Part shown: positions 1-64,000 of the stretch, piece after piece
How positions within the stretch are numbered: position 1 is the stretch's first letter
Layout of the letters: each line of letters opens with the position of its first letter
Origin: Gemmatimonadota bacterium
GTDB taxonomy: Bacteria > Gemmatimonadota > Gemmatimonadetes > Longimicrobiales > Gaopeijiaceae
Assembly: GCA_026706635.1 (NCBI GenBank)
Contig: JAPOYJ010000033.1
Location: 1,044 to 65,043 of the forward strand
Direction of reading: 5' to 3'
Length of the DNA stretch: 64,000 nucleotides
The notes under the pieces: model-generated
Seen by the model: only the letters and a program-made list of their open reading frames with translations
Databases searched by the model: none
What the model was told of the DNA's origin: nothing
Program-made: the position numbers and the translations under genes

Positions 1-68
1 CTGGCACCCGTTGTGGGCTGCCGGTCTACCCGCTGGTGCGCCGATTGGGATGCCCCGAGTACGGGAAT

Positions 69-107
69 TGTAAATCATGGATTACACAATGTAAAGCATA
101 GATTACA
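69..107 (+). promoter_or_regulatory. 39-bp double palindrome, site S1 (TGTAAA-N6-ATTACA caa TGTAAA-N6-ATTACA), overlapping the 3' end of modC
   Basis: Read directly: tgtaaa tcatgg attaca caa tgtaaa gcatag attaca. Same 6-6-6-3-6-6-6 geometry as 7 other sites. Confidence 0.6.
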
Positions 108-815
108 TTATGGATAAGCGAAGAACTCGCCGACGAACGCCGTGGCCGGACTTGCGGCCAGCTCGTCGGGCGAACCGCTCTGGACCACTGCGCCCGCCTC
201 GAGGACGTGCACCTGCTTCGCTCCGAGCCCACGGAGATCGCGCACATCGTGAGTCACGATCAGCGAGGCCGCCCGGCAGGCCGCCAGGTGGCGGGCCAGG
301 AACCGGCGGGTCGCGGGACGGGCACCCGCGTCGAGCGCCGCCAGCGGTTCGTCGAGGACAAGGAGATCGGGATCGGCGACTAGCGCTCTCGCGAGCGCGA
401 CCTGCTGCCGCTCCCCGCCGGAGAGGGTGGTGGCGGTACGCCGGGCGAGGTGCTCGCATCCCAGGTCGCCCAGCATCGAGAGGGCGGAGCTCCGGCGTTC
501 GCGGCGCGGCGGTCGGGGCCGGTTCGCAACCAGTCCGAAGGCCACGTTGTCGAGTACGTCGAGGTGCGTGAAGAGCCCCGATCCCTGCGGAACGTACCCG
601 ACGCCCCGTTCGCCTGGGGGGAGCGAGAGCCCCGCACCGGAGTCGTAGAGGATCCGGTCGCCCACCCGGATGCGGCCCGACTCGGGGGTGTGGCCCCCGC
701 AGATCGTCCGGAGCAGGGTGGTCTTCCCCGCGCCGTTTGGTCCGATCAGGAGGGTGGGTGAACCATCGCCGCAGAGTCGTGCAGAGAGGCGGAAGCTCCC
801 GGCCTTCGCCCGCAC
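108..815 (-). CDS. modC: molybdate ABC transporter ATP-binding protein (last 235 codons of track ORF 108..1688)
   Basis: Walker A GPNGAGKTT, signature LSGGERQQ, Walker B LLVLDEP, H-loop VTHD. GTG at 815 lies just after the modB stop (836). The upstream part of the ORF is Arg/Pro-rich shadow overlapping modB. Confidence 0.85.
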   Translation of the reverse strand: MRAKAGSFRLSARLCGDGSPTLLIGPNGAGKTTLLRTICGGHTPESGRIRVGDRILYDSGAGLSLPPGERGVGYVPQGSGLFTHLDVLDNVAFGLVANRPRPPRRERRSSALSMLGDLGCEHLARRTATTLSGGERQQVALARALVADPDLLVLDEPLAALDAGARPATRRFLARHLAACRAASLIVTHDVRDLRGLGAKQVHVLEAGAVVQSGSPDELAASPATAFVGEFFAYP

Positions 816-835
816 GTCAGCCTCCCAGGGTGCCC

Positions 836-1624
836 TCACCGGGCGCCGCGCACTGCCAGGGCCCTCGGCACCATCCGCAGGGGGACCAGCAGGAGAGTGC
901 TCGCCGCAGCCAGGAAGAGCGCCAGCGCGACCGCCGTGCGGCTGTCGGACTCGAGCGCGGTGTAGATCGCCAGCGGCATCGTCTGCGTGGCGCTCGCCAG
1001 ATTCCCGGCGAAGAAGAGCGTCGCCCCGAACTCCCCAAGCGCTCTCGCCCACGAGAGCGCCCCGGCGGTGACCATCCCCGGGAGCGCAATCGGCACGGCG
1101 ACCCTGAGGAAGGCGCCGGCCTGGGACTGCCCGAGGGTGCGGGCCACAATCATGAGGTCCTCGTCCACGGAACGGAAGGCGGTCGCCGCACCCTGGATGT
1201 AGAAGGGCGCCGAGACGGCGACCTGCGCCAGGACCACCGCGGTCGAGGTGAAGGGCAGAGTGAGGCCGAGGGCAGCCAGAGGCGGGCCGAGGAGGCCCGA
1301 GGGCCCGAGGGCCTGGAGGAGGGCGATCCCCATCACGGCGGGGGGCAGGACGATGGGAAGGTCGATCAGAACTTCGGCGGCGCGCTTCAGCCTGCCTGTC
1401 CCCCGGGCGAGCCACCAGGCGAGAGGGGTTCCTGCGACCGCGATCACGAGGATGCTGACGGCGGTGGTTCGCGCGCTCAGGGCGAGAGCTGGCAGAAAGA
1501 GCGGGTGGCGGGCTCCGGCCGCGAGGTCGGAAGGCGTGGACGCAAGGACGAGCGCGACGATCGGGAGCGCCGTGAATAGGAGGATCGGGAGCGCCCACGC
1601 GCCCCCGCTCAGCCTTCGGAGCAT
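836..1624 (-). CDS. modB: molybdate ABC transporter permease
   Basis: 262 aa, multi-TM, with the EAA-like loop of type I importer permeases ([14 protein letters not shown]). Sits between modA and modC. Confidence 0.9.
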
Positions 1625-2412
1625 GGCTCTTCGGGTGGGAGAAAGCCCTCGCGGAGGAGGCTCTCACGACCAGGCCCCGTGGCCACATAGCGGAGCCACT
1701 GGCGCGCCGCCCGCGGGGAGGGGGAATCGGCCAGGATCGCCATCAGGTACTCCGCCCGCACATTCGCCCACTCAGGGATCGGAACCTCCCGCACCCTTCC
1801 CGGCTGGACATCGGTCCGGTAGACGATCGCGGCGTCCGCGGCGCCCATCTCGACCTTGGCCCGGACCAGGCGGGCGTTCCCCTCCTTCGAGACGACCCTC
1901 TCGAGCAAGGCCTCCTCGAAGCCGAGGCCGAGCCTCTCGCGAGAGCGCTCGACGACCTTCAGCGTGTAGCCGCCGAGCGGCGTCGCATCCGTCCCGATCA
2001 CCAGGCGCTCGGCGCGTGGCAGCTCGGCGAAGCTCCCGATCGCTCCCGATCCGTTTGCTGGCACGATCACAGTCAGCTCGTTGCCCGCGATCGGGCGATA
2101 GTCGGCGACGAGCCCCGCGTGCGCCAGCGCCTCCACATGGCGCCGGTCGGCCGAGGCGAACACATCCGCGGGGGCACCCTCCTCGATCTGGAGCTTCAGC
2201 ACATGGCTGCCCGCAAAGACGAGGCGGAGGTCGACACCTGGGTGGTCGGCCTCGAAGGGCGCCTCCATCCCGGCGAATGCGTCCGACAGCGACGATGCCG
2301 CGAATACGAAGAGAGGCTCCCGCTCGCCGCCCCCGCTGCAAGCGGCCACGGAGGCTGCCGCCGGGAGCGCCAGCACCCCGCGGGCCGCCGCCAGCAGGCC
2401 AGCCGCCCTCAC
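1609..2412 (-). CDS. modA: molybdate ABC transporter substrate-binding lipoprotein (last 267 codons of ORF 1609..2805)
   Basis: Signal/lipobox [10 protein letters not shown], then the ModA-like motif [10 protein letters not shown]...VFASAD. GTG at 2412. Confidence 0.85.
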
Positions 2413-2440
2413 ACAGCTTCTACGGTGCCGACCCGCCCGC

Positions 2441-3226
2441 CTACGGAGTGATCGTAGCGGGCATCCGATCGGCATCGGCGCCAAATTCCGGATCTGCGAG
2501 CGTCTCGAGCACCCGGGAGACCGGCGGAGCGTCCGCGCTCTCGGCCGGAAGCACCAGCGCCTGGTGCCACTTGGCCAGCTGGACGGTCCGCAGGCGCCAG
2601 GAGGGGAGCGCGCCCTTCGCGGCAGCGATCGCGGCGTCGGGCCCGTCGTCGCCCTCCAGCTGAAGTCCGGCGATGTGCACGAAGCCGTCGGCGAGGAGAT
2701 CGAGGGCGCGACGATTGCCGGAGGGGAGCCACCGCGCCTGCAGGTCCGCAAAGCGCCGATTCGCCCTGCTGGCGGCGACGCCGAGGAGCGGTCCGCTACC
2801 CGCAACCAGGACGCCCCGGGCGAGCTTGGCCTCGCTGAAGAGAGGGCTCACGCTCGCCTGCGTATCCGTGTGCGAGACCAGGACGCCGTCGGCAGCCTCC
2901 GCCCCAGCGGGTGGTAGCCGGTGCGCCACCCAGTCACCCGCGACCCGCGCCAGCGCCACCCGCTCGCTGCCCCCACACCGGTCGGCCTCGGGGGCGAGAC
3001 GGGCCTGCAGGGCGTCGGGCCGGGTCAGGTGGAAGATGTCCTCGACGCGGCACTCGAGGGCGCGGGCAAGGCGCAGGGAGAGCATCGTCGAGGGCGCGTT
3101 GCGTCCTCCCTCGATGGCGACGATCGCCTGGCGGGAGACTCCGGTGCGCTCCGCCAGGGCGGTCTGGGAGAGGCCGGCGGCCCTGCGGCGCGACCGCAGG
3201 CGGGTATCGAGTCGAAGATCGGACAT
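2441..3226 (-). CDS. XRE-family HTH regulator fused to a periplasmic-binding-protein-like (molybdate-binding type) domain
   Basis: N-terminal HTH (LSQTALAERTGVSRQAIVAIEGG). C-terminal ~170 aa PBP-like domain. Immediately upstream of modABC on the same strand. Confidence 0.7.
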   Translation of the reverse strand: MSDLRLDTRLRSRRRAAGLSQTALAERTGVSRQAIVAIEGGRNAPSTMLSLRLARALECRVEDIFHLTRPDALQARLAPEADRCGGSERVALARVAGDWVAHRLPPAGAEAADGVLVSHTDTQASVSPLFSEAKLARGVLVAGSGPLLGVAASRANRRFADLQARWLPSGNRRALDLLADGFVHIAGLQLEGDDGPDAAIAAAKGALPSWRLRTVQLAKWHQALVLPAESADAPPVSRVLETLADPEFGADADRMPATITP

Positions 3227-3258
3227 GGCTCTAGCTCCTGGGAAGGTCCTCTACGCAG

Positions 3259-3297
3259 AGTAATCGGGAGATTACATAATGTAAACTGCGATTGTCA
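3259..3297 (+). promoter_or_regulatory. 39-bp double palindrome, site S2 (AGTAAT-N6-ATTACA taa TGTAAA-N6-TTGTCA) in the divergent regulator/GNAT intergenic region
   Basis: Read directly; lies 33 bp upstream of the regulator start (3226). Confidence 0.55.
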
Positions 3298-3455
3298 TTT
3301 TTCAAGCTACCGGTGTCGTTGACGCCTCCCCAATCGAGCCCTTCCCCCTGCCAGGGGGGCGCTTCGCCGCTCTAGCCGCTCGCGCGAGACTATCGACCGA
3401 GTGCTCGCCGTGCGCGCGAGACTGCGGGCCGTGCGACGCTGGGTAGATTCGATCC

Positions 3456-4202
3456 ATGGCCAGCGACAGCGCCGTCGAGATCCGGCCCCTAGTGACCCGC
3501 AGCGAATACGAGGGGTGCGTCGCGCTCCAGCGAGAGGTGTGGGGCGCTGCGTACTCGGAGATCGTGCCGGTCACCGTGATGGAGATCGCGGTCCGGGTGG
3601 GGGGGATCTGCATCGGCGCATTCCGGGAGAGCGGCAAGCTGGTCGGCTTCGTCTTCGGGGTGACGGGACCGAGGGCCGGGGCTCTGACGCACTGGTCGCA
3701 CATGCTGGCGGTGAGGGAGGAGTGGCGCGGGCGGGGCCTCGGCGCACGTCTGAAGCTCGCCCAGCGGGAGTCCGCGGCGGCTCTGGGCGCGCGCTCGATC
3801 CAGTGGACCTTCGACCCGCTTGTGAGTCGCAATGCGCACTTCAACCTGAATCGTCTCGGGGTCTCGGTCGTCCGGTACGCGCCCGACATGTACGGGCCCT
3901 CGGGGAGCGAGCTGCATCGGCTGGGCACCGATCGGCTGGTCGTGCGCTGGGACCTTGCCGGAGAGGTGGACGCGACGGCCCCGGCGGGAGATAGCGCCGA
4001 GGTGGCTATCCCCAGCGACATCGACGCCGTGCAGAGGCGCGACCTCGACGAGGCGCTTGCGTGGCGCGCGGCAAATCGGAGGGAGCTTGGGGGGCTGCTG
4101 GAAGACGGCTACCAGGTGGTCGGCTTCGACCGTGGCGGCGACTTCGGACGCTACCTACTCGTCAGGGCGGCGCCTGATCCCGCGGGCCGGACGGACGGCT
4201 GA
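3456..4202 (+). CDS. GNAT-family acetyltransferase-like protein
   Basis: 248 aa with a GNAT-like core (LAVREEWRGRGLGARLK = Q/RxxGxG/A CoA-binding motif). Confidence 0.65.
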   Translation: MASDSAVEIRPLVTRSEYEGCVALQREVWGAAYSEIVPVTVMEIAVRVGGICIGAFRESGKLVGFVFGVTGPRAGALTHWSHMLAVREEWRGRGLGARLKLAQRESAAALGARSIQWTFDPLVSRNAHFNLNRLGVSVVRYAPDMYGPSGSELHRLGTDRLVVRWDLAGEVDATAPAGDSAEVAIPSDIDAVQRRDLDEALAWRAANRRELGGLLEDGYQVVGFDRGGDFGRYLLVRAAPDPAGRTDG

Positions 4203-5392
4203 TGCGCGTCGGCGTCGTGGGTGGGGGCGTGGTGGGTCTGGCGACCGCGTGGTACCTCGCCGAGCGGGGGGCCGATCCCTTCGTGGTGGATGCGGGCAGC
4301 GTCGGAGGCGGGTGCTCGCGTGGCAGCCTCGGGTGGATCTCGCCGACGCTCTCGGTGCCGCTGGCGGGACCGGGCCTTGGGTGGAGATCCCTGGCCGGGA
4401 TGCTCAGGCGCGACGGGCCGCTCTACATCCGGACGGCGGCTCTGCCATCGCTCCTCCCCTGGCTGGCAGGCTTCCGGCGACACTGCACCGAGTCGGCGTG
4501 GACGAGGGGGATAGCTCGGCTGGCGGCTCTGAACGAAGGGACGATGGCGCTCTACGATGGTCTGGCGGCCGCCGGGGTCGACTTCGAATTCGCCCGCACG
4601 GGCATCCTCATCGCCTTTCGGGATCGGAGGAAGGCCGAGCAGCAACGGACGGAGCTCCGCGCGGTGTCGGAGGTCTCCTCCCCCAGGTGGCGCGAGGTCG
4701 ACGAAGGCGGGCTCCAGGAGCTGGAACCGCTCCTGAAGCCGGGGTTCTCCGAGGGCTTCCTCCTCGAGTCGGACGGCCATCTGCGTCCCGAGTCGCTGAC
4801 CGCCGGACTCGCAGCTGCGCTCCGCGGTCGCGGGGTCGAGCTGATCGAGGGGTGCCGGGTAGAGGGGTACAGAGAGGATGGTCGGTGGGTGCGGGCGCTG
4901 ACCTCGGCCGAGGGCGAGATCGATGCGGATGCGGTCGTGCTAGCCGCCGGGGTGGGGACGGCGGAGCTCGCCCGGGCCGCGGGGCAGGCGCTCTTCCTGA
5001 CGGCGGGGAAGGGGTACACGGTCACGGTGGAGGCGTCGACCCGGCAGCTTCGGAGACCGCTGATCCTCGGCGCCGAGAAGGTCGGCATGACGCCCTTTTC
5101 CGGTGCGATCCGCTTCGGGGGGACGATGGAGCTCTCGGGGGTCAACGACCGTCTGGACCGTAGGCGAATCGCGCCGCTTCGGGACGCGGTCGAGCGCGGG
5201 GTGAAGATCGCCGAGGCGCAGAGCGGCGGCGTCGAGTGGGTGGGGATGCGGCCGATGCTCCCGGATACGCTGCCGCTGGTCGGGCGGATCGCGTCGCGGA
5301 GGAACGTCTACGTCAACGTCGGGCACCAGATGCTGGGGCTGACCCTCGCGCTGAGCTGCGGCAAGGCGCTGGCCGAGATGGTGACGGGGTGA
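4202..5392 (+). CDS. FAD-dependent oxidoreductase, D-amino-acid dehydrogenase-like
   Basis: N-terminal Rossmann motif VGVVGGGVVGLATAWYLAERG; 396 aa DAO-family length. Its start overlaps the stop of the upstream gene. Confidence 0.8.
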   Translation: MRVGVVGGGVVGLATAWYLAERGADPFVVDAGSVGGGCSRGSLGWISPTLSVPLAGPGLGWRSLAGMLRRDGPLYIRTAALPSLLPWLAGFRRHCTESAWTRGIARLAALNEGTMALYDGLAAAGVDFEFARTGILIAFRDRRKAEQQRTELRAVSEVSSPRWREVDEGGLQELEPLLKPGFSEGFLLESDGHLRPESLTAGLAAALRGRGVELIEGCRVEGYREDGRWVRALTSAEGEIDADAVVLAAGVGTAELARAAGQALFLTAGKGYTVTVEASTRQLRRPLILGAEKVGMTPFSGAIRFGGTMELSGVNDRLDRRRIAPLRDAVERGVKIAEAQSGGVEWVGMRPMLPDTLPLVGRIASRRNVYVNVGHQMLGLTLALSCGKALAEMVTG

Positions 5393-5983
5393 GGGGGGGG
5401 GAGCTAAATGGTGTCCGCGAGCGCGTGCATTTCGTGTTTCTTGAGCGCCGTGGCCAGGCAATCGTAGATTCGGGTCATGTCAGGCGCCATCCGCCCGTGG
5501 TACGATCAGGAGGGAGCTGAGGGGATGCGGGCGCCGGTAGGGCGCATGAAGCGGCTGGCCCGTCGTCGGTCCAGCGGAAACAGACGCGCCACTGTCTGTT
5601 GATTCGAATGCTGTGCTGTCCCGCGCGACCGCCTCGGAGCGGTGCAGCGCCAGCGCTACCTGTGCGGGGCTGGCGTTGCCGTAGTCCGCCTTCAGGGCCT
5701 TCCGGCGCTTCACCCGGCGTCCTTCGCGGCCATGGGGAGGTCGGACAACGCAGGGCCGCCCTTCGGCCTTGGCTTCACCTCTATGGGGGGGATCGTTCGT
5801 CGATCACACCGTCGAGGTGCCGCCGTAGGTTGGCGATGTCCCTTCAGGGTCGGCGACGCCTCTCCTGACGGGCTTGACTGCCTCCTGAATCGCCTTGGCG
5901 ATCCAGTTGCGATCCTCCTGTGTCAGATGCACGGTGGAGGGGACTCTCCTGTGGGGTGGACTCTGTGGGAAGTGTGGATCTGA

Positions 5984-6382
5984 CTAGTCCTCCAGCCGAG
6001 TCAGGCTGATGGTCACGTCGCCGTCCGTCATGGCCATCTTCCCCTCGATCATCGTGGGGGTGCTCCGCTTCCCGGCATAGGTGATCTTGGTCTCCTCCCC
6101 GATGTCCTCAAGAGCAAGATCCAGCGCCATTGCCTCCGTGTCAATCTTGTAGGTTCCTGTGATCGTCGCGGTGAACGCTAGGTCGCCTAGGCGGAGGGTG
6201 GCGGAGCCCGACAGAGTGCCGTCCCGGTCTGTGAGCTTGAGCTTGAGGGCGTTTGACCAGGGCTCGCTCTCGCTCCCGGCGCTCTCTCCTGCCCACGTCC
6301 CCGTAAGCGGACCGAGCGGCTCCGTTCCCCCGCAGGCGGTGGCTAGCAGGGCCACGAATGCAAGTGTGGTGAGTCTCTTCAT
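5984..6382 (-). CDS. small lipoprotein, function unknown
   Basis: Signal peptide plus lipobox (LLATAC). No recognisable catalytic motif. Confidence 0.55.
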   Translation of the reverse strand: MKRLTTLAFVALLATACGGTEPLGPLTGTWAGESAGSESEPWSNALKLKLTDRDGTLSGSATLRLGDLAFTATITGTYKIDTEAMALDLALEDIGEETKITYAGKRSTPTMIEGKMAMTDGDVTISLTRLED

Positions 6383-6609
6383 GGGTCATCTCCTCCTGTG
6401 TTCGCCGGTGGGGTACACCTGTCGTCCAGTATAGATACACCATCGGTTCCGCTTCCGTTCACCCATGACGGCCATGCTCCCGGTTAGGGCCGCTACGGTC
6501 TCCTGCAGGTCAGTCGCGAGCCGTGTCGCCGCCGGTGTAGCGGTAGGCAAATACCCGGCCCTTCGCCTGCTCGAGGCGCGTTCGAGGCTGTAGTGCTCGG
6601 GGCTGCCAT

Positions 6610-7142
6610 TCATGACGCGCACCGCGGGTCGGGGCAGCTTTCGATGAGCATGGACCAGAAGCTCTCTACGCCGTTCGCGTGGACCTGCCCCCGGACGTAT
6701 TCGCCAACGTTGTGAGCGACGGCCTGATGGTTGGGCCGCCCCCGGTCTTGCCGTGGAGCGAGGCCGTGCCTGCGAGCTCCGCGCGCCTCGCATTCGACAT
6801 GTTCCTGCGCTTGCCGCCGAAGTGCGCCTCGTCCACCTCGACCGGGCCGGACATGGCTACTGCCCCCTCGGCTGCGAACGCCTCCCCGATGCGCCGCTGC
6901 ATGAACCAGGCGGTCTTGTAGCTGACGCCGATGTCGCGGTGCAGCTTCATGGCGGCCACGCCCTTGAGGCTCGTCACGTCGAGGTAGATCGCGTAGACCC
7001 ACTTCCGGATCGGCACCTTGGACCGCTCCATGAGCGTGCCAGTGCGGACGCTGAAGTAGCTCCGGCAGTCGGAGCACCAGTAGGGCATCTTGGCGTGGCT
7101 GGCGTCCGTGGTGCGGATGGATCCGCGAATTCTCTCGTTCAT
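6610..7142 (-). pseudogene. IS1595-family (ISXO2-like) transposase remnant, frameshifted and truncated
   Basis: N-terminal Zn-ribbon/HTH part (YWCSDCRSYFSVRTGT...SYKTAWFMQRRI...VEVDEAHFGGK) is in one frame. The DDE C-terminal signature (VHANGVESFWSML) is in another frame (ORF 6610..7077). Confidence 0.6.
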
Positions 7143-7238
7143 GTCAATCCAAGGTTATAATCCCCGGCGCGACGAAGGGTTGGTACCAGCGCTACCGGCC
7201 CGACGAGCAACGCAGAGCGAAGTCGCGGGAATGGGAAT

Positions 7239-7277
7239 TGTAAACCATGGAATACACAAAGCAAATCATACATTACA
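7239..7277 (+). promoter_or_regulatory. 39-bp double palindrome, site S3 (TGTAAA-N6-AATACA caa AGCAAA-N6-ATTACA)
   Basis: Read directly. Followed by the GC-rich module 7278-7351. Confidence 0.5.
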
Positions 7278-7351
7278 GTGTCGAGAGACGAACGAAGCGG
7301 TCCAGCGGGGATGCAGCGCTGCTCGAATGCCGTGGGGGGTTTGTCCACGGG
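7278..7351 (+). repeat. GC-rich ~70-nt repeat module (copy B)
   Basis: ...cgaagcggtccagcggggatgcagcgctgctcgaatgccgtggggggtttgtccacggg. Near-identical to 62066-62139; related to 42680-42744, 38141-38248 and 27215-27262. Confidence 0.7.
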
Positions 7352-7490
7352 CTGCTAGGTCCCGGAGCGCTTCCGCGTTGTCCAAGAAGGTCAGACGGCG
7401 CGCCGCTTGATCGGCGAAGCCGTGAAATGCCCCGACCCACTGCCCCTCGAAGAAGCGCTTGGTGTTCCGGTCCTTGAAGCTTCGAATCAT
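7345..7490 (-). pseudogene. higB: HigB-like (RelE superfamily) toxin, N-terminal ~49 codons only
   Basis: MIRSFKDRNTKRFFEGQ...ARRLTFLDNAEALRDLAARG matches the HigB N-terminal half. The reading frame then runs into repeat copy B. No higA downstream. Confidence 0.5.
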
Positions 7491-7663
7491 CGATTTCACA
7501 AGGTACGCGAGATTACGGATTACGTAAAATGTAATCGGTATCCTCGGTGTCAACGCCTTTCTCCCCGGTACGGGCTTCCACGGTGTCCCGGAGGACGTCT
7601 GAAGCTTCCAGATCGGCAGCTGCCCAGGTCTGCCACAAAGTGGATCAAGGACCCGTAAGGGCC

Positions 7664-7690
7664 GAACCCTTGCGCAAAGCGCATTAGTTC
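7664..7690 (+). repeat. REP-like hairpin element, copy 1 (GAAC-ccT-TGCGC-aaa-GCGCA-tta-GTTC)
   Basis: Read directly; one of 5 copies with the same asymmetric hairpin. Confidence 0.65.
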
Positions 7691-7813
7691 AAACCACCGG
7701 GGCCGCAGCCCAGGAAAGCGGCGTCCGAGCCGGTACCGAGTCGACCACGGATCCAATCGCTCGCCGGGGCTCATGAAATCCCATTCGGGCGCCTGACACT
7801 ATACCGCAAACAT

Positions 7814-8134
7814 TTAGCTCAGCACGTTGAGCGATCGCCTGATCTCATCCTCGCTCAACCGTCCGGCGCGCCGCAACAGCCGAGCGCGGTCAACGGTGCG
7901 GACCTGGTCAGCCACCACGAAACCGGCCCGTCCTTCGAACGAGCATCGGATTCGGAACGGGTAGGGGTGTCCGCCGGTGGTCATCGGCACCACAATAAAG
8001 GCGCCCAGGTGATCGTTCAGTTCGTCGGGCGACACCACCACGCAGCGTCGTGTCTTCCTGATCTCCCGCCCGCGGGTGGGGTCCAGCGACACCAGGTAGA
8101 CGTCGCCCCGGCGCAGGGCGCCTACCACTCCCAC
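7814..8134 (-). CDS. mazF: MazF/PemK-family endoribonuclease toxin
   Basis: RGDVYLVSLDPTRGREIRKTRRCVVVSPDELN...VVPMTT is the PemK fold signature. GTG at 8134/8128 overlaps the mazE stop. Confidence 0.8.
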   Translation of the reverse strand: MGVVGALRRGDVYLVSLDPTRGREIRKTRRCVVVSPDELNDHLGAFIVVPMTTGGHPYPFRIRCSFEGRAGFVVADQVRTVDRARLLRRAGRLSEDEIRRSLNVLS

Positions 8135-8370
8135 TCGAAGGTGTCGAAGTCCGTTGGAGCCGGATCGTCCAGCAGGCCGGTTTCGCCGCGCTCTCGCATT
8201 TCCTGCGCTGCCGCGCTCCATCCGTCACGAGGTCTCGCCGCAGGTTCGATCAGCAAGCCGGACGCTGTGACTCGAAATCGAAGCGGGCCTCTGTCGAGTC
8301 CCGCTGCCTCGATGAACGCCTTGGGGATCCGGACCCCGCGCGAGTTGCCGATTCGGATGAGCTTTGTCAT
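8122..8370 (-). CDS. mazE: AbrB/MazE/SpoVT-family antitoxin
   Basis: MTKLIRIGNSRGVRIPKAFIE is the swapped-hairpin AbrB motif. AGGAGG upstream. Confidence 0.75.
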   Translation of the reverse strand: MTKLIRIGNSRGVRIPKAFIEAAGLDRGPLRFRVTASGLLIEPAARPRDGWSAAAQEMRERGETGLLDDPAPTDFDTFEWEW

Positions 8371-8477
8371 CACCGCCCACACACCTCCTTTCGATGACTC
8401 CGACCAGATCCTAACGTGACTACGAAGTAATCACCTGCTTGTCGCGATTCAACCAGCCGGACCTTCGTCTTCTCCGC

Positions 8478-9734
8478 CTACGGTCCAAGCGCCGCGATCG
8501 GAATCACCCCCACGCCGTCCGGCCTGACATGCCCGTATCCGCCAGCCACGATCACGCCCAGCGCCCGGGGCGGTCCCACCACATCCGGGTCCACCCGCTC
8601 GGCGAGCCTGAGCAGATTGCGGGCTCCTTCCTCCACGGCCCTCGGTCCCAGCTTCACCTCGAAGGCCGCCCAGCGTCCGTCACGGCCCTTTACGACGGCG
8701 TCCACCTCGAGGCGCCCGCCCTCGCGGTAGTGGAAGACCTCGGCGTCGGCGGCCTGGGCATAGACTCGGAGATCGCGGACGACCATCGACTCGAAGAGCA
8801 GCCCGAGAAAACGGAAGTCCCGCAGCAGCCGCTCGGGACCCGTGCCCAGCGCGGCCACGGCCAGCGACGGATCGACGAAATGGCGGACGGGACGCTTCCG
8901 CAGGACTGCGCGCGAACGCAGGTGGGTCGCCCAGGCCGGCTGGTTCTCGACGATCATGATCCGCGCGAGAGCATCTAGGTAGTCCGCAGCGGTGTGCGGC
9001 TTCATGCTCCCGTTGTCGCGCGCGCCCACGTCGGCGATCAGCTTCGAGGTCGCGACGGCGGTGCCGACGTTTCGGGCCAGCGAACGCAGGAGGAGCCGCA
9101 CGCGCTGAGGGTCTCGGCGAACGCCGTCCACGGTCCGGATGTCTGCGCGGGCCACATCGTCGACCTGGCTGCGATTCGCTCGCAGGGCGCGACGGAGCGG
9201 CCAGTCCACGCTCTCGGGCCATCCTCCCCGGCAGATCAGCTCGGCGACCTCGCCGACCGGGATCGTGTGGTCGCCGGCGGCGGGTGCCTCTCCCGCGAGC
9301 AGGCGACCGAGCGAGATCGCGCCCGAGGAACGCCCCGACTCGTGCAGCGACATGGGCCGGAGACGCAGCCGGACGATGCGGCGCATTCCCGTATGCCGCG
9401 TGGCGTCGTCCGAGGGAAGGGCCGAGCCAGTGAGGATGAACTGCCCGACCGCGCGCCGGTCGTCGACGGTCCGTCTGACGTGATTCCAGATCCGCGGCTC
9501 CAGCTGCCACTCGTCAATGAGGCGCGGCGTCGGCCCCCTCAGCACTTCGGCCGGATCGGCCGCGGCTAGGTGACGTGCGTCGTCGTTGATGTCCAGCAGG
9601 ACTTCGCTGGCCGAGAACTCCCTTGCGGTCGTGGTCTTGCCGCAGCCCCGCACGCCCTCGATCACCACGCAGCCGGTGGCGCGAAGAAGGTCGCGCATCT
9701 CCTGATCTGCGGTTCTGGCGAGGTATCGCGGCAT
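8478..9734 (-). CDS. AAA-family ATPase with C-terminal DUF4143-like domain
   Basis: Walker A GVRGCGKTT, Walker B-like RLIDEWQ. The 418-aa architecture is typical of AAA_14 + DUF4143 proteins. Confidence 0.75.
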   Translation of the reverse strand: MPRYLARTADQEMRDLLRATGCVVIEGVRGCGKTTTAREFSASEVLLDINDDARHLAAADPAEVLRGPTPRLIDEWQLEPRIWNHVRRTVDDRRAVGQFILTGSALPSDDATRHTGMRRIVRLRLRPMSLHESGRSSGAISLGRLLAGEAPAAGDHTIPVGEVAELICRGGWPESVDWPLRRALRANRSQVDDVARADIRTVDGVRRDPQRVRLLLRSLARNVGTAVATSKLIADVGARDNGSMKPHTAADYLDALARIMIVENQPAWATHLRSRAVLRKRPVRHFVDPSLAVAALGTGPERLLRDFRFLGLLFESMVVRDLRVYAQAADAEVFHYREGGRLEVDAVVKGRDGRWAAFEVKLGPRAVEEGARNLLRLAERVDPDVVGPPRALGVIVAGGYGHVRPDGVGVIPIAALGP

Positions 9735-10056
9735 GGTGGGGGGGTTGCGGGGAGGGGTGCGAACGGCGGAAGATACCTGGAACGCGTGGAGAGCCGCAAC
9801 TCCGGTAACGGCAGGAATATGACGAATACGGCGGCAGAAATATGGCCAGCGTAGCGGCAGATTTACGGGCCGGCAAACCCCTCACTGCCCAGACCGACCT
9901 AGCAGCGCGCCTTGAAGTAGGATGCGTTGATCGTCTCCATAAGACCAGTCTCGATGACCGGTCATTTCGTGCGGGTGCCCGGCCCCGTCGCCTTGGAGCT
10001 GCAGGGCGATGGTACTTGTCTTGGTACCTAGTCCTCATGTATGTTAGCCTGCGACT

Positions 10057-10311
10057 GTGAGAAAGAGGCATCAGAGGATCCTGGAGAAGGTGCTTGCGCA
10101 CCCCCCGCCTCCCAACTTGCGATGGCGGGAAGTCGAGTCCATGCTGCTCGCGTGTGGGGTCGAGATCGTGGAGCGATCCGGATCACGCATGGGGCTGAAG
10201 CTGGCCACTCGGCGGATGGTGGTTCACCGCCCCCATCCCGGCCCGACCGTGGGCCGGGCGACGATTCGGGACCTCGCCGCATTCCTAGGATCCGCGGGAG
10301 TACAGCCATGA
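10057..10311 (+). CDS. hicA: HicA-like mRNA interferase toxin
   Basis: 84 aa, YcfA/HicA-like pattern (...RSGSRMGLKL...VVHRPHPGPTVGRATIRDL). ATGA overlap with hicB. Confidence 0.65.
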   Translation: MRKRHQRILEKVLAHPPPPNLRWREVESMLLACGVEIVERSGSRMGLKLATRRMVVHRPHPGPTVGRATIRDLAAFLGSAGVQP

Positions 10312-10670
10312 TGGAGTACAAGGGGTATGTCGCCGAAGTGGAATTCGACGACACCATCGAGATCCTTCACGGTCGTGTCGTCAACAGCGGCCCGCATCCC
10401 ATAGCGACCTTCCAGGCCATCGACGCCAGGGAGCTTCGGCGGGAATTCGAACGATCGATCGACGAATACCTCGCGTGGTGCGAAGAGGACGGTGCGAGAC
10501 CGCAGCCTCCCTTCTCGGGCAAGCTCAATCTCCGGCTGGGAACCGAGCTTCATGCCGCGGTCGCGGCGGCCGCGGCCGCGAGGCGGATGAGCATCAACGC
10601 ATGGATCGTGCGGGCCGTGCGGCAGGCGACCGGCCCGCGGGAAGGATCGTCCGCCAAGGCGCGAAGGTAA
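10308..10670 (+). CDS. hicB: HicB-family antitoxin (internal ATG of ORF 10041..10670)
   Basis: MMEYKGYVAEVEFDDTIEILHGRV... plus C-terminal RHH-like part (LNLRLGTELHAAVAAAAAARRMSINAWIVRAV). Confidence 0.75.
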   Translation: MMEYKGYVAEVEFDDTIEILHGRVVNSGPHPIATFQAIDARELRREFERSIDEYLAWCEEDGARPQPPFSGKLNLRLGTELHAAVAAAAAARRMSINAWIVRAVRQATGPREGSSAKARR

Positions 10671-10798
10671 GCGTCGGGCCGCCAACCCCCGCGTCCGCCT
10701 GGCGTCCAGCCTATTTGGGTGCCAGATCACCGACCCCGATGCTACCTTGACAGCATGAATCCCCCGTCGAACCCGGCCAAATCCCGTCCGTCCCAGCG

Positions 10799-11746
10799 AT
10801 GACAACCTCGCACCGAACGGTCCAACTCGATCTCGTCCCGGTCGTGGATGCGTCTACCGGCAGTCCTTGGGTCCAGCCGGAGGCGTTCGCGCATCGGAGA
10901 CTGGACGCCCCCGCAACCAGGCCGGTCGACCTGCACGATGAATCCCTGCTAATCTGCGGCGACGCCGCCGAGGCGCTCGCGGCGATTCCGGACGGAGTGG
11001 TCCAGACAGTCGTCACCTCCCCTCCCTACTGGTCGCTGCGGGACTACGGGATCGAGATGCAGACCGGCCGCGACGACGAGCTTGGGGACTACGTGGCCAA
11101 GGTCGTGGAAGCGTTTGAGGAGGTGCGCCGAGTGCTCCGCAACGACGGCACGGTCTGGCTCAACGTGGGTGATTCCTACACTTCCGGGAACCGTCGCTAC
11201 CGAGCCCCAGACCGGAAGAACCGCGCTCGGGCCATGGCCGTTCGACCTCCTACGCCTCGGGGGCTCAAGCCGAAGGACCTGATCGGCGTGCCGTGGCGGC
11301 TCGCACTGGCGCTTCAGGAAGCCGGATGGTGGATCCGCGCGGAAGTCATCTGGCACAAGCCCAACGCGCACCCCGAGTCGGTCCGGGACCGTCCGACACG
11401 GGCCCACGAGACGATCTTCCTGCTGTCGAAGAGCCAGAACTACTACTATCGAATCGATGCCGTGCAGGGTCCGAATCAAAGGAGGCTGCGGACTGTCTGG
11501 GATCTCAACACCGAGCCCCGCAGGGCCGGCGACGGCGACGTGGCTGGCCATCCCGCGGTGATGCCCATGACGTTGGCGCGTCGATGCGTCGCGATCACCA
11601 GCGCTCCGGGCGCGATCGTTCTGGACCCGTACGCGGGATCGGGAACAACGCTCCTGGCCGCCCGCGACCTGGGGCGCAGGTGGATCGGCGTTGAGCTCAA
11701 TCCGTCCTTCGTGGAGCTGATCGAGCGAGGGCTGGGTTCCCGGTGA
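10799..11746 (+). CDS. beta-class DNA methyltransferase (N4-cytosine or N6-adenine), type II R-M
   Basis: Motif IV TSPPYW near the N-terminus and motif I DPYAGSGTT near the C-terminus (order IV...I = beta class). SPPY favours N4C. Confidence 0.85.
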   Translation: MTTSHRTVQLDLVPVVDASTGSPWVQPEAFAHRRLDAPATRPVDLHDESLLICGDAAEALAAIPDGVVQTVVTSPPYWSLRDYGIEMQTGRDDELGDYVAKVVEAFEEVRRVLRNDGTVWLNVGDSYTSGNRRYRAPDRKNRARAMAVRPPTPRGLKPKDLIGVPWRLALALQEAGWWIRAEVIWHKPNAHPESVRDRPTRAHETIFLLSKSQNYYYRIDAVQGPNQRRLRTVWDLNTEPRRAGDGDVAGHPAVMPMTLARRCVAITSAPGAIVLDPYAGSGTTLLAARDLGRRWIGVELNPSFVELIERGLGSR

Positions 11747-12498
11747 CCTTGCAGGAGCTCAAGTCCCGGCTGGACGAAATGTCGCCTCTGAAGGTCCAGT
11801 TCGTCGCCCGCGTCGTGGACGCGCTGCTGCACCCGCCGCAGACCCATGTGCGAAAAGAGGGGACATGGCTCACGGGATCGCCCGCTTGGCTCGAGTACTT
11901 CTCGCTCGCGCTGTCAGTGCATCACGGAGCGACCACCGTGCCCTTGGGCCTCACCGAGTTCGAGACGGTGTTTCGGAACGCTTGCGAGTCAATTGGATGG
12001 CGTACCGATCCGCCCGGGTCGGCCACTCGCCGATTCGTCGACCTGGAGGTGTGGGTGGACAACCAGCCAGAGCGGAAGCTGTCCTTGAAGTCAACGGCGG
12101 CGAAGCGCCTGTCCGAGTCCACGGTCCACATTTCGAAGCTCACGGAAGCTGCTTGGATTCAGGACACGAGGACGCCGGCAGACCGACGGGAACGAACACT
12201 GAGTCTCTTCAGGGACTACGCGAAGGCCGTGGACTCCATCGTCATGCTGAGGGCATTTCGGACCGAGGGGGTTCCTGATCGATATCAGCTGGTCGAGATT
12301 CCGACATCGCTCTTCGCGTCCATCCAGGATGCTCCACTTGATTCGTTCCGGTCGGACGCTCCGGTGGTTCCATGCCATTCCGGCGACCGCGTAGTCGCGC
12401 ACATGGCCTTGGACCGCTCCGACGCCAAGGTGACGATCCGCCGAATTGAGCTGTCCGCGTGCACCATTCACGCTGAATGGGTGCGATCCGGGCGGTAG
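11743..12498 (+). CDS. putative type II restriction endonuclease partner
   Basis: GTGA start/stop overlap with the methyltransferase. Candidate PD-(D/E)xK element FVDLEV...LSLKS. No family recognised. Confidence 0.5.
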   Translation: MTLQELKSRLDEMSPLKVQFVARVVDALLHPPQTHVRKEGTWLTGSPAWLEYFSLALSVHHGATTVPLGLTEFETVFRNACESIGWRTDPPGSATRRFVDLEVWVDNQPERKLSLKSTAAKRLSESTVHISKLTEAAWIQDTRTPADRRERTLSLFRDYAKAVDSIVMLRAFRTEGVPDRYQLVEIPTSLFASIQDAPLDSFRSDAPVVPCHSGDRVVAHMALDRSDAKVTIRRIELSACTIHAEWVRSGR

Positions 12499-12529
12499 GC
12501 GTGTGTCCCGTGCCCCGCCTAGCCTAAAC

Positions 12530-13525
12530 CTACCCCTTCGCCCGCCGCCCGAGGTCGGTCAGGCGGTACTCCTGGTTCGGGGTGCTCGGTGCGCCCGGAC
12601 GAGTCATCTCGATGTAGCCCCGCTCTAGAGCCGGAAGCAGGTAGCGCTGCCTGAACGACTTACGGTCCCGCAGGTCGAGCGCTGCCATGATCTGCCGCCG
12701 CGACATCGCGCCCTGGAGCGCGGAGAGCAACCGCACGACCTGGGGGGTAACCTGGGGGGCTGCCTGGGGGGTGAGCGCAGTCAGGATGGCGTCAAGCATG
12801 TACTCGATGAAGCTGGTGCTTTCTCCTGCAGCCGAACTCTCGCGGATTGCCTGGTAGTATTCGCTCTGCCGGGCGTGAACCACGCTCTCCACGGGGACGG
12901 CGGCGAAGAGCCGGTTCCAGCGGGTCAGGATCAGGCTCTGCCAGAGGCGGCCCAGTCGCCCGTTGCCGTCTTCGAAGGGGTGGATGAACTCGAACTCGTA
13001 GTGGAAGACCGAACTCGAAATCAGGGGATGCTCGTCGGTGGCCGCCAGCCATTCGAGAAGGTCGGCCACCAAGCCGGGAACCCGGTGCGGCGGAGGGCCG
13101 ACATGCTCGACCTCGCCGCCACGCATCACGGCTACGGGAGAGGAGCGGTAGCGCCCGGGATCGTCCAGCAGCGCGCGCATGAGAATCTCGTGGGCGCGGA
13201 GCAGATCGGGTTCGCTCGCCGGGTCCCACTGCTGGCAGCGGTCGTACACCTCGATGGCATTGCGCGCCTCCTGGACGTCGCGCACCGGCCCGACCACGGG
13301 CTTGCCGTCGAGGATCGTGGCGATCTGGTTCTGCGAGAGGCGGTTACCTTCGATCGCTAGCGATCCGCGTATGGTGCTGATCCGGTTGACGCGCCGGAGT
13401 CGCAGATCCTGCATCACGCCCGAGGTCTCGGCCCTGCCGATGGCTTCGCCTATCTCCTCGACACGCCCAGTGATCGCCGGGGTGATCGCGTAGGGTGGTC
13501 TGCGCACGGTCCGAACTCCGTTCAA
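12530..13525 (-). CDS. Fic-family AMPylase-type protein, class II (internal inhibitory helix), C-terminal wHTH
   Basis: Canonical HPFEDGNGRLGR motif and N-terminal inhibitory SxxxEG motif (SLAIEGN). Confidence 0.85.
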   Translation of the reverse strand: MNGVRTVRRPPYAITPAITGRVEEIGEAIGRAETSGVMQDLRLRRVNRISTIRGSLAIEGNRLSQNQIATILDGKPVVGPVRDVQEARNAIEVYDRCQQWDPASEPDLLRAHEILMRALLDDPGRYRSSPVAVMRGGEVEHVGPPPHRVPGLVADLLEWLAATDEHPLISSSVFHYEFEFIHPFEDGNGRLGRLWQSLILTRWNRLFAAVPVESVVHARQSEYYQAIRESSAAGESTSFIEYMLDAILTALTPQAAPQVTPQVVRLLSALQGAMSRRQIMAALDLRDRKSFRQRYLLPALERGYIEMTRPGAPSTPNQEYRLTDLGRRAKG

Positions 13526-13552
13526 AGTGGCTCGCGCATCAGCTGGACCAGG

Positions 13553-13939
13553 TCACCAGATCCGGCGTACTCCAAAGCCGTCCAGCACCTCGTCGGCCGA
13601 CACCACGGCCAGGTTCCGCGCCAAGGCCTGCGCGGCAAGCATCCGATCAAAGGGGTCGCGGTGGGGTCCCGGCAGCCATCCCGCCCGCTCGGCGTCGCGA
13701 ACTCCGACCGGGAGGGGCACGAAGCCCTGATCCCGAATTGTTCCGGCGACATCGACGGCGACGGCGCTGGCACCGGGGAGCCTGCCTAGCCTGGATTTGG
13801 TCGCGATCTCCCATGCGGACGCCGCGCTGACAATGATGTCGTTCGTCTCGTCCGCTATGGCGAGTCGCGCGCGGCCCGAGAGGCGACCGCTGTCCGCGAT
13901 CCACCAGAGCAGGGCGTGGGTGTCGAGCAGCAGCGGCAC
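13553..13939 (-). CDS. vapC: PIN-domain toxin VapC
   Basis: LLLDTHALLWW...SAASAWEIATK...DPFDRML is the PIN acidic-residue pattern. Confidence 0.85.
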   Translation of the reverse strand: MPLLLDTHALLWWIADSGRLSGRARLAIADETNDIIVSAASAWEIATKSRLGRLPGASAVAVDVAGTIRDQGFVPLPVGVRDAERAGWLPGPHRDPFDRMLAAQALARNLAVVSADEVLDGFGVRRIW

Positions 13940-13941
13940 CC

Positions 13942-14175
13942 CTACCTGCCCTCCCAGGCCCTAAGCTCCTCCTCCGGCAGCGGGTCGAAGAACGAGTCCG
14001 GGATGACGACCTTGTCCTTGAGCAGATCGGGTATCCGCCGTCCCTGCGGTGCGACGGCCACCAGTCGCGCGACCGGCTTTCCGCGCCGGGCAACGACGAC
14101 TTCCTCCCCCGCCTCGACCCGCGCAAGGAGGCGGGAGAGCTGGGTCTTGGCTTCGTGAACGTTGACTGTGAGCAT
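13942..14175 (-). CDS. Phd/YefM-family antitoxin
   Basis: MLTVNVHEAKTQLSRLLARVEAGEEVVVARRGKPVARLV is a typical Phd N-terminus. Confidence 0.8.
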   Translation of the reverse strand: MLTVNVHEAKTQLSRLLARVEAGEEVVVARRGKPVARLVAVAPQGRRIPDLLKDKVVIPDSFFDPLPEEELRAWEGR

Positions 14176-14345
14176 GGCTCCCTCGTCCTTCTCGTTCGGG
14201 TTGCAGTCATGAGCGGTAGGCCAATCTAGCTAAGTGATCGGACCAGGTCAAAGTGTCGGAAGGGCGACCATCCCCACGCCGAGGTTCCCGTGCCGTGGCC
14301 GCGCTCTCGGTCCCGCGATTCAGTCTGGCCTGACCCGCAAGTGCC

Positions 14346-14372
14346 GAACCCTTGCGGAAAGCGCAGTAGTTC
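14346..14372 (+). repeat. REP-like hairpin element, copy 2
   Basis: gaacccttgcggaaagcgcagtagttc. Confidence 0.65.
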
Positions 14373-14777
14373 AGTAGCAGCGGGTCGTGGGCCGCCCTGG
14401 CCCGCGGTTAACCGGGACTGGGCCGCAGGGCTTCACGGCCACCAAATTTTGGCACCACCACTGCCGATTTGCGACGCAAAATGGAACTGGACTGGCTGTG
14501 AGGTGAGGCTGGTGGGGCTACCCGGCTGGCAAGCGCTGCGACCTGGCGGATTCGGGACGGGTGCCCGCCGTCGACCTCTGGCGGCACGCTACCACTGCCA
14601 ATCGCTCCACTTTAGCTTGACTATCTCGGAGCGCCCTCCACATTGGTAGAGCCGCTCCCTCCCCTCCCCGGCCAAGCGGCTGTGGGGCGGAGAGCTGCTG
14701 GAATGAGTCCAGCTTGCCGCCCTCGTGGAGCTGGGGCGCGGTCCATCGCCAGATGAAGGTGAACGCGGGGTCAGCGC

Positions 14778-15185
14778 TTAGGCGTGTCCCAGCAGCTCGC
14801 ACCCTATTCGCGCGATCCGGGTGAAGTGGGCGTCGTAGGTGAGGACGACGCTCGATGTCCGCGCGGCGCAGGCGGCAATCCAGACATCGTTGGTCGGGAG
14901 CGGCATGCCAGCCCTTCGCAGATCGGCCATGAGCTGTCCGTACGCACGTGCGACCGTATCGTCTACTGGAACGACGTCCACGAGCGGATGGGCAAGGAAA
15001 TCTCGGGTCCGCGCCAAGTCTTCCGGGCGTCCTCCCGTCAGGGCGTACCCCATGTGCAGCTCGCCCAGGACGACCGTGGGAACCCCGATCCAGCCGGCAC
15101 CGTCAATCTTCTCGGTGGTCGCCGGGTCTCCGCGCCAGTGGCCGATGTAGGCCGATGTGTCGAGGCAGTAGCGCGTCACCGCCAC
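14778..15185 (-). CDS. vapC: PIN-domain toxin VapC (second module)
   Basis: CLDTSAYI...ELHMG...TNDVWIAA...TYDAHF is the PIN signature. Confidence 0.85.
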   Translation of the reverse strand: MAVTRYCLDTSAYIGHWRGDPATTEKIDGAGWIGVPTVVLGELHMGYALTGGRPEDLARTRDFLAHPLVDVVPVDDTVARAYGQLMADLRRAGMPLPTNDVWIAACAARTSSVVLTYDAHFTRIARIGCELLGHA

Positions 15186-15421
15186 ATCTCTTCGTCGATT
15201 TCCCCCAGCGGAGCCATGGCTTCTTCGAGCTCGCGAGCCCGCTCCCGGCTGAGGCCTCCCGCGAGTCGAGCGAGCCCGTTGGAGCGGGGTCTGCCGACGC
15301 CGAGCGCTTGCTTGAGAAGGTCGATGACGGTGCGGTTCAGGGAGTGACCGCGCCGCAGCTTCTCGTCGTCGATGGCCTCGGCAAGGTCGGGAGGGATGTT
15401 CCTAACGGTGATGGCCTTCAT
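15176..15421 (-). CDS. vapB: RHH-type VapB/FitA-like antitoxin (internal ATG with GGAG 6 nt upstream)
   Basis: MKAITVRNIPPDLAEAI... Overlaps the vapC start. Confidence 0.65.
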   Translation of the reverse strand: MKAITVRNIPPDLAEAIDDEKLRRGHSLNRTVIDLLKQALGVGRPRSNGLARLAGGLSRERARELEEAMAPLGEIDEEMWR

Positions 15422-15634
15422 GATGACTCCAACGAAGTGCATTCAGACGACAGCACAAGATGACTGCACCATGGCGTCACATCAAGTGTCCGACGGTCGG
15501 GCGCGTCGGCCGGTCGTCCAGTCCGAGCGCAGCGAAACACGAGCGAGAGGACGCTCGCGTAGCACCCCTCGCCCGCCGGAAGCGTGGCCTCCTATCGCCC
15601 GGGCATCGCACGCAGCATGTACCGGTCGAACATG

Positions 15635-15699
15635 GTTAGGGAAAGTTAGGGACGGTTAGGGACAATTCTGGCCATAACCGCGTATAACCGACCATAACT
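15635..15699. repeat. two opposed arrays of three 10-bp-phased short repeats (GTTAGGGA x3, then ATAACC/ATAACT x3)
   Basis: GTTAGGGA at 15635, 15645 and 15655. ATAAC(C/T) at 15674, 15684 and 15694. RGTTA is the reverse complement of TAACY, so the arrays are inverted relative to each other. Confidence 0.7.
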
Positions 15700-15760
15700 C
15701 CAACTAACTGCTGACAGCTCCGCCAATAATCTCGAGGTCATGCCGGCCGCGGGACCCACC

Positions 15761-16048
15761 TCAGGCAGCGTCGTGCCGCTTGATCCAGTCGCGCAGGGCG
15801 TGGTCGATCCGGGTCTGCCAGCCCCGACCCCCAGCGCGAAAGTGGTCGATGACCTCCTGGGACAACCGGATCGTGGTCGATACCTTCGGCCGCGCCTTGG
15901 GGGGACGCCCCCGGCGGACGGGCGTCTTGGCGAACTTCTCGGGCCAGCCGTCCCGTGAGAGGTCGGGAGCGGTGTCGGGGTCAAAACCTGCACGACCAGA
16001 TCGGGAACCTCTCGTCCAGCCTGGAGGCGTGCCAGTCCGACCTCGCAC
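15761..16048 (-). CDS. brnA: BrnA-family antitoxin-like protein (start uncertain, no brnT partner)
   Basis: ...RRGRPPKARPKVSTTIRLSQEVIDHFRAGGRGWQTRIDHALRDWI is the BrnA C-terminal signature. Confidence 0.6.
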   Translation of the reverse strand: MRGRTGTPPGWTRGSRSGRAGFDPDTAPDLSRDGWPEKFAKTPVRRGRPPKARPKVSTTIRLSQEVIDHFRAGGRGWQTRIDHALRDWIKRHDAA

Positions 16049-16091
16049 AGCTGAAGACAGACGTGGCGGTGTTGCGCGTGAGGGTTGGCGG

Positions 16092-16523
16092 CTAGTCCCG
16101 GACCCTCCTCAGCTCCACCCGACAGGACTGGCTCCCGAGCTGGGTCCACCAGGTTCCGTAGAACCTCCCGTCCTCGGCCAGCTTGACGCTGACGCCGACG
16201 TATAGGTCCATGGCCTTCCACACCAGGTTCAGAAACGGAGGCCTCCAGTGGCTTTCCTTCGGGCGGAGGGTGTTCTGGCCCTGGTTCTTCCCATGGATGC
16301 GCCTACCGGTCACTACGTTGGCGCTGTCCACCTTGATCTCGAACCTCAGGGTATCGAAGTCCTCCCAGTTGGTGCGGAGCTCGCGGCACGCCCTCGGTCC
16401 CTCCCAGGTGCCCGAAATGTCCTGCCCCGCCGCAGTGGCGGTAGCCAGGACCACGGCCATGAAGGCGGCCGTCGCGACGGCAACCAGCGATACGGCCATG
16501 AAGTGCAAGGCCATTCTTCTCAT
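16092..16523 (-). CDS. secreted hypothetical protein
   Basis: N-terminal hydrophobic signal (VSLVAVATAAFMAVVLATATAAG). No known motif. Confidence 0.45.
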   Translation of the reverse strand: MRRMALHFMAVSLVAVATAAFMAVVLATATAAGQDISGTWEGPRACRELRTNWEDFDTLRFEIKVDSANVVTGRRIHGKNQGQNTLRPKESHWRPPFLNLVWKAMDLYVGVSVKLAEDGRFYGTWWTQLGSQSCRVELRRVRD

Positions 16524-16812
16524 CTCTACAACTCCTTGTGTCGGTGTTCGAGCCCCGCCCTCGGGCCGTAGAGCCGTCGTTCTCGTTCATTGGCCCTCCT
16601 CACGCTGATGATCCTCCGTGCGTCGTCGTAGGGATGCACGCATGATTAATGTTACTACAGAAATGGGCTGTCAAGGACGGTACCGTTCGCTGAAGCACCT
16701 CGTGATGGAGGACCGGGGGGGTGTGGTGTGGACAGCGAACATGGACAGATCCCCGGTTGGGTGGTGAAGTTGAGTTGGTGATCGACAGGGGCCTCTCGAC
16801 AAGCGGAGAACG

Positions 16813-19668
16813 GTGACTCCCCAAGAGTTCATTGCGAAGTGGCATGCCTCGGAGCTGAAGGAGCGCTCCGCGGCGCAGGAGCACTTCATCGACCTGTGCC
16901 GGCTGCTCGGCGAGCCGACCCCGGCAGAGGCCGACCCCAGGGGGGACCACTACTGCTTTGAGCGCGGAGCCCTCAAGGACTCCGGCGGCGAGGGCTGGGC
17001 GGACGTGTGGAAGCGCCACTGCTTCGCCTGGGAATACAAGGGGAAGCGCTCCAACCTCGACGCCGCATTCGACCAGTTGAGGCAGTACGCGCTCGCGCTG
17101 GAGAATCCGCCGCTCCTCATCGTCTCCGACATGCGGCGGTTCCGGATCCGGACGAACTGGACGAACTCCGTGAGCAGGACGCACGAGTTTGGGCTGGACG
17201 ACCTCGCGGACGCTGCCGTACGGGAGAAGCTGAAGTGGGCGATGTCCGATCCTTCGCGGTTGCGACCGGGCGAGACTCGGCAGACGCTCACGGAACGCGC
17301 CGCCGAGACCTTCGCGCAGCTCGCACAGTCGCTCCGGGATCAGGGCCACGCCCCGGAGGATGTGGCCCACTTCGTCAACCGCCTCGTCTTCTGCATGTTC
17401 GCCGAGGACGTGGGACTGCTACCGGACGCCATGTTCACCCGCATGCTCGAACACGCCCGGCAACGGCCTGAGGGCTTCGCGACGCTGGCGCGCGACCTCT
17501 TCGGGGCGATGTCCGTCGGGGGCAGGGTAGGGTTCGAGACCGTGGAGTGGTTCAACGGCGGGCTCTTCGAGGATGACGCGACCCTACCCATGGACAGGGA
17601 CCAGATCGAGACGACCCTGAGGGCGTCCGAACTCGACTGGTCCAACATCGACCCCTCGATCCTGGGGACGCTCTTCGAGCGGGGCCTCGACCCCGACAAG
17701 CGCTCCCAGCTTGGGGCGCACTACACGGATCGGGACAAGATCATGCGGATCATCGACCCGGTGATCGTGCGCCCCCTGCTGGCCGAGTGGGAGACCGTGA
17801 AGGACCGGATTGCCCGGAGCATCGAGCGCGCTAACGCAGCCAAGGCAAAGGGTTCGGAGACGCGCCACCGAAAGCAGGCTGAGGATTCGCTCGGCGCCTT
17901 CCTGGAGCGGCTGCGGAAGTTCACCGTGCTCGACCCTGCGTGCGGCTCCGGCAACTTCCTCTACTTGGCGCTCCACGCTTTCCACGATCTGGAGCACCGG
18001 GCGCAGCTCGAAGCCGAGGCGATGGGGCTCCAGCGCGGCTTCCCGGCTGTCGGTCCCGCCAACGTGAAGGGCATCGAGCTGAACGCCTACGCGGCCGAAC
18101 TGGCGCGGGTGTCGGTGTGGATCGGCGAGATCCAATGGATGCGCCGAAACGGGTTTCCGGGCTCCCGGCAGCCCATCCTCGATCCGCTGGAGACGATCGA
18201 GTGTCGTGACGCGATTCTGACGCCCGAAGGTGCAGAGCCGGAGTGGCCCGAGGCGGATGTCATCATCGGCAATCCGCCGTTCCTGGGCGGCAAACTGCTC
18301 ATCGCGAATCTAGGCGAGGAGTACGTCTCGACCATCTTCGACGTGTACGAAGACCGGGTGCCCCGCGAGGCCGACCTGGTATGCTACTGGTTCGCGAAGG
18401 CCGGTGAACACATGATGCCAGGAGGGGGATCGAAGCGGGTCGGCCTAGTCGCGACGAACTCCATTCGGGGCGGAGCGAACCGCCGGGCGCTGGAGAGGGC
18501 GACCACCGGCGGTGCGATCTTCGACGCATGGAGTGACGAGCCATGGGTGATCGACGGGGCGGCCGTGCGCGTCTCGCTGGTGTGCTTCTCGCGGGCGGAA
18601 GAGGAACGGCTGGCGGAGGTTCGGCTCGACGGCGAGCAGGTGGACGAGATCTACACCGATCTGACGGCGCGCCGCGACGGGGCTGGCGTCGACCTGACGA
18701 GGGCGCGGCGTCTTGACCGGAACGCGGGCGTGGCCTTCATGGGCGACACCAAGGGTGGTCCGTTCGATGTTCCGGGTGACCTCGCCAGGGAGTGGCTGAG
18801 GGAGCCAGCGAATCCCAATGGCCGACCGAACTCGGACGTACTCAGGCCATGGATGAACGGTATGGCGGTCACCCGGAGACCCTCGGACAAGTGGATCGTC
18901 GATTTCGGCTGGACGATGGTGAGGGAAGAGGCCGCCCTGTACGAAGCGCCCTTTCAGCATGCGCGGGAGTACGTCCACCCGATGCGGCAGCGGAATCGTC
19001 GCGAGTCCTACCGCCGCAACTGGTGGCGTCATGTCGAGCCGAGACAGGGGATGTGGCGCGCACTCGATGGACTGTCGCGGTACATCGTGACGCCGCGGGT
19101 CGCCAAACATCGCCTGTTCGTCTGGTTTGATTTCCGAATCTGCCCCGACAGCGCCCTCATCGCCATCGCCCGTGACGACGACACCACCTTCGGAATCCTG
19201 CACAGCCGGTTCCACGAGGTCTGGGCGCTTCGCAAAGGGACCAGCTTGGAGGACCGTCCCCGCTACACCCCGACCACCACCTTCGAGACCTTCCCCTTCC
19301 CGGACGGGCTCTCGCCCGACGTGCCCGCGACCGACTACGCCGCGGATCCACGCGCGCAGGCCATCGCTTCGGTAGCCCGGCACCTCGTCGAGCTCCGCGA
19401 CCGCTGGCTCAACCCTCCCGAGTGGGTGGAGTGGGTCGAGGAACCGGTGTCCGGTTATCCCCGGCATCCTGTACCGCGTGACAAGAAGGCGGCGACGGCA
19501 CTGAAGAAGCGCACCCTCACCAACCTCTACAACTCCCGGCCGCAGTGGCTCGCCGACGCGCACGCCCAGCTCGATGCGGCCGTGGCTGCCGCCTACGGTT
19601 GGCCTGCCGAGATCACGGACGACGCGGCGCTGAAGGAGCTGCTCGCCAGGAACGCGGATGGGACGTGA
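16813..19668 (+). CDS. MmeI-like type IIL restriction-modification enzyme (nuclease + gamma-class N6A methyltransferase + TRD in one chain)
   Basis: N-terminal MmeI-type module (FIAKWHASELKERSAAQEHFIDLCRLLG...GWADVWKRHCFAWEYKGK, i.e. D...EYK nuclease motif). SAM motif LDPACGSGNFL. Catalytic NPPFLGG. 951 aa. Confidence 0.8.
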   Translation: MTPQEFIAKWHASELKERSAAQEHFIDLCRLLGEPTPAEADPRGDHYCFERGALKDSGGEGWADVWKRHCFAWEYKGKRSNLDAAFDQLRQYALALENPPLLIVSDMRRFRIRTNWTNSVSRTHEFGLDDLADAAVREKLKWAMSDPSRLRPGETRQTLTERAAETFAQLAQSLRDQGHAPEDVAHFVNRLVFCMFAEDVGLLPDAMFTRMLEHARQRPEGFATLARDLFGAMSVGGRVGFETVEWFNGGLFEDDATLPMDRDQIETTLRASELDWSNIDPSILGTLFERGLDPDKRSQLGAHYTDRDKIMRIIDPVIVRPLLAEWETVKDRIARSIERANAAKAKGSETRHRKQAEDSLGAFLERLRKFTVLDPACGSGNFLYLALHAFHDLEHRAQLEAEAMGLQRGFPAVGPANVKGIELNAYAAELARVSVWIGEIQWMRRNGFPGSRQPILDPLETIECRDAILTPEGAEPEWPEADVIIGNPPFLGGKLLIANLGEEYVSTIFDVYEDRVPREADLVCYWFAKAGEHMMPGGGSKRVGLVATNSIRGGANRRALERATTGGAIFDAWSDEPWVIDGAAVRVSLVCFSRAEEERLAEVRLDGEQVDEIYTDLTARRDGAGVDLTRARRLDRNAGVAFMGDTKGGPFDVPGDLAREWLREPANPNGRPNSDVLRPWMNGMAVTRRPSDKWIVDFGWTMVREEAALYEAPFQHAREYVHPMRQRNRRESYRRNWWRHVEPRQGMWRALDGLSRYIVTPRVAKHRLFVWFDFRICPDSALIAIARDDDTTFGILHSRFHEVWALRKGTSLEDRPRYTPTTTFETFPFPDGLSPDVPATDYAADPRAQAIASVARHLVELRDRWLNPPEWVEWVEEPVSGYPRHPVPRDKKAATALKKRTLTNLYNSRPQWLADAHAQLDAAVAAAYGWPAEITDDAALKELLARNADGT

Positions 19669-19942
19669 AGCGCTCGGGGGCGTCGCGAGCTAGCCGTCAC
19701 TGCGACACGAAGGCGGAAGCCGTTGACGTCGGCCCGAACCAGCGTTTTCACTCGTACCGAAGTGCTCGCTCTTGTGAGACACTGCGAAGCGTTGCTTCTC
19801 ATGGTGGGGGAACTCACGCAACTTCCGCGGACAGGTTCGAACGACGGAGATCCCGGCTAGATGTGGACACTTGACGGTGTGGGCGTGATGTTGAATTCAT
19901 CAACGAGACAACTCGCCAAGGGCGACCAAGGAGTATTCGACG

Positions 19943-20941
19943 ATGGACACTAGTTTCGACTTAGACGCGTTCATTCGGCGGATCGGCAAACGGCTTGTCG
20001 AGAAGTTTGCGGACGCGAAGGCTGGCACGACCCCATCAGCTGTGGGTTCTGCGGCAGAGCAACCGGTGAGGGATCAACTGGAGCAGCTCCTGCCGAGAGG
20101 AGTTGGAGTCGGTGAGGGGTTTGTGATCGACAGCTACGGCGGGACTAGCCGTCAGCAGGACGTGGTGCTCTACGAGCGGGACATCTGCCCCGTGTTCTCG
20201 ATCAACCTCACGCCACAGACCACCTACTACCCGTGCGAGGGCGTAATCGCCGTGGGTGAGATCAAGAGTCGGCTGGATCGCGAGTCGCTTGAGGACTCGT
20301 TCAAAAAGGTCGCGTCCGTGAAGGCGCTGCGGCGGCATACCGTGGCCCATTTCATGCCGCATCCAGAGACTGGAGCGCCGATACCACGGAAGCGCAACTA
20401 CCTTTCGCTCGGTGGCGACGAGTCGATCATCAGTCTGGACCCGCCGCCGGGAGACAAGGAGAACGAACAGATACTCGGATTTGTCCTCGCGGGCGAGTCT
20501 CGAATGAGTCGCGAGTCGTTGGTGGAGAGGTTCAGCCTGCTATCAGCGGCTACGGACAAGAGCCTGGTGCCGAACCTGGTCGTGACGTTGGACGGGTGTT
20601 TCGTCAGGTGGGGCAAGATCGGCAAAGGGGAACGGAAGGAGGTACGTAAGTCTCCCGACGGCACCTACGGGGTGAGTGTTTACAAGGACGGTCAAGAGGG
20701 TTGGCAGTCCTCGTGGTCTGCCGCGATGGCCACGCATGTGGGCGGATCCGAAGAGGCGGAGACGTTTCGGTTGCTCGTCCGCTGGGTAAGGCAGGCCGTT
20801 GAGCAGGGTAGGACAAGTCACATAGGATCGTTCGATCGCTACCTCGAAGCCAAGTCAACGAGTGAGATGGGAACGGTGTACTGCTTGCCGAAGTTGAAAC
20901 CCAGCGATTTTGCGCGGTCCCCCAGAGACCGGCTGGGCTGA
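19943..20941 (+). CDS. DUF6602-like protein with candidate PD-(D/E)xK nuclease core
   Basis: ...EQPVRDQLEQLLPRGVGVGEGFVIDSYGGTSRQQDVVLYE...GVIAVGEIKS (D...E-x-K spacing). Sits in a visibly lower-G+C stretch. Confidence 0.55.
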   Translation: MDTSFDLDAFIRRIGKRLVEKFADAKAGTTPSAVGSAAEQPVRDQLEQLLPRGVGVGEGFVIDSYGGTSRQQDVVLYERDICPVFSINLTPQTTYYPCEGVIAVGEIKSRLDRESLEDSFKKVASVKALRRHTVAHFMPHPETGAPIPRKRNYLSLGGDESIISLDPPPGDKENEQILGFVLAGESRMSRESLVERFSLLSAATDKSLVPNLVVTLDGCFVRWGKIGKGERKEVRKSPDGTYGVSVYKDGQEGWQSSWSAAMATHVGGSEEAETFRLLVRWVRQAVEQGRTSHIGSFDRYLEAKSTSEMGTVYCLPKLKPSDFARSPRDRLG

Positions 20942-21157
20942 CTACTCGAGCATGCTGGCGCGCTGCTGGTCGGGCCGTGAGCCTGCTCCTCGACTTGCCC
21001 TCGGGGTGCTGGCCATCGCCCCTGTCGTCGGACTTCCCACCGACGTGCGGGCCGCCGCCCGTCAGCTGTTGCCGCCCTGCGGTCAGTTAGCCCACGAATC
21101 GTCGCCACAGCTCGCGGTCCCGAACCCTAGCGGGGGCAGCCGGAAACCCCTGAGCGT

Positions 21158-21520
21158 ATGACGAGGCATGGTCGCTCACGAATCGGTGGTCAGGTCCTTG
21201 GCCAGTTGCTCTCGCGAGCCCGTGTCGAGGAAGATGATGATGTTCCACCTCGACCAGTGTGCGAGGCCTTGGAAAGGACGGCGTCCACGGAGATCGAGCT
21301 GGGTTATCAGATGGGCATCCGCAACGCGCGGGGCGCACACTTCCGGCCGGACACCGGGGACCCCGAGCGACGCTTGGCCGCGAAGTACCGTGCCATTGCC
21401 GAGCGACTCCGGTTCGAGTACCCCTTCGTCGCTGGGGTATTCGACGACCTGTCCGGTGAATACCGTCACGATGCGGACCGGCACGATACCCAAGGGGCCG
21501 CTAGAAGGAGAATCGGGTAG
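21158..21520 (+). pseudogene. probable C-terminal gene fragment, unknown family
   Basis: Only the last ~75 codons look protein-like (GDPERRLAAKYRAIAERLRFEYPFVAGVFDDLSGEYRHDA). No credible N-terminus. Confidence 0.3.
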
Positions 21521-21809
21521 GCGGCGAGGGCGGGCGAATCGAGATCCGAGGTTGCAGCGTTGCGGGCCTCCGATGGTGCCATGACGCTTCGTCCAACCCG
21601 CCCCCGCCCCGCCCGGCGGCCCCCGGCCCGACGGGTTCGCCCGCAACCCAAGACGACCAGCTGATCGAACGCCGGAGCGTATGACGATACGCAGATCGAT
21701 CAGAATACCGTAAGACGGGAGGCAAAGACGGAAGAGGGACCGGGGCGACGCGCTCCCGATCCTGCCCGCGCGGTGGCGCTTCCGTGAGAGTCCCACCCCA
21801 GAAGGGGCC

Positions 21810-21836
21810 GAACCCATGCGGAAAGCGCAGTAGTTC
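21810..21836 (+). repeat. REP-like hairpin element, copy 3
   Basis: gaacccatgcggaaagcgcagtagttc. Confidence 0.65.
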
Positions 21837-22035
21837 AGGCCAGCGGATCGTCGTCGCCCAGGCCCTCGGTGGCGCTCACCGCGACGGTGCCCCGCAGAGC
21901 CGAATCCGCCATTGAAACCGCCCCCTTGAGCGGGTAAATTCAGGGTGCCGAAGCCCTCTTCGGGGCCCCCCTACCGCCGCTCCCAGCGGGGCGTCTCTCC
22001 GCTGCGGATCGATCCCGCCTCCAATCCCACCTCGG

Positions 22036-24561
22036 ATGACCGAAGACACCCGCGCCGACATCGGCCAGAGGATTCTCGAGCGGATCCTCGAACAGGAGAT
22101 GCGCGAGTCGTTCATCGACTACTCGATGAGCGTCAATGTGCAGCGCGCGCTGCCCGATGTGCGCGACGGGCTGAAGCCGGTCCACCGGCGGATCCTCTAC
22201 GCGATGTCCGAGCTCGGCCTCTCGCCCGGGCGCGCCTACAAGAAGTGCGCCACGGTCGTCGGCGAGGTGCTCGGGAAGTACCACCCGCACGGGGACGGCG
22301 CCGTCTACGACGCGCTTGTGCGGATGGTGCAGGACTTCTCGCTCCGCTACCCGCTCGTCGACGGGCAGGGGAACTTCGGCTCGGTGGACGGCGACTCGGC
22401 GGCCGCGTACCGGTACACCGAGGCCCGCCTGCAGCGGATCGCCACCGAGCTGCTCGTCGACATCGACAAGGAGACGGTCCCCTTCGGCGAGAACTTCGAC
22501 GGTCGCCTCAAGGAGCCCACCGTGCTCCCCTGCAAGGCCCCCAACCTCCTGATCAACGGGTCCTCCGGGATCGCGGTCGGGATGGCCACGAACATCCCGC
22601 CGCACAACCTGCGCGAGGTGGTGGCGGGGCTGCTGGCGCTCATCGACGACCCCGGTCTCTCGCAGGCAGGGCTCGAGGAGATCGTAAGGGCGCCGGACTT
22701 CCCCACCGGCGGCCTCATCTGCGGCACAGACGGCGTCCTCGAGGCGTACCGGACCGGCAGAGGCCGGATCATCATGAGGGCGGCCGCGACGATCGAGCAC
22801 TCCGACGACGGCCCGGCGCGGATCATCGTCACCGAGATCCCATTCATGATCAACAAGGCGCGGCTGATCGAGCAGATCGCAGCGCTGGTGCGCGAGAAGA
22901 AGGTCGTCGCGATCCGCGACCTGCGCGACGAGTCGGACCGGGACGGGATGCGCGTCGTGATCGAGCTCAAGCGCGACGCCGTGCCGCAGGTGGTGCTGAA
23001 CCTCCTCTACAAGCACACCCAGATGCAGTCAACCTTCGGGGCCATCTTCCTGGCGCTGGTGGATGGCGTGCCGAAGATCATGCCGCTCCGCGAGATGCTT
23101 CAGCACTTCGTCGACCACCGCCACGAGGTGGTGGTGCGGAGGGCCCGCTTCGAGCTCAGCGCGGCGGGGGAGCGCGAGCACGTCCTGGAGGGGCTGCGCA
23201 TCGCGGTAGACAACATCGACGAGGTGGTGCGGATCATCCGCGGGTCGCGCGATGCCGCCGAGGCCGCGGTCGGGCTGCGGAGCGCCTTCGAGCTCTCCGA
23301 ACGGCAGGCCCGCGCCATCCTCGACATGCGCCTCGCCCGCCTTACCGGCCTCGAGATGGAGAAGCTCGACGTGGAGCTGGCCGAGGTGCGCGAACGGATC
23401 GCCGAGCTGGTGGCCATCCTGGGCGACCGGAGTCTGCGGATGGAGCTCATCAAGGACGAGCTGCGCGAGATCGAGAGGAGGTACGGGGACGACCGCCGCT
23501 CGCGGATCGTCGAGTTCTCGGGCTCGCTGGAGGTGGAGGACCTGATCGCCGACGAGGAGGTGGTGATCACGATGTCCAGGCAGGGGTACGTGAAGCGCAT
23601 CCCGGTCGACACCTACCGCGCCCAGAGGCGGGGCGGACGGGGGCTCCGGGGGATGGAGACGCGCGCCGAGGACTGGGTCGAGCACCTCTTCATCGCCTCC
23701 ACGCACGACTACCTGATGGCCTTCACCGACCTGGGCCGGTGCCACTGGGTGAAGGTCTGGGGGATTCCGCACGGCGGCCGCTATTCGAAGGGGAAGCCGA
23801 TCGTCAACTTCCTGGAGCTCGCCCCCGGCGAGAAGGTGGCCTCGGTCCTGCCGGTCCGCCACTTCGCGAGCGACCGCTTCCTCCTCTTCTGCACCAGGAA
23901 CGGGGTCGTCAAGAAGACGCCGCTCTCGGCCTACGGAAATGTGCGCGCGGCGGGGATCCACGCCATCAAGTTCCGGGGTGACGACGAGCTGATCGACGTC
24001 CGGGTGACCGACGGCTCGAACGAGGTCGTGCTCGCCACCCGGCAGGGCAAGGCGATCCGCTTTCGCGAGTCCGACGCCCGTGCGATGGGCCGGGTCGCGG
24101 GGGGGGTGATCGGTGTGCGACTGGCGGAGGGCGACGAGGTCGTGGGAATGGTCGTGGTGCGTCGCCCGGAGGAGACGCTCCTCCTGGCCACCGAGCACGG
24201 AATGGGGAAGCGGAGCGAGATCGGCGACTATCGCCTGACGCGAAGGGGCGCCCAGGGGGTCATCGGCCTCAGGCTGACCGAGAAGTCGGGCCCGGTGGTG
24301 GCGGCGAAGGCCGTGACCGACGACGATCAGCTGATGGCGGTCACCCGGGGCGGGGTAGTGATCCGGCAGCGCGTCTCGGAGATCAGGGTGATCGGACGGG
24401 CCACCCAGGGTGTGCGCATCGTGAACCTGGACGACGGCGACTCGCTGGTCGATGTGGCGCTGGTGCCCGGGGGCGACGAGGGCGAAGGGGCGGATGGCTC
24501 GGAGGGCGGCGAGGGGGAGGTCGCCGAGGAGCCCTTGGCCACCGAGGAAGGCCGGGATTAG
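22036..24561 (+). CDS. gyrA: DNA gyrase subunit A
   Basis: [28 protein letters not shown], the AAMRYTE-equivalent [10 protein letters not shown], and C-terminal beta-pinwheel repeats. 841 aa. Confidence 0.97.
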
Positions 24562-25543
24562 CGGCACCCTAGTATCGCTCGACGAGGTTCGGGAGGCCCG
24601 GCGGCGGATCCGCGCCGATGTGCTCCGGACTCCCCTGATCCCCGACCCTCACCTCTCGGAGGCGCTGGGCGCCGAGGTGCGCCTGAAGTGCGAATCGCTC
24701 CAGCGGACGGGGTCCTTCAAGGCGCGCGGCGCCTGCAACTTCCTCGCGAGGCTGACGCCCGAGGAGCTGGAGCGCGGGGTGATCACCTACTCCTCGGGCA
24801 ATCACGCCCAGGCGGTCGCGCTGGCGGCGGGGCTCAGGGGAACGTCGGCCGTGGTCGTGATGCCCACGACGGCGCCCAAGGTCAAGGTAGAGGGTGCGGA
24901 ACGGCTGGGTGCGCGGGTCGAGCTCGCGGGCACGACCTCCGAGCACCGCCGGGCGCGTGCGGAGGAGACCGCGGCCTCGGAGGGTAGGGTGATGGTGCCA
25001 CCCTTCGATCATCGCTGGATCATCGCGGGCGCCGCCACGGTCGCGCACGAGGTGTTCGAGGAGTGGCCGGAGGTGGAGACGCTGGTGGTGCCGATCGGGG
25101 GTGGGGGGCTCGCCTCGGGGTGCGCGGCGGCGCTACGGCGGCTGAAGCCGGAGAGCAGGGTGGTCGGCGTCGAGCCGTACGGCGCCCCGACGATGCGCAG
25201 TGCGCTGGAGGCCGGGAGGCCTCTGACGCTGGAGGTGGAGGGAGCGCCCGATACGATCGCCGACGGCCTCGCGCCGATTCGGGTAGGCGACCTCACCCAT
25301 GCCCACGCCGAGGCGCTCCTGGCCGGGGTCGAGCTGGTCGGCGACGACGAGATCCGCCGCGCTGCGCTTCACCTCCTGGAGCGGGCCAGGCTGGTCGTCG
25401 AGTTCTCGGGCGCGGCCACCGTGGCTGCGCTCCTCGCTGGCCGGGTCGCCACTCCTGGGCGGAGGACCTGCGCGGTGCTCTCGGGGGGCAACATGGATCC
25501 CGTCCTTCTGTCAGAGCTCGTCGGCCGGAGGGGTTGGCGCTAG
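24494..25543 (+). CDS. PLP-dependent threonine/serine dehydratase-family enzyme (start uncertain)
   Basis: [17 protein letters not shown] (PLP-lysine motif), [13 protein letters not shown] loop. Confidence 0.8.
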
Positions 25544-25558
25544 CCGCCCGTCTCCCGT

Positions 25559-26320
25559 CTAACCCCGCGCAATCCGATCCAGGAATTCCACCTCCTCGCG
25601 GGTGAGCGCCCTGGGGCCCATCCGCCGGGCCTTCTCCAGGAGCCTCTCGACCTCCCGGCGATTGATCTCGTGCAGCGTCGCGCTCCCTATCGACACCCAC
25701 CTGGACATCCTCTCCGCCTCCACTGCGGCCGAGACCCTGCGAGGGGACGACCGCCCGACTACCGCCGCCCGACGGCGACGCTCCCACGCCTTCAGGATGA
25801 GCCAGCCAGCCGCAAGTCCCCCCAGGTGGGTAAAGTGGGCTATCCCGTCGCGGCTCCCCGAGAAGCCCGCGTAGAGGCTCGCCGCAACGAGCAGGATCGC
25901 CAGCACGCGCGCCTCGACCGGCAGAATTCCCCAGATGTAGATGCGCTCGCGTGGCCAGTAGCGGGCGAAGCCGGCGACGACCCCGAAGATCGCGCCCGAC
26001 GCCCCCACGATCGTCGAGTACGGGGTGGCGATAGACAGCACCGCGCCGCCTATGCCGCACCCCAGGTAGAAGCGCAGGAACGTCCTGCTCCCCAGACGCT
26101 CCTCGAGCCTGGGACCGAAGCAGAGGAGCATCAGCATGTTGAGGAGGATGTGCGCCATCCCGCCGTGGAGGAACATGTAGGTGACCAGCGTCCACGGCCG
26201 CGTCAGGACCAGGACCGGTTTGAGCGCGAAGGCCTCGACCATCCCAGGCAGCGCAGCCGACGCCAGGAAGGCGAGCGCGTTCGCGATCATCAGGCGCTTC
26301 ACGCAGGGGGTGATCAGCAT
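25559..26320 (-). CDS. rhomboid-family intramembrane serine protease
   Basis: FLHGGMAHILLNM, GASGAIFG (catalytic Ser) and FTHLGG (catalytic His). Confidence 0.85.
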   Translation of the reverse strand: MLITPCVKRLMIANALAFLASAALPGMVEAFALKPVLVLTRPWTLVTYMFLHGGMAHILLNMLMLLCFGPRLEERLGSRTFLRFYLGCGIGGAVLSIATPYSTIVGASGAIFGVVAGFARYWPRERIYIWGILPVEARVLAILLVAASLYAGFSGSRDGIAHFTHLGGLAAGWLILKAWERRRRAAVVGRSSPRRVSAAVEAERMSRWVSIGSATLHEINRREVERLLEKARRMGPRALTREEVEFLDRIARG

Positions 26321-26360
26321 GCTCTCCTCTCCACCCTATCGCAGGGGTCCTCCGGAGCTG

Positions 26361-27146
26361 CTACGCCCCGCGAAAGACGGGGCTCCGCTTTTCGAGGAAG
26401 GCCGACATCCCCTCCTTCATGTCCGCGGTCGAGGCGAGGAGTCCGAAGAGGTTGGCCTCGAAGGCGAGCGAGTGCTCGATCGCGCTCTCTTCGGCCCGGT
26501 AGAGCGAAGCGAGCGCCAGCCGCACGGCGATCGGCGCGTTCGCGGCGATGCGCGCGGCCAGCTTCCGGGCCCTCTCCATGAGCTCGCCGTGCGGCACCAC
26601 CATGTTGGCGAGCCCGATCTCGCTGGCCCGGGCGCCGTCGATCATCTCTCCGGTCAGGACCAGCTCCGTCGCACGCCCCAGACCCACGAGGCGGGCAAGG
26701 CGGGCGGTGCCGCCGTACCCGGGGATGATCCCGAGCCCGACCTCGGGGAGTCCGAAGCGGGCCTTCTCGCTCGCCACCCGGAGGTGGCACGCCAGCGCGA
26801 GCTCGCACCCCCCGCCGAGCGCGTAGCCCCCGACGGCCGCGATCACCGGCTTGGGGAAGCGCTCGATGCGGCGGAAGACCTCCTGCCCCGCGCGGCTCAC
26901 CTCGACTCCACCGATGGGGTCCATCTTCGCCAGTACTCCTATGTCGGCACCGGCGACGAAGGCCCTCTCCCCGGCACCGGTCAGCACGACCGCACGAACC
27001 GCCGGATTGTCCCCGAGCTCGGCGAAGACTGCGTCGATCTCGGAAATCACCTCGGGGTTCAGCGCATTCAGCTTCCTCTGCCGGTCGATCGTCACCGTGG
27101 CCACCTGGTCCGCCGCTGCGGCCGTGACGTATCGTCTCTCGCTCAT
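26361..27146 (-). CDS. enoyl-CoA hydratase/isomerase (crotonase) family protein
   Basis: VLTGAGERAFVAGADI...GGYALGGGCELALACH is the crotonase oxyanion-hole signature. Confidence 0.9.
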   Translation of the reverse strand: MSERRYVTAAAADQVATVTIDRQRKLNALNPEVISEIDAVFAELGDNPAVRAVVLTGAGERAFVAGADIGVLAKMDPIGGVEVSRAGQEVFRRIERFPKPVIAAVGGYALGGGCELALACHLRVASEKARFGLPEVGLGIIPGYGGTARLARLVGLGRATELVLTGEMIDGARASEIGLANMVVPHGELMERARKLAARIAANAPIAVRLALASLYRAEESAIEHSLAFEANLFGLLASTADMKEGMSAFLEKRSPVFRGA

Positions 27147-27214
27147 GGTTGGTCAGCTCCAGGGTGGTTGACGGTCGGCCACCGAATGTAGCAGCCCCGT
27201 CGTCCCGAGGAGGA

Positions 27215-27262
27215 GCGCGGAGCGAGGCCATGGGTACGAGCGGGAGGTTTGTCCACGGGTGG
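27215..27262 (+). repeat. partial copy (tail) of the GC-rich repeat module (copy E), directly 3' of the receptor gene
   Basis: ...cgggaggtttgtccacgggtgg matches the 3' end of copies B and C. Confidence 0.45.
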
Positions 27263-30200
27263 CTAGTAGCGAACCTGCACACCGAGCTGGGCCCGGCGCG
27301 TATCGCCCAGCCCGCTCCGGATCGTGCCGTCGAAGTTGTAGAGCAGCGACCCCTGAGCGGTGTCGAGCGAGTTGTCCGCGTTCGTGGCGTTGAAGATCTC
27401 GAGGACAGGCTCGAGGCTCCAGCGGCTGGACACGGCAAAGGCCCGCGACGCCTTGATGTCCCACGTCAGGAACGCGTTGTGGCGGCGAAGCGTGTTTCGC
27501 TGCAGGACTCCACCCTTGGCGCAGAGGCGGTCCGAGGGCCCGGCGGCTCGGTCGCCAGCTTTGTCGCACTTCCCGGAGACGGGCGACGCCGAATGGTAGC
27601 GCGCGATGTTGCCGACCCGAACCCCGCCGGGCAGGGAGAGCGCCAGGTACCCCGTCGCCTTGTGGCGGCGGTCCCTGTCCGACCACCCGTACTCGGGTCC
27701 CAGATTGGAGGCGTCGGCGTAGCGCAGAGTGAAGGGGTCGCGCTCGTTGTCGTCGTCCGAGCGGTCGAAGGAGAGGGTGTAGCTCGCCTCCATCTCGGCG
27801 AGCCCCCCCAGCGCCTCGCGGCTGGCAATCGTGGCGGTCAGGGCGTGGTACCTCGACCGGGCAGAGCTCTCGAGCACGGTCAGCGTGCCGATTCCTCCGC
27901 CGCTCGGATGCGTCCCCACGCCGAAGGGCGACTCGAAGGCCGGGTCGTTGCGGTTGATGAAGCGGAATAGGTGGTCGGTGCGAGCGTGCTGGTAGGAGAG
28001 AGAGGCTGCAAGGCTCGGGGAGAGCGCCCGATCGACCTGGGCTCCGAACGACCAGGTGCGGGGTAGCTCCAGATCCCTCGCGGTGACGTGAATGTCGGGG
28101 AGGAAGGGATCGGTGGCGCTCCCGTCTATGAGCTCGTCGATCGCGGGAGGTCCCTGAGCGGGCAGCCCGGAGCTGTTGCGAAACAGGGTCTGCTGGTACG
28201 CTGCGTTGGTCGTGACGCTCTGGACGAAGACCAGCGAGGGGATACGTGCGTGGTATGCGCCGACGTTCAGCCGGAGCACGGTGCGCTCGCTCTCCCCCAG
28301 CTGCCAGGTCACCCCCAGCCGCGGCTGGAGGTTGTCGAGATCGTCCGGAATCGTGCCGTCCGATGGAAAGCGTGGGTCGGAGAGATAGGGCGCGTAGAAC
28401 GTCTCCTCGGGCGTCACGATCAGGCCGGGGTGCCAGCTGCCCTCCCAGCGAAGTCCCAGATTCAGCGTCAGGCGGCGGTTCGACCGCCAGGTGTCCTGCA
28501 CGAAGATCGCCAGCTCGTCGCCCCGGTAGCTCCCCAGCCCCAGCCGGGCCGGATCCACACCGGGCACGGTCGTCGCCTGCAGGTAGAGGAGGACGGGCCC
28601 TGTAATCTCCGCGCCCTGGCCACAGACACCCTCCGTGCTCTCGGATCCATCTGAACACGTCACGTAGCCCGGGCCATGCGTGACGAAGTTGATGAAGCCG
28701 TCCACCGTGTCGAAGAGATAGCGACCGTTGGCAAAGCCAATGAACTGTTGCCGGATGAGTGTGTGATTGTATTCGACGCCCGCCTTGAAGAGGTGCTCCC
28801 CGACAAGCCAGGACCAGTTGTCAACGAACTGAACGCGCCAGTCGTACGCGGGCTCGATGGGCAGGAAAAACGGCAGGCCGATACGGAATCCGTCCAACGT
28901 ATCCACGCCGATATCTGGAAATGGCCGTCCACCGAGCTTCGCAAATTGCGGAGTGGCGGGCGGGTCTGACCCGGGCATCAGCGGGCCGTCGTAGCCTCGG
29001 ATGCGGTCCTCCCGGGCCCACTGGACACGAAGCTCGTGCGACAGAGAGCTGCCAAGGAGGGTGCGCCAGCTCGCGCCGACGGAGTGCGCCTCGTCCGTCT
29101 CGACGCCGTTGGCCGAGAGCCCCCACGAGTCGACGTCGAAGGTGCCGTTCTGCTGCTCGGCCCAGCTGTAGCTGTAGCGCAGCGAGAGCTGATTGCGTCC
29201 GTCAGGATGGTAGTCGGCCTTGACAAGGAGCGCACGGGCGTTGTCGGTGCGGTCGATCGGGCCGAACTCGGAGTCGAAGAGTCCCGGCCAGCGCTCGACA
29301 AGAAAGTCGCGCAGCCGGTTCAGGTTGTCGGGATTGACGACGCGACGCGACGACTGCTTGGTCTCGGATGCCCGCTGCTCGTCGTACGCGAGGAAGAAGA
29401 AGGCCCTGTCGCGCACAATTGGGCCTCCAAGGGTGAAGCCGAGCTGGCCCCGGGCGAAGTCCGGCTCTCCGGTGCCCGATTCGGAGGGGTGTGCGGCCGA
29501 CACACCGTCCCACTGACCGAAGTAGTGGGCCGAGCCGGCGAGCGTGTTGGTGCCGGACTTCGTGATTACGTTGACGAAGCCGCCGGCGGACCGGCCAAAC
29601 TCGGCCGTCGCGCCCTGGTTTACAACGACCATCTCCTCGATCGCGGCCTGGCTGAAGGTGAAGGCGGGCCGCTGTCCGCCCCGCTGCTCGCCGAAGAAGG
29701 GATTGTTGAACTCTCCCCCATCCACGACGAAGTTGTTGAAAATCCCTCTCTGGCCGCTGATGTTGACCTCGTCGCCGTCGGGACCCTGCGAGATCGCGAC
29801 GCCTGGCGTCAGCAGCGCGAAGTCCAGGAAGTTGCGGCCGTCGTTCGGGAGTGAATTCACCGTCGGCTCCGGTAGGCGCGTGAGGCTTGTCGTCTCGTCG
29901 CCGCGCAGGAGACGGTCGGGCCGTCGGCGCACCGTGATCCCCTCCAGCTCGACCGGGCCGAAGCGGAGCACGAGGTCATGCTCGTCGCCCACTCGGAGGA
30001 CCAGGCCCCGGATCGTCGCCTCGCCAAGTGGGCCGCCCTCAGACGCCGAGATGTCGTATGTGCCGAGTGGCAGGAGGGGCCGCACGAAGGTGCCCGAGGC
30101 GGTCGTTCGGACCGAGGTTGCGAGGCCCGTCTCGCGGTGGCGGATCTCGACCGTTGCACCCGCGACCGGGGTGTCGCCCGGGTCCACCACTACTCCGCGG

Positions 30201-30382
30201 ATCACCCCGGTGGTCGCCTGACTCTGGGCCGAGAGGCCATGGCCGGATGTGGTCACGACGAGAGCAGGGAAGAACACGGCAAGAGCAGTGAATACCACAG
30301 CCAGAGCGGCGAAGGCACAGCGACCGCGGCATCGGCGCGGCCCAGTCGGGTCGTAGCGTATGATCATCGGAAGGGCGGGCAT
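27263..30382 (-). CDS. TonB-dependent outer-membrane receptor, Oar-like (carboxypeptidase-regulatory-like N-domain)
   Basis: Signal peptide; GVIRGVVVDPGDTPVAGATVEIR (CarbopepD_reg-like); plug; long barrel ending in the aromatic terminus ...LGVQVRY. Confidence 0.85.
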   Translation of the reverse strand: MPALPMIIRYDPTGPRRCRGRCAFAALAVVFTALAVFFPALVVTTSGHGLSAQSQATTGVIRGVVVDPGDTPVAGATVEIRHRETGLATSVRTTASGTFVRPLLPLGTYDISASEGGPLGEATIRGLVLRVGDEHDLVLRFGPVELEGITVRRRPDRLLRGDETTSLTRLPEPTVNSLPNDGRNFLDFALLTPGVAISQGPDGDEVNISGQRGIFNNFVVDGGEFNNPFFGEQRGGQRPAFTFSQAAIEEMVVVNQGATAEFGRSAGGFVNVITKSGTNTLAGSAHYFGQWDGVSAAHPSESGTGEPDFARGQLGFTLGGPIVRDRAFFFLAYDEQRASETKQSSRRVVNPDNLNRLRDFLVERWPGLFDSEFGPIDRTDNARALLVKADYHPDGRNQLSLRYSYSWAEQQNGTFDVDSWGLSANGVETDEAHSVGASWRTLLGSSLSHELRVQWAREDRIRGYDGPLMPGSDPPATPQFAKLGGRPFPDIGVDTLDGFRIGLPFFLPIEPAYDWRVQFVDNWSWLVGEHLFKAGVEYNHTLIRQQFIGFANGRYLFDTVDGFINFVTHGPGYVTCSDGSESTEGVCGQGAEITGPVLLYLQATTVPGVDPARLGLGSYRGDELAIFVQDTWRSNRRLTLNLGLRWEGSWHPGLIVTPEETFYAPYLSDPRFPSDGTIPDDLDNLQPRLGVTWQLGESERTVLRLNVGAYHARIPSLVFVQSVTTNAAYQQTLFRNSSGLPAQGPPAIDELIDGSATDPFLPDIHVTARDLELPRTWSFGAQVDRALSPSLAASLSYQHARTDHLFRFINRNDPAFESPFGVGTHPSGGGIGTLTVLESSARSRYHALTATIASREALGGLAEMEASYTLSFDRSDDDNERDPFTLRYADASNLGPEYGWSDRDRRHKATGYLALSLPGGVRVGNIARYHSASPVSGKCDKAGDRAAGPSDRLCAKGGVLQRNTLRRHNAFLTWDIKASRAFAVSSRWSLEPVLEIFNATNADNSLDTAQGSLLYNFDGTIRSGLGDTRRAQLGVQVRY

Positions 30383-30520
30383 CTCCGGCTAGGCGGTGCG
30401 CTGCTACCAGTCCACTGATAGTACCGCGCGAGCACCGTGAGCTGAACGGGCGGGCGAGCGAAGCGATCTAGCGGGGAAGCAGCGTTGCCAGGGGGCGCTG
30501 GCAACTCGACAGTGACGGTT

Positions 30521-30547
30521 GAACCCATGCGGATTCCGCAATAGTTT
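30521..30547 (+). repeat. REP-like hairpin element, copy 4 (inner stem GCGG/CCGC)
   Basis: gaacccatgcggattccgcaatagttt. Confidence 0.6.
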
Positions 30548-30582
30548 GGGCTATCGCCTGAGGGTCCTCGGCCCCCCGCGCG

Positions 30583-32811
30583 CTACGGGCTGGCGCCCGT
30601 CCCCCTGCCAGTCGTCGCACTCCATGCGTCTCGGTCCGGCACCCCGCGGCTCCAGCGCACCACATGGCCCGGCGGCACGCTCGGCCGCTCGGCGAAGTCG
30701 CCCCGGATGGCGCGCACCTGCCCGCTCCGCACGTCGCGGATCAGCGCCATCGTCGCCTCCGTGTCGCCGTCGAGGGTGACCAGTGCGTCCCCCGGGCCAG
30801 CCAGGACGAGGGTCGTGAGCGCCTCCCACCCCGGCTCGACCGGCAAGAGAAAGACGAAGATCCCGGTCCCCTCCTCCGCGTCCGCCGGCTCGTCCATCTC
30901 GAAGGAAATCGAGAAGAGCTCCAGCTGAGCGGCGTCCAGCCCCGTCAGCGTGTAGTCGCCACGCGCCTCCGGCAGCAGCCTCCGGCCCTCCACCAGGAGC
31001 GCCGGGTCCATCGACAGCTCCCCCGACGGACTCCGCGCGCCCCACACCAGCAGCGACGGCCCCGTCCGGTGCCTCGCCTCGCCGGACGACATCTCCTGCC
31101 CGGTCCTGTGCCGATGCGCCTTCTCGAAGTGGTAGTCGCTGACCCACTTTGGCTCGCAGTAGGTCATGAGGTCCTTCGCCTCATCCCTGTCGATCAGCGA
31201 GTCGCCGCGGTGATCGTGGCCCCACGCGCCTACGCTGCCGTCCTCGTAGGGGTACTCGGGATCGACACCCCTCGGATCGCCGCATGGAGCGTGCAAGAGG
31301 CCCAGGTTGTGCCCCAGCTCGTGCGCCATTACCGAAGCGTCGGGTACAGAGGCCGAGGAGGTGCCGGGACGATCTGCGGTGCCCCGCACATCCGAGAACC
31401 ACGGCATCAGGCCCATCCAGTATCCCGACCCACTCTCGGCAGCCCGGATCGCAGCGGTCCGGAGCAGCACAGCGTACCCGCTCCTGCTGTCGATTTCGAC
31501 CGGGTCGTGGTCGTCCACGGCCATCTCCTCGATCGGGAGCAGATCATAGGTGTCGTGGAGGAGTTCGTGGTCTTCCTCGTCGTCGGCCATCTCCTCCACG
31601 GTCTCGATCACCGACGAGTCGGGGTCCTCCGTGTAGAGGAACGGGATGGCCGTGAGTTCGAAGCCGGGCACGCCCTCCACCCCCAGATCCAGCTCGCCGC
31701 TCTCCGGGATTCGCTTGGTGGTGAGGATCTCGGCGTCGATCGTCGAGTCGGGGTCGATCTCGATCACCACCGAGAGTCCCTCCTCGATCACCGAATCGGG
31801 AATCGTCACGTTCAGCGACCTGTCGAGCGAACCCTCGTCGATATCGGTCGGGATCGGCTCGGACGTGCCGTCGATCTCGACCGAATATCTCTCCTCGTCG
31901 TCGACGTAGAATGTCGCCGTCGCCGGTGGCAGCGTCTCCGTCGTCGTGCGGGTGGCGGTTACGAAGACCCTGAGGAGAGCCTCCCTCTCCGCCACCACGG
32001 GCACCGGATGACTCCGCGACTGCACCGCCTGCACCATGTACGCGTCCGCAGGACGGTCGGCGCAGATCGTGGCCCGGCGTTTGGGAATGTCCCCGTACCA
32101 GTCCATGAGCGCTTCCGGCACGCACACGTCCGTCCCGTGCGCGAGGAATTCCCCCAGCGACGTCAGCTTGGAGAAGCTGGACGGCAGCTCGCCTTCGAGG
32201 TCGGCATTATTGTACACCCTGAGAATCTCAAGACCGCGCAGGTCGCCCAGCTCCGGCGGGATCGGGCCGGAGAGACCGTTGTCGTACAGGTGTAGCCTCT
32301 CAACCCGGCCGTCGGCGTCCGTGTACACGCCGTACCACGCATCAAGGGGCCAATCGGTGAGCCAGTTCGTGTTGTGGGCCCAGTTGTCTCCGTCGGTTTC
32401 GTCGTACAGGATCTCCAGCACTTCCCGGTTGGTGGGCCGCCGGACGCTGGCGGAGAAGGTCTGGGTTGCCGAGAGGCCGCCGTCGGAGGCAGTCACGGTA
32501 ACCTCCGCGCTCCCAACAGCCACCCCCGTGACCGCTGCGGCGTCACCCGAGACGGCGACGGTCGCCACATCGGTGTCCGAAGAGTTCGCGGAGTATCCCA
32601 GGTCGTCGCCGTCTGGATCGCTGAAGTGCTCGGCGACCGCGACCTCCACCGTCGTGTCGACCCTGATCTCCAGATCGTCGATCTTCCCGACCGCCTCGGG
32701 GGCACCGTTCCCATCGCAGCCGACGGCCCCCAGGGCAGCCGCGACCAGGACAGGGACGGCGCAGGTGGCCGGGACACTCGCGGCACTGCTGGACACTGAG
32801 CCTGAAAACAT
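30583..32811 (-). CDS. lipoprotein: Big_2-like Ig domain + short LRR + metzincin-type zinc metalloprotease domain (paralog 1)
   Basis: Lipobox LGAVGC; HELGHNLGLLHAPCG (HExxHxxGxxH). Start moved to the ATG at 32811 by comparison with paralog 2; the upstream 36 nt are conserved 5' UTR. Confidence 0.75.
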   Translation of the reverse strand: MFSGSVSSSAASVPATCAVPVLVAAALGAVGCDGNGAPEAVGKIDDLEIRVDTTVEVAVAEHFSDPDGDDLGYSANSSDTDVATVAVSGDAAAVTGVAVGSAEVTVTASDGGLSATQTFSASVRRPTNREVLEILYDETDGDNWAHNTNWLTDWPLDAWYGVYTDADGRVERLHLYDNGLSGPIPPELGDLRGLEILRVYNNADLEGELPSSFSKLTSLGEFLAHGTDVCVPEALMDWYGDIPKRRATICADRPADAYMVQAVQSRSHPVPVVAEREALLRVFVTATRTTTETLPPATATFYVDDEERYSVEIDGTSEPIPTDIDEGSLDRSLNVTIPDSVIEEGLSVVIEIDPDSTIDAEILTTKRIPESGELDLGVEGVPGFELTAIPFLYTEDPDSSVIETVEEMADDEEDHELLHDTYDLLPIEEMAVDDHDPVEIDSRSGYAVLLRTAAIRAAESGSGYWMGLMPWFSDVRGTADRPGTSSASVPDASVMAHELGHNLGLLHAPCGDPRGVDPEYPYEDGSVGAWGHDHRGDSLIDRDEAKDLMTYCEPKWVSDYHFEKAHRHRTGQEMSSGEARHRTGPSLLVWGARSPSGELSMDPALLVEGRRLLPEARGDYTLTGLDAAQLELFSISFEMDEPADAEEGTGIFVFLLPVEPGWEALTTLVLAGPGDALVTLDGDTEATMALIRDVRSGQVRAIRGDFAERPSVPPGHVVRWSRGVPDRDAWSATTGRGTGASP

Positions 32812-32943
32812 GTCGCCCACGCTAAGGCGTGCGTCCTTCATTCGCAAAAGCCCCTCGCCGCCTTAGTCGTACCGCCCCCGGTGGAGATCGTGACGCCGAC
32901 GGAGGCGCTCTACGGGCTCGCCAGCGGGGTCGCGGTGACGGTT

Positions 32944-32970
32944 GAACCTATGCGGATTCCGCAATAGTTC
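32944..32970 (+). repeat. REP-like hairpin element, copy 5
   Basis: gaacctatgcggattccgcaatagttc. Confidence 0.6.
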
Positions 32971-33007
32971 GGCCTATCGCCAGAAGCTCCGCGGCCCCCC
33001 CTGCACG

Positions 33008-35527
33008 CTACGGGCCGGCACCCGTCCCCCTGCCAGTCATCACGCTCCATGCATAGCGGTCCGGCACCCCGCGGCTCCAGCGCACCACGTGGCCCGGCGG
33101 CACGCTCGGCCGCTCGGCGAAGTCGCCCCGGATGGCGCGCACCTGCCCGCTCCGCTCGTCGCGGATCAGCGCCATCGTCGCCTCCGAGTCGCCGTCGAGG
33201 GTGAACAGGGCGTCCCCCGGGCCGGCCAGGACGAGGCTCGCGAGCGCCTTCCACCCCGGCTCGACAGGCAATAGGAAGACGAACATTCCGGTCCCCTCCT
33301 CCGCGTCCGCCGGCTCGTCCATATCGAACGAAATCGAGAAGAGCTCGCGCTGAGCGCCGTCCAGCCCCGTCAGCGTGTAGTCGCCACGCGCCTCTGGGAG
33401 CAGGCTCCGGCCCTCCACCAGCAGCGCCGGGTCCATCGACAGCTCCCCGGACGGGCTCCGCGTGCCCCACACCAGGAGCGACGGCCCCGTCCGGCGCCTT
33501 GCCTCGCCGCGCCACATCTCCTGCACGGTCCTGTGCCCGAAGGCGTTCGTGAAGTGGTAGTCGCTGACCCACTCCGGCTCGCAGTAGGTCATCAGGTCCT
33601 TCGCCTCATCCTTGTCGATCAGCGAGTCGCCGCGGTGATCGTAGCCCCACGCGCCAATGCTGCCGTCCCCGTAGGGGTAGGCGGGGTCGGGCGAGCCGGC
33701 ACCACCGCATGGAGCGTGCCGAAGGCTCAGGTTGTGCCCCAGCTCGTGCGCGATAATCCAGGCGACGGGAACGGAGGCCGAGGAGGTGCTGGGAACTCCG
33801 TCAGCGACGCCCCGCACATCCGAGAAACTCGGCATCAGGCCCATCCAGTATCCCGATCCGCTCTCGGCGGCTCGAATCGCAATGGTCCGGAACAGCACAG
33901 CGTACCCGCTCCTGCTGTCGATCTCGACGGGGTCGTGGCCGTCAACGGTCATCTCCTCGATCGGGAGCAGATCGTAGGTTTCGTGGAGGAGCTCGTGGTT
34001 CTCCTCGTCCTCCGCCATCCCCTCGACATCCTCGATCACCGAAGAATCGGGGTCGCGGGTGTACAGAAACGGAATGGCCGTGAGCTCGAAGTCGGGCACG
34101 CCCTCCACCCCCAGGTCCAGCTCGCCGCTCTCCGGGATCCGCTTGGCGGTGAGGATCTCGGCGTCGATCGTCGAGTCGGGGTCGATCTCGATCACCACCG
34201 AGAGTCCCTCCTCGATCACCGAATCGGGAATCGTCACGTTCAGCGACCTGTCGAGCGAACCCTCGTCGATATCGGTCGGGATCGGCTCGGACGTGCCGTC
34301 GATCTCGACCGAATATCTCTCCTCGTCGTCGACGTAGAATGTCGCCGTCGCCGGTGGCAGCGTCTCCGTCGTCGTGCGGGTGGCGGTTACGAAGACCCTG
34401 AGGAGAGCCTCCTTCTCCGCCACCACGGGCACCGGATGACTCCGCGACTGCACTGCCTGCACCAGGTACGCGTCCGCAGGACGGTCGGCGCAGACCATGG
34501 CCCGCCGCCTGGGAATGCCCCGGTACCAGTCCAGCAGCGTGTCCGGCACGCACACGCCCGTCCCGTGCGCGAGGAATTCCTCCAGCGACGTCAGCTTGGA
34601 GAAGCTGGACGGCAGCTCGCCTTCGAGGTCGGCGTTGTTGTGCATGTGGAGCCGCAAGAGCTCACTCAGGTCGCCCAGCTCCGGGGGGATCGGGCCGGAG
34701 AGATCGTTGTCGTGCAGGTATAGGTAGCCGAGATTGCCCAGGTCTCCCATCTCCGGGGGGATCGGGCCGGAGAGACTGTTGCGTTGCAGGTATAGGTAGC
34801 CAAGTCTGTCCAGGTCGCCCAGCTCCGGGGGGATCGGGCCGGAGAGATCGTTGTCGTGCAGGTATAGGTAGCCGAGATTGCCCAGGTCGCCCAGCTCCGG
34901 GGGGATCGGGCCGGAGAGACTGTTGGAGTACAGGTGTAGCCACTCTAGATTGCTCAGACCGCCCATCTCCGGGGGGATCGGGCCGGAGAGATCGTTGTAG
35001 CCCAGGTGTAGCGTCTCAACCCGACCGTCGGCATCCGCGCCTACCCCGTACCACTCGTCAAGGGGCCCGTCGGTGAGCCAGTTCGTTCTGTAGGCCCAGT
35101 TGTCTCCGTCGGTATTGTCGTACAGGATCTCCAACACTTCCCGGTTGGTGGGCCGCCGGACGATGGCGACGAAGTTCTGGTTTGCCGAGAGGCTGCCGTC
35201 GGAGGCAGTCGCGGTGATCTCCGCGCTCCCAACAGCCACCCCCGTGACCGCTACGGCGTCTCCCGAGCGGGCGACGGTGGCAACATCAGTGTCCGAAGAG
35301 CTCGCGGAGTAGCGGAGGTCGTCTCCGTCTGGATCGCTGAAGTACTCGGCGAGCACGATCTTCACCGTTGTGTCCACCGTGATCTCCAGATCGTCGATCA
35401 CCCCGACCGCCCCAGGAGCGCCGTTCCCATCGCAGCCGACGGCCCACAGGGCAGCCGCGACTAGTACGGAGACGCCGCAGGTGGCCGGGACACTCGCGAC
35501 AGTGCTGGAGCCTGAGTCTGGAGGCAT
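33008..35527 (-). CDS. lipoprotein: Big_2-like Ig domain + expanded 24-residue LRR array + metzincin domain (paralog 2)
   Basis: Lipobox LWAVGC; HELGHNLSLRHAPCG; repeated LSGPIPPELGDLxNLGYLYLHDND units. Confidence 0.75.
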   Translation of the reverse strand: MPPDSGSSTVASVPATCGVSVLVAAALWAVGCDGNGAPGAVGVIDDLEITVDTTVKIVLAEYFSDPDGDDLRYSASSSDTDVATVARSGDAVAVTGVAVGSAEITATASDGSLSANQNFVAIVRRPTNREVLEILYDNTDGDNWAYRTNWLTDGPLDEWYGVGADADGRVETLHLGYNDLSGPIPPEMGGLSNLEWLHLYSNSLSGPIPPELGDLGNLGYLYLHDNDLSGPIPPELGDLDRLGYLYLQRNSLSGPIPPEMGDLGNLGYLYLHDNDLSGPIPPELGDLSELLRLHMHNNADLEGELPSSFSKLTSLEEFLAHGTGVCVPDTLLDWYRGIPRRRAMVCADRPADAYLVQAVQSRSHPVPVVAEKEALLRVFVTATRTTTETLPPATATFYVDDEERYSVEIDGTSEPIPTDIDEGSLDRSLNVTIPDSVIEEGLSVVIEIDPDSTIDAEILTAKRIPESGELDLGVEGVPDFELTAIPFLYTRDPDSSVIEDVEGMAEDEENHELLHETYDLLPIEEMTVDGHDPVEIDSRSGYAVLFRTIAIRAAESGSGYWMGLMPSFSDVRGVADGVPSTSSASVPVAWIIAHELGHNLSLRHAPCGGAGSPDPAYPYGDGSIGAWGYDHRGDSLIDKDEAKDLMTYCEPEWVSDYHFTNAFGHRTVQEMWRGEARRRTGPSLLVWGTRSPSGELSMDPALLVEGRSLLPEARGDYTLTGLDGAQRELFSISFDMDEPADAEEGTGMFVFLLPVEPGWKALASLVLAGPGDALFTLDGDSEATMALIRDERSGQVRAIRGDFAERPSVPPGHVVRWSRGVPDRYAWSVMTGRGTGAGP
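34667..35026. repeat. five tandem 72-bp units (coding, = 24-aa LRR units)
   Basis: Repeated ...ccagctccggggggatcgggccggagagatcgttgtcgtgcaggtataggtagccgagattgcccaggtcgc... read directly. Confidence 0.8.
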
Positions 35528-35578
35528 GGTCGCCTATGCTAAGGCGTGCGTCCTTCATTCGCAAAAGCCGTCGTGCGG

Positions 35579-36388
35579 CTACCCGTACCGCCCCTCGATG
35601 TAGTCGGCCGTCTCGGAGTGCCTGGGCGACAGGAACAGCTCCTCGGTGAGACCGTGCTCCACGATCCGGCCCAGCAGCATGAAGACGCACTCCTCCGACG
35701 CGCGCCGCGCCTGCGCCATGTTGTGCGTGACGATCAGGATCGTGTACTCGCCGCGCAGCCTCCAGATCAGCTCCTCGACGGCCTCCGTGCCTGCGGGGTC
35801 GAGCGCCGAGCACGGCTCGTCCATGAGTAGCACCTGGGGCTTCACCGGGAGGAGCCGCGCGATGCAGAGCTTCTGCTGCTCCTCGAGCGAGAGTCCGGTA
35901 GCGGGCCTGTCCAGGCGGTCCTTCACACTGTCCCAGAGCAGCACCTGGCGCAGCGACGACTCCAGAACCTCATCCTCCTCCGCTGCGCTCACCCTGCGCA
36001 GCCGCGCCTCGTGCAGCCGGAATCCGAAGAGGACGTTCTCGCGGATCGAGATCGGGAGCGGATTGGGGCGCTGGAAGACCATGCCGATCCTCTTGCGCAC
36101 CTGCACCAGCTCGACGTCGTCCCCGAAGATATCGTGGCCCAGGACGTAGACGCTCCCGGTGGTGCGCACGTACCCAAGCCGCTCGATGATGCGGTTGCAC
36201 GTCCGGAGCAGGGTTGTCTTGCCGCACCCGGACGGGCCGATCATCGAGGTTATCGTTCCCCGTCCGACCCCAAGATCGACGTCGAAGAGCGCCTGGAAGT
36301 CGCCGTACCAGAGGTTCAGCCCCCGGGTCTCGATGGCGAAGTCGCCGCCGCCAGGGGCCTGCGGGCGCGACCCCCCCGGGCTATCCAT
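35579..36388 (-). CDS. pstB: phosphate ABC transporter ATPase, copy 1 (intact Walker A/B, Q- and H-loops; degenerate signature LSLEEQQ)
   Basis: GPSGCGKTT, MVFQRPNPLPISI, LLMDEPCSALD, VTHNMAQA, C-terminal YIEGRYG. LSLEEQQKL stands where LSGGQQQRL is expected. Confidence 0.9.
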   Translation of the reverse strand: MDSPGGSRPQAPGGGDFAIETRGLNLWYGDFQALFDVDLGVGRGTITSMIGPSGCGKTTLLRTCNRIIERLGYVRTTGSVYVLGHDIFGDDVELVQVRKRIGMVFQRPNPLPISIRENVLFGFRLHEARLRRVSAAEEDEVLESSLRQVLLWDSVKDRLDRPATGLSLEEQQKLCIARLLPVKPQVLLMDEPCSALDPAGTEAVEELIWRLRGEYTILIVTHNMAQARRASEECVFMLLGRIVEHGLTEELFLSPRHSETADYIEGRYG

Positions 36389-37184
36389 AGCGCCCCTCGA
36401 TGTAGCCGGTGGTCCGCTCGTCCCTGGCCTCGCCCGCGAAGAGATCCTCGGTGTCGCCGATCTCGACCAGCTCGCCCATCAGGAAGAAGGCGGTGCGGTC
36501 GGCGAGACGGCGCGCCTGCTGCACCAGATTCGTGACCAGCACTATCGTGAGCTCGGAGCGAAGCTCCTTCAGCACGTCCTCTATCCGCATCGTCGTGACC
36601 GGATCGACGGCGATGGAGAACTCGTCCAAAAGGAGCAGCTCGGGCTCCTGCGAGAGTGCGCGGGCGATCGTGAGGCGCTGCTGCTGTCCCCCCGAGAGCA
36701 GGCTTCCCAGGGAGTCGAGCCGGTCCTTGACCTCGTCCCAGAGCGCGGCGCGCCTGAGGCACCTCTCGACGACCTCGTCCAGCTGGGCCCTCCTGCGGAC
36801 TCCGCGCAGCCGGGGCGAGAAGGCGACGTTCTCGTAGACCGTCAGCGGCAGTCCGACCGGCAGCGGAAACACGACCCCGATGCGTCGACGCAGAGCGTAC
36901 TCGTTGCGCCAGTCGTTGACGTTCTTCCCGTTGATCCGAATGCTCCCCTCCACCTGCATGGCCGGGTTGAAGGCGTCCATGCGGTTCAGAGCGCGCAGGA
37001 AGGACGTCTTGCCGCTGTTGGCCGGGCCGATGATCCCGAAGATCTCGTGGCGGTGGATCTCCAGGGTGACGTTGTCCAGGGCGCGCCTGCCGCCGTACGC
37101 GATGGAGAGGTCGCGGACCTCGATTACGGGCGAATCGTCGTACGCCGGGCCGGCGCCGCCGCTGGCGACGGTCGCCTCTACCAC
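36381..37184 (-). CDS. pstB: phosphate ABC transporter ATPase, copy 2 (intact signature; Q-loop and H-loop substituted)
   Basis: GPANSGKTS, VVFPLPVGLP (Q to P), LSGGQQQRL, LLLLDEFSIAVD, VTNLVQQA (H to N), YIEGRYG. GTG at 37184 overlaps the pstA stop. Confidence 0.85.
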   Translation of the reverse strand: MVEATVASGGAGPAYDDSPVIEVRDLSIAYGGRRALDNVTLEIHRHEIFGIIGPANSGKTSFLRALNRMDAFNPAMQVEGSIRINGKNVNDWRNEYALRRRIGVVFPLPVGLPLTVYENVAFSPRLRGVRRRAQLDEVVERCLRRAALWDEVKDRLDSLGSLLSGGQQQRLTIARALSQEPELLLLDEFSIAVDPVTTMRIEDVLKELRSELTIVLVTNLVQQARRLADRTAFFLMGELVEIGDTEDLFAGEARDERTTGYIEGRYG

Positions 37185-38071
37185 TTCTTCAGCCCCCTGA
37201 GGTAGACGCGGAACCCGATCGACACGGCGTTCATCAGGAGCACGATGGCGATCAGCACGAGCGCCACCCCGAAGGTGAGCTCCTCCGGCACGTCGGTCGC
37301 CTGGGTCGCGATGTAGTAGAGGTGGTACGACATCGCCATCGTCTGGTCGAGGACGCTCTCCGGGAGGAAGGCCACGAAGGCGGTGGCTCCCGTGAACATG
37401 ATCGGCGCGGTCTCTCCGGCCGTGCGCGAGACCTCCAGGATCACGCCGGTGAGGATTCCGCTGACCGAATTGGGAAGCACCACCTTGCGGATCGTCTGCC
37501 AGCGGGTGGCCCCCATGTTCAGGCACGCGTCCCGGAAGGCCTGCGGCACCGCCTGGAGCGACTCGCGGGTGGCGACGATCACGACCGGCAGCGTCATGAT
37601 CGCCAGGGTGAGGCCGGCGGCGAGAATCGAGGCGCCGAACCTGAAGAAGAGCACGAACGCCCCCACCCCGAAGAGCGCGTGCACGATCGACGGCACCCCC
37701 GCCAAGTTGATGATGGCCAGGTTGATGGTCCGGGTGAGCAGGTTGTCCGGCGCGTACTCGCTCAGGTACAGCGCCGCGGCCACGCCGAGCGGCACCGACG
37801 CCAGGAGCGCGACTACCACGAGCCAGACGGTGCCAACGAGCGCCGGGAGTATGCCCCCCGCCGTCATGTTGTCCTTCGGCGGGGTGAAGAGGAACTCCCA
37901 GGAGATCGCGGGCCCGCCCTTGACCACCAGCGTGCCCACGATGAGGAGCACCGGAACCACGAGCGCCACCGTCATCAGGCAGAAGACGGCTCGCGCGACG
38001 CTCTGGTTACGGGAGCTGCGTCTGTTCAGCCGCGTCGCGGCGAACATGGGGTGTTGGCGGGCCGTGGACAT
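37178..38071 (-). CDS. pstA: phosphate ABC transporter permease PstA
   Basis: 297 aa, 6 TM, permease EAA region (SRTAGETAPIMFTGA). Confidence 0.9.
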   Translation of the reverse strand: MSTARQHPMFAATRLNRRSSRNQSVARAVFCLMTVALVVPVLLIVGTLVVKGGPAISWEFLFTPPKDNMTAGGILPALVGTVWLVVVALLASVPLGVAAALYLSEYAPDNLLTRTINLAIINLAGVPSIVHALFGVGAFVLFFRFGASILAAGLTLAIMTLPVVIVATRESLQAVPQAFRDACLNMGATRWQTIRKVVLPNSVSGILTGVILEVSRTAGETAPIMFTGATAFVAFLPESVLDQTMAMSYHLYYIATQATDVPEELTFGVALVLIAIVLLMNAVSIGFRVYLRGLKKW

Positions 38072-38140
38072 GGGCCGCTAGCGGTCCATGGACAGAGCCG
38101 CCCGAGCACCGAGAGCGGCGAGGCGCCGGGCTGGCAAGGC

Positions 38141-38248
38141 GCGACGAAGCGGGAATAGCAGCGCTATTCGTGCGAGGAGTAACGCAGAGCCCAGCCGTCC
38201 AGCGTGGATGCATCGCCGCTCGAATGCCGGGGGGATTCTGTGCATGGG
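38141..38248 (+). repeat. GC-rich repeat module (copy D, lacks the AT-rich double palindrome) in the pstC-pstA intergenic gap
   Basis: ...agccgtccagcgtggatgcatcgccgctcgaatgccggggggattctgtgcatggg aligns with copies B and C. Confidence 0.55.
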
Positions 38249-38252
38249 CCGC

Positions 38253-39185
38253 TTACTCCTTCCGGATTCCGCGGACGACGATGTCCGCGGTGAGGTTGAT
38301 CGCGAAGGTGACCACGAAGAGGAGGATGCCCAGGGTGAAGAGGGAGCCGTAGTGATCCCCTCCCGTCACCGTGTCGCCGAGCTCGGCGGCGATCGTCGCG
38401 GTGAGCGCCCGCACCGAGTCGAAGACGCTGGTGGGGAGGTTGATCGCGTGGCCCGAGGCCATCAGCACGGCCATCGTCTCCCCGAACCCTCTCCCGACGC
38501 CCAGGAGCACGGCGGCCAGCAGCCCGTTCCGGGACGCCGGAATCACCACCTTGAGGATCACCTCCCAGCGGGTCGCCCCCAGCGCTTCCGCCGCCTCGCG
38601 GTAGGTGTCGGGCACCGCCTTGAGCGCATCCTCGGCGATCGTCGTCATGATGGGGGCTGCCATCAGCCCCAGGATCAGCCCTGCGTTGAGGACATTCAGC
38701 CCCACCGGGATCTCGAAGGTCTGGATGATGAGCGGGTTCATGATCGACATGCCCACGAACCCCCACACCACCGATGGGATCGCCGCCAGCATCTCCACTA
38801 GGACCTTCAGCGTCTCGCGCGTCTTGCCGCTGGCGAACTCCGCGATGAAGAGCGCCGCGCCCAGCGACAGGGGGACCGACAGGAGCATCGCGAAGCCCGT
38901 CACGCTGGCGGTGCCCACGATCAGCGCCAGCGCCCCGTACGTCGGGTTGTTGGAGGTGGGCCGCCACGCGATCGAGGTCAGGAATTCTCCCAGCTTCAAC
39001 GGCCCCAGGACGAAGCCGAGACCCTCCTTGGTGATGAAGACGAAGATCCCGACGATGAAGACGATCGCCGAAATGCCCCCGACGAAGACGAGGAGGCGGG
39101 CGGCACGGTCCACATGCCACGCCATGTCCCTGCGATCCATTGCGCCGATGCCCGCACCGGCGCCGGGGCTGTCGGCAGGCGTCAC
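38253..39185 (-). CDS. pstC: phosphate ABC transporter permease PstC
   Basis: Multi-TM with the EAA loop GRGFGETMAVLMASG. GTG at 39185 forms a GTGA overlap with the upstream stop (alternative ATG at 39140). Confidence 0.85.
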   Translation of the reverse strand: MTPADSPGAGAGIGAMDRRDMAWHVDRAARLLVFVGGISAIVFIVGIFVFITKEGLGFVLGPLKLGEFLTSIAWRPTSNNPTYGALALIVGTASVTGFAMLLSVPLSLGAALFIAEFASGKTRETLKVLVEMLAAIPSVVWGFVGMSIMNPLIIQTFEIPVGLNVLNAGLILGLMAAPIMTTIAEDALKAVPDTYREAAEALGATRWEVILKVVIPASRNGLLAAVLLGVGRGFGETMAVLMASGHAINLPTSVFDSVRALTATIAAELGDTVTGGDHYGSLFTLGILLFVVTFAINLTADIVVRGIRKE

Positions 39186-40258
39186 TCGTCGTCCCGCACT
39201 CCGAGAGTCTTCATGAGGCCGCGCAGGCGGACCATGAGGGCACGGTACAGCTCCTCCACCTCCGAATCGGCGGTGATTCCGTCCTCCGCCAAGTCCCACT
39301 GAAGCACGGCCGTCCGATATGGAACGTCGAAGTGCGGCGACGGGTCCAGGCCGATCCCCACCACCACATGGTAGTGCGGGCCCACGTCGAGCGCCTCGTC
39401 AAGAGAGCGGGGGAATTCGTCCTCAGGCAGCGCCACCCCCCGTCGCCTGCAGAATGCGGGGAGCCTCTCGTCGAAGCCGGGCGCGGGCTCCAGCCCGGCC
39501 GACCGGAAGCGCCCCGCGTGCGGATAGGTCTCCTCGAGTGCGATCTCAGCCAGCCTGCTCGCGAGGGAGTGGTCCCTGTCGACGAATAGGATCCGGTACC
39601 GCTTCTCCTTCTTGCGCCGTCCTGTGACGGCGAAGAGCGTCATCTCGCACGCGTTGTCGGCCTGTTCCGCCGTCCGCTGCAGGAGCCTGAAGACGAGCAG
39701 CGCCCCGAAGAGGTCCCGGGCAGGACAGCGCTCCGACTCCGCCGCCGAGATCAGCCCCTCGACGGCGTGGGGATAGATCGCGGCAGTCTGCGAGGCGATG
39801 CCGTGCGAGGTGCGGGCGCTGTCGGGGTCTCCCTCGACGAAACCCCTGAACGCGGTGCCGAGCGCCTTGCCGGCGTGCGCGCCCATCATCGCGATGTTGT
39901 GAGCGACGGCGTCCGGAAGCGGCGTCTCGATGTCGCGCGCCACCCGGCAGATCGCCACCGAGTAGTCGCCCACCCGTTCCAGCGCCACCGCGAGTCGCAG
40001 CACGGCCGAGGTGAACCTCAGGTGACTTCCGCTCGGGAGGTGGCGCGCCACGAAGAGATGGCAGAGGTGGTCGAGGGCCCGCGTCGCCTGGTTGGCCGCC
40101 CGATCCTTGATCAGCGTCTCGTTGGCGAGTCGCGGATCTGAGTCGAGAACCGCGCGGACGCTGTGCCGGAGATTGTCCTCGACCTGCTCCGCCACCGCCT
40201 GGAGGCGGCCCCGAATCTCCTGCAGATCCGCCTCCAGCCGCTTGTCGTAGATGCTCAC
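39182..40258 (-). CDS. PhoU-domain protein fused to a degenerate LMW-PTP/ArsC-like domain
   Basis: Two PhoU repeats (...LRFTSAVLRLAVALERVGDYSV...), then YRILFVDRDHSLASRLAE aligning to the LMW-PTP P-loop ILFVCxGNxCRSxxAE with Cys to Asp and Arg to Ala. GTGA overlap with the pstS stop. Confidence 0.8.
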   Translation of the reverse strand: MSIYDKRLEADLQEIRGRLQAVAEQVEDNLRHSVRAVLDSDPRLANETLIKDRAANQATRALDHLCHLFVARHLPSGSHLRFTSAVLRLAVALERVGDYSVAICRVARDIETPLPDAVAHNIAMMGAHAGKALGTAFRGFVEGDPDSARTSHGIASQTAAIYPHAVEGLISAAESERCPARDLFGALLVFRLLQRTAEQADNACEMTLFAVTGRRKKEKRYRILFVDRDHSLASRLAEIALEETYPHAGRFRSAGLEPAPGFDERLPAFCRRRGVALPEDEFPRSLDEALDVGPHYHVVVGIGLDPSPHFDVPYRTAVLQWDLAEDGITADSEVEELYRALMVRLRGLMKTLGVRDDE

Positions 40259-41139
40259 GCGCACTCCGTCTCCGTGTAGGGAGCGTAGCCACGCTCGATG
40301 ATCACGCACTGGCCGTCGGTGGAGAGTATCCAGTCCATGTACGACCTGACCGCGCCCTGGGGCTGGCCCGCCGTGTACATGAAGAGCGGGCGCGCGATGG
40401 GATAGCTTCCGCTGACGGCGGTGGAGACGGACGGTTCGACGCAGTCGCCGCCCTCCTCCACCGTGACGCAGGGCATGCGCACGTGCTCGGTCGCGTAGGC
40501 GAGTCCGCTGTACCCGATCGCGCAGGGGGTGTTCTCCACCAGATCGACCACGTCCTTGGAGCCGTGCATGTCCCGGGAACCGAGCTTGTACTCGGCGTCG
40601 TCGCCCAGGACCGTCTCCTTGAAGTAGACGTAGGTGCCCGAGTTGTTCTGCCTGCTGACGAGCACGATCTCGTCGGAGCCGCAGCCGGGCACCCTCACCC
40701 CCAGCTCCGACCACTGCGTAGTCGTTCCGCCCTCGCCGTAGATGCCCCTGAGCTGGGCCAGGCTGAGGCCTTCGATGGGGTTGTCCTCGTGCACGTAGAC
40801 GGCCAGCGCGTCGTAGCCAACGACGAATTCGACGGGCTCGACGCCATTCTCGCGGGCCAGCTCGATCTCCGATTCGCGCATCTTTCTGGACGAGTTCGCG
40901 ATGTCGACGGTGCCGTTGATCATCGCGGAAATGCCAGTGCCGGATCCGCCGCCCGTGACCGCGACCGCCACCTTCGCGTTGACTGCGGCGTATGCTTCGG
41001 CCCAGGCCTGGGCGACGTTCAGGAGCGTGTCGGAGCCGCGGTTCTGGATGACCGCCCGCTGACTCCCGTCGCCCCCGCCCCCGCACGCTGCGACGGTCAG
41101 CGCTACGAGTGGGACGATCCGCTGCGCGATCTGCTTCAC
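40255..41139 (-). CDS. pstS: phosphate-binding lipoprotein PstS
   Basis: Lipobox LTVAAC; GSDTLLNVAQAW...GGGSGTGI...NSSR is the PstS/PBP signature. Confidence 0.9.
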   Translation of the reverse strand: MKQIAQRIVPLVALTVAACGGGGDGSQRAVIQNRGSDTLLNVAQAWAEAYAAVNAKVAVAVTGGGSGTGISAMINGTVDIANSSRKMRESEIELARENGVEPVEFVVGYDALAVYVHEDNPIEGLSLAQLRGIYGEGGTTTQWSELGVRVPGCGSDEIVLVSRQNNSGTYVYFKETVLGDDAEYKLGSRDMHGSKDVVDLVENTPCAIGYSGLAYATEHVRMPCVTVEEGGDCVEPSVSTAVSGSYPIARPLFMYTAGQPQGAVRSYMDWILSTDGQCVIIERGYAPYTETECA

Positions 41140-41296
41140 TGTGTCTCTCCGTTTCTCGATCTGGACGATGGAACTCTAGCAGCCCGCGGGCAAACCTATG
41201 ACTCGCAATGCCCGTGCCCGTGGCCTCGCTCTGCATTCCTCCGCAGGTCGGTAGCGCCGCTACCAGCCCGAGTTCCCCCAGGGCAGCCCCGGCGGG

Positions 41297-42463
41297 TCAG
41301 TAGTAGAGGTAGCTCTGTATCTTGCACGAGTAATGCGTGGACTCGGGTCCTTGTCGGTAGATGTCCAGGTTGGCGCCGATCCGGTTTCTGCCCTTTATGT
41401 AGAGGAAGAGGCCGGGGGTGACGACCATCCCGGCGTCGGTCGGGGCCGCCCTCTCCGGATCTCCCCAGCTGACTCGCGCCATCGGCTCTATCGCCTCCAG
41501 CCGCGACCCCTCCAGCGGGAAGTAGCGGCTGAGAATCCCCTGCCAGGCGAGGAACCGGGGCGGCCCGTCCTCCGTCGATTCCAGCCAGTTGGCACCTGCA
41601 ACGAGACCGAGCTGCAGATGCGTCCCGTCGCGGAAGCCGCCGAGCTCGAGGTCCGCTCCGAAGGCGGTGGCGGCCTTGCTGCTGTCGCGGGAGTCGAGGT
41701 AGTCGTGTCTGGACACGTTTCCCGCAAGCGTCAGGTCGTCGGTCAGATCCAGCGACAGGCGGGCGGCCAGCGACTTGCCCGAATTCTCGTCGGACCCCGA
41801 TGTGCCCGTGCCGTTGGTGAGCGTCGCCATGTAGCGGACCCGTTCGCCAAGCGATCCGTCCACCTTCACCCCGATGTCGCGGTCCGAGTATCCCAGCTTC
41901 TCGGTGAACCGGCTGAGCGAGCACACCCCGCCCACCCCTGCGCACGCCTCCAACCCGTCGATCCGACCGGTCCTCTCCACCACCACGATCTCGGTGGAGC
42001 TGTTCAGCTCGAAGAGGTCGAAGGCCCGCTTGAACTGCCCCATCGAGACCCTTAAGGCGCGGTCGAAGCCGAGTCGGAAGTACGCGTCCTTCAGCTCCAG
42101 CTTCCCGCCCCCGAAGTCGGGCTGAACGCGGGCGTCGAGAAGCGGCGTGACGCGCACATCGATAGTGAGCCGGGCGCGGCGTGTGAAGAAGTCGGTGGCC
42201 TTGCCCTCTTCGGCCGAGCTCGTGGCGAACTGCGTGTGGAGACGGCCTCCGAAGCGAACCTCCCCACCTCGGGCGCTAATATCCGCCTGTCCCGCCAGCG
42301 CCGTGGGGAGGGCGGCGACGAGGGAGAGCATCAGCAGTCCGTGGATAATCTCGCGCGAGCACCGAGACCGGCGAAGCTCCGCCGGGCGAATGCCGTCGGG
42401 GTCGTGTTCGCGGCCCGCCCCGCTGGCGAGGTGCCGGGCCGAGAGGGAGAGATACCTTTCCAC
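41297..42463 (-). CDS. phosphate-selective porin O/P family protein (start between 42331 and 42463)
   Basis: ...RFGGRLHTQF...FTRRARLTIDV...LKDAYFRLGF...MGQFKRAFDLFEL is OprO/OprP-like. Ends in aromatic residues ...YLYY. Confidence 0.75.
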   Translation of the reverse strand: MERYLSLSARHLASGAGREHDPDGIRPAELRRSRCSREIIHGLLMLSLVAALPTALAGQADISARGGEVRFGGRLHTQFATSSAEEGKATDFFTRRARLTIDVRVTPLLDARVQPDFGGGKLELKDAYFRLGFDRALRVSMGQFKRAFDLFELNSSTEIVVVERTGRIDGLEACAGVGGVCSLSRFTEKLGYSDRDIGVKVDGSLGERVRYMATLTNGTGTSGSDENSGKSLAARLSLDLTDDLTLAGNVSRHDYLDSRDSSKAATAFGADLELGGFRDGTHLQLGLVAGANWLESTEDGPPRFLAWQGILSRYFPLEGSRLEAIEPMARVSWGDPERAAPTDAGMVVTPGLFLYIKGRNRIGANLDIYRQGPESTHYSCKIQSYLYY

Positions 42464-42640
42464 GGGCTGCCGTGAGCCTCCTGTGCAGTGGGATCGGCGG
42501 CCGGGCGAGGGGGCGTTGGTCCCGCCGCCAGCTCCGTGTGACCCCCTACGATAGAGGCCCCATGTAAAGTTATAGTGCTACCAGACGGGTGTGGAGCGGT
42601 CACGTTCGGAGGTGTGCGCAGCGGGCGCGTATCGATTGAG

Positions 42641-42679
42641 TGTAAACCACGCATTACATAGTGTCACGTAGAGTTTACA
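42641..42679 (+). promoter_or_regulatory. 39-bp double palindrome, site S4 (TGTAAA-N6-ATTACA tag TGTCAC-N6-TTTACA)
   Basis: Read directly. Followed by a diverged GC-rich module (42680-42744). 170 bp upstream of tRNA-Asn. Confidence 0.55.
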
Positions 42680-42848
42680 GTACTGTTCCTCGGCTTCGCT
42701 CCCCGTCCGGCGCTGCAGCACCGTCTCGGGAGGGTTTCGGGCCCAGCAGTCCTGGATAATCTCGCGCGAGCACCGAGAGCGGCGAAGCGCCCGTCGCCCC
42801 GTTGACTCCCGTCGTCCCGCTGGCGATCCTTCCAGGCTTGTCAACCGA

Positions 42849-42921
42849 TCCCGCGTAGCTCAGCTGGTAGAGCAGACGGCTGTTAACCGTCGGGTCGCAG
42901 GTTCGAGTCCTGCCGCGGGAG
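42849..42921 (+). tRNA. tRNA-Asn (anticodon GTT), no encoded CCA
   Basis: Acceptor stem tcccgcg/cgcggga, D-arm tagctcagctggtagagc, anticodon loop ct-GTT-aa, T-arm gcaggttcgagtcctgc. 73 nt. Confidence 0.9.
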
Positions 42922-42937
42922 TACTCAAGGAGAGGCC

Positions 42938-53918: not shown

Positions 53919-56032
53919 TGCCAGACGCCCCCTTCTCCCAGCCGCCCGAGCGCAGCCATCAACGCCCCGACCTTGTCCGGGTCCGACGCCTTCGGGGCGG
54001 CATCGGCGAGTGCCTGGGCGACTTCGGAAAGCACGGCGCTCCTCGACGTGCCCGACTCCATCTCGGCCACGTCGATCCGCTCGCGGGCCATCTCGATCAC
54101 CTCGCCGTCCACCCCCTGGCCGCGTTCGAGCTGGTCCAGGTAGGCCCGCGCCAGAGCGAAGGTCGCTGGCCACTCGAAGATTGGCTGGCCCTGCGAGTTC
54201 ATCTGGCTCAGCTGCACCGACTTGGCGGCGTCGATTTCGTTCTGCGTCAGCGCCTCGCCCGGCAGCAGCTCGAAGATGTCCAGCCCGCGCACGATCTCCG
54301 AGTTGACGATCACGCCGTTGTACCAGTAGACCGACCAGGACCCGCCCATGCGCATCCGGTCGGGGTCGACCGGGCCACGGTCGTGGTAGGCGATCTCGAC
54401 CGGATTGGCGGGGTCGGTCCAGTCGAAGATCGAGATGCCGCCCTGGTACCACCCCTGGACCATGATGTCGCGCCCGGGAATTGGGATCAGAGAACCGTTG
54501 TGAGCGACGCAGTTCTCCAGTACGGTCTGGGGCACCGGCAGCTTGTAGTAGCTCTGGAAGACGAGGTCGCCGTCCTCTATCGCGAAGATTGCGTTCGCGC
54601 CCCACTCCACCGGGTCTCCGTCACGGCAGCGCGGCCCGCCGCCCCCGCCCCACTCGTCGCTGAAGAGCAGCTTGCTGCCGTCGTTGTTGAAGGTGGCGGA
54701 GTGCCAGTAGGCGAAGTTTGAATCGGCGACCTCGGCGATCCGCCTCGGATTCACGGGGTCGCTGATGTCGAGGAGGAGGCCATACCCCTGGCACGCACCC
54801 CCGGCGAGTCCGATCGCCGGGTAGACCGTGATGTCGTGGCACTGCGTCGGACCGGTCGCGTCGCCACCGCCGCCGACGTATCGCGCCACCATCGCCTGGA
54901 GCGCTTCGCGCACGGATGCGCTGTCGGCTGCTGTGGCCTCTCCCTCGCCCCCGCGCTCGGCGACTGCGCTGTCCAGCATCGCGTCCGTGACCTGTTCGGG
55001 CACCATGACTCGAACGCCCCCCACCTCGACTACGAAGGCGCCTTGCGCCTCTGCCGCCTCCATCTCGGCCTCGCGCTCGGCCGCCGCCGCCGCGTCCACC
55101 GGCGAATCGCCGTGCCTTGGCGGTGCCACCAGGCCTTCGAAGATACGGGGCGAACTCACGATCGCCGCCGACCTGGGGTCCGCGAGCGGCACGCGAATGA
55201 CCTCGATCCTGAAGAGAGCCGTGTTGGGGTCCTCCTGGGGCGAGGCGCCCGAGCACCCCGGCAGCTCCTCGGCGGGACGGACCGGTGCCGACCCGGAGAC
55301 GTAGATGTAGACGTTCTCGTCGTCGCCAGGGTGCTCCAGCACGGTGTGCGTGTGCGAACCCCGGCAGGTCTGCACATTGTGGATGTACTCGGGATTGGCG
55401 ATGTCGGAGATGTCGAAGATGCGGATGCCGCGCAGCCGCTCCGCGCTAATGGCTTCCTCGATCGGCTCGTCGCCGCAGTCGAGGCGTCCGCCGAAGCCCT
55501 CCCCCGAGACGAAGAGCAGGTCGCCAAAGACGGAGACGTCGTTCTGCGAGGCTGGGCAGTAGTAGCTGACCACCGAGACCGGCTCCGTCGGATCGGAGAT
55601 GTCCCAGACCTGTATGCCGTTGTAGTTCCCCTGGATCGCGTAGTGGCCGGTGAAGGCCAGATCCGAGTTGGTGGCACCGACGAAGGGTTCCTCGGGCGGT
55701 GTGGTCGAGAGCAGCCTAAGGTTCCAGATCGCCTCGCCCGCGTCGAAGACGCCGGGTGCCAGGTCGAGACGCGGGTCGGGCGCGGGGGGATTGACGACGA
55801 GTCCGGGCGACGGAGCGTCCCGGGTGGCGAGCACCTCGGCTGCCGCCGTCTCGTTCGCCCCTACGGTCTGGGCGGCCTGCGCCTCCCCTGGATCAGCGCC
55901 CATTCTGCCGGTCTCCACCGGGCCGCCGGAAGTCGCACAAGCGCCGGCTACGAGAATCAGAGTCGCCAGCGTGAGCGCGCCGAGGGTGATGCGGGGCGTG
56001 CGCCGAGCGCGCGTGAGGTTCCCAAGTGTCAT
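53915..56032 (-). CDS. LVIVD-repeat beta-propeller lipoprotein with C-terminal helical domain (internal ATG of ORF 53915..56317)
   Basis: Signal/lipobox LILVAGAC. Repeated ...V(W/F)DISDP..P... blades. Confidence 0.7.
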   Translation of the reverse strand: MTLGNLTRARRTPRITLGALTLATLILVAGACATSGGPVETGRMGADPGEAQAAQTVGANETAAAEVLATRDAPSPGLVVNPPAPDPRLDLAPGVFDAGEAIWNLRLLSTTPPEEPFVGATNSDLAFTGHYAIQGNYNGIQVWDISDPTEPVSVVSYYCPASQNDVSVFGDLLFVSGEGFGGRLDCGDEPIEEAISAERLRGIRIFDISDIANPEYIHNVQTCRGSHTHTVLEHPGDDENVYIYVSGSAPVRPAEELPGCSGASPQEDPNTALFRIEVIRVPLADPRSAAIVSSPRIFEGLVAPPRHGDSPVDAAAAAEREAEMEAAEAQGAFVVEVGGVRVMVPEQVTDAMLDSAVAERGGEGEATAADSASVREALQAMVARYVGGGGDATGPTQCHDITVYPAIGLAGGACQGYGLLLDISDPVNPRRIAEVADSNFAYWHSATFNNDGSKLLFSDEWGGGGGPRCRDGDPVEWGANAIFAIEDGDLVFQSYYKLPVPQTVLENCVAHNGSLIPIPGRDIMVQGWYQGGISIFDWTDPANPVEIAYHDRGPVDPDRMRMGGSWSVYWYNGVIVNSEIVRGLDIFELLPGEALTQNEIDAAKSVQLSQMNSQGQPIFEWPATFALARAYLDQLERGQGVDGEVIEMARERIDVAEMESGTSRSAVLSEVAQALADAAPKASDPDKVGALMAALGRLGEGGVWQ

Positions 56033-56333
56033 GCTGCCTGTCCTTTCGTGGTGGTTGAAGCGGAGACTATCATCGGCGGTAAAGGGACCCCTCGCAAGGG
56101 CGCGGAGCGGAATCCGGGGAGGTGCGCTCCTCGTGCGCGGCGGCGGGCTCGCCGCCGGGTCGCCTCCGCTCCGCCTCAAAGAGCTCCCCAGCGGTGGTTG
56201 GCCTCGCCGGGGCTGGCGCACAAGCTTCGGGAGTGATCGTTGTCTTGCATTTTCGCTCCCAAAGTGTAAGATAACGGGCTGTCGGCGACGGCAAGGGGGT
56301 CGTAAGGACGATTCCAATCACATTCTGTTGACG

Positions 56334-57416
56334 ATGAGCAGACTTACATTCCACAGTCTCTGGCTCTCAGCGCTCCTTCTTGGGGGCTGCTCGGCCGAGC
56401 GGCCGGCAGGGGAGGCGTCCGAGGACGCTCGGTCGCTTGTGCTCTCCGACTCGGTGTGTGCGCGACCGGAAAAAACCCTCTCGTCCAGCGCCGTCCTTCC
56501 GGATAGCGTATTCGGCCGCATCAGTCATTTGGATTTGCATTCAGACGTGTTCGCGGTGGTGGATGCACTTGGCAAGTTCGTTGCGGTCGTCAGCTACGAC
56601 CTTGATGTGTTGCAGGTGGTTGGGCGACCGGGCCAGGGACCCGGAGAGCTTACCGGTCCGGTGGCCTCACGATTGGATGATCGTCGCATCTTGGTAATGG
56701 ACCAGGCATCACGCCGTATCTGGGCGTACCACCGTGCGCTCAGTGAGGGTGTTGGGGCACAGCAGAGCGGATTTGAGGAGTTGGCTGTGGATCTCCGAGG
56801 TGGTCTGCGTGCTTCGATGGGAACAGACTTTGCGGCCCTGGAAGATGAAAACATCGCCATCCCGGTCCACGAGGGCCCAACCTACGTCGCTGTTGCGGGA
56901 GCGTCGGGGGAGCGGATCAGCACCGTTGGTCCCGTGCATCGGTCCGAAGCAAGCCTAGAGCAGTCTCTTGGACGCGTGTACGACCGAGTCGCGACCTTCG
57001 ACCACGGCTTGCTGGTCTGGGACGACGACGAAGCCACGCTGATACTGTTCGCGGATCGCCAGGAAGAACGATGGCGCCTGCCCGATCCATATCGCCGGAG
57101 GGATGAGCCTCGCACCATCCACGCGCCTGATGGCCGTGGTGTCGCCATCTCGATCGGACAACCAAGCATGGCGGGCTGGACGACCTCACAGGAATCGATT
57201 TGCATGGCCGTTCGGCCGTCCGGAGTTCGGGACGAAGTTGACTTGCTCTGGCTTGCCTGGGATGGCGTTTCCGCTCCGGTGCTTAGGGCTATTGACACGG
57301 GCACGCCCGGCGAACCCGTCTCCTGCGGTTTGATCGGGGAGCACCTATTGTTGGTCAACGAAACTGAGATACAAGTATTGTGGCTGGATGACTCCGGGCC
57401 GTGCCAAGGAAGGTAG
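56334..57416 (+). CDS. lipoprotein, probable beta-propeller, function unknown (internal ATG of ORF 55650..57416)
   Basis: MSRLTFHSLWLSALLLGGCS lipobox. The upstream part of the track ORF is antisense shadow of 53915..56032. Confidence 0.5.
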   Translation: MSRLTFHSLWLSALLLGGCSAERPAGEASEDARSLVLSDSVCARPEKTLSSSAVLPDSVFGRISHLDLHSDVFAVVDALGKFVAVVSYDLDVLQVVGRPGQGPGELTGPVASRLDDRRILVMDQASRRIWAYHRALSEGVGAQQSGFEELAVDLRGGLRASMGTDFAALEDENIAIPVHEGPTYVAVAGASGERISTVGPVHRSEASLEQSLGRVYDRVATFDHGLLVWDDDEATLILFADRQEERWRLPDPYRRRDEPRTIHAPDGRGVAISIGQPSMAGWTTSQESICMAVRPSGVRDEVDLLWLAWDGVSAPVLRAIDTGTPGEPVSCGLIGEHLLLVNETEIQVLWLDDSGPCQGR

Positions 57417-57455
57417 TCGACGGGTTCGGTATGACCGGCGGACCTCGTCCCTGAC

Positions 57456-57884
57456 CTACTCGATCTCGATCACATAGATGTTCCAGTCGCCGTCGCGGTC
57501 GGACCTGAAAGCGATCCTGGTCCCGTCCGGGGACCAATCGGGATCGAAATCCGGGCCGGGGTGGTTCGTCAGCCGCATGGGGACCGGGAGGACGGCCACG
57601 GCGAAGTCCTGTACGCCTTGAATCCCCCCGGGGTCCGTGGCCGTGACCGTGACGGTGGCGTTGCCCCGCGCGACACCCGTGACCGTGATCGAGGTGTCGG
57701 AGATCGAGACCTCCGCCACTGCGGGACTGGACGACCTTGCCGTGTAGCTCAACACGTCGCCGTTCTTGTCGGTGAAGCAAGCGGCGACGCTCAACCCCTC
57801 GCCAACGTTGACCGCCACCTCGGGGAGTGGGCCGCACGGGACAGGCGCGACCGGGTTCTCGCATGCGCCGCTGCCGAAAGCCAC
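57456..57884 (-). CDS. Big_2-like Ig domain + single PD40/TolB-like repeat protein (5' end uncertain)
   Basis: ...[20 protein letters not shown]... (Big_2-like) and [23 protein letters not shown] (PD40). The in-frame upstream [13 protein letters not shown] lipobox has no canonical start codon. Confidence 0.5.
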
Positions 57885-58095
57885 GAGCGCGGCGAAGAGG
57901 CAGGGGGAGGGAAAGGAGGGAAACCGGATCGTGGATTGTTCTCCTTATCTCGGTGTGCCCAGGGCCTCCCGACTGAAGGCCTCCGGGGCTGGAGCCTCTG
58001 CCGGCAACTTGGCTACCCGCCGTCGAGAGCGCAAGCGGAGTGATCGGCCCCACCTTGCGAGGCGGCCGCACGCCCCTGCGGCAATGCATTCATCA

Positions 58096-58134
58096 TGTCA
58101 ACGCCAGTTGCCATTATGTAAACTGTGCTTGTCA
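58096..58134 (+). promoter_or_regulatory. 39-bp double palindrome, site S7 (TGTCAA-N6-TTGCCA tta TGTAAA-N6-TTGTCA)
   Basis: Read directly. Lies in the divergent intergenic region, 160 bp upstream of the GLPGLI gene. Confidence 0.55.
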
Positions 58135-58294
58135 AGTATATCACGAAGCCCCCACCAACCGACTCGCGAACACGGCGGGCTCGTACCGGATGCACGGGCA
58201 ACCGTTGGGTCGCAGGTAGCTGTCATACCCGGCGTGGCTGTAGCATCGGAGCCGGGTCCGCACCCCGGAACGTCCTCTGGGAGGATTTGCCGTA

Positions 58295-59149
58295 ATGGTT
58301 GCTGTCAATGTCAATCGCCGGTTGAAGCTGCTCCTGGGGGCCCCCCTGGGCCTCCTTCTCGCTCTCCCCGCAACCGCCGAGGCCCAGCGGGGGAGCATCA
58401 CCTACACGCGCTCGATGAAGCTCGACATCGAGCTGCCGCCCGAGATGAGGAGCCTCGTGCGCGACCTGCCCTCCGACATTTCGCACGAGGTGCTCCTGCG
58501 CTTCGACGAGACAGCGTCGCTCGTGACCGCCCAGGGCAACGCCGACTTCGGCGGCCGGCGGGGCGCACGGGCGCGGCGGGGCGCGAATCGGCGGATCGAG
58601 ATCGTCCAGTCCGTGGGGCCCGGCGAGCTCGCGGCCGCCCTCTCGGCGCAGAGCCTCGTCGGGGGGGGTATGGGCGCGATGCGGAGGGCAGCGGCCGAGA
58701 CCTACATTCGCTTCGCCGACGGCATAATGGTCGAAGCGCACGACTTCCTGGGGCGGCACTTCAGGGTTCGCCGGGAGCGACCTGTCTTCGAGTGGCGGCT
58801 CACCGGAGAGCAGGCCGAGCACGACGGCTACATGGTGCTCCAGGCCACGACCGAGCACGACGGTGCCCAGGTGGAGGCGTGGTTCACCCCCGAGATCCCT
58901 GTACCCGGCGGACCCGATCTCTACGGAGGACTCCCCGGGATGATCCTGGTCCTCTCGCTGGACGGGGGCGAGTCGAAGTTCTTCGCCACCGAGATCGCGC
59001 TCGACGAGGAGGAGTCCGAGCCGATCGCCGAGCCCACCGAGGGAGACGAGATGACTCCAGAGGAATTCGACCAGATGGTCGAGGAGAAGCTGGAGGAGTT
59101 CCGCTCGATGGGCGGCATGAGACGCCGGGGCCCCGGGCGTGGAAGGTGA
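58295..59149 (+). CDS. GLPGLI-family protein
   Basis: Signal peptide and the family-defining YGGLPGMILVL motif. Confidence 0.7.
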   Translation: MVAVNVNRRLKLLLGAPLGLLLALPATAEAQRGSITYTRSMKLDIELPPEMRSLVRDLPSDISHEVLLRFDETASLVTAQGNADFGGRRGARARRGANRRIEIVQSVGPGELAAALSAQSLVGGGMGAMRRAAAETYIRFADGIMVEAHDFLGRHFRVRRERPVFEWRLTGEQAEHDGYMVLQATTEHDGAQVEAWFTPEIPVPGGPDLYGGLPGMILVLSLDGGESKFFATEIALDEEESEPIAEPTEGDEMTPEEFDQMVEEKLEEFRSMGGMRRRGPGRGR

Positions 59150-62007
59150 GGACGGTGCTGCCCGCTATCCGCGGCCTGCTCGCCATCTGCGCACTCGGGC
59201 TGGCTGGCACATCCGGGTCGCTCCAGGCGCAGGAGGAGTACCACGTCACTGGCGTCGTGCAGGACACGGCCGGTGCACCGATCTCCGGGGCGATGGTAGT
59301 TGCCCTGACCGCGGCCGACTCGGTGCTCGCCAAGTACGCGCTGACCAGCGGCGAAGGCAGCTTTCGTCTAGGCGGCCTCCCGGTGGGCGCGTACATCCTG
59401 CAGGTCACCCTGATCGGCCACCAGACGGTGCGCCGTCCCTTCGAGCTCGCCGACTCCGACCTTGACGCCGGCGTCGTGACGATGCGGATCATGGCCGTCG
59501 AGATGGACCCCCTGGTGGTGAGTGTCGAGCAGGTGCCCTTCGTCGTCCGCCGCGACACGCTCAGCTACAACGTGGCGGCCTTCGAGACGCCGCCCAACGC
59601 GATGGTCGAGGATCTGCTCAAGCGCCTTCCCGGCATTGACGTGGACAACGACGGCACGATCACCGCCCAGGGGGAGGAGGTCGAGAATGTCCTGGTTGAC
59701 GGACGCGAGTTTTTCGGCCCCGACCCGACGATCGCCACGCGCAATCTGCCCGCCGACGCGGTAAGGCAGGTCGATGTCTTCGACAAGCAGTCCGACATGG
59801 CCGAGTTCACCGGCATCCCCGACGGCGACGATGAGCGCACGATCGACCTCAGGCTGCACGAGGAGGCGCGGGCGGGTCGCTTCGGCAGGGTGTCGGGTGG
59901 CTTCGGGCAGGACGTGAACAACGAAGCGCGCATCGGGACGGCAGCCGCCAACGATCTGCGATACGAGGGCTGGCTGAACATCAACCGCTTCTCGCCCACC
60001 ATGCAGCTCTCGCTCGCCGCCAACACCGACAACGTCAATCGGGAGAACTTCGCCGCCAGCGAGCTCTTCTCGGCGCTGGGTGCGCTGGGCCAGCTGGGGG
60101 CGCTTGGCGGCCTGGGCAGGGGCGGCTTCGGCGGTGGCTTCTCGGGAGCTCCGGGCTTCACGGAGTCGCTCGGGGTCGGTCTCAACGCCAACCGGGACTT
60201 CGACGACTCGGGTTGGATTCGAAGCAGCTACTTCCTGAGCCAGATCGACAATCAGCGGGACCAGCTGGTCCAGGAGCAGGCCCTCTTCGGAGAAGACGTG
60301 GCCTCGCTTTCCACGCAGACCGGTGCCAGCAGCTCCGTCCGGTCGAGCCACCGAGTGAATCTGAACGCCGAGTACTCGCCCTCGCCCAGACAGCGGCTGC
60401 GCCTCCGGGCAACGGTCAGACGGGGCTCCTCGGCAGCCTCCTCGCTCTCGGAGCGCACGACCGTCACCGCCCAGCCGCCACCGCTCAACACGGCGAACAC
60501 CGTGAATGTGACCGACGGCGAGGAGTGGCGCGGCAATGCCCAGATCACCTGGATGCGCCGCCTGAGCGACGAGGGCGGGAGCATCGTGGCCGAGTTCCGC
60601 AGCGGCATCGAGGACTCCGACGAGGACACGGACCACCGTTCCACGATCACCGCGGCCGAGCTGGGTGGCGACGACGACGTCGTGCGAAGCCTCGTCCAGC
60701 AGCAGGAGAGCGATCTCCGCACCCTCGACAACTCGCTCCGTCTCTCGCTGACGCAGCCGCTCGGCGAGCGCTACACGATCGAGGCCTTCGGGCGGGCCAG
60801 CGCGGTCGACCAGGTCCAGGACCAGGTTGTGAGCGACGTGACTGATGGCGGGTCGGTGCGGAACCCCGAACTCAGCTCCGGCTTCGAGCGACTATACTCG
60901 TACGCGAACGTGGGGGCGCGCTTCAGCCGACAGGCGGAGGAGTCGTGGGTCACCGTGAGCGTGTACGGACAGCGATCTTCGCTCGATGGCACAATCCTGG
61001 ACCGCGACACCACCATCTCGAGCGGGTACACGCATCTGCTCGGCGAACTCGACCTGAGGTGGCAACCGAAGGAGAGCCACACGATCAGCACGGGGTACAA
61101 CACCTCCACCCGCGAGCCCTCGCTGCACGAGCTTCAGCCATTTGTCGACAACCGCGACCCGACCAGCATCTACATCGGCAACCCCGACCTGCGCCCGGAG
61201 TACAGCCACCGTCTCAGGGCGGACTATCGCTTCTTCGACGCCTTCAGCTTTGTCAACCTCTTTGCGAGCGCGAGCGTGAACTACACCGGCAACCCGATCG
61301 CAAGGGAGCGAACCTTCGACGAGCGCGGCGTCCAGACGGTGACCCCGATCAACACCGACGCCGAGTGGGGGGGGAACTCCTTCGTGTTCTTCGGGTCGCC
61401 AGTGCGGAGGCTGGGCGTCGACGTCGATGTAAGACACATTGTCAGCTACTCGAGGGGCTGGGAGCTGATCAACGGTAGCACGAGCCGGAGCCGCACGGTC
61501 ATGAACATGGCGGGCATCGGAGTCACGAACCGCAATAAGAACACCTTTGAATTGGGACTGAACGCGAACTTCACCTTCCACGACGTGGACTACTCGCTCA
61601 ACCAGGACCTGAGCCGCAGCTACGTCAACAGCGAGTACACGGCAGATGGGACGCTATACCTGGGGGGCTGGACGATCACTTCGTCGCTCGAGTGGACCCG
61701 CTACGACGACGACCTCTACGGCCAGGGCACTGGGAGCGGCGACGAAGGCTACTCGCCGGGCCGGGATGTGGCGCTCCTGAACGCCGGCGTCACGAGGCGG
61801 CTCCACGGCGATCGGGTCGAGGTCGAGCTGAGCGCCTTCGACCTCCTGAATCAGAACCAGACCGTGAACATCTCGAGCTCCAGCAACTTCATCCAGGAGT
61901 CCCGGACGGAGTCGCTCGGGCAGCATGTGATGCTGCGCCTAGTGTACCGGCTGGCTATGAGCGGAGGGGGGCGGGGGCGCAGCCGACCGGAGGCGCGGGG
62001 GAGGTAG
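59146..62007 (+). CDS. outer-membrane beta-barrel receptor-like protein (CarbopepD_reg-like + plug-like + barrel); last 953 codons of ORF 57766..62007
   Basis: GTGA overlap with the GLPGLI stop. Signal LAICALGLAGTSGSLQAQ; VTGVVQDTAGAPISGAMVV; DLLKRLPGIDVDNDGTITAQGEEV. Confidence 0.75.
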   Translation: MRTVLPAIRGLLAICALGLAGTSGSLQAQEEYHVTGVVQDTAGAPISGAMVVALTAADSVLAKYALTSGEGSFRLGGLPVGAYILQVTLIGHQTVRRPFELADSDLDAGVVTMRIMAVEMDPLVVSVEQVPFVVRRDTLSYNVAAFETPPNAMVEDLLKRLPGIDVDNDGTITAQGEEVENVLVDGREFFGPDPTIATRNLPADAVRQVDVFDKQSDMAEFTGIPDGDDERTIDLRLHEEARAGRFGRVSGGFGQDVNNEARIGTAAANDLRYEGWLNINRFSPTMQLSLAANTDNVNRENFAASELFSALGALGQLGALGGLGRGGFGGGFSGAPGFTESLGVGLNANRDFDDSGWIRSSYFLSQIDNQRDQLVQEQALFGEDVASLSTQTGASSSVRSSHRVNLNAEYSPSPRQRLRLRATVRRGSSAASSLSERTTVTAQPPPLNTANTVNVTDGEEWRGNAQITWMRRLSDEGGSIVAEFRSGIEDSDEDTDHRSTITAAELGGDDDVVRSLVQQQESDLRTLDNSLRLSLTQPLGERYTIEAFGRASAVDQVQDQVVSDVTDGGSVRNPELSSGFERLYSYANVGARFSRQAEESWVTVSVYGQRSSLDGTILDRDTTISSGYTHLLGELDLRWQPKESHTISTGYNTSTREPSLHELQPFVDNRDPTSIYIGNPDLRPEYSHRLRADYRFFDAFSFVNLFASASVNYTGNPIARERTFDERGVQTVTPINTDAEWGGNSFVFFGSPVRRLGVDVDVRHIVSYSRGWELINGSTSRSRTVMNMAGIGVTNRNKNTFELGLNANFTFHDVDYSLNQDLSRSYVNSEYTADGTLYLGGWTITSSLEWTRYDDDLYGQGTGSGDEGYSPGRDVALLNAGVTRRLHGDRVEVELSAFDLLNQNQTVNISSSSNFIQESRTESLGQHVMLRLVYRLAMSGGGRGRSRPEARGR

Positions 62008-62026
62008 GCCGCAGGGGCACTGGCAT

Positions 62027-62065
62027 TGTAAACTATGGATTCCACATTGTAATGCGTAGATTACA
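62027..62065 (+). promoter_or_regulatory. 39-bp double palindrome, site S8 (TGTAAA-N6-ATTCCA cat TGTAAT-N6-ATTACA)
   Basis: Read directly. Followed by GC-rich module copy C and then the EEP gene. Confidence 0.6.
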
Positions 62066-62139
62066 GTATGGACAGGCGAGCAAAGCGGTCCAGCGGAGAT
62101 GCAGCGCCGCTTGAATGCCGTGGGAGGTTTGTCCACGTG
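62066..62139 (+). repeat. GC-rich ~70-nt repeat module (copy C)
   Basis: ...caaagcggtccagcggagatgcagcgccgcttgaatgccgtgggaggtttgtccacgtg. Confidence 0.7.

Positions 62140-64000: not shown

Follow-up and report, generated by a model that had tools for sequence, protein, structure and literature searches.

Tandem 39-bp palindromes as predicted operators of a CylR2-type XRE regulator, multiplied in Gemmatimonadota

Eight tandem palindromes and their surroundings

The window, i.e., the whole stretch of 64,000 nucleotides analysed here, comes from a sponge-associated Gemmatimonadota MAG. It carries near one end an HTH regulator gene followed by modABC-like transporter genes, and scattered along it are eight 39-bp elements (S1 to S8), every one of which was found at the position given in the preliminary description of this DNA (Table 1). 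Each 39-mer consists of two 18-bp palindromes with their centres 21 bp apart.

Table 1. Positions of the predicted operators, genes, repeats and promoters in the window
Feature	Position	Strand	Remarks
S1, predicted orphan tandem operator, "type A" subfamily	69..107	.	abuts modC stop codon; between convergent genes
modA-, modB- and modC-like ABC transporter genes	108..2412	-	co-oriented, directly downstream of the regulator
Candidate cognate regulator, CylR2-type XRE HTH (aa 1-67) plus PBP_like (molybdate-binding-like) domain	2441..3226	-	
S2, predicted autoregulatory tandem operator of the regulator-modABC operon	3259..3297	-	
Only solitary 18-bp palindrome in the window, TGTCAATCCAAGGTTATA, 3 mismatches	7142..7159	.	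abuts start of gene 6666-7142(-)
Composite intergenic repeat (hairpin module, 39-mer cassette, right arm)	7166..7359	+	
S3, predicted orphan operator	7239..7277	+	within full composite repeat
Canonical promoters without the motif	14223-14251 and 21912-21940		
Composite repeat copy without the 66-bp cassette that holds the 39-mer	38072..38253	+	
S4, predicted orphan operator	42641..42679	.	porin-like gene (-) on one side, tRNA-Asn (+, 169 nt off) on the other
S5, predicted orphan operator	47702..47740	.	ahead of ankyrin lipoprotein gene
S6, predicted orphan operator, paralogue of S5	50863..50901	.	ahead of tandem ankyrin paralogue
S7, predicted orphan operator	58096..58134	.	160 nt upstream of GLPGLI / outer-membrane-barrel pair
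S8, predicted orphan operator, type A	62027..62065	+	with composite-repeat right arm

Against the consensus TGTAAA-N6-TTTACA-N3-TGTAAA-N6-TTTACA, S1 to S8 show 2-5 mismatches at the 24 specified positions, copies with 6-8 mismatches are absent from the window, and the next-best matches in it, at 9 mismatches, are only 21-bp-shifted versions of S1 to S8 themselves. Among 120 composition-preserving block shuffles, no site appeared at up to 5 mismatches and about 0.01 at up to 8. Single 18-bp palindromes with at most 3 mismatches number 17 in the window, where about 2 would be expected by chance, and 16 of them lie inside S1 to S8. The strict regular expression put forward earlier captures S1 and S6, the other six sites being degenerate variants. 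The rigid spacing is confirmed: hexamers spaced otherwise than by gaps of 6, 3, 15, and 27 are almost absent from 196 kb of Gemmatimonadota DNA, and the architecture is therefore regarded as rigid. The motif furthermore extends symmetrically (A at -1 and T at +41; C at -4 and G at +44). While the hexamers are conserved, the N6 spacers are free to vary among copies, and this combination of constant hexamers, variable spacers, and no decayed copies would fit selection on binding rather than the decay of a repeat.

As to the neighbouring genes, S2 lies 32 nt upstream of the regulator ATG and 158 nt upstream of a divergent GNAT gene. The gene supposed to follow S1 on the + strand (ORF 110-571) is spurious and overlaps the opposite-strand ABC ATPase gene; likewise, no convincing gene was found on the + side of S3. 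Copies of repeat module B flank S4. The ankyrin genes were placed 11-13 nt past S5 and S6, with a range of 5-11 nt also given for S5 and a likely GTG start about 12 nt past S6; because a GGAAGG-type Shine-Dalgarno sequence, in the case of S5 directly after the site, precedes the starts, these genes are not leaderless, and the suggestion of nearly leaderless mRNAs has to be given up. S8 follows the stop of the barrel gene by 19 nt, and the EEP lipoprotein gene probably starts at a GTG 71 nt further on.

Sites were also present in related genomes at the orthologous barrel-EEP and GLPGLI positions. One genome whose barrel protein is 90% identical retains the counterpart of S7, which is absent at 74%, and the barrel-EEP intergenic region of relatives contains a site, but its sequence differs from that of S8. 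Because S1, S3, and S8 form one set of paralogous copies and S5 and S6 another, the eight sites have approximately five independent origins.

The regulator beside S2 and the operators of its homologues

The statement that no suitable regulator is encoded here did not survive, given the CylR2-type HTH gene right beside S2. Its HTH matches Pfam HTH_3 (E = 5e-12). Over 59 aa it shares 39% identity with CylR2, which together with 9k3w also heads the solved-structure matches; C.AhdI and the 434 and P22 repressors are among the weaker ones. The recognition helix, V-[S/T]-R-Q-[T/A]-I-x-A-I-E, is the same in the window regulator, in CylR2, and in small XRE proteins, and V30, R32, Q33, I35, and E39 are invariant in ten aligned members. 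About 95 aa are missing from within the PBP_like domain through an in-frame deletion, and, given this loss in the sensor domain, the regulator of this lineage may be altered or non-functional. The regulator and modABC presumably form one operon with the regulator first, in which a small multi-pass membrane partner (CylR1-like) is absent, the PBP_like fusion and modABC being found instead. About 620 kb of Gemmatimonadota DNA yielded no further CylR2-like gene, an amount of sequence that leaves room for a paralogue.

Homologues of the regulator, gathered by protein similarity alone and without use of the motif, have, just upstream, two or three TGTAAA-N6-TTTACA-type palindromes that repeat every 21 bp. 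The orthologues (46-92% identity) all keep the tandem palindrome, 17-57 nt upstream: loci L115 (92%), L117 (48%), and L119 (46%), as well as L139 (67%), L140 (57%), and L141 (55%). Downstream of the homologue follow ModA in L117, ModB/ModC in L119, and a full modABC in L139-L141. The genes of short XRE proteins at L120, L121, L122, L124, and L127 are preceded by such palindromes too. More widely, small XRE genes from many bacterial and archaeal phyla have 18-bp palindromes upstream at a 21-bp or 44-bp period, and the homologues of Listeria and Bacillus anthracis pXO1 have two palindromes 44 bp apart with a TATAAT in between. CylR2 itself has been reported as a repressor that binds the cyl promoter (PMC3709268); in the cyl promoter of E. 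faecalis (NZ_CP124896), we found TTGTCAAGTGTCACTTGACAA 18 nt ahead of cylR1.

A scan with the motif only, covering species-representative genomes, returned 55 loci outside and 53 loci within Gemmatimonadota. A CylR2-like HTH gene lies just downstream of the motif in 36 of the 55 (in 8 of these within 80 nt, and in 25 at a distance of 380-522 nt, with a small membrane protein in between), and in none of the 53. The small membrane-protein partner of the XRE gene is present in other phyla. That the same tandem palindromes precede one XRE/CylR2-type subfamily across phyla, together with the Gemmatimonadota orthologues, argues well for the early proposal of two HTH-regulator dimers on one DNA face.

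Orphan sites and what they may do

The motif has proliferated in Gemmatimonadota, with roughly one copy per 12 kb; orphans, i.e., sites of the S2 type elsewhere than at the regulator, number 10-11 in 131 kb of motif-independent Gemmatimonadota DNA and seven in the window. Their flanking genes share no functional theme. Among 50 scanned against Pfam (10 from the window and 40 from other genomes), those of the other genomes include rplI, ssb, lptE, SDRs, amidohydrolases, transporters, and RM and TA genes, while pyrF was recognised by its translated N-terminus; a bias towards envelope or secreted-protein genes, as had been perceived at first, is therefore not borne out. Nor is there a preferred orientation: 17 orphans in motif-independent sequence comprise 4 between convergent, 5 between divergent, and 8 between co-directional genes, and many can therefore not act on a promoter.

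From these comparisons of sequence, we consider it rather probable that the 39-mers are tandem operators of the CylR2-type XRE HTH kind, S2 being autoregulatory and the other seven being orphans multiplied in Gemmatimonadota. One HTH dimer would bind each palindrome, both dimers lying on the same DNA face. S2 would serve as the autoregulatory operator of the adjacent CylR2-like HTH/molybdate-binding-like fusion, and the operator probably overlaps the promoter of this gene. S1 and S3 to S8 would be orphan operators of the same type, presumably bound by the S2-adjacent regulator rather than by a paralogue elsewhere in the genome. An orphan ahead of a gene is the only AT-rich island in its region and hence would probably overlap the promoter as well, its hexamers doubling as a TTGACA-like -35 and a TACAnT/TGTAAT-like -10, and the regulator, once bound there, may repress by occlusion. 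Several points count against an operator explanation: the density of the orphans, which is far above the need of a molybdate-type regulon, their lack of a preferred orientation, the shortened sensor domain of the regulator, and the fact that the CylR2 inverted repeat is single and has an N7 spacer.

The same hexamers might instead constitute a symmetric, bidirectional sigma-70-type promoter cassette at which protein binding is incidental, either with the -35 at 13-18 (TTKACA), a 17-bp spacer, and the -10 at 36-41 (TACAnT), mirrored on the bottom strand, or with the alternative geometry TTGxxA-N16-TGTAAT. The site is, after all, the sole AT-rich island up to the downstream start codon, a search for a sigma-54 promoter yielded none, and a generic scan picked up a -35/-10-like pair with an exact 17-bp spacer at S1, S2, and S4. 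In addition, the gene-facing side more often shows the T at +41 (25/33 vs 16/33), the downstream genes are functionally diverse and include housekeeping genes, and a 59-bp divergent intergenic region (L090) contains the site and nothing else. However, neither geometry suits all sites. TTKACA-N17-TACAnT fits S1, S4, and several others, but S5, S6, and S7 fit neither version well and have no -10 in the 17-bp-spacer one; the TTGxxA-N16-TGTAAT reading, already proposed in the preliminary description, holds for the regulator's own operator (TTGACA-N16-TGTAAT, L140/L141) but suits these three poorly. S5, S6, and L090R would require transcription to start at or before position 40, and in TGTAAT the essential -11 position is occupied by G. 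Whichever way the genes point, all four hexamers remain conserved, and of the orphans in motif-independent sequence, about one in four is found where two genes converge. We therefore regard a promoter cassette as unlikely. The broader idea of a housekeeping promoter of the lineage fares no better, since many operon starts in the window have no site and TTGACA-N17-TAnnnT promoters occur elsewhere in it, and since Archaea and Bacteroidota, which rely on promoters of other types, have the motif ahead of the homologous HTH gene as well.

A second possibility, which appears quite improbable to us, is that the sites are parts of a selfish MITE/REP-like intergenic repeat without host function and owe their binding-site look to the spreading element. 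About 20 of 75 sites, or approximately a quarter, are indeed flanked by sequence of one composite repeat family of about 255 bp, which occurs in several genomes and as tandem arrays, and a duplicated GAGCGAAGC marks the difference between copies that have the 66-bp cassette with the 39-mer and those that lack it. The replacement of the element at the barrel-EEP position between relatives and the random orientation to flanking genes agree with such an origin. Nevertheless, about 55 of the 75 sites have no repeat flanks, and the copies are not related over their full length, the spacers being mostly unrelated and flanks shared by the composite-repeat subset only; the hexamers stay intact while the spacers differ, with no tail of decayed copies. 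Stand-alone sites have no terminal inverted repeats or target duplications, the flank positions being complementary rather than direct repeats, and other phyla have the identical architecture linked to a regulator gene.

That the sites are TyrR/PhhR-type boxes, or belong to another oligomeric regulator with 18-3-18 geometry such as ArgR, is extremely improbable: TGTAAA-N6-TTTACA equals the TyrR box consensus, which makes the resemblance noted before real at the sequence level, and two 18-bp boxes 3 bp apart, as found in the 39-mers, match the spacing of paired ARG boxes, but neither a TyrR-like nor an ArgR gene is linked to any site, no TyrR/NtrC-type domain was found in 20 Pfam-scanned window proteins (of about 48 called genes), the downstream genes as a set have nothing to do with the metabolism of aromatic amino acids or arginine (no TyrR-regulon members in the 50 Pfam-scanned flanking genes), the ARG-box core TGAAT-N4-ATTCA is absent, the core here being TGTAA-N8-TTACA, and the strong linkage of the sites to XRE genes points to an XRE-type protein.

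Returning to the tandem operators, it is conceivable, though rather doubtful, that in Gemmatimonadota a CylR2-type XRE regulator, once the autoregulator of a single locus, now acts genome-wide in the manner of a nucleoid-associated protein; this regulator may be the S2-adjacent oxyanion-sensor fusion, its sensor partly deleted in the sponge-symbiont lineage. If this is true, several hundred tandem operators in each genome (an extrapolation of the density of about one per 12 kb) would mark intergenic regions irrespective of gene orientation, spread partly by the 255-bp composite repeat, and a regulon or the chromatin of a little-studied phylum would have been rewired by an operator-carrying repeat.

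Comparison with known systems

Cooperative binding of small XRE dimers to a pair of adjacent palindromes that overlie a promoter is familiar from the C proteins of RM systems (C-boxes) and from phage CI/Cro, where a dimer of dimers covers a footprint of 35-40 bp. Their half-sites differ from those of the 39-mer, and their operators are confined to a single locus rather than dispersed; the window's own RM genes (10799-12498) have no linked site. The TyrR boxes of gamma-proteobacteria, with strong and weak boxes as adjacent pairs, resemble the tandem 39-mer, but TyrR is NtrC-like with a Fis-type HTH, belongs to another phylum, and has no gene linked to the window sites. For the composite repeat, we take the BIME/RIP elements of E. 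coli (with an IHF site) and the Correia elements of Neisseria to be analogues: they, too, place a short AT-rich protein-binding module within GC-rich repeat modules, and are multicopy, intergenic, of variable module content, and sometimes arrayed in tandem. In contrast to these elements, only about a quarter of the 39-mers reside in the composite repeat, and the module matches an XRE-family operator, not an IHF site; no link to a RAYT or transposase was found.

The closest parallel is with CylR1/CylR2 of Enterococcus faecalis, which has the same HTH fold and invariant recognition helix as the window regulator. The operator of CylR2, in the overlapping PLys/PReg promoters, shares its half-site with the window sites (TGTCAA/TTGACA), and lies directly ahead of the regulator's own operon amid overlapping divergent promoters; at S2, a TGTMAA/TTKACA inverted repeat likewise stands immediately upstream of the regulator's own operon. 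The cyl region differs in showing one matching inverted repeat upstream of cylR1, with an N7 spacer and not in tandem. Moreover, the window regulator is a PBP_like fusion heading a modABC-like operon instead of one half of a membrane-protein pair, and the Gemmatimonadota operator recurs at roughly one orphan copy per 12 kb. Pairs of a CylR2-like small XRE and a small membrane protein with TGTAAA-N6-TTTACA operators, for their part, extend across Bacteria and Archaea.

Tandem palindromes of the window and the candidate regulator beside S2

All eight 39-mers reported in the preliminary description were found in the window (G+C 67.6%) at their coordinates, each with 2-5 mismatches over the 24 specified positions of TGTAAA-N6-TTTACA-N3-TGTAAA-N6-TTTACA, that is, two 18-bp palindromes centred 21 bp apart. 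The next best window positions had 9 mismatches and were merely S1-S8 shifted by 21 bp, and 120 block shuffles preserving the local AT-rich islands yielded no site with five or fewer mismatches. Single 18-bp palindromes with at most three mismatches numbered 17 in the window, 16 of them within S1-S8, against a chance expectation of about 2. Across 196 kb of Gemmatimonadota DNA the gaps between hexamers were nearly all 6, 3, 15 or 27 bp, and the unit of the motif is the complete four-hexamer architecture. The motif extends symmetrically to A at -1 (61% of sites) and T at +41 (64%), with C and G likewise enriched at -4 and +44, respectively; the N6 spacers displayed a weak C-Y-A/T-R-G preference and nothing stronger. 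S1, S3 and S8 are mutually paralogous, and S5 and S6 likewise. Partial half-sites of the GTAATC/GATTAC type, which do not reach the full architecture, occur at 7505-7545 (gattacggattacgtaaaatgtaatcgg) and at 8415-8455 (aagtaatcacctgcttgtcgcgattc), the latter upstream of the MazE/PemK operon.

Sites, repeats and other features of the window and of compared loci (L numbers, loci from other genomes)
Feature	Coordinates	Setting or content
S1	69-107	abuts stop codon of modC-like ABC ATPase gene (108-839, -); between convergent genes
S2	3259-3297	32 nt upstream of HTH_3 + PBP_like gene 2441-3226 (-); 158 nt upstream of divergent GNAT gene
S3	7239-7277	within repeat; no convincing plus-side gene
S4	42641-42679	tRNA-Asn 169 nt downstream
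S5, S6	47702-47740, 50863-50901	in front of tandem ankyrin paralogues
S7	58096-58134	GLPGLI/outer-membrane-barrel pair begins 160 nt downstream
S8	62027-62065	19 nt past barrel gene stop; 71 nt ahead of likely GTG start of EEP lipoprotein gene
Repeat-family segments	7166-7359, 38072-38253, 62022-62143, 3346-3405, 42333-42380, 42745-42792	
Composite repeat, order of parts		module B (GGATAATCTCGCGCGAGCACCGAGAGCGGCGAAGCGCCCC), hairpin, GAGGAGCAACGCAGAGCGAAGC, 66-bp cassette with 39-mer, 70-nt right arm
Membrane-protein + XRE cassette	L027 1063-1773; L086 3691-4369	about 25 more loci among L009-L105
Second short intergenic repeat	21798-21870, 14334-14408, 7650-7700	42-75 bp aligned, 81-90% identity
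Toxin-antitoxin/defence island	7814-16514	PemK/MazE, AAA_14/DUF4143, HicB and Fic among genes; N6_N4 methyltransferase with SmaI-like endonuclease; two PIN genes, one with Phd antitoxin
Overlapping ankyrin ORFs, different frames	47746-49593, 49248-50792	window 47746-50792
Adjacent pair of large minus-strand genes (about 750-800 aa each)	30512-32295, 32935-34723	DNA 90% identical across 1.8 kb; internal repeats in second gene at 72-bp offset (34633-35017)

The window comes from a contig of a sponge metagenome (ROBB21-1 scaffold_478; also GCA_026707415.1). Neighbouring genes were taken from Pfam scans and from the public gene calls, by which the plus-strand ORF formerly placed at 110-571 near S1 turned out to be an antisense artefact. 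The ankyrin start codons, once put 0-5 nt after S5 and S6, are 11-13 nt away from the site, with a GGAAGG-like ribosome-binding site ahead of them. The tRNA-Asn near S4 has a promoter-like TTGACT-N17-GATCCT of its own. The overlap of the ankyrin ORFs suggests a frameshift or an assembly error within a single long ankyrin gene; at the matching position, a relative (L136) encodes a product of 2163 aa. The defence island is variable, because a related contig (L005) carries a different gene, GSH-S_N, directly after the 158-aa gene.

The statement that no such regulator is encoded here did not hold, since a CylR2-type candidate adjoins S2 and is followed by co-oriented modA-, modB- and modC-like genes. 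Its HTH is 39% identical to CylR2; this regulator and the short XRE proteins described below match the solved structures of CylR2 and 9k3w (a PbsX-family regulator), and all ten aligned members have the helix V-[S/T]-R-Q-[T/A]-I-x-A-I-E. TunR, the tungstate regulator, was dropped as a homologue, its DNA-binding domain being recombinase-like. The window regulator measures 261 aa against a family norm of about 366 aa. Aligned with a 67% identical orthologue, its residues 1-227 correspond to 1-227 and its residues 228-256 to 323-352; about 95 aa inside the sensor domain have thus been deleted in frame. The deletion is found in the closest relatives as well (87-95% identity) and may bear on the behaviour of the regulator in this lineage.

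Palindromes and CylR2-like HTH genes across phyla

A scan with an exact pattern matching five of the eight window sites, in one genome per GTDB species, returned at least 108 loci. Among the matches listed, 53 belonged to Gemmatimonadota or Longimicrobiales MAGs, often multiple per genome, one 2.9-Mb contig holding at least 10; the others came singly from many other phyla, including Archaea. Among the same matches, a co-oriented HTH homologue followed the site in 36 of the 55 non-Gemmatimonadota loci, with the site in many of the remaining 19 less than 1 kb from a contig or locus end, and in none of the 53 Gemmatimonadota loci. The HTH gene began within 80 nt in 8 of these 36 loci and at 380-522 nt in 25, past a single small multi-pass membrane protein. 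For instance, a perfect site precedes a 149-aa membrane protein and then a 66-aa XRE protein in Chryseobacterium, and a 138-aa DUF2178-like protein and then a 75-aa XRE protein in an Acidilobaceae archaeon. Such a cassette, with a small multi-pass membrane protein (DUF2178-like or unassigned) and then a CylR2-like XRE protein of 65-75 aa, recurs in Bacteria and Archaea, preceded by predicted tandem TGTAAA-N6-TTTACA operators. A full-text literature search found no paper on the DUF2178 partner membrane proteins.

Regulator homologues were also sought in metagenomes through protein similarity alone, and their upstream DNA was then inspected. Tandem palindromes stood directly upstream of homologues 92%, 48% and 46% identical (L115, L117 and L119), and short XRE genes of low-GC organisms (L120, L121, L122, L124 and L127) had two or three upstream 18-mers with a 21-bp period. 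Gemmatimonadota orthologues 67%, 57% and 55% identical carried TGACAAyC...TTTACATyATGTAAT...ATTACW 47-57 nt upstream of the ATG, with modABC downstream of the regulator in all three. The helix V-S-R-Q-T-I-x-A-I-E and its partner, TGTAAA-N6-TTTACA repeated every 21 bp, have been conserved as a pair in taxa as distant as Firmicutes, Bacteroidota, Thermoprotei and Asgard archaea. Since the palindrome precedes CylR2-like HTH genes across phyla, it is the predicted operator type of this HTH subfamily. The earlier proposal of two HTH dimers on the 39-mer thus gains support, and is now tied to a named family and to a candidate regulator in the window.

Orphan sites and the composite repeat

By orphans we mean the window sites other than S2, together with the Gemmatimonadota sites lacking a CylR2-like HTH gene. 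In a sample whose DNA was obtained through proteins, independently of the motif (L136-L141), 10-11 orphans occurred in a total of 131 kb, about one per 12 kb, with a range of 0 to 5 per 22 kb. Together with the seven of the window, 4 had convergent, 5 divergent and 8 co-directional contexts, which is the expectation for random intergenic placement; the motif-selected sample gave 6, 12 and 31, respectively. Sites usually start 0-40 nt from the upstream stop codon and 50-200 nt before the next start codon, and are there the sole AT-rich island between neighbouring genes. According to Pfam, the 40 genes scanned beside sites of other Gemmatimonadota genomes were functionally mixed (among them arginine-deiminase-like, GGT, several SDRs, amidohydrolases, rplI, ssb, lptE, dsbD, an E2 subunit, a NuoN-like protein, transporters, RM and TA genes), with pyrF, another neighbour, recognised by its translated N-terminus. 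Lacking a functional theme, these genes do not support the envelope regulon suggested by the preliminary description.

The barrel-EEP intergenic region also carries a site in relatives with 90% and 74% barrel-protein identity, the element there being unlike S8. For S7, an orthologous site could be recognised at 90% identity, and at 74% there was none. A relative 90% identical has a phage-type integrase gene in the space between its barrel and EEP genes (L136 12907-14436), where it adjoins a composite repeat with a 39-mer.

The flanks of about 20 of 75 sites form one composite repeat of about 255 bp, in which the stem sequence of the hairpin varies among copies with self-complementarity kept, and the right arm terminates in GGGAGGTTTGTCCACGGGCTGCTAG. 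Copies without the cassette (e.g., window 38072-38253) contain GAGCGAAGC once, not twice, and tandem arrays occur at L041 2184-2893 and L067 3267-3696. The family is modular and intergenic, about 190-255 bp long, and common to several Gemmatimonadota genomes at 70-90% identity. No Rfam family matched the composite repeat; the gathering scan of the whole window returned tRNA-Asn alone, and E-value scans of 37950-38350 and 7050-7800 gave nothing meaningful. Two copies of the second short repeat family lie ~40-80 bp from canonical sigma-70-like promoters at 21912-21940 (+) and 14223-14251 (-).

Other readings were rejected as well. For a leader or sRNA conserved downstream of the type-A sites (the subfamily including S1 and S8), RNAalifold on 12 copies found a single compensatory pair, with a covariation term of -0.15, the folding covering the right arm downstream of the 39-mer. 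A small ORF at the same place (MGRRAKRSSGDAAPLECRGRFVHGLL) has a 2-nt indel in several copies and no start codon in one. Against a folded site of the integron attC type, most N6 spacers are non-complementary.

Promoter readings and comparison with CylR2 systems

The motif admits two sigma-70-like readings. One places a -35 at 13-18 and, after a 17-bp spacer, a -10 at 36-41 (TACAnT), mirrored on the opposite strand, and explains A at -1 and T at +41, the latter present in 25 of 33 cases on the gene-facing side versus 16 of 33; the other, TTGxxA-N16-TGTAAT, occurs in perfect form in L140 and L141, in the operator of the regulator itself. Either reading leaves some sites unfitted, and S5, S6 and L090R would require transcription to begin no later than position 40. 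The three geometries tried (-35 at 0-5 with -10 at 22-27; -35 at 13-18 with -10 at 36-41; central CATAAT as -10) each failed some sites. The palindrome is unlikely to be a sigma-70 promoter in itself, since Archaea and Bacteroidota, which have other promoters, also retain it. For the same reason, and because the window has canonical promoters at other places and numerous operon starts without a site, the suggestion of a housekeeping promoter for the lineage finds no support. A sigma-54 enhancer site was rejected, with no sigma-54 promoter sequence TGGYWY-N5-TKGC between site and downstream start codon at any of 50 sites, as was a terminator, the sites having neither GC-rich stem nor T-run and 16 of them lying in divergent regions.

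In full-text literature searches, no account of a motif, operator or promoter of this type in Gemmatimonadota came up, and nothing relevant on the TGTAAA/TTTACA motif or on a Gemmatimonadetes promoter or palindrome. An abundant, phylum-typical motif now has a concrete candidate protein family, and the helix-operator pairing could be used for annotating the operators of small-membrane-protein and XRE cassettes. Should the orphans prove to be bound in vivo, they would represent a clear case of operator proliferation, partly via a repeat element, which would bear on the origin of nucleoid-associated proteins and of global regulators. In that case, many housekeeping genes would have the same control element as this symbiont's ankyrin, EEP and outer-membrane genes, and the latter would form no dedicated host-interaction regulon.

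CylR2, the cytolysin repressor of Enterococcus faecalis, is reported to bind and repress the overlapping divergent cyl promoters (PMC3709268). In that system a small membrane protein, CylR1, is encoded together with CylR2. The cyl inverted repeat, read directly from the plasmid record NZ_CP124896, is TTGTCAAGTGTCACTTGACAA, 18 nt before cylR1; its half-site is identical to that of the window sites, whereas its spacer differs (7 bp). For the S. aureus and Halalkalicoccus homologues, the upstream DNA showed no clear palindrome. The cassette of the Bernardetia homologue is preceded by a perfect palindrome, and the homologues of a Listeria plasmid and of B. anthracis pXO1 have a pair of TGTAAA-N6-TTTACA, 44 bp apart, flanking TATAAT. 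The 39-mer would most economically be read as a predicted operator which, like those of cyl, Listeria and pXO1, overlaps promoter elements wherever a gene lies downstream.

Follow-up and report, generated by a model that had tools for sequence, protein, structure and literature searches.

Why should a phosphate importer carry two adjacent genes for its ATPase subunit, neither of which encodes a complete set of ABC motifs? This question is raised by a gene string on the minus strand of the 64-kb window (the whole stretch of DNA that was analysed), in which genes for an OprO/P-like porin, PstS, a PhoU fusion, PstC, and PstA are followed by two pstB genes, copy 2 and then copy 1. Degenerate ATP sites are a textbook feature of ABC exporters, and in type I binding-protein-dependent importers the two ATP sites are normally taken to be equivalent. 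The initial annotation had read the two pstB genes as an asymmetric Pst importer with one consensus and one degenerate ATP site.

The string, all of it on the minus strand, is headed by a phosphate-selective porin O/P-like outer-membrane protein (positions 41297 to 42463; PF07396 Porin_O_P, E=5.7e-9, 36.1 bits with the cut-off at 20.9). The phosphate-binding protein PstS (40255 to 41139; TIGR02136, 228.1 bits) comes next. Between pstS and pstC lies a gene for PhoU with a C-terminal extension of ~125 aa (39182 to 40258; TIGR02135, 103.7 bits, residues 20-228), in which the PhoU domain was the sole match in a Pfam search. The permease genes pstC (38253 to 39185; TIGR02138, 259.8 bits) and pstA (37178 to 38071; TIGR00974, 263.8 bits against a cut-off of 193.45) follow. 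Translation of pstC probably begins with the GTG at 39185, and this start and the stop of the phoU fusion overlap as GTGA. A longer ORF reaching to 39299 is probably not the one used, and the TIGR02138 match starts at residue 65 of this long ORF. The scores of pstS, pstC, and pstA were all above the model cut-offs, and the three genes lie on the same strand directly upstream of the pstB pair with overlapping junctions.

The GTG start of copy 2 (36381 to 37184, 267 aa) is overlapped by the pstA stop over 7 nt. The stop of copy 2 (TAG, 36381-36383) and the start of copy 1 (ATG, 36386-36388; gene at 35579 to 36388, 269 aa) in turn overlap by 8 nt (36381 to 36388). This overlap suggests translational coupling of the two copies, which would lead to roughly equimolar synthesis of both subunits. 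We refer to copy 1 as the S-type and to copy 2 as the N-type subunit. Comparably tight N/S junctions were found elsewhere, with a 9-nt gap in Sorangium and a 4-nt overlap in a metagenome-assembled genome (MAG) labelled Gemmatimonadaceae.

For both copies, TIGR00972 (PstB) was the best family and the next families were other PstB models. The matches covered positions 2-248 of the 248 in the model (copy 1, E=7e-92; copy 2, E=1.1e-85). Both copies missed the equivalog cut-off of 343.2 bits, with 307.2 bits for copy 1 and 287.0 bits for copy 2, and the canonical single PstBs of sister genera gave 390-394 bits. The identity between the two copies was 43%. In copy 1, Walker A (GPSGCGKTT), the Q-loop (MVFQRPNP), the Walker B/D-loop (LLMDEPCSALD), and the H-loop (IVTHNMAQA) are canonical. 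Its signature reads LSLEEQQKL, with LSLEE where LSGGQ is expected and Glu169 encoded at 35882-35884. The reverse was seen in copy 2, in which the signature LSGGQQQRL is canonical, the Q-loop Gln is replaced by Pro107 (VVFPLPVGLP; codon 36864-36866), and the H-loop His is replaced by Asn219 (LVTNLVQQA; codon 36528-36530). Walker A (GPANSGKTS) and the Walker B/D-loop (LLLDEFSIAVD) of copy 2 are also altered, with the Walker A Lys and Thr, the Walker B Asp-Glu, and the A-loop Tyr kept. Neither subunit therefore has the complete canonical motif set: LSGGQ is missing from copy 1, and the Gln of the Q-loop and the His of the H-loop are missing from copy 2.

Both copies were aligned with the solved E. 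coli PstB (9k3x; E=2e-71 and 1.4e-64), and no gaps were observed through any motif. These results indicate that the motif substitutions are not alignment artefacts. The initial annotation had described copy 1 as keeping Walker A, the Q-loop, Walker B, and the H-loop with a LSLEEQQ signature, and copy 2 as keeping LSGGQQQRL with a Q-to-P change in the Q-loop, an H-to-N change in the H-loop, and an altered D-loop. Both descriptions were borne out, and the substitutions on which they were built are not misaligned. An AF2 model of copy 2, built with an alignment, had a pLDDT of 90.3 and an intact nucleotide-binding domain (NBD) fold. Its top Foldseek matches were 9k3s_C and 9k3x_C (E about 1e-28, rmsd 1.4-2.0 Å), and the best of them, E. 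coli PstB 9k3x_C, was superimposed with a TM score of 0.88/0.95 and an rmsd of 1.4 Å at 43% identity.

Copies 1 and 2 are the only PstBs in the genome, which is 96.4% complete. In the TIGR00972 profile search of this genome, no canonical PstB that could act as a substitute was found, and the next ABC ATPase scored 147 bits. Because only these two PstBs are present, a homodimer of either copy would have two defective sites.

Conservation was then examined in the homologues of each copy. Each of the copy 2 substitutions was fixed in all 120 of the closest homologues, and in the window's clade both degenerations were present together in 22/22 paired loci, with the gene order N then S. The signature of the copy 1 orthologues was LSLE[EKRG]Q in all 22 loci. 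Across the N-type proteins, the H-loop His is changed to Asn in 240/240, and the Q-loop Gln is changed according to clade, to Pro (120/120) or to Ala (120/120). The nucleotide-binding residues were kept, namely the Walker A Lys (239/240), the Walker B Asp and Glu (240/240), and the A-loop Tyr/Phe (236/240). This pattern fits a site that would bind nucleotide without catalysis. In the main S-type clade, position 4 of the signature is Glu in 121/121 and position 3 is variable. Compared with canonical PstB, the differentially conserved positions of the N-type all fall in the Walker A region, the Q-loop, the Walker B/D-loop, and the H-loop, and only two are found in the S-type, Glu for Gly in the signature and Val for Ala at one further position. 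With this Ala-to-Val position excepted, all differentially conserved positions belong to a single composite ATP site or to the D-loop next to it, and the motif tables show the other composite site to be fully canonical in every lineage.

Purifying selection was detected on both copies (dN/dS of 0.07-0.17 for copy 1 and 0.10-0.36 for copy 2), and selection on copy 2 is not relaxed. For comparison, motifs were inspected in single PstBs from diverse bacteria (75), in one tandem pair from Akkermansia, and in the tandem pairs that other Gemmatimonadota families carry; all were canonical apart from one MSGGQ variant. The N-type and S-type were never found apart in the 28 lineages or loci examined. 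The two degenerations are thus not kept or lost independently among orthologues, in the window's clade or in six further lineages, where every N-type PstB has a signature-degenerate partner. The asymmetric reading of the initial annotation therefore survives the refutation tests that can be computed, namely alignment and orthologue co-variation.

The six lineages are Sorangium sp. So ce260 and the MAGs labelled Gemmatimonadaceae, Planctomycetales, WOR-1, Desulfobaccales, and Desantisbacteria. In these, an N-type protein (Q to A/S, H to N) is paired with an S-type protein whose signature is LTSEQ, LSAEQ, LSLEQ, LSLEA, LTEEQ, or LSLEY. A second PstB directly after the N-type was also observed on two short metagenome contigs. 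In a locus search across all genomes with the N-type alignment, 76 of the 80 matches listed were ordinary PstB, which we used as a background sample, and at least four N-type loci from other phyla were recovered in the same search (generic peptide patterns, LSGGQQQRL and similar). Outside the window's clade, identity to copy 2 or to P0128 fails to separate N-type from canonical proteins, since both give ~50-59%. The census of extra genomes was therefore made by the score of an N-type profile, in which N-type proteins gave ≥358.8 bits and canonical ones ≤351.7 bits, a narrow gap that leaves three census genomes borderline. The N/S pair is an old family, not confined to this one operon and represented in six or more bacterial phyla, a breadth that the initial annotation had overlooked. 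The PhoU fusion was rejected as a universal part of the N/S module, because plain PhoU is encoded downstream in other N/S operons (Sorangium, Planctomycetales, and WOR-1), and it lies outside the core design.

In trees calculated without the motif columns, the S-type proteins formed one clade (99/93), and the N-type proteins, with the window's clade included, also formed one clade, though its support was moderate (77/96). A quicker tree that included long outgroups left the window's N clade unresolved. The AU test rejected a duplication confined to the window's family (p=0.011). Nor do the trees support an origin of the N/S pair in the canonical tandem pairs that other Gemmatimonadota families carry; those pairs form clades separate from the N/S pair and thus represent a different duplication. 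We read the N/S pair as inherited as a unit from an old multi-phylum N-type/S-type pair, of which the window's family carries a further-diverged version whose Q-loop has Pro, not Ala, alongside DEF-SIAVD and LSLEE.

In an ABC dimer, ATP is held between Walker A/B, the Q-loop, and the H-loop of one subunit and the LSGGQ of its partner, and in E. coli PstSCAB it is sandwiched between Walker A/B of one PstB and the LSGGQ of the other (PMC12976172). The sequences themselves, their conservation, the strict co-occurrence, the phylogeny, and the absence of another PstB, all observed directly, point to an obligate PstB heterodimer, with one half encoded by each of the two adjacent pstB genes, as the motor of the organism's only Pst phosphate importer. 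We put the probability of this reading at roughly 0.73. The consensus site would consist of the catalytic motifs of copy 1 (S-type) and the LSGGQ of copy 2 (N-type), would be fully canonical, and would hydrolyse ATP to drive the conformational cycle of PstC/PstA. The degenerate site would be formed by Walker A/B of copy 2 and the LSLEE signature of copy 1. Such a site would keep all the nucleotide-binding residues (A-loop Tyr, Walker A Lys/Thr, and Walker B Asp-Glu) and would lack all three sensors of the gamma-phosphate and Mg-water, since Pro replaces the Q-loop Gln, Asn the H-loop His, and Glu the second Gly of the signature. We infer that the two subunits assemble with each other, a point on which the stop/start overlap and the strict co-occurrence bear, and that the degenerate site most likely binds nucleotide, with hydrolysis that is very slow or nil. 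It would then act as a structural or allosteric half-site, and the cost of transport would consequently be about one ATP per cycle. The Glu at the second signature Gly could hinder closure around ATP and not provide stable binding. Residual hydrolysis may also occur at the degenerate site, because the N-type keeps the catalytic Walker B Glu, unlike most exporter degenerate sites.

That one of the copies is a decaying duplicate on the way to a pseudogene would agree with the scores of both below the TIGR00972 cut-off. Both ORFs are intact, however, dN/dS is ~0.1-0.2 for both, the motifs are fixed over hundreds of homologues in several phyla, and the model of copy 2 is confident. As far as sequence data reach, dN/dS and motif fixation thus reject a pseudogene or relaxed selection, and we give this explanation almost no credence. 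It is also very improbable that the copies form separate homodimers with different jobs, in which one drives transport and the other serves as an accessory or regulatory ATPase; such a division has been proposed for E. faecalis PstB1/PstB2. The tandem pstB genes of E. faecalis are indeed non-equivalent in their roles, and an excess of PstB2 can replace PstB1 (PMC12096839), but the motifs there are canonical and the same in the two copies. In the window's pair, homodimers of copy 1 would carry LSLEE at each site and homodimers of copy 2 would be without Gln and His at each, in a genome without a canonical PstB, and the two types were never separate in the 28 lineages or loci examined. A further possibility, improbable to a somewhat lesser degree, is that both composite sites still hydrolyse ATP, so that the substitutions are tolerated and the importer is nearly symmetric in function. 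The Walker A Lys, the Walker B Asp, and the catalytic Glu are kept in essentially all N-type proteins, and mutagenesis has shown that some ABC proteins partially tolerate Q-loop changes. By contrast, few positions of ABC ATPases tolerate change as poorly as the H-loop His and the second Gly of the signature, an example being acidic substitution of this Gly in CFTR. Moreover, the changes are gathered in one composite site with the other kept canonical in every lineage, and this concentration disfavours neutral changes.

The degenerate pocket might instead be a regulatory or latch site and the N-type subunit mainly a sensor or clamp, in which case the heterodimer and its single catalytic site would still hold; we regard this as unlikely. 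The N-type might then, for instance, permanently hold nucleotide or report the cellular nucleotide or phosphate status, and would set importer gating and possibly Pho signalling via PhoU, a role that is likewise doubtful. The N/S pair would be an old multi-phylum class whose second pocket had, as a tentative suggestion, been rebuilt for this dedicated purpose and not simply inactivated. If so, the pocket would be blind to the gamma-phosphate, with an invariant Glu at the signature Gly that touches the gamma-phosphate, an invariant Asn in place of the switch His, and no Q-loop Gln. The cost would be fixed at one ATP per phosphate, and importer gating would be coupled to Pho signalling. The replacement residues are themselves invariant (H-loop Asn, 240/240; Glu at signature position 4, 121/121 plus 22/22), and this invariance points to a newly selected property, not to decay. 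None of the three gamma-phosphate sensors remains, the binding residues are kept, and the window's operon contains the unusual PhoU fusion. Interaction of E. coli PstB with PhoU and PhoR in Pi signalling is reported in work that PMC12976172 cites. On the other hand, PhoU is plain in the other N/S operons. The surroundings of the H-loop Asn also vary by clade (VTNNTKQA, VTNSIYQA, and VTNLVQQA), and these differences disfavour one fixed inter-subunit contact at this loop. A Glu-Lys contact spanning the degenerate site, with a Lys at the third position after the H-loop Asn, was rejected on these grounds, as the window's clade (VTNLVQQA) and part of the main clade (VTNSIYQA) have no such Lys.

The obligate heterodimer with one consensus and one degenerate site remains our preferred reading, and its interest lies in the mechanics of importers. 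How many ATP are spent per substrate is a long-running question that has so far been approached with engineered half-dead dimers. A natural, conserved Pst importer that apparently runs on one canonical site would offer a test system for single-site importer mechanics, and the N/S pair is found both in Sorangium strains that can be cultivated and in many uncultured lineages. It would also allow tests of the contribution that a degenerate site makes with its catalytic Glu intact, and of whether PstB asymmetry feeds into phosphate signalling. Both subunits are annotated as "phosphate ABC transporter ATP-binding protein" and score at or below the PstB equivalog cut-off; therefore, genomes of this kind could be mistaken for ones without a bona fide PstB or with a redundant duplicate. 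In our literature searches, no description of a complementary degenerate PstB pair was found for Pst phosphate importers. This agrees with the belief expressed in the initial annotation that such asymmetry is undescribed for Pst, and in the best-studied tandem pair, that of E. faecalis, the canonical motifs are identical in both copies.

Among the closest known systems is E. coli PstSCAB (PDB 9k3x, 9k3y, and 9k3s; PMC12976172), which shares the transporter type, the gene set pstS/pstC/pstA/pstB/phoU, and the NBD fold. In that importer, one PstB sits on PstA and one on PstC (PMC12976172), and the two sites are equivalent because the two PstB subunits are identical and fully canonical. In the window, by contrast, the two subunits differ, neither is canonical, and only the mixed pair would give one canonical site. 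The tandem canonical pstB pairs of E. faecalis (PstB1/PstB2), other Gemmatimonadota families, and Akkermansia resemble the N/S pair in having two adjacent pstB genes at the end of the pst operon and in the possibility of a heterodimer. However, both of their copies are canonical in all motifs, and E. faecalis PstB2 can substitute for PstB1 (PMC12096839). The CUT2-type systems (B. subtilis RbsA and NupO; PMC11466899) are importers with sequence degeneracy at one of their two ATP sites. These belong to another importer class with the two NBDs fused in one polypeptide, and their degenerate site has lost nucleotide binding because the Walker A Lys and Walker B residues are lost, whereas the binding residues are conserved in the N/S pair.

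The distribution of the changes follows the same logic as in heterodimeric exporters (TM287/288, TmrAB, BmrCD, TAP1/2, CFTR, and Pdr5), in which alterations of catalytic motifs and of the partner's signature are confined to one composite site and leave the other canonical. That the degenerate site of exporters combines the catalytic motifs of one NBD with the signature of its partner is established (PMC3971661, PMC7756269). The degenerate-site signature of Pdr5, LNVEQ, has Glu at position 4, as in the S-type (PMC7756269). Unlike those exporters, which have NBDs fused to the transmembrane domains, the window encodes a type I binding-protein-dependent importer whose NBD subunits are free. Loss of the Walker B catalytic Glu is the usual hallmark of the exporter sites, but Asp-Glu is kept in 240/240 N-type proteins; the N/S pair has instead lost the Q-loop Gln, with the H-loop His always Asn and the fourth signature residue always Glu in place of Gly. 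The degenerate-site design is therefore known from exporters, and what appears to be new is the same logic in conserved Pst importers of at least six bacterial phyla.

The two pstB genes end one run of genes that all lie on the minus strand (window 35579-42463), in which a phosphate-selective porin O/P-like gene (41297-42463) is followed by pstS (40255-41139), a gene for PhoU with a C-terminal extension of ~125 aa that gave no Pfam match (39182-40258), pstC (38253-39185), pstA (37178-38071), pstB copy 2 (36381-37184, GTG start), and pstB copy 1 (35579-36388). The start of copy 2 is overlapped by the pstA stop, and the copy 2 stop (TAG, 36381-36383) lies in an 8-nt overlap with the copy 1 start (ATG, 36386-36388). 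A 181-bp non-coding spacer (38072-38252) separates pstC from pstA; the remaining junctions are tight or overlapping. Directly downstream of the operon (30583-35527, minus strand) are two large paralogous genes (754 and 839 aa), whose Big-like, LRR, and metalloprotease-like products share long near-identical stretches. When the whole source genome, a 2.8-Mb, 96% complete Gemmatimonadota MAG, was searched with the PstB family profile TIGR00972, no PstB other than copies 1 and 2 was found, and the next best ABC ATPase scored 147 bits.

Translation of copy 1 gave the motifs GPSGCGKTT, MVFQRPNPLP, LSLEEQQKL, LLMDEPCSALD, and IVTHNMAQA, and that of copy 2 gave GPANSGKTS, VVFPLPVGLP, LSGGQQQRL, LLLDEFSIAVD, and LVTNLVQQA. 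Because both aligned to E. coli PstB (structure 9k3x) without gaps through every motif, the substitutions are real, which confirms the initial annotation that both copies are degenerate. We refer to PstBs with a degenerate signature and canonical catalytic motifs, such as copy 1, as S-type, and to those that keep LSGGQ, lack the Q-loop Gln, and carry Asn for the H-loop His, such as copy 2, as N-type; no dedicated NCBIfam model exists for either. TIGR00972 was the full-length top family of both copies, with scores (307 bits for copy 1, 287 bits for copy 2) below its cut-off of 343 bits. The alignment-based AF2 model of copy 2 was confident (pLDDT 90.3) and superposed best on E. coli PstB (TM 0.88/0.95, rmsd 1.4 Å). 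Pairwise dN/dS against ten relatives was 0.07-0.17 for copy 1 and 0.10-0.36 for copy 2, indicating that both are maintained by selection. A copy 1 homodimer would carry a degenerate signature at both sites, and in a copy 2 homodimer both sites would be missing the Q-loop Gln and H-loop His; judging from the motifs, one complete site is predicted in a mixed copy 1/copy 2 dimer only.

Relatives were then surveyed for co-variation, a check proposed with the original claim. Among 201 sampled Gemmatimonadota genomes, copy 2 orthologues showed 70-100% identity, followed by a gap down to ≤52%. At all 22 loci with such an orthologue, a copy 1 orthologue came next and both degenerations occurred together: copy 2 orthologues all carried Pro for the Q-loop Gln, Asn for the H-loop His, and DEFSIAV/ID, and every copy 1 orthologue had LSLE[EKRG]Q with the other motifs canonical. 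The same copy 2 substitutions were fixed in its 120 closest database homologues. Conservation was further measured in 240 N-type sequences from two clades (120 from the window's clade, 120 from the main clade) and in 121 S-type sequences around Sorangium. In the N-type set, H to N and the signature GG were invariant (240/240 each), and the Q-loop Gln was replaced by Pro in the window's clade (120/120) and by Ala in the main clade (120/120); Walker A Lys was kept in 239/240, Walker B Asp and Glu in 240/240, and an A-loop Tyr/Phe in 236/240. In the S-type set, all catalytic motifs were canonical, signature positions 1-3 varied (LSGEQ, LTSEQ, IASEQ, and others), and position 4 was Glu in 121/121, as in 22/22 of the window's clade. 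Positions conserved within a type yet differing from 91 canonical PstBs fell, for the N-type, in Walker A, the helix directly following it, the Q-loop, Walker B/D-loop, and H-loop and, for the S-type, at two residues only, the signature Gly (Glu in this type) and an Ala (Val in this type). These results indicate that the changes are limited to a single composite ATP site plus the D-loop next to it; across the pair, nucleotide-binding residues are retained and the three gamma-phosphate/Mg-water sensors are swapped for specific, fixed residues. One lineage of the window's family (G080) shows further degeneration of the same half-site, with the N-type Walker A Lys changed to Arg (GPSNSGRTS).

The prevalence of the N-type was estimated by profile score in 401 sampled Gemmatimonadota genomes (clear at ≥375 bits; known canonical proteins, ≤352 bits), motifs being read only at individually described loci. 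Clear N-type proteins were found in 51 genomes, with 3 borderline: in each of the 25 species sampled from the window's genus, in 46-48 of 71 genomes of its family, and in 5-6 genomes from the rest of the phylum. The family's other genera encode just one PstB, which is canonical (TIGR00972, 390-394 bits). Most genomes of two other Gemmatimonadota families (f4 and f5, six loci) have tandem pstB genes, both fully canonical, which differ mainly at the D-loop (DEPTASLD upstream, DEPCSALD/DEPASALD downstream). Common in relatives and absent from the window's genome is a third, orphan PstB-like gene (seven compared loci) in a string of permease, PstB-like, and PhoU genes, with signature LSAGQ/LSAEE/LAPGD, H-loop region ATH/ATN/ATS/ATT, and a variable Q-loop. 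At another locus (G116:C1:102712-103446), a third PstB that exceeds the TIGR00972 cut-off naturally carries Gln in place of the Walker B Glu (LLMDQP) and has LSTGQ as its signature.

Among cluster representatives, the search recovered further PstB clusters in which the Q-loop Gln is replaced by Ala/Ser and the H-loop His by Asn, and other, distinct clusters whose signature deviates (for example LSAEQ and LTEEQ). For one Q/H-altered cluster (P0128), all of the 120 nearest homologues had GPA[G]SGKTS, VFA(T)PQPLP, LSGGQ, and VTN. The gene order in Sorangium sp. So ce260 (CP150320.1) is pstS, fused pstCA (one 594-aa permease), N-type pstB, a second pstB with signature LTSEQ and canonical catalytic motifs, and phoU; a Gemmatimonadaceae MAG shares this arrangement, its second pstB reading LSAEQ. 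A broad genome scan, in which ordinary PstBs predominated, was taken as a background sample: among 80 listed loci, 75 had a single canonical PstB, one (Akkermansia) a canonical tandem pair, and four, in MAGs labelled Planctomycetales, WOR-1, Desulfobaccales, and Desantisbacteria, an N-type gene. Three of these four had an S-type partner directly next (LSLEQ, LSLEA, LTEEQ); the fourth lay at a contig end, with its partner (LSLEY) at the beginning of a different contig from that genome. On two short metagenome contigs, a second PstB immediately followed the N-type, and no N-type without an S-type was found among the loci examined. In other lineages, the pair may form the sole PstB, as in the Planctomycetales MAG, or may stand alongside canonical PstBs, as in WOR-1 and Desulfobaccales. 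A plain PhoU gene lies downstream of both pstB genes in the Sorangium, Planctomycetales, and WOR-1 operons, whereas that of the window sits between pstS and pstC; a gene for a Ppx/GppA phosphatase (L050, 4538-5503) separates S-type pstB from phoU in the Planctomycetales MAG.

The origin of the pair was evaluated with a 91-row tree from which five motif segments had been removed so as not to drive the result. S-type proteins, including the copy 1 clade, formed one clade (support 99/93), as did N-type proteins, including the copy 2 clade (77/96). An AU test rejected (p=0.011) a duplication within the window's family, for which the two clades were forced together. Two further clades contained the canonical tandem pairs from other Gemmatimonadota families, which therefore reflect a different duplication. 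This clade structure indicates that the window's pair is a divergent representative of an old N/S pair whose genes moved as a unit, and the sequences argue that the N/S pair long predates the family and reaches well beyond it.

In E. coli, ATP is bound between Walker A/B of one PstB monomer and LSGGQ of the other, with one PstB on PstA and one on PstC (PMC12976172). In the mixed dimer, the catalytic motifs of copy 1 and LSGGQ of copy 2 would form a consensus site, and Walker A/B of copy 2 and LSLEE of copy 1 a degenerate site. Hydrolysis at a useful rate would occur at the consensus site only; the degenerate pocket would bind nucleotide with slow or no turnover and play a structural or allosteric role, in parallel with thinking on consensus/degenerate pairs of exporters (PMC3971661, PMC7756269). 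The acidic S-type signature may or may not permit tight closure on ATP.

Comparative evidence thus supports the proposed one-consensus/one-degenerate-site interpretation and points to a new, widespread, and conserved form of type I phosphate importer that is probably driven by an asymmetric NBD heterodimer and is experimentally tractable via Sorangium or heterologous expression. In line with the initial annotation that such asymmetry is not described for Pst importers, no description of a consensus/degenerate PstB pair was found in the full-text literature searched, a collection of incomplete coverage. Firmicutes with tandem pstB genes have been described; the E. faecalis copies have identical canonical motifs, PstB2 can replace PstB1, and the authors noted no prior study of tandem pstB paralogues (PMC12096839). 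Unlike that pair, copies 1 and 2 are each degenerate. The S-type Glu has a precedent in the degenerate site of Pdr5, with Glu at signature position 4 (LNVEQ; PMC7756269). Most exporter degenerate sites have lost the catalytic Glu, whereas N-type PstB keeps it, so residual activity at the degenerate site may be possible. B. subtilis RbsA and NupO are fused-NBD importers with degenerate sites (PMC11466899), but they belong to a different importer class and have lost binding residues, which the N/S PstBs keep.
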